Counted from the first letter of the stretch, positions 1 through 56,504 are shown. The stretch: 56,504 bases of DNA from an uncultured Actinomycetes bacterium (GCA_963824995.1 CAWGRK010000016.1:62001-118504), one strand, 5' to 3'. Notes: generated from the letters alone by a model not told the origin. Program-made: numbers and translations.

Positions 1-174
1 GCCTTCTTCATCGTCACCAACTTCTCGAACCTCCGCGTGGTGATAGGCACCGGCCTGTGGTGGATGACACTGGGCCTGATCGCCTCGGTGCTCGAGCGCT
101 ACCGCAAGGATGAACTTCCTGGGCAGGAGGGCCAGAACTCAGTTCCGGCTGACGCTGGCCGGGTGACGCCATGA
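1..174 (+). CDS. 3' end of a membrane protein, probably O-antigen ligase/polymerase (Wzy-like); truncated by window start
   Basis: Frame 1 is open from base 1 (AFFIVTNFSNLRVVIGTGLWWMTLGLIASVLERY...) to TGA 172-174, which overlaps the next ATG (ATGA). Hydrophobic C-terminal helix; product call rests on the glycan-locus context. Confidence 0.5.
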   Translation, partial: AFFIVTNFSNLRVVIGTGLWWMTLGLIASVLERYRKDELPGQEGQNSVPADAGRVTP

Positions 175-1145
175 GCCCTGCGATCGAGCAGAAGTGGGTG
201 TCCTGGCTCGACTCGGATGCCTGGCGCAGCTTCGGTAGGTCGAGCATCGGCGCCACCATCTTCGAAAGCCGTGTTTATCGTGCCGCAGACACGGCCCGCC
301 GTTACGTGCGGGCCGGTCTGAGCACGCTGCGGCATCCCGACCTGTTCTCCGGGGTCGAGACCTTTTGTGCCTTCATTGGGCACGTGAAAAGCGGAGGGAC
401 CTTGCTGGGCACGCTACTCGACGCCCACCCCCGGGCCCTCGTCGCCGATGAGGCCGACGCCTTCCGCTACGTCGCAGCCGGGTTCGGCCGCGACCAACTC
501 TTCCACCTGCTCCTCAAGGGGTCACGCCGCGAGGCGCTGAAGGGTCGCGTGACCGCCCGCCGCCTCGGGGCCTACGACTTCGCCGTTCCTGGGCAGTGGC
601 AGGGGCGGGCCACCCGGGCGCAGGTGATCGGCGATTCACGGGCAAGTCCAACGACGCGACTTCTGGGCCGCCGTCCAGAACTGTTGGACCGATTGCGGTC
701 GGTCCTGGGCAGTGTCGAGGACCGCTACGTCCATGTGGTTCGCAATCCCTTCGACCCCATCAGCGCCATGGTGATGCGAGGCCGGCGGAGCATCGAGGAT
801 GCCACCGCTGACTACGCCGCACAGTGCGCCCGTCTTCTCGACCTGCGGAGCATCCTCCCAAGCGGTCGGGTCCTCACGGTGAGGTACGAGGAATTCACCG
901 AGCAGCCGAAGGCTGGGCTGGCTCGCGCGTGCGGGTTTCTCGGTCTCGACCCGGTGCCGGATTACTTGGATTCATGCGCCGCCATCGTGCAGCCGGGACA
1001 GCAACGGGAACGGGGTGCCGTCGACTGGACCCCGGCCGCGGTCGACGCGGTTGAGGGGCTGATCGAGACGGTGCCCTTCCTCGCCGGCTACGCCTACGAA
1101 GCGCCTGCGCCAGGAGCTAAGACCGACGACGGGAGGAGGCGGTGA
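171..1145 (+). CDS. Sulfotransferase family protein
   Basis: 5'-PSB-like FIGHVKSGGTLLGTLLDAHP, 3'-PB-like HVVRNPFD, and VRYEEF motif. Confidence 0.8.
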   Translation: MSPAIEQKWVSWLDSDAWRSFGRSSIGATIFESRVYRAADTARRYVRAGLSTLRHPDLFSGVETFCAFIGHVKSGGTLLGTLLDAHPRALVADEADAFRYVAAGFGRDQLFHLLLKGSRREALKGRVTARRLGAYDFAVPGQWQGRATRAQVIGDSRASPTTRLLGRRPELLDRLRSVLGSVEDRYVHVVRNPFDPISAMVMRGRRSIEDATADYAAQCARLLDLRSILPSGRVLTVRYEEFTEQPKAGLARACGFLGLDPVPDYLDSCAAIVQPGQQRERGAVDWTPAAVDAVEGLIETVPFLAGYAYEAPAPGAKTDDGRRR

Positions 1146-1921
1146 CGATCATCGAGTTGGCCGGCGCCCCCGGTGCCGGCAAGACCACCATGGTGCCCGA
1201 GGTGCAGGAGGCCTGCCGGGTCGCCGAGCTCACCCCCTACACGACGGTGGAGGCCGCTCGCCCCTTTGCGGCGCGAACCCTGCTCGGCCGGACGGTGGCC
1301 ATTCTCCCGAAAGAGGCACGGCGCGCTGCATTATGGGGAGTGTTCCGTCTCTACTCGGCGGGACACTCGGTCCGCTTCGTACTGCAACGCCGCAGCCTGG
1401 CGTCGCTGGTTTTTCGCAGCCAGCTCCGTCGCCCGGCCGAGTCAGACTCCCGGCGGCGTCGGGTTCTCTACTGGTGGTACCGCATGGCCGGGGCCCATCA
1501 GTTCGTCCAGGCGCATGGGAAGTCCGGGGAGGCGCTGATTCTGGACGAGGGTTTCGTCCACCGCGCTGTGCAGATCTTCGCCTCGGCCGTAGAGCGCCCC
1601 GAGGCGGCGGCGGTGGCCGCCTATGTTGACCTGGTCCCTCCGCCCGATCTGCTGATCCACGTCGCCGCACCCGCCGACGTGTGCCGGCACCGGGTGCGCG
1701 GGCGCGGCGTCTGGTCGAGGCTGCAGCACCGCCGTCCCGCTGAGATCGACCGGTTCGTCGAAAATGCTCACCACACGGTCGAGCTTGCCGTGGCAGCAGC
1801 GCGCAGCAGGGGCTGGCAGGTGATAGAGGTCGCCAACGGGGACCTCGATTCCGCCTCGGCGGCGGCTGAGCTCCGGTGCCGACTGGCGGGCGACGTGCTC
1901 ATCGGGGCCGCCCGTGCTTGA
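1142..1921 (+). CDS. P-loop kinase (thymidylate/nucleoside-monophosphate kinase-like)
   Basis: N-terminal Walker A IELAGAPGAGKTT, ILDEG, PPPDLLIHV; GTGA coupling to upstream gene. Confidence 0.7.
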   Translation: MTIIELAGAPGAGKTTMVPEVQEACRVAELTPYTTVEAARPFAARTLLGRTVAILPKEARRAALWGVFRLYSAGHSVRFVLQRRSLASLVFRSQLRRPAESDSRRRRVLYWWYRMAGAHQFVQAHGKSGEALILDEGFVHRAVQIFASAVERPEAAAVAAYVDLVPPPDLLIHVAAPADVCRHRVRGRGVWSRLQHRRPAEIDRFVENAHHTVELAVAAARSRGWQVIEVANGDLDSASAAAELRCRLAGDVLIGAARA

Positions 1922-2987
1922 CACTCGGCTCCCACCGCTGAGTATCCCCAAGCCGGGGCGGGTACTCGGCTCCATACAGGCGCGGTGGCGTCCGGCGGTT
2001 CTGAGCGAGGGTCTGGTCGCCGAGGTCCTCTCCGCCTACGGGCTCACTGCGTCACGACCGGCACGCAACCTGCCCTTCGGCGCCCGCAATGTTCACGTCC
2101 GCGTGGCCACGCCGGAAGGACGGAAGGTGTTGAAGCAGTACCGGGGGCCCTGGACATCGTCCAACGTCGCCTACGAGCACTCCGTGCTGCACTGGCTGGA
2201 GGAGGTCAGCTTCCCGGCCGTCCGGGTCAACCACACTCTCACCGGAGACACCCTGATCCGGTGCGACGGACGACTTTACGCCCTGTTCGAGTACGAGTCG
2301 GGCACCAGCCAGAGCTCTCGCCTCATGCCATACGGCCCCCGACTCCGGCTGCTGGGCCGAGCGGGGAGTGCCCTGGGAGAGCTGCACCGAAGCCTCTCCG
2401 GTTTCATCCCCCAAGCCGTGCACCACCTCGGCTTCCGCTCGGACACACTCGAGCAGGCACACGACCTCGAGTGGTACCGACAGGCTCTGATCCGACTGCG
2501 CTCGGGAGCGGACCCGGTGCCGCCGCAGCAGGCCGACGATGCTCGGCAACTGCGCGACCGCTCGGACACTGCAGAGGAGCGGATCGCCCAACTCAGCGCG
2601 GTCCTTGATCAAGCCGACCTCCCACGGGTGGTGATCCACGGCGACTTTGGGATCCACAACCTCGCCTTCCGCCGGGACGGCACGGTCGTGGTGTTCGACT
2701 TCGAGCTGGCCCGCTTGGAGTGGCGGCTGGTCGATCTGGTCATCGTGCTCTCCCGGGCGCTCCCGGAGTCGCGGCGCGCCTTTCTTCACGGATATCGCCA
2801 AGTCAACGAGATCACACCAGCCGAGTGGGGCCACCTCCCCGAGGTCTGGGAGTTCTACAAGCTCACCGGGGCCGTCCGATCGTGGTGCACTTTCCTCGAG
2901 GGGGGCATCGGTGACCGGATAAGCCAGGCACGACGCCGCCTGGACGAAGCGGACGTAATCCGCAACGAGGGGCTGGCTCCATGGTGA
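1914..2987 (+). CDS. APH/homoserine kinase type II-like phosphotransferase
   Basis: VLKQY lysine, Brenner motif IHGDFGIHN, and VFDFE. Confidence 0.8.
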   Translation: MLDTRLPPLSIPKPGRVLGSIQARWRPAVLSEGLVAEVLSAYGLTASRPARNLPFGARNVHVRVATPEGRKVLKQYRGPWTSSNVAYEHSVLHWLEEVSFPAVRVNHTLTGDTLIRCDGRLYALFEYESGTSQSSRLMPYGPRLRLLGRAGSALGELHRSLSGFIPQAVHHLGFRSDTLEQAHDLEWYRQALIRLRSGADPVPPQQADDARQLRDRSDTAEERIAQLSAVLDQADLPRVVIHGDFGIHNLAFRRDGTVVVFDFELARLEWRLVDLVIVLSRALPESRRAFLHGYRQVNEITPAEWGHLPEVWEFYKLTGAVRSWCTFLEGGIGDRISQARRRLDEADVIRNEGLAPW

Positions 2988-4178
2988 GGACCCCCCCACG
3001 CGTTGTGATGGTGGTGCGGCTATACCACCCCTGGGTTGGCGGCACTGAGCGCCAGGCACACAAGCTCTCCAAGCAACTCCTGGCCCGGGGATGCCGCCTC
3101 GAGGTTGTCACCGGCTGGTGGTTTCGCGGGACCAGGCAACGGGAGGTCATCGACACCGTTCCTGTGTTCCGCAACCAGACGCTGTGGGAGTTCTTCGGGA
3201 TCAGGGGACTCCGCAAGTTCGGGGGATACCTCTATATCCTCACCCTGCTCTGGTACCTGTGGCGTCGCCGGGCCCACTACGACGTGATCCATGTCCATGG
3301 GCTCAACTACCACACGTTCGCCGCATCCATCGCCGGCAGGCGACTCGGAAAGCGCACCATCGTCAAGCTGGCCAACAGCGGCCCGGCGAGCGACATCGTC
3401 AAGATGCGGGAAGATCGCCAGCTGGCACTGGCTCGGTTCATGCTGCCCCGGGCGCTGCAGTGCGACCTGTTCGTCGCCCTCAACGAAAAAGTGGTAGCGG
3501 AGTTGCGCGAGGCCGGTGTGACCCCTGATCGGATTGTGGAGATGGCCAACGGTGTCGAAACCGAGCAGATCACGTCCCGGACCGACTACCGGCTCGGGGA
3601 GCCGCCAGGTATCACCTATGTCGGGCGGCTTCACGAGCAGAAGGATCTGGGCACGCTGTTGCAGGCGGTCTCCAGGCTGCTCCCGGCATGGCCCGGGCTC
3701 CGGCTCCGCCTGATCGGAGACGGCCCCGAGCGGTCGCACCTAGCCGGACTTGCCGATCAGATCGGGCTGTCCTCACAGGTCGATTTCATCGGCACGGTCG
3801 CCGACACCAAACCGTGGCTGGCAACCAGCGATGTCCTCGTCCTGCCCTCTCTGGCGGAGGGGCTGTCCAACGCCCTGCTCGAGGCGATGGCCGCCGGTCT
3901 GCCGGTCGTTGCCTCCGACATACCCGGGGAACGCCAGGTTGGTCGAGGACGGTGTGAACGGGATGCTGTTCCCTCCCGGCGACGATGAAACGCTCGCCGC
4001 CGCCATCGGACGGCTCGTCGAGGACGAGGATGAGCGCCGCCGGATGGGACAGGCGGCGCGCCAGACCGTGGTCGAGAGCTACGGGCTCGACCGGGTAGCT
4101 GAGCGGTACCTCGAGTTGTACGCCGAAATGACCGGGACGACCCACGCGGAATTCGCTGGCGGGGTGGTGGCAGGGTGA
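2981..4178 (+). CDS. Glycosyltransferase family 4 (one frameshift near 3930)
   Basis: GGTERQ N-terminus, YVGRLHEQK, EGLSNALLEAMAAGLPVV. C-terminus (LVEDGVNGMLFPPGD...YLELY) continues in ORF 3750..4178. Confidence 0.9.
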
Positions 4179-5165
4179 CGGATGTGAAGCCGGGCCCGAT
4201 TCTCGTCACCGGCGCCGACCGGAGTGGGACCACCCTCCTCTATGCCGCTGCTCGCCTCGCACCCCGACGTGTCGATGGTGCGCCGGACCAACATGTTCCG
4301 CTGGTTCTACGGAGGGTTCGGCGACCTGGCGGATCCGTCGAATCTGGAGAGTTGCCTCGACACCATGCTCCGCTACCGCAGGCTCGACCAGCTTTCCCCG
4401 GACCGGGAGAGGATCCTTGCCGAGTTCGGGGAAGGGGAGCCGAGCTACGGCCGGCTCTTCACCCTGTTCCACCAGCACGAAGCCGAGCGGCGCGGGAAAG
4501 GCCGGTGGGGTGACAAGTCACTCCACACCGAGCATCACGCAGACGAGGTCTTCGCCGAGCTTCCCGAGGCGACGATGGTCCACATCGTGCGCGACCCGCG
4601 CGACCGCTACGCCTCGGTGGTCCGGCGCTACGACGGTGAGCCAAAAGGGATCGGCGCCGCCACCGCCAGGTGGATCAGGTCCACCAAGGCAGGTCAACGC
4701 AACTCGAGGCGGTACCAGGACCGCTACTTGATGGTGCGATACGAGGACCTCGCCCGTGATCCCGAGCAGACCCTTCACTCGGTGTGCCGACACGTGGGAG
4801 TCACTTACGACCCGGTCATGCTTGGGATGCGGGGGGCGCCCGAAGAGGCAGACTCTGGTGGCAACAGCTCGTTCGGAGATATTCAGCCGGGAACCATCTC
4901 CACCCGCGCCATAGGCCGATTCCGCAGCGTTCTCCCGCCCCGTGACATCGCCTTCATCCAGGCCTCCGCAGGCCGCCTGATGAGTGCCGCCGGCTACGAG
5001 AAGGAACCCGTCCACCTCTCTCCCGGCGAGAGAGCAGCCTTTCTGGCTGTTGATCTCCCTGTCAGATCTGCCCGTCTTGCCGGATGGCTCACCATGCAGA
5101 GACTGCAGGAGCACCGGGGTAGGACGGCCCCTCCGCAGCGGTTGTCGGCGGGCGTGAGCCCATGA
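4175..5165 (+). CDS. Sulfotransferase (frameshift near 4245)
   Basis: ILVTGADRSGTTLLY in ORF 4175 joins LLASHP...RWGDKS...HIVRDPRD...VRYEDL in ORF 4224. Confidence 0.85.
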
Positions 5166-7263
5166 GGACGAACGGCCGAGTGTCCTCCTGGGTTGTGATG
5201 GTCACAGCTCTAACCGCGGTCTCGGCATGCGCCGACCCGGCGGTTACCGCCGCGCCGGCGCCAGTGGTGAGCGAGACGAGCCAGGCGACTTCGCCGCCGG
5301 CTACGCCAGGCGGTGCTGAAGTGGTCCCACAGGCCTGCGAGCGCTTCGTGGCGCCCGATGGAAGCGACGGAGGCCCTGGTAGTGCCGGTGATCCGTGGGC
5401 GACTCTGGCACACGCCGCGGCTGCGGTCCCCGACAACGGCTGTGTGGTCTGGTTCGAGCCTGGTGTATACGTCGGCTACCAACAGGTGGAGCGCCGGTTC
5501 AGCAAACCGACCACGTTCCGTGCGATCACCCGCTACCGGACGGTGCTGGAGAACGACGGCACCGTGCTCGATGTCGACGGCGCCAAGAACGTCGTTTTCC
5601 GCGGCTTCGAGTTCCGACACTCTGATGCCGGCGCCGATGGCTACGTAGTCATCGTGGACCAGAGTGACGACATTTGGGCCGAAGACGTGACGTTCCGGGA
5701 CAACATCTTCCACGACTCGTTCGACAACGACTTGCTCAAGATCCACAACGGAGTGCGCCGTGCCCTGGTCGACGGAAATGTCTTCTACAACCAGGGGACC
5801 AGCGAGCAGCACATAGACGTCAACAGCGTCACCGACGTCATCATCCAGGACAACGTCTTCTTCAACGACTTCGCCGCCAGCGGCCGGGAGGTGTCCACCG
5901 AGACCAAGCACTACATCGTCGTCAAGGACAGCAACGAGGACGAGGACGGCCAGCTTGGGAGCGAGCGGATCGCAATAAGACGCAACGTCTTCCTCAACTG
6001 GCAGGGCGGCTCGGAGAACTTCGTCAAGATCGGGAACGACGGCAAGGCATACCACGAGGCGAAGGACGTCACCGTCGAGAACAACCTGATGGTCGGCAAC
6101 TCCAGCCGGCCGATGGACGTGGCCTTCGGGGTGAGCGGTGCCCGCGATGTCTCCTTCGTCAACAACACGGTCATCGGGGACCTGCCGTCGGATGCCTATG
6201 GCTTCCGGGCCGACATCAAAGGCGACAACCCGCAAAACCAACGGATCGATTTCGTCAACAACATCTGGGCCGATCCCACCGGCACGATGGGAGAAGAGTT
6301 CTCCGAAGGGGACCCCGACGACACCACAGAACTCGTCCTCGACAACAACCTCTACTGGAACGCAGGGGCGGCCATCCCGCCCGGTGAGGCGGCCAGCCCG
6401 CTGACCGACGACGCCAATCGGTTGGTGGCCAACCCCCGGCTCCCCACCGACCACCAGGGTGTGGTGCTCCCCGTCTGGGACGGGACGGAGTTCGTCAATG
6501 GCGCGGCCACCATCCGCGACGAATTCGTCCGGCTGGTGACGACCTACGGCCGAACTCGCCGAGAGCAGCCCGGCTATCGACGGCGCCGACCCAACTGTTG
6601 CGCCCGACGATGACATCCTGGGGAACAACCGAACTTCCCCCGATCTGGGAGCGTACGAGTTCGGGGCCACAGGCGGCCTTCCCCCTGGTGGCACCTTCAT
6701 CGATGACGACGGGCAACGTCCACGAGGGATACATCGAAGCCATTGCAGCCCGCGGGATCACCCGGGGGTGCAACCCGCCGGCCAATGACCGGTACTGCCC
6801 GAGCCAACCGGTGACCCGGGGACAGATGGCTGCCTTCCTGGTACGAGCCCTCGACTTGCCGGCGGGTGATATCGACAGCTTCGTGGACGACGAGGGCTCG
6901 ATCTTCGAGGACGACATCAACCGTTTGGCTGCTGCCGGGATCACTCGCGGCTGCAATCCACCCGAGGCGGATCAATTCTGTCCGTTGGACTCGGTCACTC
7001 GTGGCCAGATGGCCGCATTCCTGGTTCGTGCATACGGCTATCCGAGGACCGAAGTTGACAGCTTCACCGATGACGACACCTCGGTTTTCGAGGACGACAT
7101 CAACCGACTGGCCTCTGCCGGGATCACGCGAGGGTGCACCGACGACTGGTATTGCCCCACCGCGGAAGTGCGCCGTGACCAAATGGCGAGCTTCCTGGGT
7201 AGGGCCGAAGAACTTACGCCGATTCTCGCGCCACTTGTCGCCATGGGGTGGAGGCTGCAATGA
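5162..7263 (+). CDS. Secreted lipoprotein: right-handed beta-helix (pectin lyase-like) domain plus three C-terminal SLH-like repeats (frameshifts near 6553 and 6713)
   Basis: Signal peptide with lipobox-like LTAVSA-C; FVAPDGSD...GSAGDPWATL; many NNxF/NNTV beta-helix repeats. A bridging frame reads SPAIDG...PDLGAYEF...GGTFIDDDG into three F.DD...E..I..LA.GIT.GC...TRGQMA.FL.RA repeats. Confidence 0.75.
6690..7210 (+). repeat. Three tandem SLH-like domain repeats
   Basis: Repeated DNA such as ttcgaggacgacatcaaccg (near 6904 and 7088) and repeated GIT.GC / RGQMAAFLVRA peptides. Confidence 0.8.
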
Positions 7264-9551
7264 GAGACGTCGGATCGACGCCGCGAGAGATCGACGGGCG
7301 GGCTCCCGGTCGGAAGCCGGTGGTGACCTACCTCATCGGTAGCTATCCATTGCTGACGACCACGTTCATCGACCGAGAGATCGAGGCGCTTCGTCGGCAG
7401 GGGATCTCAGTCTCGGTGCTGTCTCTGCGCCGCCCTCACGGCCGGCTTTCTACGGAGCAGACGGCCAGGCTGGGCGAGGTCGAATACCTCCTCCCCGTGG
7501 GCCCGGTTGCCCTGCTCCGCAGCCACCTCCGCTTCATGGCGACCCGCCCCGGTGCCTATTGGGGGACCCTCCGCTGGCTACTGGGTCGGCCTCATCCCGG
7601 CTTCCGCTCCCGGCTGAAGACGATCCTCCACTTCGGCGAGGGCGTCCACGTCGCCCACCTGATACGCCGCACCGACGCCGAGTGGCTCCATGCCCATTTC
7701 ATCGACCGCGCCGCCATCGTGGCGATGGTGGCCGGCCGGCTCCTCGACCTGCCCTACAGCGTGACCGCCCACGCCAACGACATCTATGTCGACCCGGTGC
7801 TGCTCCCCGAGAAGTTGGAGGGGGCGGCATTCGTGGCCACGTGCACCGACTACAACGCGGCCCACCTGGCGGCGGTCGGCGGCCCGGCCGCCTCCGAGAA
7901 GGTGGTGACGATCCACCACGGGATCAACCTCGATCGATACCAGCCGCGGCAAGGCGCCCGTGACCCCGTTCCCACGATCCTCGCGGTCGGTCAGCTGAAG
8001 GAGAAGAAGGGCTTCCGCTACCTGATAGATGCCTGCCGGCTGCTTGTGGACCGCGGCTACCGGTTCCGCTGCAAGATCGTCGGAGACGGGCCATTACGTG
8101 CTGAACTCGAGGAACACATCCGGGGTGCAGCGCTGGAAGACGTGGTCGCCCTGCTGGGGTCGCTCGACCACGGCTCGGTCATCGAGTGGTACGAGGCGTC
8201 GGAGATCTTCACCCTGCCCTGCGTGACCGGCGAAGACGGCGACCGCGATGGGATACCCAACGTCATCCTCGAGGCGATGGCCATGGAACTGCCGGTCGCC
8301 ACCACGCGCCACTCGGGGATACCCGAGGTGATCGAGGACGGTTGGAACGGGCTATTGGTTCGGCCCGGAGATGCCGATGACTTGGCAGTGGCCCTGGCCC
8401 GGCTGCTCGACGACCCAGCGGAGCGGGGCCTGATGGGGAGTAGGGGGCGGAAGACGGTGGCGGAGAAGTTCGATGCCGATGTCAACGCAACCAAGCTGAT
8501 GTCCCGGTTAATCACCGGCATCGCCGGCAATGCGAAGAACAGAGTGGTGGCTCGAGGCGAGCCGCTCTTCTTGGTCTGGGGGCCGCCCAGCTACGGGCCA
8601 CGCAGCCGGGCACTGGCTGGCGCCTTGGCGATAGACGTCCAATACGTGACTTCCATCCGCCGCCGAGGCTTGCTGGTGGCGCCTCTCAAGTATGCCCACC
8701 AAGCCCTCTCCACTGTCGTCCTGCTGGCTCGCCGTCGCCCAAGCCTCGTGTTCGTCCAGAGCCCTCCCAGCCCAGCGGCGATGTTGGTTGCCGCCTATGG
8801 GGCGATCACCTCGACGCCGTTCGTAATCGATGCCCACAGCGCCGCGATGCAATCCTCGTGGTGGACCAAGCCTCGCTGGCTCCACCGGATGGTGGCCCGG
8901 AGCGCGGTGACCACCATCGTCACCAACGATCACTTTGCGGCGAGGCTCCGCGGCATGGGCGCGGACGCTCTGGTGGTGCGGGACATCCCCACGTCCTTCC
9001 CCACCCAAGATGAGGTCGAAGTTGGTCCTGGTTTCAACGTGGTGGTCGTCAACACCTTCTCCTTCGACGAGCCACTCGACGAGGTCATGGCTGCAGCAGC
9101 CGAGCTCGATGACGTGACCTTCCACGTGACCGGGGACCCGAGGCGGGCGCGCCAGCCGCTGCCTGAGCCGACTCCGCCCAACGTCCGCTTCACCGGTTTC
9201 CTTCCCGACGCGCAGTACTACGGACTGCTGAACGCGGCGCACACTGTGATGTGTCTCACGACCCGTGACCACACCATGCAACGAGGCGCCTGTGAAGCCC
9301 TCTCGCTCGGCAGGCCGATCATCACCTCCGATTGGCCTCTGTTGCGGGGCTACTTCCACCAAGGGACGGTGCACGTGGACAACAGCGCGGATGGCATACG
9401 AAGCGGTGTGATGGAGATGATGCAGGGCTACGACAAGTACGCCGAGGGGATCGGCGCCCTCCAGGTCGAGCAGCACCGCGAGTGGCAGGAGGCCTTCAAC
9501 GCCCTCGTCGCGCAGATCGAGCCATCGCTCGCCGACCGGAAGGTGGTCTGA
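7260..9551 (+). CDS. Two-domain glycosyltransferase (WcaL-like GT4 plus second GT4-like domain)
   Basis: TTFIDREI...HAHF...VGQLKEKKG...DRDGIPNVILEAMAME, then a second GT-B unit (FLVWGPP...FSFDEP...GACEALSLGRPIITSD). ATG 7260 overlaps the upstream TGA. Confidence 0.85.
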   Translation: MRDVGSTPREIDGRAPGRKPVVTYLIGSYPLLTTTFIDREIEALRRQGISVSVLSLRRPHGRLSTEQTARLGEVEYLLPVGPVALLRSHLRFMATRPGAYWGTLRWLLGRPHPGFRSRLKTILHFGEGVHVAHLIRRTDAEWLHAHFIDRAAIVAMVAGRLLDLPYSVTAHANDIYVDPVLLPEKLEGAAFVATCTDYNAAHLAAVGGPAASEKVVTIHHGINLDRYQPRQGARDPVPTILAVGQLKEKKGFRYLIDACRLLVDRGYRFRCKIVGDGPLRAELEEHIRGAALEDVVALLGSLDHGSVIEWYEASEIFTLPCVTGEDGDRDGIPNVILEAMAMELPVATTRHSGIPEVIEDGWNGLLVRPGDADDLAVALARLLDDPAERGLMGSRGRKTVAEKFDADVNATKLMSRLITGIAGNAKNRVVARGEPLFLVWGPPSYGPRSRALAGALAIDVQYVTSIRRRGLLVAPLKYAHQALSTVVLLARRRPSLVFVQSPPSPAAMLVAAYGAITSTPFVIDAHSAAMQSSWWTKPRWLHRMVARSAVTTIVTNDHFAARLRGMGADALVVRDIPTSFPTQDEVEVGPGFNVVVVNTFSFDEPLDEVMAAAAELDDVTFHVTGDPRRARQPLPEPTPPNVRFTGFLPDAQYYGLLNAAHTVMCLTTRDHTMQRGACEALSLGRPIITSDWPLLRGYFHQGTVHVDNSADGIRSGVMEMMQGYDKYAEGIGALQVEQHREWQEAFNALVAQIEPSLADRKVV

Positions 9552-9553
9552 GC

Positions 9554-10872
9554 GTGGCCAGCATTGCCGTCTTCGGGCTCGGTTATGTCGGGGCTGTCAC
9601 CGCGGCGGCGCTCGCCAACGACGGGCACACCGTGATAGGCGTCGATCCCAACCCGACCAAGGTGCGGATCGTCGCCGACGGTGCCAGCCCGGTGATCGAA
9701 CCAGGCTTGTCCGAGTTGATCGCGGCAGGGGGTGAGCGCCGGACGGATCCGGGCAATCTCCGACGCCGATGAAGCCATCGCCGGGGCAGACATTTCGATG
9801 ATCTGTGTCGGGACGCCTAGTCGGCCCAACGGAGGTCTCGACCTGACCCAGGTTGAGAGGGTTTGCGCCGAGATAGGCACGGCCCTCGCCGATCACGCGG
9901 AGTATCACGTGGTGGTGGTGCGAAGCACCATGGTCCCGGGGAGCACCGAGGAGGTGGTCATCCCGGTGCTGGAGAAGATGTCGGGCAAGCTGGCGGGAGA
10001 GGACTTCGGGGTCTGCATCAACCCCGAGTTCCTGCGGGAAGGAAGTTCGGTAGCCGACTTCTACGACCCGCCCTTCACCGTCGTGGGAAGCAACGACCCG
10101 ACTGCCGCCGCCGCGGTCGCCGCCCTCTTCTCGCACCTACCCGCCGAGGTCTTGATGCTCCCGCTGGGAGTCGGCGAGATGGTCAAGTACACGAGCAACG
10201 CGTTCCACGCTCTCAAGGTCGCCTTCGCCAACGAGATCGGCGCGATATGCAAGGAGCAGGGCATCGACAGCCATGAGGTCATGGATGTCTTCTGCCGCGA
10301 CACCAAGCTCAACATCTCCACCGCGTATCTCCGACCGGGTCCGGCATTCGGAGGGTCGTGCCTGCCCAAGGACCTTCGCGCTCTCGTCCACCATGCCAGG
10401 AGGCAGGACATCGAGGCGCCGGTGCTTGGAGGCGATCCTGCCAAGCAACCAGAGGCACCTCGATCGCGCCTTCCGGTTGATCAGCAGTGCCGGCAGCAAA
10501 CGGATCGGAGTACTCGGGCTCGCCTTCAAGGCCGGTACCGACGACTTGCGTGAGAGTCCCGTGGTCGAGTTGATCGAGCGGCTGGTCGGCAAGGGATACC
10601 AGGTCAGGGTTTTCGACCGCAATGTCTCGCTGGCCCACCTTCACGGAGCGAACCGTGAGTACATCGAACGCGAGATCCCGCACATTGCCTCGTTGATGTG
10701 CGCCCGCATCGACGATGTTCTCGAACAGAGCGATGTGATCGTGGTCGGCAACCAGGCGCCGGAGTTCGCCGATGCCATGGACCGGGTCAATGGGCATCAC
10801 TCGGTCGTCGACCTGGTGCGCATAGCCCGCTCGGGCTTGGGTGACTTCGCTTATGAGGGCATCGGCTGGTAA
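9554..10872 (+). CDS. UDP-glucose/GDP-mannose 6-dehydrogenase, AlgD-like (frameshifts near 9730 and 10428)
   Basis: GTG 9554 ASIAVFGLGYVG; ICVGTP; RSTMVPG; NPEFLREG; FGGSCLPKD; GLAFKAGTDDLRESP; GANREYI. Confidence 0.9.
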
Positions 10873-10886
10873 CGGGAGTGGGATCG

Positions 10887-12080
10887 GTGACCAAGGGCAA
10901 GGGGAACAAGCGCCATTGCATGGTGGTCCATGCCTATTACCCCTTGGGCGAGACACGGGTGCAACGCGAGGCGATGGCACTGCGGGACCGTGGATACCAG
11001 GTCGACGTGATCTGCCTGCGAGGGCCGGGGGAAGCGGCTCGGGAGTGCCATGACGGCGTCGAGGTTCACCGGCTCCCGGTAGGTCGCCACCGAGGGCACG
11101 GGATGGCCGTCCAATTGCTCGAGTACCTCGTCTTCTTCGCGATGGCGGCTGTCCGGCTGAGCTGGCTGCATCTTCGCCGGCGCTACCGGTCGGTCCAGGT
11201 TCACAATCTTCCCGACTTCCTCGTGTTCGCCGCGGTCTTCCCAAAGGCGACCGGGGCACCGGTGATCCTCGATCTGCATGACCTCATGCCCGAATTCTTC
11301 GCGGCGCGGCTCGGGCTGACCATGGATCACCCCCTGGTCCGTCTGGTCCTTCTCCAGGAGCGCATGGCCTGTCGATTCGCCGACCACGTGATCACGGTCA
11401 CGGAAGGCTGGCGAGAGACCCTGGCCGGCCGAAGCGTCCCGATGACTCGGTCGACCGTGGTGATGAATGTGGCCGACTCGGCCCTGTTTCGCCGGGAGAC
11501 GACCGAGGTTGTCCCGGCCAACGGGATGTTCGAGATGGTCTATCACGGCACCTTCACCCGGCGATACGGTGTCGACCTTGCCATCGAGGCTCTGGGCCGT
11601 GTACAGCGACGATGTCCCCCAGGCGCGACTCACCCTTCTCGGCGACGGCGACACCAGGTCTGAGCTGATAGGGCTGACCGAATCGCTCGGGCTGTCCGAC
11701 CGGGTGAGCTTCAGCGAAGGGATGGTCGACGTCAGCGCACTTCCGGGGCGCTGCGACGTGCCCGCGTCGGCATAGTCCCGAACCGAAGCAATGTCTTCAC
11801 CGATGAGATCCTCCCCACCAAGCTGATGGAGCTGGTGGCGGTGGGCACTCCGGTGATCGTGGCCCGGACCCCCGGGGTGGAGGCGTACTTCGACGACACC
11901 ATGGTGAGGTACTTCGAGCCCGACGACGTCGACGACCTGGCCGACGCGATTCGCGACCTATTCCTCCGCTCCGACCGAAGGGACGCACTCGTCGACCGAT
12001 CCGACGAGTTCAACCGCGAGTCACAGTTGGGAGGCGGTGTCGGCCCGTTACGTGGACCTGGTCGACCGGCTCGGAGCGGA
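10887..12080 (+). CDS. Glycosyltransferase family 4 (several frameshifts; 3' boundary uncertain, may be fused to next gene)
   Basis: ETRVQREA, HNLPDFLVF, LDLHDLMPE, YHGTFTRRYGVD, ILPTKLME, ending WEAVSARYVDLV across shifted frames. Confidence 0.8.
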
Positions 12081-12144
12081 TGGTGCTTCCAGTCACGGGC
12101 GCCGTTGTCCCGGCGTCCAGCACGGCCGACTCGCCCAGACGCTG

Positions 12145-13241
12145 GTGCACTCCTCCGATGAGCCGGACGACCCCGGCTGGGATCTATTCCGTCGCCGATC
12201 ACGGCCATCACACCCAGACGAGTCTCTGGGGTCAGATCAAGGCATCGATGGGCTGGCAAGCGGTGCGGGTCACAGCCCAGCAGCGAGGTCTGATCGTCGG
12301 TGGTGCCCAGATCCTGATGCGCCGGCTTCCCGTGGGCGGGAACGTGGGATTCGTGTCTCGCGGCCCTGTCCTCGCCGGGCCCGACGCCGCCGTGGCTGGA
12401 GCCGTGATGGACGAGATCGAGCGAGTCGCACGAAGACTGGGCTTCAGCCCACCTCACGATCCAACCGCCATCCGATGAGACAGCGTCTGTCTTGGGTGGT
12501 GAGACCCGTCGCATGTTCCCCGGAACCGCGGAGGTGACACCGCGGGCGACCATCCTCATCGACCTGTCGGATGGGCTCGAGCCGGTCTTGGCCGGGATGA
12601 CTCCGCGGACGAGATACAACACCAAGGTGGGCGCACGCAAGGGGATCGAAGTACGAGAAGGCGGCGAAGCGGATTTGGACATCTTCTATGGAATGCTGCG
12701 GAATACCGCGGACCGCCAGGGATTCACCGCCTTTCCGAGGGGCTACTTCGGCGCCATGTGGCGCGTCTTGAACCCGCGGGGCCACCTTCGGCTCGCTCTC
12801 GCTGAAGTGGACGGAGAGCCGGTGGCGGCCCAACTGGTCATCGCATTTGGCGACACCGTGATCAACAAGATGAGCGTGTGGTCGGGGCTGGAGGGGAACC
12901 GCCGTCCCAACGAGGCCCTTCAGTGGTCGACGCTCGAGTGGGCCGTAGCGAACGGCTACCGGACATACGATCTCGAAGGAATCAAGCTCTCGGCGGCGGA
13001 GGCCTTGCTCCGGGGGGATCCGCTGCCCGACACGCTCCGCCAATCGGTGACCTCGTACAAGCTGGGCTTTGGCGGGGTCATCGCCGTGGCGCCGCCGCCA
13101 CTGGTACACGTTGCCAACCCGGCACTGCGGTGGGCGTTCTCCGAGGTCTACCCAAGGGTCATGGACCATCGGCGGGTCAAGGCGCTCGTCAGGTCCGTGC
13201 GTACTCGACCCGTTGGAAGCGAAGCAGAGGTGGAACGATGA
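12145..13241 (+). CDS. FemAB/FemX-like GNAT protein (peptidoglycan bridge glycyltransferase-like; frameshifted, start uncertain)
   Basis: DDPGWDLF / HTQTSLWGQIKASMGW / SRGPV / TILIDLS...MTPRTRYN...KGIEV / PNEALQW..LEWA...GYRTYDLEG...YKLGFGG. Confidence 0.8.
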
Positions 13242-14175
13242 AAGTGCTATTCATGGCGGGGAGTGGACGGAGTGGGAGCACGATCCTCCACAACGTCCTC
13301 GGGCAGATAGACGGCTTCTTCCCAGTGGGTGAGATCCGCTACATCTGGGAGCGGGGGGCTCTGAGAAACTTTCTGTGCGGCTGTGGCAAGCCGTTCCGGG
13401 AGTGTGACTTCTGGCTGGAGGTGATGGATCGGGCGTTCGGGGGCATCGACAAGATCGACCCCGATGAGTTGTTCGAGCTGACCGAGAGCTTTCGTATCCG
13501 CAACCTGCCGCTCACATGGGTTCCGCCCCTGCGTCGGCGCGAGCTCTCCAGGCTCGGGAGCTACCTCGATTATCTCTCCAGGCTGTACGCCTCGATTGAG
13601 CAGGTGTCCGGCTGTCGTGTAATCGTCGACTCCACCAAGAACCCGTCGTACGGTTACCTGTTGGAGCGGGTGGCGGGCCTCGATCTGTACCACCTCCATT
13701 TCGTCAGGGACTCACCGGCTGTCTCCTATTCATGGAGTCAGAAGAAGCAATTCCAGCCGGGTGAAAACATGGCTCGCAAAGGCTCGGTGAAGAGCGCTCT
13801 CCAGTGGGACGCGCGCAATCTGTCTGCCGAGTTGTTCCTCCCACCATGACCGAGACCGGTGGATGAGCGTGCGATACGAAGACATGATGATCGACCCGAG
13901 GCGAACGGTTCGCGCCATCGTCGACTGGCTGGGTGAGCCCGATGCGCGTGCTCCCGTTCACGTCCGAACGTGAGGTGCAACTCGATCGACGCAATCACTC
14001 GGTGTTCGGCAACGAGGTTCGCTTCGCCACCGGACCGGTCACCCTCCGGCCCGACGAACGGTGGCGGGCCGGACTCGACGAGCGGGATGCGATCACGGTG
14101 AAGGCGCTCACGTGGCCGCTACGCGCTCGATACGGATACCTGAGCCAGGGCCGGGTGCCGGCTGGAGAGAGCTGA
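13238..14175 (+). CDS. Sulfotransferase, carbohydrate sulfotransferase-like (frameshifts near 13845 and 13935)
   Basis: ATG 13238 MKVLFMAGSGRSGSTIL; CGCGKPFRECDFW; VDSTK; HFVRD; VRYED; HSVFGN. Confidence 0.85.
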
Positions 14176-15243
14176 TGCTCCCTCTGTTGGCGCCTGCCCC
14201 AGAAGGCACCTTCGCGCATCGAAATCGTGGATCTGGCGACGGATCCCCGCTGGGCTGGTCTGATCGGCGGCTTTGCCAGCAGCGTCTTCCACTCCCCCGC
14301 CTGGGCGAGGGTGCTCGAAAGCACCTACGGCTACTCGGTGCGGGCGGCGCTCGTTGTCGATGGCGAGGGAAGGCCGGTGGGCGGGATCCCCTTCGTCGAT
14401 CTCGATGATCTCGGCGAGCGTCGCAGGATGAGCCTGCCTTTCTCCGATTTCTGCGATCCGCTCATCGCAAACAGCCAGGCATGGGCGGTGCTTGCGGACA
14501 GCCTCTTGGAGGATGGGCTGCAGACCGACATCCGTTGCCTTCGCAGCCCGTTCCCCGTTGCAGATGGTCGTTTCGCTGTGGTCAAACGCTCGGCCTGGCA
14601 CGGAGTGAGCCTCGAACGGGAGACCGAGGAGATCTGGGGCGGTCTCCACGAGGCGGCTCGCCGCTCGATCAGGAAGTCACGCGGTGCCGGCGTCGAGGTG
14701 CGTCGTGCCGAGGACCGCTCCGACCTACGCGCCTTCTTCGATCTCCATCTGCGGGTTCGCAAGCAGAAGTACGGTTTGCTGGCGCAGCCGTACCGCTTCT
14801 TCGAGAGCATCTGGGAGCAGTTCCTCGCCGGGGGGGAGGGTGCGCTGCTTCTGGCGCTGCACCAGGGTAAGGCGATCGGCGGCGTGCTCTACCTGCGATG
14901 GAAGGACACGCTCTACTACAAGTTCAACGCCTCCGACCCATCCCGGCTCGACGTCAGACCCAACGATCTCCTCGCTTGGGAGGGAATCAACGTGGGCCGA
15001 GACCAAGGCCTTCGCCTTTTCGACTTCGGCCTCTCCGATTACGAACAGGAGGGCCTTGTCCGATACAAGCGCAAGTACGCCAGCGAAGAGAAGACGGTCA
15101 GCTTTGTCCGAGCGCTGGACCCGGGAGTCGGCGATGACGTGCGCAACATCCTGGGCCAAGTCACAGAGTTGATGGTGGACGAGTCAGTACCCGACGCGAT
15201 CACGGAGCGCGCCGGCGACCTGCTCTACCGGCATTTCGCCTAA
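14175..15243 (+). CDS. GNAT acetyltransferase-like protein (CelD/BcsL- or FemAB-related); start uncertain (ATG 14175 with a shift, or GTG 14227)
   Basis: SVFHSPAW, SLPFSDFCDPL, RRSIRKS..AGVEV, RPNDLLAWE, FDFGLS....GLVRYKRK. Confidence 0.8.
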
Positions 15244-15290
15244 ACCTGTTAGCCCACCCCGGCGGGGCCAAGGCGCGCCGCGGTGCGCGG

Positions 15291-16013
15291 TTAGCCCGCC
15301 CAGGCAACGTCTGCCGTCAGGTGGCGCAGCCTCCAGTTCCTGCCTCGCACCGCCAGAGCCGCGATGTGACCTCGGCGGGGGACAAATGACTCGAAGTGCC
15401 ATCGACGCGCCTCCTCGACTCCCCCTGGCGCCGATATGAGCTTGGCGGGTGCTCCCGGCTGGAGGGTCACCGCGAAACTGGACAGGTCCAGGGAGAGCCC
15501 CATACCGTAGGCCTTGACGAATGCCTCCTTGCGGGTCCAGCAATTGAAGAACGCATCCGCCCTCGACCGAGGCGGGACCGACCGGAGCGCGGCCCGCTCG
15601 GCAGGGGCAAAGAAATGCTCCCCGAGTGCGAGGTGATCCATGTCGTGACGTACCCGTTCCACATCGATGCCCAGGACCTGATCGGCGGATACGGCGTACA
15701 GAGCCAACGGCCCGGTGTGCGACAGGTTGAAGCTCAGCTTCGATCCACTTTCTGGCCGAACCACGGAGGGGCGGCCATAACGGTTGTAGTCGAACCGGAT
15801 GTCTCTGGCGTCGGTCCCCAGGTACCCGGCGAGCAGCTCTCTGAGGAGAGCGCGTCCCACCGTGTAACGGCGCCGATCGAGAGCTTTCCGAAACCGTACG
15901 GCCCGGGCCAGTTCCTCCGTAACCAGAAGCTCCTCGTATCGCCCGAGGTCTTCGCGGCTTTCGTCCAGGTCGGCGACCCAGACGTGGACCTCGTCGCCTG
16001 CCAGCGCGGTCAT
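15291..16013 (-). CDS. Sfp-type 4'-phosphopantetheinyl transferase
   Basis: FNLSHT, LGIDVE, FFNCWTRKEAFVKAYGMGL; last gene of the NRPS-PKS operon. Confidence 0.95.
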   Translation of the reverse strand: MTALAGDEVHVWVADLDESREDLGRYEELLVTEELARAVRFRKALDRRRYTVGRALLRELLAGYLGTDARDIRFDYNRYGRPSVVRPESGSKLSFNLSHTGPLALYAVSADQVLGIDVERVRHDMDHLALGEHFFAPAERAALRSVPPRSRADAFFNCWTRKEAFVKAYGMGLSLDLSSFAVTLQPGAPAKLISAPGGVEEARRWHFESFVPRRGHIAALAVRGRNWRLRHLTADVAWAG

Positions 16014-18565
16014 TGTCCGGCGCCATTCAACCCGGCCTCCTCCAAAGCGCGGTCGATGACCTCTCGTATCTGAGTTGCCACCTTCCCAACCCTCGGCTCG
16101 GAGAGGAGACCGATCCTGTGCCCGGGGGCCTCCACCACCTGCAGCGACTCGACCAACGGGGACCAGCCGAGCGAGTAGTCCCCCAACTGACCGAAGGGTT
16201 GGCGGGCCGCCCTGACCAGCGTCACCGGCCTGGAATAGGGCTCAGGCTGGTATCGGGCGTATGCCTTGCTGTGGGCAGCAGCAACGAGCTCTTGGCGGAA
16301 CGCACGGCTGTGGGGCAAGCGGATCCCGACTCGGTCCATGATCCGGGACAGCGCCACTTCCACCCGCAGAACGAGATGAAGGGCCAGCCGCGCGACCCGC
16401 TCGGTCAGGAACCGGGTCCGGCGGGATGAGGGGACCTCGACGACGTTGCTCCACTCCATGTCCAGCCGGGTTCGAACCCGGTTGAGCAGTCGCACCGGAA
16501 GTGGCGCGAGCACGGGCTCCACCTCTGGTCTCGGGTTCTCCACCATCAGCACGAGAGCCACTTCTTCGCCGGCTTTGCTCAACTGCTGTGCCATCTCGTA
16601 GGCGACGTCGCCACCGAGGCACCAGCCGCCGATCAGATAGGGACCGCTGCTCTGCACGGTTCGTATCTCGTCGATGTACCCCGCAGCCATCTCTTCGAGT
16701 TGCCGGGCATGTGAATCGCCGGTGCGGGGGGCCTGCAGTCCGTAAAACGGCTGGTCTGAGCCGAGGTGTCTGGCCAAATCGTGATAGCCGATCACGTTTC
16801 CGCCGTGCGCATGCACGAAGAAGAGCGGCGGGCGGTCCCCGGCGGGCTGGATCGGGACGAGCGATGACCACGATGCGGTCCAGCCTCTTGTCTCGATCAG
16901 CTTGGCCAGCGAGGAGATGGTTGGCGCCTGGAAAAGGGTCGAGAGTGGCAGCGGTTCACCGACGATTTGTTGCTCGACTTCGAGGAGAAGCTCGGCAGCG
17001 AGCAGCGAGTGCCCTCCAAGGGCGAAGAAGTCGTCGTCCACACCAATTGATGTGCTCCCAAACCCCTTCTGCCATATTTCCCGCAATTGCGACTCGAGCA
17101 AGTTGCGCGGGTTCTGCGTGGTCGACGTGTCCGATTCGGCCTCATCTTCGAATTGGCTCAACATAGGAAACTCGGACAGCAGGCGATCTGGTCCCTCCGC
17201 CATTTCCCCCAGTACCTGCTCCAAGCTGGCGATCAGCCCGTCGATGTCCTCGGGCGAGAAAAGCCGCCGCCGGTACCGAACGACCACTCTGTAACGCCCA
17301 TCGACCTCCCTCACGAAGAAGGCAAGGTCGAAGTCTGACGTCGATGCTTCGGGTACCAAAGGCGTGATCATTGCATCGGGTAGGTCGAGCCCGTTCGAGG
17401 ACGTGTCCTGCAGCACGAAGAGGCCCCGGGCCAAAGGTGTATTGACGAGCCGCGCCACATCTTGGAACGGGGTTTCCTGATGGTCGAATGCTCCGGCGAC
17501 TACAGAGCGCGACCTGACCAGGAGCTCGGAGACAGACGGGTCACCAGACAAGTCGCCTCGCAGCACGACCAGGTTGTTGAAGTACCCCACCAGCTCTTCG
17601 GCGGCCATCTGCGCCCGCCCGGCAACCGGTGAGCACAAGACGATGTCGGTCTGCCCTGTGGACCGGTTGAGCAGGATCTGGAAACCGGTGAGCAGGGTGA
17701 TGAAGGGGGTGACGCGGGCGTGGCTGCTCAGCCGCTTGACCCGCTCGGTCAGGTCCTCAGCCAAAGCGACGTTTCGGTGACCGCCCTCCAGCGACGGAGT
17801 GGATTTCCCATGGACTGGCAGCCGCAAAGGCTGTGGGGAGTCGGCGAGGATCGCCTCCCAGTAGGCCAGGTTGCGCCTGGTTATGCCATCGTCGCCCCCT
17901 GTCAGCTGCCAATGGGCGTAGTCGGCGTATTGGATCCTCGGTGCGGGGAGCGGGGAATGAAGGCCGGCGATACGGGCTCTATAGAGGTGCCCGAGTTCGT
18001 GCTCGATACGCTCCATCGACCATCCGTCACACACGATGTGATGGGTGGTGACGACGAGAACATGGTCCATGTCTGCTAGTCGAACCAGCTTTACTCTGAA
18101 CAGCGGTTCGCTTGCCAGGTCGAATGGGCGTTCCGCCTCGATCGTCGCCATGTGCTCTGCTGCCTCGATCCGTTCTATGGCTGGCAGGTGCTCCAGGTCG
18201 ACGCGATCGAACTCGAATCCATCAAAGGCGATGATGCTCTGCTCCGGCTGACCTTCGACCTCGACGAAGCGGGCACGCAGAGCCGCGTGACGCTGCAGGA
18301 TCTCGCCCATGGCCCACTCGAGGGCCGCCACATCGAGCTTGCCCTGGATCCGGTGCGCCGCTTGAAGGTTGTAAACCGGATCGCCCGGCCGCAGTCTCGC
18401 CAGTGACCAGACACGTTTCTGCCCAGGGGAAAGCGGGTGGATGCCGAGATCGGGGCGTGGACTGATCTCGTCGCTCTTCGGTTGTCGAGAGGTGCGGAGG
18501 CGCTCTTCCAGTCGAGCGCGTCGCTCCGGTGTGAGGCGTGCGATCGCCTGGCTTATGTCGGTCAT
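16010..18565 (-). CDS. NRPS termination protein C-PCP-TE with no adenylation domain
   Basis: C domain HHIVCDG; PCP DDDFFALGGHSLLA; TE PPLFFVHAHGG...GPYLIGGWCLGG. Confidence 0.9.
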   Translation of the reverse strand: MTDISQAIARLTPERRARLEERLRTSRQPKSDEISPRPDLGIHPLSPGQKRVWSLARLRPGDPVYNLQAAHRIQGKLDVAALEWAMGEILQRHAALRARFVEVEGQPEQSIIAFDGFEFDRVDLEHLPAIERIEAAEHMATIEAERPFDLASEPLFRVKLVRLADMDHVLVVTTHHIVCDGWSMERIEHELGHLYRARIAGLHSPLPAPRIQYADYAHWQLTGGDDGITRRNLAYWEAILADSPQPLRLPVHGKSTPSLEGGHRNVALAEDLTERVKRLSSHARVTPFITLLTGFQILLNRSTGQTDIVLCSPVAGRAQMAAEELVGYFNNLVVLRGDLSGDPSVSELLVRSRSVVAGAFDHQETPFQDVARLVNTPLARGLFVLQDTSSNGLDLPDAMITPLVPEASTSDFDLAFFVREVDGRYRVVVRYRRRLFSPEDIDGLIASLEQVLGEMAEGPDRLLSEFPMLSQFEDEAESDTSTTQNPRNLLESQLREIWQKGFGSTSIGVDDDFFALGGHSLLAAELLLEVEQQIVGEPLPLSTLFQAPTISSLAKLIETRGWTASWSSLVPIQPAGDRPPLFFVHAHGGNVIGYHDLARHLGSDQPFYGLQAPRTGDSHARQLEEMAAGYIDEIRTVQSSGPYLIGGWCLGGDVAYEMAQQLSKAGEEVALVLMVENPRPEVEPVLAPLPVRLLNRVRTRLDMEWSNVVEVPSSRRTRFLTERVARLALHLVLRVEVALSRIMDRVGIRLPHSRAFRQELVAAAHSKAYARYQPEPYSRPVTLVRAARQPFGQLGDYSLGWSPLVESLQVVEAPGHRIGLLSEPRVGKVATQIREVIDRALEEAGLNGAGQ

Positions 18566-21500
18566 GCCGGATCGGCGCCAGGTGCTTCGCTTGCCAGCTC
18601 GCTAACCAGATCCAACAACTCTTCGTCCGTGAACGCCTCCGAGGCGAGCGTCTCGGTCAGCTTGAGCGCTTGCTCGGCCACCGTCGGGTGCTCGAAGAAG
18701 AACCCAAGCGAGAGCTCCAGCCCGATGAGCTCGCGCAATCGGGCGTTGGCACGCATGGCGTTGAGCGAGTGCCCACCGAGGTCGAAGAAGTCGTCATCCA
18801 CACCCACCTGCGGGATCCCTAGGACCTCAGCCCAGACCATGGCGATCTGCCCCTCGAGTGGCGTCCTGGGAGCGACAAACCCTGCCGCGTCACCAGAAGT
18901 CCCGCTCGGAGCAGGCAGTGCCATACGGTCGATCTTGCCGCTCGAGGTGCGTGGCATCTCGGTGAGGAATACATAAGTCGACGGGACCATATGCCGGGGC
19001 AGCCGGTCGCGTAGGAAGCTCCTGAGCGACGATTCGTCGAGGTCTTCCGGCGTCACATACGCGGTCAATTGCATCTCGTCCATGGCATCGGGATGGACGA
19101 CCACCACGGACTCCTTGACCAGGGAGTGCTGGCGGAGCGTGGCCTCGATCTCGCTCAACTCGATCCGGTAGCCGCGCACCTTCACCTGATGGTCGGAGCG
19201 ACCGAGGAACTCGATGTTGCCATCTGGAAGCCACCGGGCCCGGTCACCGGTCTTGTAGAGCCTGGCCCCAGTGTCGAAAGGGTTGGCGACGAAGCGCTCT
19301 GCGGTCAACTCGGGATGGTGCAGGTATCCGCGAGCCAACTGAACGCCACCGATATGCAGCTCTCCTGGAACGCCAATCGGCACGGGCTGCAGACGGGCAT
19401 CGAGGATGCGGACCTCGCAGTTGGCCATGGGTACGCCGATGGGCACAACTCTCACCGGTCCGTCCTCCGGACAGCGCCACAACGTCACGCCGACAGCCGC
19501 CTCGGTCGGCCCATAGTGGTTGAACAGGTCCACGCCGAGCCGTTTCCGGAACAGGTCCACCACGTCGGGTGAGAGTGCCTCGCCACCCGCCACTACACGT
19601 CGAAGATCGCCACATCGCTCGATTCCGTCTTCCTCGAGGACGAAGGGGAGCATCGATGACACGAACTCGACGGTGGTTACACCCTCCTCGGCCATGGTTC
19701 GTACCAGATAGCCGGCGTCGCGGTGGCCTCCCGGTTCCGCCACCACCAGCCGGGCGCCCACCGTGAGCGGTACGAACACCTCCCAGACCGAAACGTCGAA
19801 GGTGAACGGAGTCTTGTGGAGGATGCGGTCGGTTTCGTCGATGCCGAGGGCGTCTGTCATCCCGAACAGCTTGTTGCAGATGGCTCGGTGAGTTATCACC
19901 ACGCCCTTGGGGATGCCGGTCGACCCTGAGGTGTAGAGCACGTAGGCGGGATCGTCTGGACCTGCTCCTTCGATTGGGCGCTGGGCCGGTGATGGCTCGT
20001 CGCTGTCGATGGCCACGACAGGGACCGTTGTGTCCGGGACCGACTCCAACAGGCTCTGTTGGGTGACGATCGCCGCCATGTCCGTTTCCTCGATCAACAG
20101 TTGAAGGCGCCTAATCGGGTACTCGTGATCGAGCGGCACGAATGCCCCGCCGGCCTTGAGCACTGCGCACAGCGCCACGATCAGGTCGTCCGAGCGCTCC
20201 ATCAACACCCCTACCAAGTTGCCGGTGCCGACCCCGGTTCCGGCAAGGCGGATGGCCAAGTCGTCGACCCGCTGCTCGAGTTGTGCGTAGGTGACCTCTC
20301 TGCCCCGGAAGGTCATCGCCACCGCTTCCGGTGTGCGTGCTGCTTGGGCTGCGATCAACCCGTGCAACGTCACATTCTCTGGGTAGGACACGGCGGTGTC
20401 GGTCCAGCCGGTGATCAGATCCCTCTCTGCCGCCGGTAAAACCGGCAGGTCGCCGACCAGGGCCTCGGGGTTCTCGGCGGCTGCCCGCAGTAAGAGCAGG
20501 AACTCCTCGAGCCGCCGTTGCATCGTGGCCTGATCGAAGAGGTCGAGGTTGAAGGTGCACTCGGCGACCAGGTCCCCGCCGCCCGAGGCCAGGTTGACGA
20601 ACACGTCGAAGTTCTCGAAACGGCGCGGGCCAGAGCCAATCGTGGCGACGACGCCGTCGAAGTCGAGTTCTCCGCCCGGGGCATCCATGTTGAGCGTGAC
20701 GGAGACCAACGGGGTGCGGCTCGGGTCGCGCCGACCGCCAAGCACCTTGACGATGTCGCCGTACGAGTAGTTCTGGTGGTCGTAGGCATCGAGAAAGGCT
20801 GCCTGAGTGGTCCTGAGATGCTCTCGAAAGCTGGCTTCGCCATCCACCGCTCTCCGCCTGGGGAGCATGTTGATGCAATGCCCCACGAGATCTCGGCCGG
20901 CGAACTGGGTCTGACCGGCGATGGAGACCCCCAGAGCCAACTCGGGACCGCCGTTGAGGCGTTGCAGGAAGCACTCGAAGCCGGCCAGGATTGCCGTGAA
21001 GAGCGTGCAACGCTCTTCGGTGGCCAGCGCCTGGAGAGCGACGACGATCTCCGGTTCGATTCGCAGTTCGATGCGGCACGCGGCGTATGTCTTCGTCGAC
21101 TGGACGGACCCGGTCTGGCGGGAAATCCGTCACAGGAAGCGAGCCGCCCAATTCGGACATCCAGAATGCCTCGTCGTCCGACCAGCTCTGCCCCGCCCGA
21201 TGCTCCTCCTGCCAGCGCACATACTCTTCGAGCTGCATCGGTTCGACCAGGGTCGCGGTCTCACCCCTGCGTGCGGCCCGATACAGCGCAGCCAGGTCGC
21301 GGTACAGGATCCCGGTGGACCAGCCGTCGCAGATGACGTGGTGCACCGTGATCAGGAGGAGATGTTCCTCGCCGCCGAGACGAACCAACTTGGTCCGGAG
21401 GAGTGGAAGAGCGGCAAGGTCGAATGGGCGTCTCTGCCTCCAGGACGCGCAGTTCCGCCAGCGATTCCGCCTGGCCGGCTTGGTCCTGGTCGGAGATGTC

Positions 21501-24500
21501 AATCAGTGGGAGCTCGATCGGCGGCGCGGGCGATCCGCTGATGCTGCCCGTCGGGGTCGATCACCGTTCGCAGCGCCTGGTGCCTCGTGACCACGCCTTC
21601 GATCGCAGTCTTCAACGCCTTCAGGTCAAGCGCTCCCCGGAGGTGAACCTCACCGGCCAGGTTGTAGGCGCAACTCGCATCGCGACCCAGTTGGGCGGCT
21701 AGCCAGATCTCCTGTTGGGCCCCTGTGAGCGGGATGAGCTTGCTGTCACTGTCGCCGAGATCTGTCGGCGGGGAGGCCGCAGGAAGGAAGCTCCCGCGGC
21801 GCATCGACTCGGCTGCCGCTTGGTAGGCGGCGGACAACCTCGCGATGTCGTCCTCGGAGTGGGCGGTGGACAGGAAGGCTGCCCGCCCCTCGACCAGGTG
21901 AATTCCCTGGTCGCGCAGATTGAGATAGAAGACGGATGCCGATTGGTGATGGCTCTCGAAGTTGGTGATGAAGAACGAGCTGAAGTGCTCGATCGTCATT
22001 GGGAACCGCTCGGCGGTGAGATAGCTGTTGAGCTCGGACACCAGATCGTCGGTCCGTCCGTTGAGACCGGCCTGCAGTCCCGGCCCCTCCTGACGGAGAT
22101 GGAGCAGAGCAGCGCGTGCCGCCGCCAGAGCCACCGGGTGGCGGACGAAGGTCCCGGCGAACCAGGTGACGTCTGCCTCGGGGATCGAATCGTCCCCGTA
22201 CTGCCAATGACCTCCATCGAGCGCGTCCATGTACCGGGACTTCCCCGCCACCACTCCGATGGGGAAGCCGCCACCGATGACCTTGCCATACGTCACCAGG
22301 TCCGCCTTGACGCCGAAAAGCGCCTGAGCGCCGCCTGGGTGGGACCGGAATCCCGTGATCATCTCGTCGAAGACGAGCGGAACCCCGGTCGCCTCGGTCA
22401 AATCGCGCAGATCTCCGAAGGAATTCGACTGGCTGGAAATCGGGATGACGACTCTGCACCGGCTCGACCAGGACCGCCGCCAATTGTGGGGCGAGAGCCT
22501 CGATTGTCCGCAGCGATTCTGGGTCGCCATAGTCGAGGATGATCAGATCCTGTGACATGTGGGCCGGTATCCCCGGAGCGAGCGGGATCGATCTGCGACC
22601 GGCCCCAGCGCCGACACCGCGAGATAGCACCTCGTCGAAGAGCCCGTGGTAGTCGCGGGCAAAGGTGACGATCTTGGATCGCCCGGTGACGGTGCGCGCC
22701 AACCGCATTGCAGCCAGAACAGCTTCGGAGCCGGTGTTGGAGAAGGCCACCCGCTCGGCACCGGTCATCTCACCGATCAACTCGGCGACCTCGCCGGCCA
22801 GAGGGGTCATTGGACCGATCTCGATCCCGTTCTCCAGTTGGGCAGCCACCGCCTCCATCACGAACGGGGGAGCGTGGCCGAAGAGGTTCACCCCGAATCC
22901 CATGGTCACGTCGAGATACTCATTGCCGTCGACGTCCCAGATCTTCGAACCTGCCGACCGCACAGACACCAATGGGTACACGGCTTCCTTCCAGGCGCGG
23001 CGGAACCCAAGGACCGTTCGTGGATCGGCAAGCCGGGCCCTGTTGGCCTGGGTGATGCGCTTGGAACCCGGTGAGCGCGGCATTCAGCCGGCCGATCAGG
23101 TCATCGAGGTGGCGCCGCTGCGACGGGTCCATAGCCTCGCCGCTGCGGTCGATCGGTCGCCATGGGAGGTTCGTCGGGACCGTCGGGACGTCGGCCGCTG
23201 CGGGTTCGGTCGAGAGGCCGCCGGCCTCAGCCGGCTCCTTCGCCGAGTCCCGCCACGGCCAGTACCTCCGACGCCACACCGGGGGCATGATCGGAGCCGA
23301 TTTGCCTCGGCGCGCCCGCCGAGGACTGCCAGCTGCTGTCGCATGACGTCGAGTTGCTGTTCTATGAGGCGCTGAACGACTTCCGTCGGCACGGCGCCCC
23401 CTGCTGAGCCGTTGGGGTGGGGGCCAGGGTGCTCTGGGGAGGGCGCAGCTGCGGGAACCTCGGGTGGCGTAGGGGTGGAGACCTCTTCTGGGGCCAATCG
23501 CTCGTCGAGGTGGATGGCAAGTGCATCGATGGTTGGAGCATCCTCGAAGAGCTGGCGGAAGGAGACGCGTATTCCGAAGTTGGCTGCAACCGCGCTGGCC
23601 GCCTGGGTCATGAACAGTGAGTCGAATCCGAGTTCCAGGAAGGTTGCGTACGGGTCGAGGTCGCCCACCTCCAGTCCGCTCAGCTGGTGGAGGATTTCCT
23701 GCAATTGGGCGACTATCCGATCCTTGCGGCCGGATGGCGATTGGGGAAGATCTCCCACGGCAGCAGGCACTTGCGCTGGGACATCGACCGGGGTGGCTGC
23801 GACCGACTCCGACATGTGCAGTGCGCTCGTCGGCTCGCCAGGTTCGATCCAGTACCGCTTCCGCTCAAAGGGATATGTGGGGAGCGGGACGCGACGCCGC
23901 TCTTCTCCGGCGTACATGCCCGTGAAGTCGACGTCGATCCCGGCCAGCCACAACTTCCCCAAGGAGCCCAGGAAGAAGACGGCGTCAGAGGTGGCCTCTG
24001 TGGGATGGGGCAGCGAGGCGACGATGGCCCGAGCAGCGGTCCGCGCCGGGTGTTGCCGGGCGAAGCCGCTCAACGTCTGCCCTGGTCCTACCTCGATCAA
24101 CACCGAGTCAGTGCCGTCGAGAATGGTCTGCAGTCCATCGACAAATCGAACCGTCTGCCGTAGATGGCGCGCCCAGTACTCGGGGGTCACCACCTCCTCC
24201 GGGCTCGCCCATGTGCCCGTCGTGTTGGAGATGTACGGGATGACCGGCGGCTGGAAGTCGATGGTGCGGGCGAATTCGAGGAACTCATCGAGGATCGGCT
24301 CCACGAGATGGGAGTGGGCCGCTACCGAGATGTGAAGCTGGCGAGACTCGACACCTCGTTCGGAGAGCGTCTCATGGAGGCGGTCCACCGCCGCAGCCTC
24401 ACCGGCAACGATGCACAGGTCGGGGCGGTTGACCACCGCTAGAGAAAGGTCGCTTCCGAGCAGCCCGAGAACCTCGTCCTCGGGGAGAGGCACGCTCAGC

Positions 24501-26500
24501 ATGGCGCCCGCCGGCAGAGTCTCGAAGAGCTTCCCCCTAACCAACACCAGTGCCATTGCGTCTTCGAGGGTGAGTACCCCGGCAAGGCAGGCGGCGGTGT
24601 ACTCGCCGAGGCTGTGGCCGATCATCGCTGTCGGGATCACGCCGAGCGATGACCAAAGCTCGGCGAGGGCGTACTCGACGGCGAAGAGGGCCGGGAGCGC
24701 CGACGCCGGCCTCTCCAAGGCCACATCGACCGATTCTGCGCTCGGATAGACGAGACTTCGAAGGTCGCCGCCGCCGTGCGCCTCGGCAATTGCGGCGCAT
24801 CGGTCGAAGGCTCCTCGGAACACAGGCTGGCTGGCGTACAGAGCCTGCCCCATCCGGAGGTGTTGGGCACCGCCGCCGGGAAACATGAAGACCGGCGACG
24901 GGACCACGCCATCGGTTGCCGAGGTGTTGACCACGCGCCGGTCGAGCCGGGCGAGTGCCTCGGCTGCATCGGTTCCCGAACGGGCCACGACGGTGCGGCG
25001 GTGGGGGAAATGGCGGCGCCCCACCTGCAGGGTGTGGGCGATGTCGGCCAGATGGTCATCGGTCTCGGCGAGATGGCGCGCCAGGTCCGCCGTCGCTTGC
25101 TCGAGCGCCGACTCGGTGCGCGCCGAGACCACTAGGAGGTGGTGCTCAGAGGCGGATGGAAGCGGCTCGGCAATCGGCGCCTCCTCGAGGATCATGTGCG
25201 AGTTGGTTCCGCCGAGCCCGAACGAGCTAACGCCGGCCCGCCGGGGGGTCCCGGAACTTGCCCATGGACGTAGGGTGTCGTTGACCACGAACGGGCTGCC
25301 CTCGAAGTCGATCTGGGGGTTCGGTCTGTAGAAGTTGAGAGTCGGAGGCAGCTGGCGGTGCTTCAGCGCCAAGACCGTCTTGATCACGCCGGCAAGTCCG
25401 GCTGCTTCTGCCAGATGGCCGATGTTGGACTTGACCGACCCGATGGCGCAAAAGCCGGTGGCCTCGGTCTGGGTGCGGAAGGCCCGGGTCAGGGCGGCGA
25501 TCTCTATGGGGTCGCCGATGTAGGTCCCAGTACCGTGGGCTTCCATGTAGTCGATCGTTCCCGCTTCGACCTCTGCCATGTCGAGGGCCTCGGCTATGAC
25601 CGCTGCCTGGCCCTCCACTCCCGGTGCGGTGAATCCGATCTTGTGTGCCCCGTCGTTGTTGACCGCGGTCCCCTTCACGATGGCGTGGATGGTGTCGCCG
25701 TCCCTGACCGCGTCGGAGAGCCGCTTGATCACCACCATGGTTACGCCGCTGCCTATCACCGTGCCGGCGGCGTCGGCATCGAATGTCCGGCACCGTCCGT
25801 CGGGCGAGAGGATGCCGTCCGGCTCATAGAGGTACCCGGCGGTCAGAGGTGCATTGACCCGCGCACCCCCGGCGAGGGCCATGTCGCACTCCCCGCTGAG
25901 CACGCTCTGACAGGCGAGGTGAAGGGCAACGCCAGAAGTCGAGCATGCGGTGGCAACGCTGATCGCCGGCCCGTTGAGATTGAGCTTGAAGGCGACCCTC
26001 GTGATGGCGTACTCCCTCTCGCTCCCAATGAGCAGGGAATACCGACCCATCATCGACAGGAGGTCGGGCCGGGTCGAAAGGACGTTTTGGTAGTACGTGT
26101 TGGGGGCTACGCCTCCGAAGAGCCCGGTCACGCCAGGAAGGGACTCCGGGTCGTACCCGGCGTGCTCGAGGGCCGTCCATGCGGCTTCCAGGAAGATGCG
26201 GTGCTGGGGATCCATCAGCTCCGCCTCCCGCTTCGAAAAGCCGAAGAACGGTGCGTCGAACCCGTCGGCGTCCTCCACGGGCGCACCCGCTCTCACGTAC
26301 TCCGGGTCGGCCAGAGTTGCCTCGTCGACCCCTGCCGCCCTCAACTCCTCGGCGGTGAATGGCCTGATCGATTCGATCCCGGCTGCGAGGTTGTCCCAGA
26401 ACCGGTCGATGTCGGCAGCACCTGGGAACCTGCCGGCCATCCCGATGATCGCGATCTCTTCCCGAGGCTCGACCTCGGGGCGATCGGACTTCTCTGTCAT
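18562..26500 (-). CDS. Hybrid PKS-NRPS KS-AT-ACP-aminotransferase-C-A-PCP, reconstructed across about 6 frameshifts
   Basis: KS TACSTS/EAHGTGT/NIGH; AT GHSLGE; ACP ELGFDSL; class III aminotransferase FSNTGSEA, FDEMITGFR, TYGKVIGGG; C HHVICDG; A YTSGSTGIPKG, YGPTE, YKTGD; PCP FFDLGGHSL. Domains continue across ORFs 23096, 22920, 21746, 21499, 20111 and 18562. Confidence 0.85.
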
Positions 26501-26513
26501 CTCCTGACCCCTC

Positions 26514-29500
26514 TCAGGTTCTACGGCGGCGCCGTTGCGCCTGCTGTGCTGCGTACTGGCGACGCCGCTCCGACGCCACGGGCCTGTTCTTTTCCATTAG
26601 GTAGCCGAGTTCGGCAGCAAGTCGACGGGTGGGTTCGCCCAGTGAAACGGGCCCCATTTCCACCTTCCAGCGGCTTGCCACCGATGGATCGATTTGGCGG
26701 TGCTCGAGGAATCGTGTGTCTCCCATGGGCGTGGAAATCCGGTGAATCCCGTCGACCATCTTCCGGTCCAGGTCGTCATAGGGTCGAACGAGACCCTCAT
26801 GGAACGGAAGGTCGAGGGCGTCGGAGAGCTGCTCCATCACCCGGCGCGGCTCGGTGACCAAATCCTCGAAACGGACACGGTGCTTGCCGCTCTGCCGGAA
26901 CCTCGTCGAGAAACTCGATGATGTTGCGATGGCTGAGCAGCCAGACCAGCTCACCGAGTTGTGCCGATGAGAATCGGTGTTCCCTGAGATAGAGCACCTG
27001 ATCCATGTGCATGCTCTCGAAGGAGCGCACCATCTCGCTCGGGTCGCGGATGAGATGGATGTATATGGGTTGATCGAAGCCTCGCTCGGCGTTGAGGAGC
27101 GCGCCGGGGTCGAGGGTATAGGCGGGGGTCTTGTCGACCAGGATCCGCGTGCCAACCCATTCCTGCAGCTGGGCGTAGAACTGCTTGGTAGATAGGTCTG
27201 CCGTCCTCGGCATCGGAGATGATCCGCTTGGCTCGGTCGGCATCGACACCTTCCAACTCCATTACCGCCCTAACGGAGCCTTCGAGCCAAAGGCCGAATT
27301 TCCCAACGAACGCATCACGCCGCTGGCGCATCGTGTCGAAGCCCAGTAGTTGAAGCTCGGATGCAGCGAATAGCGCCGGGTGACCTGCCAGCATCACCCG
27401 GAGTAGAGAAGTGCCTGACCGGGGGGGCGACAGCACGAAGACGGCAGGGGGATTGGCCGGTGTCGCGGTCCAGGAATCGGGCCGGGCGAAGGTGGGGACG
27501 AGGCCTCGCATCTCTTCCAGAGCCGCTTCGTCAATCACCGATTGAGCCTGGGCGAGACCCCCGGACTTGGTCCGTTGGCGCTGGCCGTCGTTCGGCGAAG
27601 TTCCAGCCGAGGCGCCTCCTGGGGCTTCTGACCCGAAACGCTGACCAATCGAGCCGCCATAGTCCCGCCGCAGCAGAGCGGCGTACTCGGCAACCGTCGG
27701 CGACTGGAAGACGGTGATCACGAAGATGAACTCGCCCAGCTCAGCGTGAAGCCTGTTGACCATCTCGGCGGCTAGCAAAGAGTCGCCGCCGAGATCGAAG
27801 AACCTGTCGTGGATCCCCACCTCGTCGAGGTTGAGCATGCCCTTCCAGAGGTCGACGAGATAGCGCTCGAGTTCATCGCGCGGTGGTGCGTACTCGGTGT
27901 CGAGCTCGGGCCGGGCGTAGGTGTGCACCACCAGGCTGCGCCGATCGACCTTTTCGCTCGTGGTGAGCTGGAAGGCGTCGTGCAGCACGAAGATGCTCGG
28001 CACCATGTACTCGGGGAGCTTGGTCTCGAGAAAGGCCCTTAGCTTCGCCCCCGAGGGCCGCCCTCCGGTCGGTACTACGTGTCCCACCAGACGCCGGTGC
28101 TCGCCGTCATCGTCGACGATCACTGCGGCGTGGCGTATCTCGGGGTGCTGGAGCAGCGCCGCTTCGATTTCGCCGAGTTCGATCCGATAACCCCGCACCT
28201 TGACCTGGAAGTCGGAGCGGCCGAGGAACTCGAGCGCGCCGTTCGGTAGGCGGCGCGCCAGGTCGCCGGTGTTGTAGATGCGGGCTCCCGGCTTGTTGTC
28301 GAATGGGTCGGCAATGAATCGATCGGCGGTCAACTCGGGACGGTTCAGGTAGCCGTTCGCCACCTGTACCCCACCGATGTGGAGCTCGCCTACGACTCCG
28401 ACTGGGACAGGCTGCAAGCGTTCGTCGAGGATATGGATCCGCGTGTTGGCCATCGGATAGCCGATTGGCACAATATCGAGGTCCTCGTCGCGCCGGCACA
28501 TCCAGCAGGTCACGTAGACGGCAGCCTCTGTCGGCCCGTAGAGGTTCTGCAGGTCGATGTCGAAAAGCTCGAAGAAACGGTTCTGGAGGTCGAGCGTCAT
28601 GGTCTCGCCGGCAACCAGGAAGCGTCGCAGGCTGACGCATTCCTCGACCCTGGGCAGGTCGAGGAATGACCGCAACGCGGAGGGTACGAACTCGATCGTG
28701 GTGATGCCATGGTCGATGATCATTCTGCGGACCTCGGCAACGTCTCGGTGGCTTCTGGGCGGGGCAACCACGAGCTGGGCGCCGGCGAGAAGCGGCCAGA
28801 AGAACTCGCTCACCGAGACATCAAAGGTGAACGGTGTCTTCTGAAGTACGTGGTCCGAATCGTCTAGCCCGAAGGTCCTCTGCATCCAAAGCAATAGGTT
28901 GCAGATTCCGCGGTGGGTGTTCATCACGCCCTTGGGCATCCCGGTCGACCCCGAGGTGTAGATCACGTAGGCGATGTCGTCTCCGTGAGTCACCACCGGC
29001 AGATTTCCGTCAGGTTGGTCGACCGCAGACCCCACTTCGGGATCGACCACGACGATGCGGGCGTCGCTCTCCGGGAGTGTCGCCAAGACCTTCTCCTGGG
29101 TGAGCACGACCGGCATCTGCGTCTCGTTGATCATGAATTGAATCCGCTCCGCCGGATATTCGGGCTCGAGTGGGATGTAGGCGGCGCCCGCCTTGAGCAC
29201 CGCCAGAAGCGCCACGACCATCTCGATCGATCGCTCCATGTACACGCCGACGAGGGTGTCTCCTCCCGCACCCCATTGCACGAGCTGCCGAGCGAGCCGG
29301 TTCGCACGCCGGTTGAGCTCACCGAAAGTGAGAGTCGTCTCGCCGAAGACCAGTGCGACCGCGTCTGGCGACCGCTCGACCTGTGCCTCGACGAGACCGT
29401 GCAGCGTCGCTGACGAAGGCAGATCGACGTCGGTGTCGTTCAACTGGTTCAGCTCGGCGACCTCCGCGGGTGTGAGCATCGGAAGAGTCCCCAAGGTCGC

Positions 29501-30166
29501 GTCGGTGTCGGAGAGGAACCCGTCGAGCATGACCTCAACGTGTCCCAGTATTCGGCGCACCGTGCTCGGCTCAAAGAGATCGGTGTCGTATGTCAGCGCC
29601 AGGGTGAGGTCGATGCCTGAGCCTTGGACGACAAAGACGAGCTCGGCTCCGGGCAACGCGAGCCAGTCTGTTTCCGGCGCACCATTTCTATCGGATCCCG
29701 CCCCACCATCGACCAGGACGCACCGCGCTGCAGCTGTCTGAACCTCCGACTCGTCGACGCCGAATCGTTCCGCGACAACTGAGAGGTACCGTTCCGGATC
29801 GGCCATGGAAACGGCGAACTCGGCGATCACCCGCCCGATCCATCGCGGGGGGGTCGGCTCGTCATCCCAAGACAACGCCAAAGGTACAACCTGAGCGGCG
29901 CGGTCGGCAGAGGCGGCGTAGCCCAACAAGAGCTCCGGCTGGCGTCCGTATCTAGCAACCACTGCGGCAAAGGCGGCAAGGCACCAGAGGCGAGGTGTTG
30001 CCTCGCTGGCTGCCGCCATGGACACAAGGCGTTCGGTCAACTCGGCGTCGAGAAGGTGACGCTCGGTGGCCCGCTGCAAAGCGCGTCCGGGAACCCGCGG
30101 GTGATCGAGCGGGAGACCGAGTGTGGGAAGATCCGACCGCTCGGAGACGGACGCGGCCGCCTTCAT
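26514..30166 (-). CDS. NRPS initiation protein: partial C domain-A-PCP-sulfotransferase (frameshifts near 27205 and 26885)
   Basis: A YTSGSTGMPKG, YGPTE, YNTGD; PCP FFDLGGDSLLA; ST VFVLSPPRSGTSLLRVMLAGHP, then LVDKTPAY and YIHLIRDP (ORF 26797) and RVRFEDLV (ORF 26514). Confidence 0.88.
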
Positions 30167-30251
30167 GGGCCGGGCGGCCTCAAGCTCCCCCTCGAGTTCG
30201 TCGTCGCGTCACCATCAGGCTGGGCGGCGGCTCTTCCCGATGTGTAAGCAC

Positions 30252-30295
30252 ATGACCCCACCATCACTCCCATATGGCCCCACCATGACCCCCAT
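30252..30295. repeat. Four tandem 11-bp units (two 22-bp units, 19/22 identical) upstream of the NRPS operon; possible regulator site
   Basis: ATGACCCCACC ATCACTCCCAT ATGGCCCCACC ATGACCCCCAT read directly. Confidence 0.6.
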
Positions 30296-30344
30296 AGGGA
30301 AGTTCTATCGGCTCCGGTGATGTCGCGCTGAAGGGGTAATCGGA

Positions 30345-31915
30345 CTATCGGGATTTTTTACGTCGCCGTCCGAGCCTCCCCGCTCGCCGCATCAACCTGT
30401 CGATCACCAACCGGTCTTCGGGTGCCAGTCCGAAGACGAGTAGCAGGCCCCCGTAAAGCGCCAGCACGAGCACAGCCTGGACCACCACGACGGCGAACGA
30501 GTCGTCGAATGGAAGGTAGGCCAGCATCGCCAGTCCGCCCGCATAGGCGGCGACAGCGGCAACTACCGGCTTCCAGAAGCTCTTGTCGTAGGGGATCAGG
30601 CCCTCGAGTACCCAGACCTCGATCAGCCGTGCGAGGTTCACCGCCGCCGAGGCGATCAGCGATGCAACCGCAGCGCCGAGTAACACCCCATCTCGGGATG
30701 AGCAGGGCGTTGCTCGCCAGGAGGAGCGAGATCCAAAGCACTGAATTCACCAACTTGGCGCGGGTGTGGCCGGTCATGTCGATCACGGACCCACAGGTCC
30801 CGGTGCCGGCGATCACCAACTCGGCGAATGCGAATACGACCAGTGCGCCGGCGCCTGTCGGTGAACGACTTTCCGAAGATCCCCAGCAGGGCCTCCGGGT
30901 AGAGCACGATCACGAGGAAGAACGGCAAGTTGAGCGATAGCGTCCACCGGGTGGTCGCCGTGTAGAGGTGGGCCAAACCCGCTCGGTCCTGCTGGTCGTG
31001 GAGCCTGGCGAGCACCGGTTTGACCGAGACGATGATCGAGCGGTAGACGGTGTGTCCCACTAGGTTCACCCGGTCGACGATCGACAGGATCCCGACGTTC
31101 GCCACCGTGCTGAGTGCACCGAGCATCACCGCCTCGATGTTCCGGCGGAACTGGCTCAAGAGTCCGCTCAGCCACAGCGGCAAGGCGAAGGAGAAGATCG
31201 GCCGGAACTCGCGTCTCGCCTCGCGAATCTGAACCCGGCGAAGCGGGAGATGGCGGTTGAGCAGGAGGATCAGCGTGATAGTCGCCGCCACGTCGGCGAT
31301 TCCGAAGACGATCACTGCGGTGAGGGGTTCGAGTCCTATGAAGAAGAGCACCCCGAGGAGCGCCATCCGAACCACGGATTGGACGACGTTCTCGGCAAAG
31401 GTGGCGAAGTCCATGCGCCCGAACCCGCGGGCACAGCCGAGGAGAACGTTGCTCACGCAGAGGAATGGAACGATGACCGCCATGACCTCGAGCAACGGTT
31501 CCAGCCGAGGCTCGTCGAAAAGGCCGTTGGCGATCGGTCCGGCCAGGAAATAGAGGGCGACGCCGATCAAGATGCCGCTCGCCGTGGATACCGCCAGGCC
31601 TATTTGGATCGTTCCCCACACGCCACGCTCGTCTTTGCGGCTCGAGAGGATGGCCACATAGCGGACCATGGCGTCGTCCAAGCCGAGCAGAGATACGCCC
31701 GTGAAGAGGGCGGCGGCGCTAACGGCCAGGTTGTAGAGCCCGTAGCCATCAGCACCCAGTGCCCGTGCCAGCAAGAAGGCGATGACGAACCGGCTGACCA
31801 GTTCGACGACGCTCCCGCCGGCAATGAAGCCGCCACCCTTGGCGGTAGCGATGATGTTCGCCTCCGATGGACCGGACTTGGCCGAACCGAGGGCGCCTTC
31901 GTCGGTAGCGCTCAT
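30345..31915 (-). CDS. Wzx-like oligosaccharide flippase (frameshifts near 30850 and 30680)
   Basis: Polytopic; LARALGADGYGLYNLA, LGLDDAMVRY, FSFALPL, YPEALLGIFG, MTGHT, LIPRWG..GAA.A. Confidence 0.9.
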
Positions 31916-32082
31916 CGCTACATATGTCGGTCGGGTACTGCTATCAACTGGAGCCGAGGTCCGGAAGCCGACGGATCATGAAGAGCGAAAGTCATGAGGA
32001 GGATCGGCCGATGATATGTTCCCGGCCCCGGAGCTTCCGGTCCGTCGGAGTACGGGAGTGGGGAGAGAGAGATCGGCAGGTT

Positions 32083-32688
32083 GTGATCCCTGGTGTCTGT
32101 ATCTGGTTGACCGGCCGTAGTGGGGCAGGTAAGTCGACGGTGACCGCAGCGTTGATCCCGATGCTCGAGGGCCTCGGGCGCACTGTGAGCGTGTACGACG
32201 TGGTGCCGCTGCTGGCGAAGCGATGGTTCGAGCGGACCAGCGAAGGCAAGCTGCTTCGCAAAGCCTACGTTGCCGGCGAAGTAGCTCGGCACGGCGGCAT
32301 CGCCATTTGCGTAACCGTCAGCGCCAGGGCGGAGATAAGGGAAAAGGCGCGAGCAATCGTCGGGTCCGACCGCTTCCTCGAGGTCTATGTCGATGTCCCA
32401 CCGGACGTCAGCGCTGCCCGGCGGTCGCAGCGCACCAAGAAGCCCCCACTCCTCAAGCGCATCAGACGATCGGTGCGCGCGTTGAGAGGTGGTGAGTCGG
32501 GCTATCAGGTCCCGTCGCACCCTGATTTGACCATCGACACGGTGACGCTGGCACCAGAGGAAAACGCCCGAGCTCTCATGCGCCTTCTCATCGAACGCGG
32601 CTTCGTTGAGCCATCCGCGCCGACGAGGAGCGGACTCGCTCCACACCACGACGAACGCGGCAAGCGCGCTGCCACTGCCGAGTCGTGA
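32083..32688 (+). CDS. cysC: Adenylyl-sulfate (APS) kinase-like, divergent
   Basis: GVCIWLTGRSGAGKSTV, GEVARHGGIAI, FLEVYVD, YQVPSHPDLTIDT. GTG 32083 chosen as start because the longer ORF from 31924 has a non-homologous N-terminus. Confidence 0.7.
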   Translation: MIPGVCIWLTGRSGAGKSTVTAALIPMLEGLGRTVSVYDVVPLLAKRWFERTSEGKLLRKAYVAGEVARHGGIAICVTVSARAEIREKARAIVGSDRFLEVYVDVPPDVSAARRSQRTKKPPLLKRIRRSVRALRGGESGYQVPSHPDLTIDTVTLAPEENARALMRLLIERGFVEPSAPTRSGLAPHHDERGKRAATAES

Positions 32689-33602
32689 CCGACAGCCCCT
32701 TCTTCCTCGCCGGCGTGGATCGAAGCGGAATCGGGCTGCTTGGCGAGGTCCTCGAGCGGCATCCCAGGCTGGCAGTCTCGAGGCGCACCAACTTCTGGTC
32801 CTTTTACTACCGGCGGTACGGTGACCTCAGCCAAACGGGAAACCTGGAGCGGTGCGTCGATGCCATGCTGCGATACCGGCGTATCCGTGACCTCGGTGTC
32901 GACCGCGACAAGTTGCTCGAGCAGATGCGCCACGGCGAGCCCAGCTACGGTCGGCTCCTCAACGGCCTCGAGGAGCAACACCTGCACCGTCTCGGCAAGA
33001 GCCGATGGGGCGATAAGTCGCTCGGTGCCGAGGGCCACGCCACGGCCATCTTCCGCGAATTCCCCGGGGCGCTGATCGTCCACATGATCCGGGACCCCCG
33101 CGACCGCTACGCCTCGCAGGCGTCACATCGCCGTCCCGCTCGGGGGATGGTCGGGTCAGGGACCGCCCTGTGGCTCTGGTCGACTCGCCTCGCCGAGCAC
33201 AACCAGGCCCGGTTCGGTGAGCGCTACCTCGTGGTCCGCTATGAGGACCTCGTGTCCGGCCCGGAGGCGACCGCCCGTATTGTGACCGGCTTCCTCGGGG
33301 AAGACTTCGACCTCGACATGCTCAGCCTGCCGTCGGGCGCTCTCCACACCACGTCGGTGGGCCGCTTCAGGCATGAACTCGACCGGCGGGAGGTCGCCTT
33401 CGTCGAGTTCGTGGCTCGAGCACCGATGCGACGTATGGGGTACCTCCCGGAGATCGATGGGCTGCTGCCCGCTGAACGCCTCCGGTTCACCCTGATCGAC
33501 CTACCGGTCAACCTGGCCCGACTGGCTGGCTGGTCGGTGGGTCGCGCCGTGAGAGGCCTAATGGCGCCGTCGCCCTCGGAGCGGAGACTGGTCGATGCCT
33601 GA
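32685..33602 (+). CDS. Sulfotransferase, paralog of 4175..5165
   Basis: FLAGVDRSG, RRTNFW, RWGDKS, HMIRDPRD, VRYEDL. Confidence 0.85.
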   Translation: MTDSPFFLAGVDRSGIGLLGEVLERHPRLAVSRRTNFWSFYYRRYGDLSQTGNLERCVDAMLRYRRIRDLGVDRDKLLEQMRHGEPSYGRLLNGLEEQHLHRLGKSRWGDKSLGAEGHATAIFREFPGALIVHMIRDPRDRYASQASHRRPARGMVGSGTALWLWSTRLAEHNQARFGERYLVVRYEDLVSGPEATARIVTGFLGEDFDLDMLSLPSGALHTTSVGRFRHELDRREVAFVEFVARAPMRRMGYLPEIDGLLPAERLRFTLIDLPVNLARLAGWSVGRAVRGLMAPSPSERRLVDA

Positions 33603-35133
33603 CCCGGAGAGCATCCCCCAAGCCGACGCGACCACCACCGAGGGCGAACGGATCGGGATTAGTACCGGTCCAGCCGGCGAATCGCCCCCGGCTGCAGCGC
33701 TGGTCCTCCGCCTCGCCGACCAGCTCGCAGCGGCCGGCGTGAGGTACTGCCACTGGAAGAACACTGCGGAGATCATGCGGTCGTTGTCCGGTGTCAACGA
33801 TCTCGATTTGCTGGTGGCCAGGCGTGACGCCACGCGGTTCGAATCCGTTCTCCACGAGCTCGGGTTCCGTCTCGCCCGGCCGGCGGCCGACCGCCAGGTC
33901 CCGGGCATCCTCGACTTCTACGGGCTGGACGAGGAGTCGGCCCGGCTCATACATGTTCATGCTCACTTCCAAATCGCGGTGGGCGACCGTCTTACTACAA
34001 GCGTGCGACTCCCCCTCGAGGAGGCGTATCTGGATTCGGCAAGTACCGGCGGTGTTCTCCCAGTGCCTAGTCCTGACTTCGAGTACCTGCTCTTCGTGCT
34101 TCGCATGGTGGCGAGGCGCGCCACGTGGGACGCCCAGCTGGGACGCAAAGGTCGGCTCACGGCCTCGGAGCTGGGCGAGATGAGGTACCTGGAGGAGCGG
34201 ATCGACCCGCAAGCGGTCGAGACTCTCCGTGTCACCCATCTGCCGTTCGTCGAGCAGGAACTTTTCGAGGCATGCCGGCAGGCACTCGGGAAAAGGTCAG
34301 GTCGACTGCACCGAGCGAAGACAGCCGGGCGACTCCTGCAACGGCTCGATGCCCAGGCGCGCCGCCCCCGGTCGGCCGATACAGCGGTGAGAATCTGGCG
34401 TCGCCTCTGGCAGCCCTTGCAGCTCCGAGTGCTCCCGTTCACCCAAAGCAGACGGTTCGACAGCGGTGGCCTGGTCATCGGGGTGCTGGGAGGGGACGGC
34501 TCGGGGAAGTCGTCGGCGGTGGCGGCGGTCGGGGACTTCCTCGGGCGCGACTTCGTGCTTCGCCGGTTCCACCTGGGCAAGCCGCCGCGATCGCTACTGA
34601 CCCGCGTCGTCAAGCGGCCCCTACGGAGGCTGCGCGACGAGGGCCGGCTTCAGGCCACGACCCTGCCCGCCTGGACCGAGTTCGACCGATTTCCCGGCTA
34701 CGGGTTCATGCTGTGGCACCTGCTCACTGCCCGCGACCGCCACCGCGAGTACCGACGAGCTCGCCGAGTGGCCGGAGCAGGGGGGATCGCCCTCTGCGAC
34801 CGCTATCCCACCCCGTCGATCAGGCTGATGGACTCGCCCCGCACCACCGACCTACCCGGGATATCGCGCCGACCTCTGGCCCGATGGATGGTCGGACGCG
34901 AGTCGGCCTACTACCGAGAGATCCTCCCTCCCGACCTACTGATCGTGCTCCGGGTGCCACCCGAGGTGGCGGTCGGCCGTCGCCACGACGAGGAGGCGGA
35001 GTTCGTCAGCCGGCGCGCTGCCGAGGTCTTCAGACAGTCGTGGAAGGGAGCGAGCACCGTCGTGGTTGACGCCGGGCGCCCCCACGACAAGGTGCTGGCC
35101 GAGATCAGGGCGGCGGTGTGGGCCGTATTGTGA
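33595..35133 (+). CDS. Nucleotidyltransferase-like plus thymidylate-kinase-like fusion protein
   Basis: N-terminal YCHWK...GVNDLDLLV (Pol-beta-type DxD); C-terminal VLGGDGSGKSS, CDRYP, PPDLLIVL. Confidence 0.65.
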   Translation: MPDPESIPQADATTTEGERIGISTGPAGESPPAAALVLRLADQLAAAGVRYCHWKNTAEIMRSLSGVNDLDLLVARRDATRFESVLHELGFRLARPAADRQVPGILDFYGLDEESARLIHVHAHFQIAVGDRLTTSVRLPLEEAYLDSASTGGVLPVPSPDFEYLLFVLRMVARRATWDAQLGRKGRLTASELGEMRYLEERIDPQAVETLRVTHLPFVEQELFEACRQALGKRSGRLHRAKTAGRLLQRLDAQARRPRSADTAVRIWRRLWQPLQLRVLPFTQSRRFDSGGLVIGVLGGDGSGKSSAVAAVGDFLGRDFVLRRFHLGKPPRSLLTRVVKRPLRRLRDEGRLQATTLPAWTEFDRFPGYGFMLWHLLTARDRHREYRRARRVAGAGGIALCDRYPTPSIRLMDSPRTTDLPGISRRPLARWMVGRESAYYREILPPDLLIVLRVPPEVAVGRRHDEEAEFVSRRAAEVFRQSWKGASTVVVDAGRPHDKVLAEIRAAVWAVL

Positions 35134-35152
35134 GCAAGGAACGAGGAACACG

Positions 35153-36109
35153 ATGCGCGCCCTGATTACCGGAGCCGCCGGTTTCATCGGAAGCCACTTG
35201 GTGGAGGCTCTCGTCTCCGACGGGTGGGACGTGGTCGGGGTCGACTGCCTCACCCCCTACTACGACGTCACCCAGAAGCTGGGAAATGTCGAGGAGTTGA
35301 GGACGTCCGTCGACCTCGAGTTAATCGACGCCGACCTTCGCACGTCTCCGCTCGAGCCCCTTCTCGACGGCGTTGACGCCGTCTTCCACCAGGCTGGACA
35401 GCCCGGTGTGCGCGCCTCCTGGGACGACTTCGAGTCCTATGTCGAGCACAACATCCTGGCGACTCGGCGGCTGCTCGAGGCGGCGCGGGGCACCAACGTG
35501 ACCCGTTTCGTGTACGCGTCGAGCTCTTCGGTGTATGGCGACGCCGTCTCCTATCCGACGCGCGAGGAAACCCTGCCTATGCCGCAGAGCCCGTACGGTG
35601 TGAGCAAGCTCGCCGCCGAACACCTATGCAACGTCTACGCCCGGAACTGGGCGGTGCCGGTGGTGTCGCTTCGCTACTTCACCGTCTTCGGACCGCGTCA
35701 GCGCCCCGACATGGCGACGCATCGCCTGATCCGCGCCGCCTTGGAAGGCGGCTCCTTTCCCATGTATGGGACAGGGGATCAAGTGCGCGACTTCACCTAT
35801 GTCGGCGATGTGGTGGCGGCCAATCTGTCTGCGGCAACCGCCCCGGTCGAACCAGGGGCGGTGCTGAACATCGCCGGAGGCGGCGCCGTCACCTTGGCCG
35901 AGCTCATTGCGGCGGTAGAGCGGATTACGGGTCGTCCTATCGAGTTAGATCGGCGCCCGCCAGAGAAGGGCGATGTGCACCGGACCGGTGGCTCGACCGA
36001 TGCCGCCCGGGCGGCTTTGGGCTGGGCCCCGGCAACCCCGATGGACCTGGGCCTCGAGCTCCAAGTCGAGTGGCATCTGCGGAGGCAGGGGGCGTCACCG
36101 GCGGGCTGA
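35153..36109 (+). CDS. NAD-dependent nucleotide-sugar epimerase/dehydratase (extended SDR)
   Basis: ATG 35153 ITGAAGFIG, HQAGQPGVR, SSSSVYG, YGVSK, RYFTVFGPRQRPDM. Confidence 0.92.
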   Translation: MRALITGAAGFIGSHLVEALVSDGWDVVGVDCLTPYYDVTQKLGNVEELRTSVDLELIDADLRTSPLEPLLDGVDAVFHQAGQPGVRASWDDFESYVEHNILATRRLLEAARGTNVTRFVYASSSSVYGDAVSYPTREETLPMPQSPYGVSKLAAEHLCNVYARNWAVPVVSLRYFTVFGPRQRPDMATHRLIRAALEGGSFPMYGTGDQVRDFTYVGDVVAANLSAATAPVEPGAVLNIAGGGAVTLAELIAAVERITGRPIELDRRPPEKGDVHRTGGSTDAARAALGWAPATPMDLGLELQVEWHLRRQGASPAG

Positions 36110-36173
36110 GAGTCCCGGCGGACGGTGCTCCGCCGGCCATTTCATGGTCCTGCCATGTGTTCCTTGTGGACGA

Positions 36174-39100
36174 CTATGGAACCAGGTACTCGACGTGGAG
36201 CACGGGTGCCAGCGTCGGACCTCCACCGTTCCGGGATTCAGCAGTGCGCTTGCCCGTCCCGGTTACCAGGATCACTATTGGGTTCCCCCCTACCCACCCT
36301 GGCCGGTCCACCACTTCTTGGATGACTCCGGCGAGATTCGGGGTCCTCTGGGCTGTCCCAGCGGCTCCGATGGTCCAAGCCGGCGGTACCCATGCCACGC
36401 TCGCCGTAGTCCGCGGTCGGGTCGAGATACTGGTTGGAGCAGTGGTGAATGCCGCAGCCTGATCGGCCGCCTGCCCCCGTACCACGAGGTTGGTGGTGCC
36501 TGAATGCGCCTCATCGGCCACGAACTGAACCCAGGCATTGACGATCGTCGCCCCATCGGGGATTTGCAGCCCGGCGAACCGCATTCCCACCGTCTGGTTC
36601 CCGCCCGCGTTGTCGAGCACCAACTCAAGATCGCCGTCGCTGATGTTGACTGACCCGGCGGCGGACTCTTCGGCGTCGTCGGCGCTTGCGGCAACGGGCG
36701 CCTCAACCGTGACCACGGTTCCCTGGGGCAGGTTGACGGTCACCGCTACATCGTCGCTGGCGCTGAGCTGGGAGTCGCTCGCCGTCAGCCGGAGGACGTA
36801 GTTCCCGGCAGCCGAGAAGGTGGCAGTGGTGTCCACAGCGTTGGCATTCCCGAAGGTCACGTTGCCTGGCCCACTCACCTTGGTCCAGGTGGCAATCACA
36901 GCCGCAGGAGGATCGGGCAAGCCGTCGTCGGTAACAGTCCCATCCAGGTTGGCTGGGTCACCGAGCGTGACGCCGAGGTCAGCCCCGGCGTTCACGACGG
37001 GCCGCAACTGGGTCGAGGTGGTGTACTCGACGTGGAGCAGTGGCGCCAGGGTGGCCCCGGCGTTTCTTGCCTCGGCCACTCGCTCACCGGTTCCGGTGAC
37101 GATGATCGCCAGGGCGTTCCCGCTGGTCCATCCCGGCCTGCTCACCACTTCCTGGATCACGGTTGCCAGGTCGGGGGTTCGCTGGTCAGGCCCTGCAACG
37201 TCGATCACCGGCCATGCCGGAGGGTTCCAGTTCACCGCGGCCGAGGTGCGGGGGCGCGAGGAGATCCCGAAGGCGGCGGTGGTGAAGGTGGCAGCATTGT
37301 CAACGGCCTGCGCCCGAATGACCAGGCTGGTTGCGTTTGAGGGGGTCTCATCCGCCGTGAACTGGACATACGCGCCGATGATCGTGGCGCCGGCGGGGAT
37401 GCCGAGCCCAGCGAATCTCATGCCTACCGTCTGGTTGCCATCGTCGAAGACCAGTTCGAGGTCGCTGCTCGTGAGGTCGACCGCCCCCGTCGCCGACTCC
37501 TCGGCGTCGTCGTTGCCGACCGCCACCCGGGTCTCGACGACGTTCCCGGAGGTCACGGTGATGGTGACGTCATCGGAGGCCTGGAGTTGGGAGTCGTTGG
37601 CGGTGAGCCGCAGCACGTAGCTGCCGGTGGCGCTGAAGCTGGCGGTGGTGTCGACGGCGTTGGCGTTGCCGAAGTTGACGGTGCCCGGCCCGCTCACCTG
37701 GCTCCAAGTGGTAGTCAAGGTCCCCGGTGGGTTGGGCAGTCCGTCGTCGCTCACCGTGCCGTTGAGGGACGCCCCTGAGGTCTGGCTGACTGCCACGTCG
37801 GGCCCGGCGCTGACCGTGGGCGCCTGGTTGACCACCGGGTTGACGGTGATGGTTACTTCGTCGAAGGCGGTGAGCGCCGAGTCATTGGCGGAGAGCCGGA
37901 GGACATAGGTACCGGCCTGGCTGAAGCTGGCGGTGGTGTCGACCGCGTTGGGGTTGCCGAAGGTGACGTTCCCCGGCCCGCTGGTCTCGGTCCAGGTGGT
38001 GGTCACCGCGCCCGGTGGGTTGGGCAACCCGTCGTCGGTCACGGTTCCGTTGAGGGATGCCCCGGTAGCCTGGCTCACGGTCGCGTCGGGCCCGGCGCTG
38101 ACCGTGGGCACCTGGTTGGCGGGGGCCACGGTGATGGTCACCTCGTCGAAGGCGGTGAGCGCCGAGTCATTGGCGGTGAGCCGGAGGACATAGGTACCGG
38201 CCTGGCTGAAGCTGGCGGTGGTGTCGACGGCGTTGGGGTTGCCGAAGGTGACATTCCCTGGCCCGCTGGTCTCGGTCCAGGTGGTGGTCACCGCTCCCGG
38301 TGGGTTGGGCAACCCGTCGTCGCCCACGGTCCCGTTGAGCGAAGCGCCGGTGGCGATGGTCGACCGTCTGGTCGGTCCCGGCATTGACCGTTGGCGCCTG
38401 GTTCTCCACGGGCCCACCGATGTTGGGAGCCGAGATCTCGAAGATCTTCCCGTCGTTCTCATTGGAGTTGCCCCCGTTGTCGACGGCGCGATCGACTATC
38501 CACAGGCTCATCTGGCCCGACCCGTTGCTCGACGGCGCGACCGCAAGCCCGGAGATGTACTGCAGTTGGCTGACTGCGTCCACACTGATGGACCGCAACA
38601 ACGTGCCGTCATGCGTGATCTCGAAGATGTCGCCGGTGGCTCGCGCTCCGACGTACAGCGTGGCCCGGCCGGGGGCAATAGCCAGCCCCTCGAAGTCACT
38701 GGGTCCGAGATGGCTGATGTCGAATTGGGTGATTACATCGTTGCCATTGCCGAAGGTGCCGTCGACCGGGTTCACTCGGAAGACCTCACGAGAGACGCCG
38801 TCGAGAAAGAAGAGGTGACCGGTTGTCGAGTCGAACTCGGGGTCCTCGGTATCACCGCTGCCCACGGCGCCGGCATTGATCGAGCCGACGGGGTCGTCAA
38901 GGGTGCCGAACTGGCCGTCTGGTCCGGTCTGCATCACGTACACACGGTCGTCGTCGTCATCGGAGACGAAGAGAGTGTTGGAGACTGGGGAGTAGCCGGC
39001 TCCGGTCGGCTCCCGAGAGAAACCGCGGTCGCCATCGAAGAGGGGAGCGTTCGGACCCCACATCGTGCCGGTCCCGACCACGGTCCCGGTTCGGGTGCTG

Positions 39101-40138
39101 CGCCATATGTTGACGTTGTGCCACCCGGCCCCGGTCTGCTCGTCGACCTCGGAATCCACCACTACCAGTTGGTCGCTGCCCGGCATCCAGGTGATCCCTG
39201 CTGGGTCGGGAGAGCCAGGGTTCCATGCCGAGGTGGGGATCATCTGAATCAGCGTGCCGGTGTCGAGTGTCGCCGCGGCGGCGACGACCGCCTCGAGTGA
39301 GACTTCGGTGACGTTGCCCAGGGAGTCCCCATTCCCGGAGTCGGCGACGAAAAGGTTCAGGGTCGCCGAGTCGTCGGTCCGGTCAGTGCTGGGAGCGAAG
39401 GCCATCGACTCCGGGGCGATGAGCCCGAGTGAAGTGGTGTCGAAGCTCTTGCGGATGTCCCCCGTCGGTCGATGGCGACCAGGCGGTCTCGGGAGGGGGC
39501 CAAGACGTAGAGCAGGTCGTCGGAGGTGTTGTAGGCGATCGCCTGGGCTCCGCCGAGTCGGGGCAGCCGCAGCCGGGCGGGTCCGGCCGACTGGGCCGCG
39601 GGGCCGATCGATGGCGACGGTGTTGGATTCGGTTTCGAGGACATACCAGGTGCCGCGGTCGGGGTCGAAGGAGGCGCTGCCCGGTGCCCGTAACCCGAGA
39701 GCTTCGATCGAGGTCCGAGCCGTCGGGGGCCGGCGCCGGCGGATGTGCTCACCCGATATGTCCACCCTGCTCTCACCGTCGATGGCGGTCAACTCGTCCC
39801 CGGCGGCGTCGAAGGCGAGGGTGGCCGGATCCGCCACCCGGGAGATACGGAAGACCCCTCGTGGGTCCCGTTCGTCGTCGAGCCGGACGACCTTGGCGCC
39901 GGTCCCGGCCTCGCCGGCGACCAGCAGGAGATCCCGGGCCGGGTCGTAAGCCGACACCGCGCGGGCGTGCCACTCCGAACTCGTTGGTCCAGACCTTCTG
40001 GACCTCTTGCACCTCCTGCACCTCAGGCGTCGCAACCGGCTGAGAAGTGGCGACGGCGGATGTCGGCGCCAGGCTGGTCGACAGAATCACGGACATGCTC
40101 ACGACGGCGACTAGCCGTCGACGCGCGAAGAAACGCAT
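36174..40138 (-). CDS. Large secreted surface protein: beta-propeller-like N-terminal region, four PKD/Ig-like repeats and two related C-terminal domains (several frameshifts)
   Basis: Signal peptide [24 protein letters not shown] after a GGAGG RBS; propeller-like repeats in ORF 38167; PTVSAGPD...DDGLPNPP...[10 protein letters not shown] repeats; two DDAEES...GMRFAGL.IP.GATI...APxLHVEY domains. Confidence 0.75.
37550..38400 (-). repeat. Three tandem ~285-bp PKD/Ig-like coding repeats (a fourth copy near 36730-37000)
   Basis: Near-identical DNA offset by 285 bp, e.g. tcgtcgaaggcggtgagcgccgagtcattggcg at 37858 and 38143. Confidence 0.85.
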
Positions 40139-40218
40139 CCCGAACACTCCCACCTCCCCCGAGGCTCTCCCTACAGGGGCAGCATAAACCCTCAGGGGGG
40201 TCCGCGCGCGGGAGAAGA

Positions 40219-41157
40219 TCAAAATCTCTGTCGGGCCGTTGTCGGCGAGCCGGTGAAGCGGTACCACCCGAGCACACGCATGGCGCGCAATGTGTTCCAC
40301 CTGCTCGGCTTTCCCGGTCCCGGTTCCATTAGGAAGTGCTCGGTCCCCTTGTGATGGTTCTGCAGCGGCCATCGCCCGTCCTTGGTCCGCTTGCTCTCCA
40401 CCAGGTCGATCGCATCGTCCAACCGGGGATCGGGTGTCACCGCAGCGGCCCGCAAATAGTCCAATCCCCGCAATACGTCGTAGTGCCAGCGGGGTGGGAA
40501 AGAGAACCTCGTCCAACTGGGGCTGATGATGTTGCCAGTAGACAGCGAGCGGAACATCCCACGATCCATGAGGTACTCGTGGCCCCTTATCCGGGCGGCA
40601 CTCACCTGGGCATTCCGTCCGGCCTGTGACATCTCGTATTCGAGCAGGCCCTCCAAGACCAGGATCGTCGTGTTGAACGAAGAGCGTTGCGATCCCCGCG
40701 CAGTGGCGCAGTTCCATCCCCCGTCCTCGAGTTGCTCGTCGAGGAGCCACTGGATGACATCATCACCGGCCTTGCCAAAGTAAGCAGCCAGCGACAGGAC
40801 GATCCCGGTGATGCACGTTTCTCCCCTATAGGAGAAGTAGGGCCACTCGGCCTGCCCCATGGACACGTGACTGTCGACCAGGTCCACGGCCCTCCTCATG
40901 CGGTCGGCTGCTGGGTCCACGCCGAGGTCGCGAAGTTGAAGCAAGGTGTAGGTGGTGGATGTCCACTTCGGGCTGTACGTGCCTCCGCCCCACTCGCCGT
41001 CGTCCGCTTGGAGGGATAGCAGCCGCGCACCCCATCCCTCTTCGGCCACCCGAGAGCGTTCCGCCGCGACGGCATCGCCGGGTTGGCCGGTGAGGTCGCG
41101 CATCACTTGCCAGCGGATCGAAGGATCGCCTTCGAGTAGCCAATCGATCACATCCAC
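40219..41157 (-). CDS. Prenyltransferase/squalene-oxidase-repeat (alpha/alpha barrel) hypothetical protein
   Basis: DWLLEGDPSIRWQV; QW-like repeats QADDGEWGG, QLEDGGWNC, KDGRWP. Confidence 0.7.
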   Translation of the reverse strand: MDVIDWLLEGDPSIRWQVMRDLTGQPGDAVAAERSRVAEEGWGARLLSLQADDGEWGGGTYSPKWTSTTYTLLQLRDLGVDPAADRMRRAVDLVDSHVSMGQAEWPYFSYRGETCITGIVLSLAAYFGKAGDDVIQWLLDEQLEDGGWNCATARGSQRSSFNTTILVLEGLLEYEMSQAGRNAQVSAARIRGHEYLMDRGMFRSLSTGNIISPSWTRFSFPPRWHYDVLRGLDYLRAAAVTPDPRLDDAIDLVESKRTKDGRWPLQNHHKGTEHFLMEPGPGKPSRWNTLRAMRVLGWYRFTGSPTTARQRF

Positions 41158-41584
41158 GACTGGAAGGTATCAAGGGTCGTGCTTAGGCGGGATTTGAGGA
41201 AGGGTTGATAGTCGAACATATGCAGCGTCTGCCACGGGTCACGAGGTTGGGCGTTCGAGTTCCGCTTTATCGACGGCGAGGGCGTCCTGGTGGCCCGACG
41301 CGAGGTGACGGTCTGGGCGGGTGGAATGGGCAAGGCGCATCTCATCGAGATCCCGATCGGCAGCCGGGCAGGTGTGGCCGTGGACGCGGTCGGCTCAGCC
41401 CCGACTAGCTCGTCGCACTCGCACCGCGCGGGCAATCAACGCTTGCCGGACGCGGCGACTAGTCGTTCCAGAGGACATGTGTCGATCGCGTGGGCCAGAT
41501 AGGTCCGTCGCTCCAGGCGTCGCTTCTACTGTCCTAAGCGGGCGCCGGTCACCTCCGCAAGTAAAACGTGGTATTCCTTGAACC

Positions 41585-42094
41585 ATGTCCCCGTTGAATC
41601 TTTCCGGGTTCGACTTCTCCAAACGTGAGGAGCCGGAGCCAATCGCCGACATCCGTCAACTGTTGGTGGACTGGCTCTCATATCAGCGGCATGAGTTCCT
41701 TCGCAAGTTGCGCGATCTGACACCCGAGGGTCTCGTCGAATGGTCGGTTCCTCCGCTGGAACTATCGGTACTCGGGTTGGTTCGACACATGACCCAGATG
41801 GAGCACATCTATTTGGCCTGGGGCCTGGGTGGTGGTGAGAGGAGCGCGCTCTACGGAGACGATGACTATGCCGGCGGCTCGATCGAAACCATCGAAGAAG
41901 ACTTGAAGACCTACTTGATGGAGGTCGAGAAGTCGGATCGCGCCATTGCCAACCTCCCATCCCTCGATTCTTCGGGCCTGGGTCACGGCCGACCGCTGGC
42001 GGCGACGCTGGTGAAGATGGTCGACGAGTACGCCCTGCACAGCGGCCAGGCTCACATGCTCCGTTTCGCCGCACTCGGGGAGATCATCCGCTGA
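41585..42094 (+). CDS. DinB family (DUF664-like) protein
   Basis: LGLVRHMTQME and EYALHSGQA metal-binding His motifs. Confidence 0.85.
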   Translation: MSPLNLSGFDFSKREEPEPIADIRQLLVDWLSYQRHEFLRKLRDLTPEGLVEWSVPPLELSVLGLVRHMTQMEHIYLAWGLGGGERSALYGDDDYAGGSIETIEEDLKTYLMEVEKSDRAIANLPSLDSSGLGHGRPLAATLVKMVDEYALHSGQAHMLRFAALGEIIR

Positions 42095-42308
42095 TCGGTG
42101 ACTGACTGAGTTTGTCCGCGATGCCGCCGCCATCGCGGCCAGACTCGGCTTCTACCTCTGGCCAGGTCGCGTTCCGCGAGTGCCAGCGCTGTCAACGGCG
42201 TGGTCACGGGAGCCCCCTCCTTGCCGTGGCCCTCTGTCCGTTGTTGGGGGGTGTGAGACAATACCGAGGCGGCGGTCACAGTTGGCATGCCACGGCCTGG
42301 AGGCGCGT

Positions 42309-42437
42309 ATGGGTAACAAGGACAAGGGCGGCAAGAACACCAAGACGGTGGCTGCGAAAGACCTCAAGCAAAAGAGGCAGGACAAGAAGGCTAAGCGGGC
42401 GGCGAACGACGCCAAGAAGAATCGCGTCGCGCAGTAG
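42309..42437 (+). CDS. Small lysine-rich protein (42 aa)
   Basis: GGAGG RBS at 42299-42303, ATG 42309, MGNKDKGGKNTKTVAAKDLKQKRQDKKAKRAANDAKKNRVAQ, TAG; AAG-dominated high-GC codon usage. Confidence 0.7.
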   Translation: MGNKDKGGKNTKTVAAKDLKQKRQDKKAKRAANDAKKNRVAQ

Positions 42438-42539
42438 TTCGATCAGGTCCTTACGAGACCGGGTTGGTCACACCCCGAACGGCGGGGTAGCAGCAACCCA
42501 CCAAGCTCGCTCGGTCGCCGCTCGAGGCACCCGGGCAGA

Positions 42540-43682
42540 ATGAGCCCGATGAAGCTGGTGGTCACCGCGTTCGTCACGGTCGACGGCGTCATCGAGGCAC
42601 CTGGCTTTGACGAACATCGGGACGGCAAGAATGCCTGGGCTCTCCGGGTCCAGAACGAGGAGGACGGTTGGTTCAACCGGAACCACGTCTTCAGCGCAGA
42701 TGCCTTCCTCCTCGGTCGCAAGACCTATCAGATCTGGGCCGCCTTCTGGCCGACCGCCACGGGCGACGAGGAGTTGGTGACGCGGATGAACGAGATCCCA
42801 AAGTACGTGGTCTCGAACACCCTCACCCGCGCCGACTGGGCCAACTCCACCATCTTCAGCGGTGACGTCGTCTCTCAGATCGCTCGGCTCAAGGAGCGGT
42901 CCGAAGGCGACCTGCTTGTCTACGGGAGCCCCGACCTGGTCGACACGCTGCTCGTCAACGAGCTGATCGACGAGTTCCGGCTCCTCTTCTACCCGGTGAT
43001 CCTCGGTAGCGGGAAGCACCTGTTTCGGGATGGCATCGAAACCCACCATCTCCGACTGGTCGAGTCTCGAACCTTCAGTTCAGGAGTCGTTCTCCTCACC
43101 TACCAGCCCGAATCGGAAGCGCCCACCAGTCAATTCGTGGAGGACTATTCCTGGACTCAGGAGCAGGTGCGCTCCTTGCAAGCCGCCCAGGACGTGGACC
43201 GGGTCCTGGCCACGGTGCTGTTCACCGACCTGGTCGATTCGACCGGGCAGGCCGCCGCCCGCGGCGATCGGGCGTGGCGTCAACTCCTCGACCGCCACGA
43301 CCACGCTTCGCGTACCGAGGTCGAGCGGTGGATGGGTCGCTACATCAAGAGCACCGGTGATGGGATGCTGGCCACGTTCGATGCGCCCACCCGAGCATTG
43401 CGCTGCGCCTTCGAGCTACGCGAGGCGGTGGCCCGCATGGGATTGCAGGTGCGGGCAGCCATCCACAGCGGTGAGGTGGAGCGTCGCCAGGACGATGTCG
43501 GCGGGATCGGAGTCCACATCGCCTCCCGCGCCCTCGGCGCAGCCGGACCCGATCAGGTGGTGGTGACGCGCACCGTGCGAGACCTGGCCACCGGGACCGA
43601 CCTTCAGTTCGTCCCGCTCGGCAAGGTCAGCCTGCGTGGTGTCCCCGGTCAGTGGGAGCTCTTCGAGGCATCGCTCTCCTAG
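42540..43682 (+). CDS. Dihydrofolate reductase-like (RibD C-terminal) domain fused to class III adenylate/guanylate cyclase
   Basis: FVTVDGVIE, LLGRKTY, PKYVVS, IDEFRL..YPVILGSG; then ATVLFTDLVDST, KSTGDG, HSGEVE, GIGVHIASR, LRGVPGQW. Confidence 0.88.
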   Translation: MSPMKLVVTAFVTVDGVIEAPGFDEHRDGKNAWALRVQNEEDGWFNRNHVFSADAFLLGRKTYQIWAAFWPTATGDEELVTRMNEIPKYVVSNTLTRADWANSTIFSGDVVSQIARLKERSEGDLLVYGSPDLVDTLLVNELIDEFRLLFYPVILGSGKHLFRDGIETHHLRLVESRTFSSGVVLLTYQPESEAPTSQFVEDYSWTQEQVRSLQAAQDVDRVLATVLFTDLVDSTGQAAARGDRAWRQLLDRHDHASRTEVERWMGRYIKSTGDGMLATFDAPTRALRCAFELREAVARMGLQVRAAIHSGEVERRQDDVGGIGVHIASRALGAAGPDQVVVTRTVRDLATGTDLQFVPLGKVSLRGVPGQWELFEASLS

Positions 43683-43700
43683 GAGGTCAGGGGACGGAAG

Positions 43701-44691
43701 TCAAGGGGTGGCGACGCGTCGGCCAGACTCGAACGATTCGATAGACGCGTGTGCAAGCTGCAGTGCCCTTCGTCCGGCGCGGGCATGGATCGGGGGTTCA
43801 TCGCCATTGCGCGAAAGCGACAAGAAGGTCGTCGAGGTATCGATCGAACATCTCATGGAACGCCCGATCTCTGTCGTTGAAGTAACCCGCTTCCCACACA
43901 GTGGAGTGCTCGTCGCCCGCCTTGCTGAACACGTAGCGACGAACCGTATCCTCGACCAGCAACCGACCATGCGTGCCGTTGACCTCGAGGTAGTGGGTGT
44001 TTGGGTAGGCATAGGACGAGTCGTAGCTACCGACGAGACTCCCGACCGCGCCGGAAGAGAATCTGACGGCGATGGCCATCGTCGAGTTACCTAGGCCGGT
44101 GAGATTGTCGACCATCTGGGCCATGACGTTTTCGATCGGACCACATAGGTACTCGAGCATGTCGAAGCCGTGACATTGGGTCTCGATCAGATTCGCGTGA
44201 GGGTGTGCGCTCGTGCCCGCCTCGCCTCCGAATCGCCAGGTGGCAAAGACGGGCTGTCCCAATTCGCCATTTTCGATCGACTCGCGTGCCCGGCGAACAG
44301 GTACGGCGTAACGATGATTGAAATTGATGGCGAAGAAGAGAGAACGCTCCTCGTGCCTCGGCAAGTAGACGGTCGGCCTCGTCGAGATCGAAGACCAGCG
44401 GTTTCTCGACCAGAAGCGGGAATCCGGCCTCGATTGTCTTCATCGTCGTTTCGAAATGGCCCTCGTTGGGCAAGCACAACGACACCAGATCGGGTGTCTT
44501 CTCTTCTAGCATCTGGTGAAGATCGAGATAGGGTCGGTGCCAAATTCGGCGGCACGCTGTTCCGTCTTCTCCCGGGTTCGCCCGACGACCGCGACCAGCT
44601 CGGTGTCGGCACGGCGACTGAACAATCGCGCATGCTCTCGACCCCACCATTCCCCCGTTCCCACCACGGCCACTCGCACCGGGTCAGTCAT
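43701..44691 (-). CDS. Gfo/Idh/MocA family oxidoreductase (frameshifted)
   Basis: RVAVVGTGEWWG (ORF 44506), LLVEKP (ORF 44087), NFNHRY...ETQCHGFD (ORF 43798), C-terminus GRRALQLAHASIESF (ORF 43701). Confidence 0.85.
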
Positions 44692-45788
44692 TGTTCTGAT
44701 CTCCTTTTGTCAGCCCCTTCCAGGACTCCCGAAGATGATTGGCGGCTCGCTCGGGGACAACGTCGTTGATGAAGGCGCCTGCGGCAGATTCGCTGGATGC
44801 CAGGTATTTCAGCTTGCCCGGTGCTCTCCTCGGCGAAACGACCTCGATTCGGAGATGTGAAAGCTCACGCATCTCATGGATCGGAGCCTGAAAGAGGGTC
44901 GAAAGATAGGGCATGGGTTCGTCGAAGAGCCCATCGAATGCCGCAGTGACATCGGCTTGGAGACGAAGCAGCTCGCGGCGTTCGTCTCTTGTCAGGTCGC
45001 CGAGGTCGGCAACGTGTGCTCGTGGCTGAATGTGGGTCTCGTATGGCCACCGTGCCGCTGATGGCACATAGGCGACAAAGTTGGCCGTCTCGGCAACGAT
45101 GCGCCGACCATCCTCGATCTCGGCGTCGAGCACCGCACAAAAGAGACACATGTCGTGGTCGACTCGAAAGCGAGCCGCCGCTTGGAGAGCCCGTTTCGGC
45201 TTCGGCGGGATGAAGGGATAGGCGTAGATCTGCCCATGAGGATGGTGGAGCGTCACTCCTACGTCGGATCCTCGATTCTCGAAGACCAGCACGTATTCGA
45301 CCCCGGGCAAATGTGACAGCTCCTGCGTCCGATCGACGATCGAATCAGCGATCGTGCCCAGACGCTCGTCCGACAGGTAGGAGAACGAGGTCTCGTGGTC
45401 GCTGCTGAAACAGATGACCTCGCATTGGCCCACGCCGCCGGCGACACGAAGCAGACCGCTGTGACCTGTGGTCTTTGGCAATGAGGTCAATGACGGGAAG
45501 CGGTTCTCGAAAACGACCACGTCGTAGTCGGAGGCAGGGATCTCGCTGGCGTGGCCGCTGGGTGCTCGGACAGAGCGGGCATTCGTCGAGAGGTGGGAGA
45601 TGGGTCCTCGCTTGACGGTGCGACGCCACTATCACCCACTCCTCCTGCAGGGGATCGAAGCGCAATTCGGAGTCAGTGGAGGATGGCCCGAGATCGCGCG
45701 TGTCGACCTCGGGATGGCCACCGGGGGCTCGGTCGTCGAAGTAGATCAGGGCGCGACCGTCGGCCAGGCTGGTCGAACTCTTGGCCAT
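44684..45788 (-). CDS. galT: Galactose-1-phosphate uridylyltransferase (frameshift near 45560)
   Basis: LADGRALIYFD, ELRFDPL..EWV..ASHRQARTHLP...CPLCP, VVFENRFPSL, FENRG..VGVTLHHPHGQIYA, KLKYLASSES. Confidence 0.93.
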
Positions 45789-45808
45789 GGGGTGGGTGTC
45801 CACCAGTG

Positions 45809-46849
45809 CTAGGTGACCTTTCCTGCTCTGCGGAGCTCGCGTTTGGCGAACAGGCTCTGCGCCGAGACAACGATGATGAGGAACGCTCCGCTGACGACCA
45901 GTTGGTGGTAGTAGCTGAGGGTTCCGACCTGGTTGATGAGATTCTCGATCACGCCGAGCAGGAGCACACCTGCGAGTGTCCCTGTCAGCCCACCGGACCC
46001 TCCGGTGAGCAGCGTCCCCCCGATGACAACGGCGGCTATCGCCTCCAACTCGAGGCCGGCGCCGATGGTGGAGAGACCCGATGACGACCTGGCGGCGACG
46101 AGGAGTCCGGCTACACCGCAGAGAAAGCCCATGAGCGTGTACAGGACGACCTTGACCCGGACCACCCGAACTCCCATGAGGAGCGCCGCCTCCTCGGAGC
46201 CACCGATGGCGTAGGTGCTGTAGCCGAATCGGGTCCGATACAGCAACACCATGCCCAACAGGAGTACCGCTAGAGCGATCCAGGCTGGCATGCCGACGCC
46301 GAGAAAGGTGGATTGCCCGAGGGCAACCACCCATTCACCTTCCGGGATCAAATGTGTGGTGTTGCCGTTGTCGGAAATCTTGAATGCGAGCCCGCGAGCG
46401 AAGAGCAGGCCTGCCAGGGTGACGATGAAAGGCGGCATCCGGCCCTTGCCGATCAGAAGCCCCTGGATCAGACCGATCGCGGTGCAGACAGCAAGAGGGA
46501 CGAGGATCGCCGGGCCGGAGCCCCACCTCGACGAGTAAGCCATCAGCACCGCGCCCAATGCCAGCATCGAGCCCACGGAGAGGTCGATTCCGCCGCTGAT
46601 GATCACAAAGGTCATTCCGATCGAGATGATCAGGAGGAACGAGCTTGCAACAGCCATGCTGGCGAAGTTCCGGGCGCTCAGGAACGTGCTGCCGAAGGCA
46701 ACCGCACCAACTGAGACCACGACGATGAGTACGGGGATCGCGGGAGTGCGTCTGAGATATGCCAGCGTGACTGGGACCAGGCCCTCCTGCTCCACATCGC
46801 CCTCCTGCGGGGGCGGGGCGGGAGGTCGAGAGAGGTCGAGCGCGCTCAT
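45809..46849 (-). CDS. Sugar ABC transporter permease (YjfF/RbsC-like)
   Basis: GMTFVIISGGIDLSVG, YAIGGSEEAALLMG, LEAIAAVVIGGT. Confidence 0.92.
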   Translation of the reverse strand: MSALDLSRPPAPPPQEGDVEQEGLVPVTLAYLRRTPAIPVLIVVVSVGAVAFGSTFLSARNFASMAVASSFLLIISIGMTFVIISGGIDLSVGSMLALGAVLMAYSSRWGSGPAILVPLAVCTAIGLIQGLLIGKGRMPPFIVTLAGLLFARGLAFKISDNGNTTHLIPEGEWVVALGQSTFLGVGMPAWIALAVLLLGMVLLYRTRFGYSTYAIGGSEEAALLMGVRVVRVKVVLYTLMGFLCGVAGLLVAARSSSGLSTIGAGLELEAIAAVVIGGTLLTGGSGGLTGTLAGVLLLGVIENLINQVGTLSYYHQLVVSGAFLIIVVSAQSLFAKRELRRAGKVT

Positions 46850-47811
46850 CTAGCGCCTCGATCGCGCTGGAAGTACACCGCGGCGATGATGATCGCCGCC
46901 TGAACCATCCTCGCGTCCGAGTCGGATAGGTCATGCCGGATGAGGGTCGAGAAGACCAACTGCATCAGCAGCGCGCCGGCGACAGTGCCGAGGATTCTGA
47001 CTTTGCCGCCTCTCAGCGGAGTTCCGCCAACCACGACTGCCGTTATCGCGCTGAGCTCGATCAATAGTCCAACGAAGCTCGGGTCTGCGGCGGCCGATCG
47101 GGCCGTGACCAACATTCCAGCGATTGCGGCGAAGACAGCACAGACCACATAGACGGCTAGCAGCACTCGACGAATCGGCAAACCGGCGCCGAGAGCCGCC
47201 CGAGGATTCCCGCCAATGGCGATCACATTTCTGCCGAACCGCGTTTGCCTCACCAACACTGCAGTAGCAACGGCCAGGATTCCGGCGATGAGCGCACCGA
47301 TCGGTACTCCCCAGAGTCTGTTCTGCCCGATGGCGCCAGCGTCGGATCGAAGATCTCGACCAGTCGTCCGCTGGTGAACGCGAGGGCAATGCCGCGCCCG
47401 GCCACGAACAGGCCGAGAGTGGCGATGATGGGCTGGATGCCTAGGAACGCCACCAGAGACCCATTGAGGAGACCCGGCCACCACCCCGACGACGAGCGCC
47501 ATGGCTATCGCCAGCCATGGACTCTGATCCACGAAGATGGCGACCATCGCAGCGGCAAGCGCCATGACTGCGCCCACCGAGAGATCGATGCCGGCTGTGC
47601 CGATCACCAACGCCATGCCCAAAGCGACTATCACCACAGGGGCCACCTGAACCAGCTGGAGCTGGAGGTTTCGCAACGATGCGAAGTTCGGGGTAGCTAT
47701 GAGGTTGAATATGACGACGACGGCAAGGGCAAGGTACACACCCTTCTCACGGACGAATTTCCAGACCCTGTCCGACGTGATCGAGGGCGCTGACCTGGTG
47801 AGTGCGGTCAC
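46846..47811 (-). CDS. Sugar ABC transporter permease (YtfT/RbsC-like; internal compensating frameshifts near 47470-47335)
   Basis: GMALVIGTAGIDLSVG, IQPIIATLGL in an alternate frame, AIGGNPRAA, ELSAITAVVVGGT. Confidence 0.9.
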   Translation of the reverse strand: MTALTRSAPSITSDRVWKFVREKGVYLALAVVVIFNLIATPNFASLRNLQLQLVQVAPVVIVALGMALVIGTAGIDLSVGAVMALAAAMVAIFVDQSPWLAIAMALVVGVVAGSPQWVSGGVPRHPAHHRHSRPVRGRARHCPRVHQRTTGRDLRSDAGAIGQNRLWGVPIGALIAGILAVATAVLVRQTRFGRNVIAIGGNPRAALGAGLPIRRVLLAVYVVCAVFAAIAGMLVTARSAAADPSFVGLLIELSAITAVVVGGTPLRGGKVRILGTVAGALLMQLVFSTLIRHDLSDSDARMVQAAIIIAAVYFQRDRGAR

Positions 47812-49364
47812 GATGACTGCTGCCGAGTTTCCGTGTCAGCATGCGCGATGAGGTCCATCACCGCGTCCTCGCTGATGGCATCAGCATCCAATTCGCCGAC
47901 GACCACTCCTTCCTTGAGCACGAATATGCGGTTCGAGCCCTCGATGACGTCCTCGAGCTCCGAGGAGATCAGGATGACCGCCAGGCCGTCGATGGCCAGT
48001 TCATCGATCAACGCCTGGATCTCGGCTTTGGCCCCGACATCTATTCCTCGCGTCGGCTCGTCGAGCAGGACGACCTCAGGATCGTTGCTGAGAAGTCTTG
48101 CGAGCAGGACCTTCTGCTGGTTGCCCCCGGAAAGCTCGCCAACGCTTTGATCCAGGTCGGTCACCTTGATCTGTAGGCGGTCGACGTACTTGCGGACGAT
48201 TGCTTCCGCCTTGGAATTCGACACGAATCCCCATCTGGCAACTGATCGGCCTGCCGCCAAGGTGATGTTGTCCTTGACCGACATGGTCGGAACGATGCCT
48301 TCGGCCTTCCGGTCTTCTGGAAGCAGGCCCACACCCTTCGACATGGCCGCGGCGGGGGAGCCACGCTTGAGAGTCGATTTCTTCACTCTTATGTCACCGT
48401 CGTCGAGCCGCAACAATCCGAAGATCCCCTGAACAGTCTCACTACGGCCCGACCCGAGGAGACCTGCCAGTCCAACGACCTCTCCTGCACGCACATCCAG
48501 GGAAACGTGGGTGAGGACGCGGTGCCGAGTCAAGCCGTTGGCTACCAGCACTGGCTCGGTGCCGATGCGCCGGCCATCGAGGTTGAAAGCGGTCTTGCCC
48601 GAAGAGCGAACGTCCTGAACGTCTCGCCCGAGCATGGTGGCAACCAGTTCCAGACGGGTGATGTCTGTGACCGGTCCTGTGTGTACCAACCGACCATCAC
48701 GCAGTGCGGTCACCTGATCGCAGAGTTCGAATATCTCGTCGAGGTCGTGGCTCACGTATAGAAGGGCCACACCGTCGTCTCGAAGGATTCGGATCACCCG
48801 AAACAGCTGCTCTACTTCGTTGGGCTCCAGTGACGAAGTGGGTTCGTCGAGAATCACGACCTTCGCATCAGTGGACACCGCCCGGACGATGGAAATCATC
48901 TGCTGCACGGCGACGCCGACCGAGCCGAGAGGGCGCCGTTCGTCGACAGCGATGCCATATCGACGAAGGAGGCGAGCCGCGTCTGCATTCATCTTCTTGA
49001 CATCGACCAGCCCAAACCTCCGCGTCGGCTCCCGACCCAGCAGGAGATTCTGAGCGATGCTCATGAAGGGCTCGAGGTTGATCTCCTGAAACGTGGTGCT
49101 GATACCGGCTTCCCAGGCCTGACGAGGGCCGGCAAAGGCAACGGGCTCTCCCTCCAGTCGCAACTCACCCTCATCAGCTCGGTAGACCCCGTTGATCAGC
49201 TTGATCAGCGTCGACTTCCCAGCGCCGTTCTCACCGACCAATGCATGAACGGACCCGGGTTGGATGTCGAGAGAGACCGAATCGAGGGCGGTGACCCCTG
49301 GGAACCGCTTGGTGAGGTTGATCGCTTGGAGCGTCGGTTCGCCAGGGGCCACGGGAGTCACCAC
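47808..49364 (-). CDS. Sugar ABC transporter ATP-binding protein (two NBDs)
   Basis: GENGAGKST, ILDEPTS, LSGGNQQKV, LLDEPTRGIDVGAK. Confidence 0.95.
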   Translation of the reverse strand: MVTPVAPGEPTLQAINLTKRFPGVTALDSVSLDIQPGSVHALVGENGAGKSTLIKLINGVYRADEGELRLEGEPVAFAGPRQAWEAGISTTFQEINLEPFMSIAQNLLLGREPTRRFGLVDVKKMNADAARLLRRYGIAVDERRPLGSVGVAVQQMISIVRAVSTDAKVVILDEPTSSLEPNEVEQLFRVIRILRDDGVALLYVSHDLDEIFELCDQVTALRDGRLVHTGPVTDITRLELVATMLGRDVQDVRSSGKTAFNLDGRRIGTEPVLVANGLTRHRVLTHVSLDVRAGEVVGLAGLLGSGRSETVQGIFGLLRLDDGDIRVKKSTLKRGSPAAAMSKGVGLLPEDRKAEGIVPTMSVKDNITLAAGRSVARWGFVSNSKAEAIVRKYVDRLQIKVTDLDQSVGELSGGNQQKVLLARLLSNDPEVVLLDEPTRGIDVGAKAEIQALIDELAIDGLAVILISSELEDVIEGSNRIFVLKEGVVVGELDADAISEDAVMDLIAHADTETRQQSS

Positions 49365-49414
49365 CCTCGTCTTCGTGAAAGGGCCAGAGAGAGTCTCGCG
49401 CGCTTAGGGGATGG

Positions 49415-50614
49415 TTAGTACGCGTTGGGCAGTTCGTCCTCGGCGTTCTCGGGGGTGTACTCCTTGTCAGAGATGATGGTCACCTCGGGCACTCCCTCTC
49501 CGTTGTAGAAGAGGTCGAGAGCACGGAAGGCGAGCGGTCCGAATCGGGGGTTCGACTCGATCACGCCGGAGATCCAGCCATCGATGATTCCTTGGACCGC
49601 ACCCTGTGTGCCATCGATCGTGATGATGGCGACATCACCGGGGGCATAATTGGCGGCCTGAAGGGCGGCAACGGCTCCCAGCGCCATCTCGTCATTGTGG
49701 GCGTAGATCGCGGTGATCTCCGGGTTGCTCGTGATGAGCTGCTCGGTCACCGTCTGCCCCATGGCCCTCTCGTAGTTGGCCGCCTGTTGGGCGACGATCT
49801 CGAGGTTCGAGTCCGCCGACTCGAGCTGCTCGAGGAAGCCGTTGTTGCGGTCGGTGGTGACGTTCACACCAGGTGCACCGAGGAGGATGGCGACATTCCC
49901 TTCATCGCCGGTGACACGCATCATCGCATCAGCGGCTCGTCGACCCTGCTCGACGAAGTCGGAACCGATCCAACCGATGTAGTCGGTGCATGCCGTCTTC
50001 GTCGTCAAGCGACGATCGATCGTCATGATCGGGACACCGGCCTCTTGGGCATAGGTGAGTGCCGGGTCGAGCCCCTCGGAGTTCAACGGCGAGATGATGA
50101 GAGCATCCGCGCCCTGATCCACCATGCTCTGAATGTCCGAGATCTCCTTGTTCAAGTCGGACTCGGCGTTGGTGGTTATCAGTTCGACTCCGAGCCGTTC
50201 AGCCTCGCTAACGATGGACTCGGTCTCCGCAATCCGGAACGGGTTGGCTTCCCGTTCTGACTGGGCGAAGCCGACCAGACCACTGAGGAGGTCGACATGC
50301 TCGACACCGCCGTTGTAGTCGCCGAACACGCAGGTGTCGCCCTCTGTCCGGTCAACCTGTTGCGCAGCCTCGTCGGTTTCCAGACCTCCGCTGGCAGTGG
50401 TCTCGGTTTCGCCGGCGACGGTGGTGGCGGCTGCGGCGGCGGTGGTCGGGGCTGCAGTCGCTTCCGTCGCCTCGGTGGTCTCAGTGCTCGCCGACGTCGT
50501 CTCCGTTGCTCCAGCAGTGGTGGTGTCGCCTCCCGTCGTGCCGCAGGCGGCAACGAGCAGGGCGAACATCGCTACCAGCATCCCGGTCTTCGCCACGATT
50601 CGGTCCTGTCGCAT
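49415..50614 (-). CDS. Sugar ABC transporter substrate-binding lipoprotein (YtfQ/RbsB-like)
   Basis: Lipobox LVAA-C, Thr/Ala-rich linker, GFAQSE...FRIAETES, IGSDFVEQG, AHNDEMALGA. Confidence 0.9.
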   Translation of the reverse strand: MRQDRIVAKTGMLVAMFALLVAACGTTGGDTTTAGATETTSASTETTEATEATAAPTTAAAAATTVAGETETTASGGLETDEAAQQVDRTEGDTCVFGDYNGGVEHVDLLSGLVGFAQSEREANPFRIAETESIVSEAERLGVELITTNAESDLNKEISDIQSMVDQGADALIISPLNSEGLDPALTYAQEAGVPIMTIDRRLTTKTACTDYIGWIGSDFVEQGRRAADAMMRVTGDEGNVAILLGAPGVNVTTDRNNGFLEQLESADSNLEIVAQQAANYERAMGQTVTEQLITSNPEITAIYAHNDEMALGAVAALQAANYAPGDVAIITIDGTQGAVQGIIDGWISGVIESNPRFGPLAFRALDLFYNGEGVPEVTIISDKEYTPENAEDELPNAY

Positions 50615-50691
50615 GGATGGTCCTCCTCCGGTGCTCTGCGGGGCAACTCACGTCGTGCAAAATCGAACGAGAGTTACCAACTACGATCGTT

Positions 50692-50720
50692 ACGGTATCA
50701 AGTCTGATCAATTGCGTCAA
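50692..50720 (-). promoter_or_regulatory. Housekeeping sigma70-type promoter for the ABC operon
   Basis: Minus strand reads TTGACG (50720-50715), 17 nt, TACCGT (50697-50692). Confidence 0.6.
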
Positions 50721-50819
50721 CCGCCTGCGAGAGTGGTTTACCGTTGGGGCCGGGTGAGCAGGGGAAAACACCAGGATTGGCTCGGAGGAGCGTCCCTGCG
50801 TCGGATTGATAACAGACTG

Positions 50820-50848
50820 TTCAAAAACGATCAGAAATGATATACACT
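50820..50848 (+). promoter_or_regulatory. Probable leaderless promoter of the DeoR gene
   Basis: TTCAAA (50820-50825), 17 nt, TACACT (50843-50848), 6 nt before ATG 50855; no SD. Confidence 0.55.
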
Positions 50849-50854
50849 GGCTGA

Positions 50855-51652
50855 ATGATCCCGGCTGAGCGACGCAGGTTGATTCTCTCGAGGACGAGGA
50901 CGGCGGGCGTGGTCTCCATCCCATCGCTGGCTGATGAACTCGGCGTCTCTGCGCTAACCGTGCGACGGGATCTGAAGAGGATGGCCGACGAAGGTCTGCT
51001 CGTCAGAACTCGAGGTGGCGCATCCATCCGCGATTCGCTAGCCAGAGAGTTGAGCTATCTGGAAAAGGCGGCAGAAGCCCACGAAGAGAAAGTGGTGATC
51101 GCCGCCGCGGCGGCATCCCTGATCGAGCCTGGGGACTCGATAATCCTCGGACCCGGCACTTCTACTTTGGAGCTCGCCAAACAGATCATGCTGGTTCCCG
51201 ATCTCACGGTGGTTACCAATTCGCTGCTCGTCATCGACGCCATGATGAATGTCTCGAATATCCAGATCGTTGCCACGGCCGGTTCCTTGCGGCGCTCGAT
51301 CCGTGCGCTGGTCGGCCCGCTGACCGAAGAGGGCCTCCGCTCTTTGCGGGTGAACAAGGTGTTCATGTCGGGGAACGGTGTGTCCAGAAGCCGCGGCTTG
51401 ACCACTCCTGAGGTGATCGTGGCCTCATCTGACCGGGCCCTGGCCGAAGCCGGCGAGCAACGGATCGTGCTCGCCGACTACACGAAGATCGGGCGAGACA
51501 CCATGTGGCAGACGATCAGTGTCGACGCGATCGACGTACTGGTCACGGACGACAAGGCGGATCACGCCGAGCTCGATGCTCTTCGTCGCGAGGGCGTTGA
51601 CGTGATGATTGCAACGGTCCACTCATCGTCGGGGACGAACGCACAGGTGTGA
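50855..51652 (+). CDS. DeoR/GlpR family transcriptional regulator
   Basis: ERRRLIL, LGVSALTVRRDL, RTRGGA, GPGTSTLELA, VVTNS, VLADYTKIG. Confidence 0.95.
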   Translation: MIPAERRRLILSRTRTAGVVSIPSLADELGVSALTVRRDLKRMADEGLLVRTRGGASIRDSLARELSYLEKAAEAHEEKVVIAAAAASLIEPGDSIILGPGTSTLELAKQIMLVPDLTVVTNSLLVIDAMMNVSNIQIVATAGSLRRSIRALVGPLTEEGLRSLRVNKVFMSGNGVSRSRGLTTPEVIVASSDRALAEAGEQRIVLADYTKIGRDTMWQTISVDAIDVLVTDDKADHAELDALRREGVDVMIATVHSSSGTNAQV

Positions 51653-51784
51653 GCCGGGGCTCTCCTCTCGCTCTCTTTATTGACTGCTGCCTCATCGCCG
51701 ACCGAGACCCCGATCTACGCGGCCGCCTAACATGACGAGCGCCGCTGGTCTTCGCCGGCTACCCCTGCGAGACTGCAGGTCCTT

Positions 51785-51858
51785 GCGCCCGTAGCTCAAT
51801 TGGATAGAGCGTCTGACTACGGATCAGGAGGTTGGGGGTTCGAGTCCCTCCGGGCGTG
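51785..51858 (+). tRNA. trnR: tRNA-Arg(ACG), CCA not encoded
   Basis: Acceptor GCGCCCG/CGGGCGT, D-arm TAGCTCAATTGGATAGAGC, anticodon loop CTACGGA (ACG at 51819-51821), T-loop GTTCGAGTC. Confidence 0.97.
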
Positions 51859-51863
51859 CTAGG

Positions 51864-51891
51864 CGAAACTCCTGCGTGAGCGGGGGTTTCG
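51864..51891 (+). terminator. Hairpin downstream of tRNA (terminator-like)
   Basis: CGAAACTCCTGC-GTGA-GCGGGGGTTTCG, 12-bp stem with two G-U pairs; no clear U tract. Confidence 0.5.
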
Positions 51892-51931
51892 GCGCGTCGG
51901 GGGTGTGCACCCTTGTCGACGGTCATGCTGT

Positions 51932-52078
51932 GAGAGCCATTCTGGGGAGCCATTCCTCCGCGTCGGCAGCAAGAGGCTATGGATCCGGGCGGACGGGCGT
52001 GGACGCCGGTGGAGTCGAACCCCCGGCGTTACGGCGTTCGTGGACGGGTGTAGACACCCGTGGACACGGCTTGGAGAT
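51932..52078 (+). repeat. att-arm-like region 1: GAGCCA repeats plus 10-bp-phased YGGA repeats
   Basis: GAGCCA at 51934 and 51947; YGGA-type motifs at 51980, 51990, 52000, 52010, then 52041, 52051 (TAGAC), 52061, 52072. Confidence 0.75.
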
Positions 52079-52125
52079 CTGCGGATCAGGAGGTTGGGGG
52101 TTCGAGTCCCGCCGGGCGTGCTAGG
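52079..52125 (+). repeat. Direct repeat of the tRNA-Arg 3' half (attR-like copy 1)
   Basis: 45/47 identical to 51817-51863, beginning at the anticodon loop. Confidence 0.92.
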
Positions 52126-52888
52126 TCAAGCCCCTTCGTGAGAGGCTGTCGCATGGTTCGATGGGCAGGCGGCTTTTCGTTGCGTTGGAGCGGAGCCGCA
52201 GGGCGGTTACCACGAACCATGTCGCGAACGTCACAACGAGCATCCGCTGTGGGATCCCTGCTCCGGTTGCACTGGCGGCGGCCAGACCGCCCGCGATGAA
52301 CTGGGGGATCATGATGATTGCCAGCACCGATGCGAACCGATAGATCGGACGCCACCTCATGTCATGTTTGAATTGGCGTGAGACCAGGTTCATGCCGACG
52401 ATCAGACTCAAGAAGATCAGCGGACCATTGATCGCATGGATGGTGCCGGCCAGGGTTGGTGGAGCTCCGTCTAGATCGATCGGGAATGCTGCGGCAACAA
52501 GAAGACCTAAGCCCCAAACCCCCAGAAGCCCGAGGCCGAGGCGAGATTGGGCCGACCTCGACAGGTCTCGACGAAGTCCAATGACCAGCGCCCAAGTAGC
52601 GAGGCTCAGAGCAACCCAGGCAGAGGTCATGAGATAGCCGAATGCTCCGACTGCATACTCACTTGTCGGGCGCTCGATCGGATTGAACTCGGAACTCAAG
52701 AAGTGCAAAGCAGCGAGCAGGACAACGAAACATGTTGTCCCCACGATCGCCAGGGTGGCCAAGACTGCTACCGGCTTTACTGCATGTCGATCCCCCGCGT
52801 GTACATGGGTGGAAACTGCCGTCGGTTCACCACTTTGGCTGGAGCCAACCAGGTGCCGCTCGACGCCGACTTCGTTTTGACCAGACAT
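52121..52888 (-). CDS. DUF998-like membrane protein
   Basis: LHFL..EFNPIERPTSEYAVG, AAAFPID, GTIH, GIPQR; several TM helices. Confidence 0.75.
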   Translation of the reverse strand: MSGQNEVGVERHLVGSSQSGEPTAVSTHVHAGDRHAVKPVAVLATLAIVGTTCFVVLLAALHFLSSEFNPIERPTSEYAVGAFGYLMTSAWVALSLATWALVIGLRRDLSRSAQSRLGLGLLGVWGLGLLVAAAFPIDLDGAPPTLAGTIHAINGPLIFLSLIVGMNLVSRQFKHDMRWRPIYRFASVLAIIMIPQFIAGGLAAASATGAGIPQRMLVVTFATWFVVTALRLRSNATKSRLPIEPCDSLSRRGLT

Positions 52889-53074
52889 ACTCGGTCCTTC
52901 TCTCGACTCCCATCACCGATTTGACAATGAGGGGAACCGTCGGCGACGGCTAGGACATTTAATGAACTGTCTCGACTTTGGCGGGTTGAGGGGTTTGCCT
53001 GGGGGTGTGGCGATGCTCGGACCTGGGGCAACCGGCACGAGGCCGGCTGCGGGGCGGCGGTATGTAGGGGCGAC

Positions 53075-53790
53075 ATGCTGGCCACCCGCCTGCACCGCTC
53101 CCCCCTGGCCGCCGACTCCGCATCGGCCGGTCCCGAGGCGGTGTGGGTGGAGGTCCCCGCGGCCCGGTCGGTGGCCTGCGACCTGGTGGTGGACGGCACC
53201 CGGCTGGTGGTTGCCTCGGCGGTGCGGCAACGGCGGGACGACACCCGCCGAGCCCAGCTCATCGCCCGCACCGAGGCCCAGCTCCTCGCCCCCGGAGGAA
53301 CCGCGTGCGGGTCGGACGGCCTACGGGACCCAGCCAATATCGGCTCGGCCGCCACCCGCATCCTCTCCGCCTCGGGCATCGCCCGGGCCTTCGAGGTGGA
53401 GATCGGCCCGGGACGTTTCCTCTACCACTACAACGAGGAGGCCTGACTACGAGGAGGCCATGGCCGGACGGTACCTGCTCGCCACCTCCCTACCCCAGGA
53501 GGAAGCCTCCACGCAATGGGTGGTCGGACCCCACCGCTCGCTCACCCAGGTCGAGGACCGCTTCCGGATGCTCAACGACTTCCTTCACCTTCGCCCCTCT
53601 GCCACTGGACCGAGACCCCGCTCCGAGGCCACATCGCGGTCTGCGGCTACGCCTCGCTGCTCGAAGCCCGCATCCGCCGGGTCAACCCCCAGCCAGCGGA
53701 GACACCATCCACGTCCTCACCCGCCGCCACCCCCTCCAAGCCAGCATCCTCACCGCCCTCGGAGTCGACACCGGCCACTGGGATAAAAAG
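53075..53790 (+). pseudogene. IS1634-family transposase remnant (C-terminal part, truncated and broken)
   Basis: RRAQLIARTEAQL...IGSAATRIL...GRFLYHYNEEA, GRYLLATSL...RSLTQVEDRFRML.DFLHLRP, HWTE..LRGHIAVC, ILTALGVDT; N-terminal part missing. Confidence 0.7.
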
Positions 53791-53923
53791 CCCACATCCA
53801 ATAACGAGTCCGGCACCCCAAGTGGCCGACTTCGGGAAAACACCCTTCTCTCGCGACCCTTCCACCAGGCGTTTCGCCGACCACCCGGCAAAGTCTGATC
53901 TGATCTGTTGGGGCTTCGCTCAA

Positions 53924-53940
53924 GGTTCATAATTAGAACT
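53924..53940. promoter_or_regulatory. Inverted repeat, possible HxlR operator
   Basis: GGTTC-ATAATTA-GAACT, an AT-rich dyad about 35 bp upstream of ATG 53976. Confidence 0.45.
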
Positions 53941-53975
53941 AGCCGGCTTGACCTGCCCGCGACATACTGGGGACA

Positions 53976-56165
53976 ATGCGGACATACGGTCAGTTCTGCC
54001 CCATCGCCCGGGCGTCCGAGTTCCTGGCCGAGCGGTGGACACCGATCATTCTTCGCAATCTCCTTTTGGGTTGTACGACCTACACCGAGATCGCCGCTGG
54101 CGCGCCCGGCCTCTCCAGAGCCTTGCTAACGAAACGCCTTCGGGAGTTCGAACGAGCAGGAGTAATCAGAATCAAACCGAAGGTGCGTGGGCACGGCTCG
54201 ACCTATGAATTGACCGCGGCCGGTCGTGACTTATGGACCGTTCTCAACGCCTTGGGCGGATGGGGGCAGAAGTGGCTGGATGTGACCCCCGCCCACACGG
54301 ACCCAGACGTGATTCTCTGGTCTTGGTCCACCACGTTTCTACGGCGGGACGAGCTGCCCGAGGGTCGAGTGCTGGTCCGCTTCGAGTTCCCTAACCAGTC
54401 CACTTGGCGGCAGCGGTGCTGGCTCCTGGTGGAAGACGGGGATATGGAGGTCTGCCAAACCGATCCGGGGTTCGAGGAGGACCTGATCGTGGTGATCGCA
54501 GAGTCGATGACCTTTGCGCGCTGGCATCTCGGGCTAGTCGGGTGGGGTGAGGCGCTCCGCTCCGGACACATCGTGATCACAGGACGTCCGGAGTTGGCTC
54601 GGGCTCTCCCCACCTGGAACGCCGGCCCGGATAAGCACGCCCATATGCGGAAAGAAGCCAAGCGCGTTCCCAACCTCCGTCGACCGTATGTGGAACTCGA
54701 TGTGGCGATCGGGGCGACACGACCGACCGCACCGTCTACTTCGACAGGCGGCAATAGCAGGGAAGTCATCCCCGCTTTTGCCGGAAGGGTGATTACGCCG
54801 AGCGATGATGGGTACGACCAAGCGCGGTCGGTCTGGAACGGCGCCGTGGACCGCTATCCCCAGTACGTCGCCCGTTGCAGTAATGCCTCCGACGTCGCCG
54901 CCGTCTTACGATTCGCTCGTTCGCAGGAGCTTCCAATAGCCATCAAAGGGGGCGGACACGGGGTGGCCGGGACGGCTGTGTGCGACGACGGCCTGGTCAT
55001 CGACCTCAGCGCTATGAAGAGCATCACCGTCGACCCCATGGCCCGTACCGCTCGGGCACAGGCGGGGGTCCTCTGGGGCGAGCTGGATCGATCGACGCAG
55101 GCTTTCGGCCTGGCCACAACCGGTGGCACGATGTCCCGCACCGGAGTCTCCGGCCTCACCCTCGGTGGGGGAATCGGCTGGCTTATGCGCAGCTACGGCC
55201 TCACCATCGACAATCTCCAGTCGGTGGAGGTGGTGACGGTCGAAGGGGAGATAGAGACCGTCAGCGATCGCGAGCACCCCGATCTTTTCTGGGCTCTGCG
55301 CGGTGGGGGCGGCAACTTCGGAGTCGTTACATCCTTCACCTATGGACTCCACCCGGTCGGGCCTGTCTTGGCTGGACCTGTGATATGGGCTTTAGAAGAC
55401 GCTCCCGAGATCCTGAGGGCCTACCGCGATTTCACCGCGGCACCGCCACGTGCGCTCAACACTGTCGTGGGTATGCGCAAGGCTCCACCGGCTCCCTTCC
55501 TGCCTGTCGAGCTCCATCACCGACCGATCTGCATGATCGCCATGCTCTGGTTAGGCGACCCCGAAGATGGCGAAAAAGCTCTTGCACCCTTGCGGGCCGC
55601 CGGCCGCCCCCTCCTTGACCTGGTCGCGGTACGTCCATATACCGAAATGCAAACGATGTTTGACGCCGGCGCCCCTGACGGATGGCACTACTACTGGAAA
55701 TCGGCCGTGCTCGGGACGCTCAACGACTCAATCATTGACACTGTGGTCGAACAGGCAACGAGAGTCGAATCCCCGCTGAGCTACGCCGCCTTATTCCAAC
55801 TTGGTGGGGCAGTCGAAGATGTAGCCGAGGATGACACCGCCTACTCCCACCGCGGAGCATCGCACAACCTCACCATCAACGCGGTCTGGCGCCCCAGTCA
55901 GCCGATCGCCGACCGGGAGACCGCCTGGACACGCGAGTTCTTCGGAGCCATCGAGCCATACCAGACCGGCGCGTACGTCAACTTCCTCGACCGCGACGAT
56001 CAGAACCGTGTCCAGGCTGCCTATGGAGACCGCAAATACCAGCGCCTCGCTGACCTCAAACGCCTATTTGACCCCGACAACATCTTCCAGCTCAACCACA
56101 ACATCAAGCCATCAGTGAATCGCCCGGCCGAACATCTCCGGGTGGAGCGCACACATCTGGTCTGA
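53976..56165 (+). CDS. HxlR winged-helix regulator fused to FAD-binding oxidoreductase (BBE/VAO family)
   Basis: YGQFCPIARASEFLAERWTPIILRNL; then YDQARSVWNG, IKGGGHG, GLTLGGGIG, LFWALRGGGGNFGVVT, YVNF, LKRLFDPDNIF in one 729-aa frame. Confidence 0.88.
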   Translation: MRTYGQFCPIARASEFLAERWTPIILRNLLLGCTTYTEIAAGAPGLSRALLTKRLREFERAGVIRIKPKVRGHGSTYELTAAGRDLWTVLNALGGWGQKWLDVTPAHTDPDVILWSWSTTFLRRDELPEGRVLVRFEFPNQSTWRQRCWLLVEDGDMEVCQTDPGFEEDLIVVIAESMTFARWHLGLVGWGEALRSGHIVITGRPELARALPTWNAGPDKHAHMRKEAKRVPNLRRPYVELDVAIGATRPTAPSTSTGGNSREVIPAFAGRVITPSDDGYDQARSVWNGAVDRYPQYVARCSNASDVAAVLRFARSQELPIAIKGGGHGVAGTAVCDDGLVIDLSAMKSITVDPMARTARAQAGVLWGELDRSTQAFGLATTGGTMSRTGVSGLTLGGGIGWLMRSYGLTIDNLQSVEVVTVEGEIETVSDREHPDLFWALRGGGGNFGVVTSFTYGLHPVGPVLAGPVIWALEDAPEILRAYRDFTAAPPRALNTVVGMRKAPPAPFLPVELHHRPICMIAMLWLGDPEDGEKALAPLRAAGRPLLDLVAVRPYTEMQTMFDAGAPDGWHYYWKSAVLGTLNDSIIDTVVEQATRVESPLSYAALFQLGGAVEDVAEDDTAYSHRGASHNLTINAVWRPSQPIADRETAWTREFFGAIEPYQTGAYVNFLDRDDQNRVQAAYGDRKYQRLADLKRLFDPDNIFQLNHNIKPSVNRPAEHLRVERTHLV

Positions 56166-56332
56166 ACTGATCTCCTCGACAAAATGACAGCCAACCAAGC
56201 CATAACGACGGAGAGAGACAGTCCCGGCGACGACGCCGGCCACGCTCAGTAACCGGCATTCTGCACACCCAGCCAGACGTTCCGCGCCATATGTGGGTCG
56301 CCGCGGAGGCCGGCCTCATGGTGGAATCGGTG

Positions 56333-56470
56333 GGGAGCCGCGCCGGGAGCCAAGTTGGGAGCCATTCGCGGTGGACTGAGGCGAACGACTGTGGACTTCG
56401 GTGGATTCGCAAGGCCGTTGTTCCAGCGCTAGTGGACCGACATGGACATCCACGGACACCACTTGGACAT
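56333..56470 (+). repeat. att-arm-like region 2: three GGGAGCCR repeats plus 10-bp-phased YGGA repeats
   Basis: GAGCCR at 56335, 56347, 56359; YGGA-type motifs at 56372, 56382 (CGAAC), 56392, 56402, then 56433, 56443, 56453, 56464. Confidence 0.75.
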
Positions 56471-56504
56471 CTATGGATCAGGAGGTTGGGGGTTCGAGTC
56501 CCTC
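56471..56504 (+). repeat. Direct repeat of the tRNA-Arg 3' half (attR-like copy 2), cut by window end
   Basis: 33/34 identical to 51817-51850. Confidence 0.9.

Follow-up and report, generated by a model that had tools for sequence, protein, structure and literature searches.

In the usual picture, a surface polysaccharide acquires its acetyl, pyruvyl, sulfate or amino-acyl groups through single tailoring enzymes. The D-alanylation of teichoic acids by Dlt is the precedent for moving a carrier-bound amino acid onto a wall polymer, and the mycobacterial glycopeptidolipid (GPL) loci are the precedent for NRPS, PKS, glycosyltransferase and sulfotransferase genes in one locus. Within assembly lines, the sulfotransferase (ST) domain of CurM (curacin), which like that of olefin synthase (OLS) lies in an ACP-ST-TE arrangement, installs sulfate as a leaving group; MycA and ItuA of the iturin family, and McyE, combine KS-AT-ACP, a class-III aminotransferase (AMT) and a condensation (C) domain, and act on a fatty acyl or phenylpropanoid chain. 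The XrtA/PEP-CTERM exopolysaccharide (EPS) set (acyl-CoA ligase TIGR03098, a carrier, hydrolases TIGR03100 and TIGR03101, and the FemAB-like TIGR03019) places carrier chemistry of unknown purpose in EPS loci. As far as the published accounts go, OciA (cyanopeptolin; PMC6520454) and DysB (dysinosin; PMC2533009) have an ST domain in an NRPS loading region with FkbH-type glyceric-acid loading, and this domain is held to give a retained sulfate on the glyceric acid; in the Roseobacter group, a conserved orphan NRPS/PKS/glycosyltransferase/PPTase cluster with no known product is described from 28 of 57 genomes (PMC4337385).

Here we analyze a 56,504-nucleotide stretch of DNA from an uncultured Actinomycetes bacterium of soil (the window), in which Pfam identifies positions 1-36109 as a polysaccharide locus of the Wzx/Wzy type that holds four stand-alone sulfotransferases, GT4 glycosyltransferases, FemAB-like GNATs and an APS kinase. 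On the plus strand the locus begins with a stand-alone sulfotransferase (171-1145; Sulfotransfer_3, E 4.5e-14), a P-loop kinase-like gene resembling AAA_33 below the cut-off (1142-1921; E 2.5e-4), a kinase-like phosphotransferase of the APH family (1914-2987; E 3.8e-27), a GT4 glycosyltransferase with one frameshift near 3750-3990 (2981-4178; Glyco_trans_1_4, E 2.7e-29, with the C-terminal piece in 3750-4178) and another stand-alone sulfotransferase (4224-5165; Sulfotransfer_3, E 1.6e-20). Then come a 483-aa protein with a weak beta-helix hint (5162-6613), for which no Pfam or NCBIfam match at E <= 1e-3 was found and whose frame is backed by a GC3 of 0.87, a small SLH-domain protein (6598-7263; E 1.1e-10) and a 767-aa protein with two GT4 units (7248-9551; Glyco_trans_1_4 in two stretches, E 6.7e-45; an EpsE-like NCBIfam match lies below the cut-off). 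An NDP-sugar 6-dehydrogenase is read in three frames (9332-10872), the N-terminal, central and C-terminal UDPG_MGDP_dh domains lying over ORFs 9332-9772, 9732-10553 and 10273-10872, and is followed by a GT4 glycosyltransferase in two pieces (10878-12161; Glyco_trans_4_4, E 1.6e-22, with a Glycos_transf_1 tail in 11826-12161), a partial FemAB/Acetyltransf_6 protein of GNAT fold (12492-13241; Acetyltransf_6, E 3.9e-16; FemAB, E 3.7e-13), and the fourth stand-alone sulfotransferase, which is fragmented and has approximate coordinates of 13240-13950 (a weak N-terminal Sulfotransfer_3 match in ORF 12878-13849, E 0.032, and a C-terminal match at 13839-13940 from a genome search). A FemAB-like Acetyltransf_6 protein (14227-15243; E 3.7e-21) is convergent with the PPTase gene of the assembly line. 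Past the line and the flippase, the plus strand carries an APS kinase for PAPS supply (31924-32688; E 1.5e-20), a stand-alone sulfotransferase (32685-33602; Sulfotransfer_3, E 3.4e-21), a 512-aa protein with a weak nucleotidyltransferase likeness (33595-35133; NTP_transf_5, E 1.3e-5, below the cut-off) and an NDP-sugar epimerase/dehydratase (35066-36109; Epimerase, E 4.2e-60).

The assembly line enclosed by these glycan genes spans 30166 to 15291 (14.9 kb) on the minus strand, and by Pfam the order is Wzx, C*-A-T-ST, KS-AT-ACP, AMT-C-A-T, C-T-TE(Cys), PPTase. The Wzx-type MOP flippase (30345-31915; Polysacc_synt, E 1.1e-28) was read in three frames, with frameshifts near 30855 and 30685 and its stop codon at 30345-30347; the line lies downstream of it in the same direction after a gap of 178 bp, in which no terminator-like site was found. 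The loading module (26514-30166; frameshifts near 27201 and 26885) consists of a C domain present as its C-terminal half only, without the HHxxxDG motif, then A, T and a CurM-type ST that is complete across three frames. The KS-AT-ACP polyketide module (23096-26500; ketoacyl-synt, E 1.6e-70; Acyl_transf_1, E 2.1e-50; PP-binding) has the motifs ATACSTS, GHSLGE and VAAH. The final ~100 residues of this protein are apparently out of frame. The AMT-C-A-T protein (18562-23083), which comprises class-III aminotransferase, condensation, adenylation and carrier domains, was recognized by Pfam in pieces, and its frames, with shifts near 22420, 21520 and 21000, were mapped by tblastn with an intact 2586-aa homologue. 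The termination protein (16010-18565; Condensation, E 2.1e-74; PP-binding; Thioesterase) contains HHIVCDG and a TE with a Cys nucleophile (GWCLG); the best solved match of this TE is the AB3403 termination module of Acinetobacter baumannii (PDB 4zxh; E 3.3e-24), which reads GGWCFGG and thus shares the Cys nucleophile elbow GGWC-x-GG, although AB3403 is C-A-T-TE and the module described here has no A domain. A 240-aa Sfp/HetI-type phosphopantetheinyl transferase completes the line (15291-16013; ACPS, E 2.7e-18; HetI model, E 5.3e-55, below the cut-off). An overlapping 280-aa ORF (15184-16026) was rejected as the PPTase, its translation being Arg/Pro-rich out-of-frame text. All of the genes listed in a preliminary description of this DNA (NRPS-PKS-PPTase beside a co-oriented Wzx, GT4s, sugar genes, four sulfotransferases, APS kinase, FemAB/GNAT and SLH proteins) are thereby recovered by Pfam, and we likewise agree that a dedicated exporter or pathway regulator is not evident, with no Pfam match to an ABC, MFS or RND exporter or to a regulator anywhere inside the locus or the island to which it belongs.

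This strain-specific island covers 50,048 bp (G000:C16:52215-102262), that is, 9.8 kb before the window and window positions 1-40262. The block is absent in four of five same-genus genomes (G001, G002, G004 and G005), in which 2-35 bp separate the two flanks. Synteny with the congeners sets the left end at G000:C16:52215, 9,786 bp before the start of the window, and the right end at 40262/40263, with synteny to these four genomes picking up again at 40263 and the right flank 92-97% identical. Probes from the island against the five congeners found Wzx in one (weakly, at 25% identity) and the Acetyltransf_6 and 512-aa proteins in none. The last gene of the island, within the block absent from the congeners, encodes a large PKD-domain surface protein on the minus strand (36174-40035; K319L-like PKD, E 6.5e-46), in two ORFs that are probably one gene. 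Such a clean presence or absence among near-identical congeners offers a natural comparison for envelope chemistry.

The part of the island upstream of the window (G000:C16:52460-62000) holds a priming sugar transferase, a UDP-GlcNAc-3-dehydrogenase-like oxidoreductase, a DegT aminotransferase, a weak Wzz-like protein, three further sulfotransferases and a Wzy_C protein. The priming glycosyl-phosphate transferase (L017:10460-11299; Bac_transf, E 2.3e-55) scores 249 bits against TIGR03025, kept below the cut-off by the lack of all but the C-terminal domain; Wzy is a 594-aa ORF (L017:18219-20000; Wzy_C, E 1.2e-18), and the 679-aa Wzz-like protein matches GNVR (E 9.4e-4) and TIGR01006 (E 2.5e-7), both far under the cut-offs. 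Priming transferase, Wzx flippase and Wzy polymerase are all present, together with four GT4 genes (one with two GT4 units), an NDP-sugar dehydrogenase, an epimerase, an amino-sugar pathway (the GFO/IDH 3-dehydrogenase-like oxidoreductase and the DegT aminotransferase), seven stand-alone sulfotransferases and the APS kinase; the island encodes a Wzx/Wzy-dependent polysaccharide carrying several sulfations. Its amino sugar would need an N-acyl donor. The NRPS-PKS line sits in the middle of the island, whose other genes are all glycan genes.

By sequence, the in-line ST belongs to the "activating" sulfotransferases of CurM/OLS type. A profile of eight ST domains of the family aligns full length with the ST of CurM (4gbm; E 1.2e-80) and of OLS (4gox; E 3.1e-74); the domain itself aligns to family member P0093 with 47-61% identity across all three frames, and its PAPS-binding loops are present as PPRSGTSLLR and HLIRDPSEMVRSF, which we take to be the 5'-PSB (PxRSGT) and 3'-PB (R...S) loops. 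The ST directly follows a carrier, as in CurM and OLS, but here the carrier belongs to the first module, is of the peptidyl type and receives its load from an A domain; an amino-acid side chain is the probable acceptor, and the next module begins with KS, whereas the CurM domain stands between a carrier and a decarboxylating, sulfate-eliminating TE. The starter module has an amino-acid A domain (Asp235 kept) and not an acyl ligase for a fatty-acyl or aryl starter; read against a reference, the putative code of A1 is DVSELALVYK, which departs from the Ser-like one found in the family, and that of the A domain in the C-A-T module is DVWEVGHVGK. The position of the ST in an NRPS loading region recalls, by description, OciA and DysB, from which the A-domain loading of the carrier sets this line apart. 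By layout, the line shares with MycA, ItuA and McyE the order KS-AT-ACP then class-III aminotransferase and C, which predicts a beta-amino acid unit and which Pfam also finds in the intact 2586-aa homologue (L032); the starter here is an amino acid, and the line is very short. We infer that A1 would load an alpha-amino acid, that the ST would sulfonate a hydroxyl of this carrier-bound starter with PAPS, that KS-AT-ACP would add a C2 unit whose beta-keto group would become a beta-amine through the in-line aminotransferase, that C-A-T would add a second amino acid, and that C-T-TE(Cys) would add to the chain or pass it on and then release it, with the sulfate either retained or spent as a leaving group.

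Since the CurM/OLS type installs a leaving group in its known setting, the in-line ST does not have to serve a "sulfated product" in the way the glycan sulfotransferases do. We place only slightly below even odds the possibility that it leaves no sulfate on the product: the unit on the carrier, which most members of the ST family would hold as seryl-S-T, would be activated at its beta-hydroxyl and the sulfate lost as in CurM and OLS, giving dehydroalanine or a vinyl group, or ring closure, and the outcome of that loss might itself be the electrophile that traps a nucleophile. This chemistry, which fits either fate of the product discussed below, is suggested by the full-length alignment of the family with both activating STs, by the CurM-like T-ST-TE ends found in ten family loci (L135, L138, L140, L145, L152, L153, L164, L169, L174 and L176), by the position of the serine hydroxyl beta to the thioester, and by DVWH-x-SL-[VI]-D, a presumably Ser-like code that 78 of 121 family proteins share. 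The retained sulfate of OciA and DysB argues against it, as do the KS that follows the ST in our line and the lack of a Ser-like code in A1. Because of this code and of a change from RHPY to RDPS, which alters two residues invariant in the eight-sequence ST alignment, the substrate of this particular ST may differ from that of the family. The carrier-ST didomain offers a direct way to test whether CurM-type sulfate activation reaches beyond polyketides to peptides.

Neither Dlt nor GPL provides a homologue set for the island, in which Pfam finds no MBOAT/DltB, no MmpL and no fatty-acyl loading. Likeness to the XrtA set is seen in the GNATs, which resemble TIGR03019, and in a cassette of another genome (G041, below) flanked by two hydrolases and a ligase resembling models of the set, every match falling below the curated cut-off (for example, 73 against 260 bits for the XrtA-associated FemAB family TIGR03019 with the protein at 14227-15243, and 104 against 203 bits for TIGR03101 in G041); the window, in contrast, has neither the hydrolase pair nor an exosortase. 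The Roseobacter cluster is likened to our locus by description, both having a small hybrid line, its own PPTase and a glycosyltransferase, and its description mentions, as far as it goes, no ST domain or sulfated-glycan island (PMC4337385).

The A-T-ST then KS-AT-ACP(-AMT) arrangement marks a family that has no name and is widespread, with 857 proteins and a place at 25 of 80 metagenome loci. On Ser-type modules the carrier-ST didomain is frequent in metagenomes (the same 857 proteins, with at least 395 of 600 scanned stretches confirmed), and no published chemistry for this didomain was found in the searchable literature. A homologous cassette (A-T-ST / KS-AT-ACP-AMT-C-A-T; 47-61% identity) lies deep inside the Wzx/Wzy locus of an unrelated gammaproteobacterial MAG (G041), a cassette of the same make-up adjoins a priming sugar transferase (Bac_transf) in a genome of the same phylum as ours (G155), and in G580 T-ST, TE, PPTase and ST come straight after Wza-Wzc. 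Clear glycan neighbours are present at 5 of the 18 A-T-ST metagenome loci with informative flanks; at 10 of the 18, no glycan gene was seen within the flanking DNA examined. With a single BLAST panel, which is insensitive and was applied to loci that are not phylogenetically independent, glycan-gene neighbours occur at 6 of 30 ST-family loci versus 2 of 60 generic NRPS loci. Among 400 Pseudomonadota genomes, two ST-bearing lines besides that of G580 were found (G509 and G633), both in ordinary multimodular clusters; C-A-T-ST-TE stands beside HPPD-like, aminotransferase and LarA genes in L135, L152, L153 and L164, and a fully fused A-T-ST-KS-AT-T-AMT-C-A-T-TE (L144) lies amid housekeeping, ABC and OEP genes with no glycan gene in the flanking DNA examined. 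A related locus (L151) carries MBOAT.

We consider the most likely fate of the product, with a probability of roughly 0.4, to be that a short beta-amino pseudopeptide is put on the glycan repeat unit before Wzx flipping; it would be joined on the cytoplasmic side, for example as the N-acyl group of the island's amino sugar, and the decorated unit would then be flipped by Wzx. That the line serves a surface glycan had been proposed in the preliminary description, and the proposal holds up in part. The mid-island position 178 bp after wzx, the amino-sugar pathway, the absence of exporter and regulator matches from the island, the cassettes of G041 and G155, the gene order in G580, the 5 of 18 loci with clear glycan neighbours and the enrichment of such neighbours speak for it; the CurM/OLS type of the ST, the departures of A1 and of the ST from the family pattern, the terminal TE, which fits free-product release, the two ST lines in ordinary multimodular clusters, and the failure to find any candidate sugar-peptide ligase or other peptide-sugar joining enzyme in the island speak against it. 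One outcome that had been named as telling against the proposal, related NRPS-PKS operons usually occurring without glycan genes, is partly what we see at the informative A-T-ST loci. The further statement that no characterized pathway has this combination is borne out by the literature searched, in which none was found.

Nearly as likely as glycan decoration is a free, secreted metabolite, a short beta-amino pseudopeptide that would be sulfated or, after sulfate loss, dehydro or vinyl, its presence in a glycan island then reflecting the way in which variable surface-polysaccharide islands collect cargo. A TE release domain, a dedicated PPTase, the loci without nearby glycan genes and the secondary-metabolite settings of other family members all fit such a product, and the Wzx/MOP protein also matches MatE (E 7.7e-10) and could in principle export a small molecule. 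This protein is, however, the only flippase of the island, and a Wzy pathway needs one; in addition, the line lies away from the island's edge, as it does in G041, and glycan genes are commoner beside ST-family loci than beside generic NRPS loci. Glycan decoration, if true, would diversify cell surfaces by a new route and be a surface chemistry with no characterized example, and would explain what a class of orphan "biosynthetic gene clusters", now counted as antibiotic-like by genome miners, is for. The broader proposition that a miniature NRPS-PKS family across phyla installs a beta-amino pseudopeptide covalently on lipid-linked repeat units before the Wzx flip seems to us rather less likely than not; taken furthest, it would have the loading carrier's CurM-type ST itself supply the coupling, sulfate loss yielding an electrophile captured by a sugar amine or hydroxyl.

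About nine frameshifts interrupt the genes, two in Wzx, two in module 1 and three in AMT-C-A-T, the rest being breaks in sugar genes. These are assembly errors, not decay, and the three-carrier NRPS-PKS line is intact. Private indels of a length not divisible by three also occur in the conserved 9.1-kb flank (10 in this genome, 8 in G004 and 6 in G005), and independent soil contigs show indels at three of the five frameshift sites predicted in the NRPS-PKS, with one base fewer at 27201 and at 26886 and two extra bases at 21527. A decaying pseudogene array without a product, as about seven frameshifts within 16 kb might suggest, is highly improbable given that breaks are about as frequent, or more so, in housekeeping genes outside the island, that the independent contigs carry indels at predicted sites, that RNA-library contigs are at least 99% identical over these genes (a weak hint, DNA carry-over being possible), and that the catalytic motifs are retained.

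The glycan locus around the NRPS-PKS line is larger than the 1-36109 of the preliminary description: glycan genes do surround the line, and the locus begins upstream of the window and ends after a PKD-domain protein. Pfam and NCBIfam searches of the upstream part (G000:C16:52460-62000, source genome) reveal a priming sugar transferase, a UDP-GlcNAc-3-dehydrogenase-like oxidoreductase, a DegT-family sugar aminotransferase (E 1.9e-116), a Wzz-like protein (weak match), three further sulfotransferases and a Wzy_C protein. DNA searches place the left DUF885 gene and the right gene (window 40219-41157) 2-35 bp apart in four same-genus genomes, G001, G002, G004 and G005; because these flanks adjoin there, the 50,048 bp that separate them in G000 (G000:C16:52215-102262, including window 1-40262) are present only in the source genome. 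The fifth congener, G003, in which joined flanks were not seen, is uninformative at 72% completeness. The island comprises the whole glycan locus, the NRPS-PKS line and the PKD-domain surface protein, whose GC3 (0.90-0.95 at window 37321-38281) is far above that of the rest of the window (0.7-0.85). Searching three island proteins in the five congeners (72-93% complete) gave one weak match only, at 25% identity, and no tRNA, integrase or direct repeat of at least 10 bp was found at the island ends.

Pfam scans of 43 and then 36 candidate ORFs, plus six follow-up ORFs, bore out the earlier gene inventory in all but three details, namely the PPTase ORF, the C domain of module 1 and the TE nucleophile. 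The forward strand of 1-15243 carries sulfotransferases (171-1145, 4224-5165), two kinase-like genes, GT4 genes (2981-4178, a double gene at 7248-9551, and 10878-12161), a 483-aa protein without a family assignment, an SLH protein, an NDP-sugar dehydrogenase whose sequence runs over three frames, a pair of FemAB/Acetyltransf_6 genes and a fragmented fourth sulfotransferase near 13240-13950; a 92-nt tRNA-Gly called by ARAGORN inside the double GT4 gene (7893-7984, minus strand) is probably spurious. The minus strand carries Wzx (31915-30345), the loading module (C-terminal half of a C domain, A, T and sulfotransferase (ST) domains; 30166-26514), KS-AT-ACP (26500-23096), AMT-C-A-T, with AMT a class-III aminotransferase (23083-18562), C-T-TE (18565-16010) and an Sfp-type PPTase (16013-15291); after Wzx come, on the forward strand and in this order, an APS kinase, a sulfotransferase, a 512-aa NTP_transf_5-like protein and an epimerase. 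The real PPTase is a 240-aa ORF, and the longer ORF that overlaps it is out of frame. Module 1 lacks the HHxxxDG motif, and the alignment of its N-terminus to solved C domains begins only near residue 207; the last carrier of the line is without an A domain of its own, and the TE nucleophile is Cys (GWCLG), as it is in the best solved match, 4zxh. All five Condensation matches of the 2.9-Mb, 85% complete genome fall inside the window, making this line its sole NRPS. Scanning 29900-32300 for promoters found none with a consensus that may not suit the organism.

The line is intact, and the frameshifts that interrupt it are assembly noise. With intact homologues as tblastn queries, the ST domain is spread over three frames and AMT-C-A-T over four stretches. 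The Wzx reading frame requires two shifts, and both the sugar genes and the housekeeping genes beyond the locus are likewise broken. In a 9.1-kb flank where the congeners are 92-97% identical, private indels that are not multiples of three number 10 in G000, 8 in G004 and 6 in G005, which puts the noise level of these assemblies at about one indel per kb. Relative to the window, soil-metagenome contigs of independent origin show a one-base difference at 27201, another at 26886 and a two-base difference at 21527, which accounts for three of the five frameshift sites predicted in the NRPS-PKS; the contigs gave no indel near 22420, 21000, 30855 and 30685, sites at which their cover is not established. 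None of the frameshift sites lies at a long homopolymer. The catalytic motifs are retained (KS Cys, HGTGT and NIGH; AT GHSLGE; C-domain HHVICDG and HHIVCDG), as are the carrier serines and the ST PAPS loops. The final ~100 residues of the KS-AT-ACP ORF appear out of frame, and KS-AT-ACP and AMT-C-A-T, two ORFs in the window as assembled, are one 2586-aa protein in a homologue; a contig over 23127-23372 (X3) was set aside as a test of one versus two ORFs, since it differs by eight gapped letters and comes from a relative. One RNA run (X6) holds a small share (0.06) of the sequence.

A profile of eight family ST domains matches the CurM ST (4gbm, E 1.2e-80) and the olefin-synthase ST (4gox, E 3.1e-74), both over the full length, and on this profile evidence the window ST is of the CurM/OLS type. 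Two positions invariant in the eight-sequence alignment are changed in the window (RHPY to RDPS), which would fit an altered acceptor. A scan of one genome per species gave a single close parallel covering the ST part, in the gammaproteobacterial MAG G041 (locus L032), with an intact 958-aa A-T-ST, a 2586-aa KS-AT-ACP-AMT-C-A-T and a stand-alone ST, preceded by an F-A(monooxygenase)-T protein and two hydrolases. Searched with its ST region, 3295 candidates yielded 857 proteins at E<=1e-3; among the 120 matches listed, Sulfotransfer_3 and PP-binding occur in all and AMP-binding in 115, and no name goes further than 'adenylation domain-containing protein'. The window's A-T-ST protein shares 47-54% identity with ST-family proteins; the whole module-1 protein as query was swamped by multimodular NRPS proteins, with none above 54% among the matches listed. 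No listed match of a same-order search in 40 relatives (including G010 and G021) extends to the ST part, and the best of them, G016, was rejected as an orthologue, having a C-A-T / KS-AT line amid methyltransferase genes. In whole-genome samples, the ST type was found in 2 of 400 further members of the window's phylum and in 3 of a further 400 from the phylum to which G041 belongs, too few for statistics. Motif anchoring against a reference gives a Ser-like code, DVWH-x-SL-[VI]-D, in 78 of 121 family proteins, from which the window's A1 code (DVSELALVYK) is an outlier; the A2 code is DVWEVGHVGK, and the Glu at position 278 of both is reminiscent of ornithine-type codes, which we take as a hint only.

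The 40 kb surrounding the G041 cassette again form a Wzx/Wzy locus, with Wzx, Wzy_C, four GT4, Acetyltransf_6, an NDP-sugar dehydrogenase, epimerases, a nucleotidyltransferase, a deacetylase, two AsnB-like amidotransferases and sulfotransferases. Of the three ST finds in this phylum, two are ordinary multimodular clusters, and the third (G580:C6:1-10777) carries T-ST, TE, PPTase and ST immediately behind Wza-Wzc; it is a minimal set, with a stand-alone 431-aa T-ST, a Poly_export Wza and a pectin-acetylesterase-like gene ahead. In the window's phylum, the two finds are a 6.9-kb contig of G148 with T-ST and KS-AT-T-AMT, and a fragmented cassette in G155 that directly borders a Bac_transf gene; a PPTase and a GH76 lie beside the latter, and a CapD-like and a Wzz/kinase gene 13-16 kb off.

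Scanning metagenomes with the ST alignment as query confirmed at least 395 of 600 stretches; 80 loci were kept, domain order being read by local BLAST and all 275 ORFs below 750 aa by Pfam. Three settings emerged: A-T-ST then KS-AT-T, with or without AMT-C-A-T (25 loci, AMT in 11, and one, L123, with a trailing C-T like the window); ST inside long multimodular NRPS proteins; and terminal C-A-T-ST-TE, the CurM arrangement, which, if the CurM precedent applies to a Ser-type module, would yield a C-terminal N-vinyl amide. This last arrangement recurs in a separate cluster (L135, L152, L153, L164), where genes for an HPPD-like dioxygenase, a class I/II aminotransferase and a LarA-like protein come next. 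A further sub-type (L155, L160, L132, L157, L172) comprises C-A-T, serine hydroxymethyltransferase, ST-C-A-T, KS-AT-T and two alpha/beta hydrolases; in L132, L155 and L160 the genes upstream of it encode Wzz, Wzy_C, polysaccharide deacetylase, carbamoyltransferase and DUF3473 proteins. Beside the ST-bearing multimodular NRPS cluster of G509, adjacent ORFs (L194:13221-13952 and 14003-14677) match ADP-ribosyltransferase (ART/exoenzyme) families.

The expectation that such lines keep company with glycan genes holds in part: among 18 informative A-T-ST loci, glycan neighbours are clear in 5 (L105, L106, L108, L109, L113), ambiguous in 3 (L120, L122, L151) and absent from the available flanks in 10. 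A BLAST panel of glycan proteins from two reference islands, applied to loci with at least 3 kb of non-NRPS ORFs, matched 6 of 30 ST-family loci versus 2 of 60 generic NRPS loci; these counts are lower bounds because the panel missed Wzy, FemAB and ST genes that Pfam detects, and they serve only as a like-for-like control.

We tentatively favor, at a probability of about 0.4, covalent use of the line's product by the glycan pathway, in the simplest case as an N-acyl group on an amino sugar, for which the candidate transferases are a FemAB-like GNAT, the line's terminal C domain and its Cys-TE. The glycan repeat unit would contain a uronic acid and a 3-amino sugar, since the dehydrogenase/oxidoreductase/DegT trio can be read by analogy with WbpA/B/E logic; up to seven sulfotransferases, fed by the APS kinase, would sulfate the glycan. 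The line itself would load an amino acid, sulfonate a hydroxyl on the carrier, extend by C2, aminate the beta-carbon, add a second amino acid and release the chain via C-T-TE(Cys). That the product is instead a free metabolite is nearly as likely; the 10 loci free of glycan genes are in keeping with it, and the Wzx/Wzy setting shared by the window and G041 speaks for the glycan. Other roles are less likely. Whatever the fate of the product, it is about as probable as not that the sulfate serves as a leaving group rather than staying on as a final substituent.

Every part of this system is of a known kind; what is uncharacterised is their combination and the Ser-type carrier-ST family. Our literature search found no paper joining nonribosomal peptide synthetase, exopolysaccharide, sulfotransferase and flippase, in agreement with the earlier statement that no characterised pathway has this combination, and it returned nothing on sulfation of carrier-bound serine and no functional study of the exosortase-associated carrier cassette. 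For ST domains in NRPS it turned up, in the available text of the sources, only sulfated glyceric acid loading, OciA and DysB (PMC6520454, PMC2533009). The nearest published pattern, as far as the available text describes it, is a Roseobacter orphan NRPS/PKS/GT/PPTase cluster with an orphan product (PMC4337385).

Elsewhere in G000, more sulfotransferase loci and an ATP sulfurylase are present (G000:C2:173551-192124 and C1:14542-31103), one group adjoining this only ATP sulfurylase of the genome, and the organism may produce other sulfated products too. A ~33-bp motif beside tRNA-Ser genes (G000:C16:47593-47626; L017:5593-5626 in the stretch that includes DNA upstream of the window) recurs with 94-100% identity at dozens of sites spread over all five congeners, partly as tandem copies (G003:C29:232277-232409), and is probably a small dispersed repeat. 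Outside the island, fusions join an HxlR HTH to a FAD/BBE oxidase (window 53976-56165), and a nucleotide cyclase domain to RibD_C (window 42540-43682) and to an alpha/beta hydrolase (L017:5897-7225).
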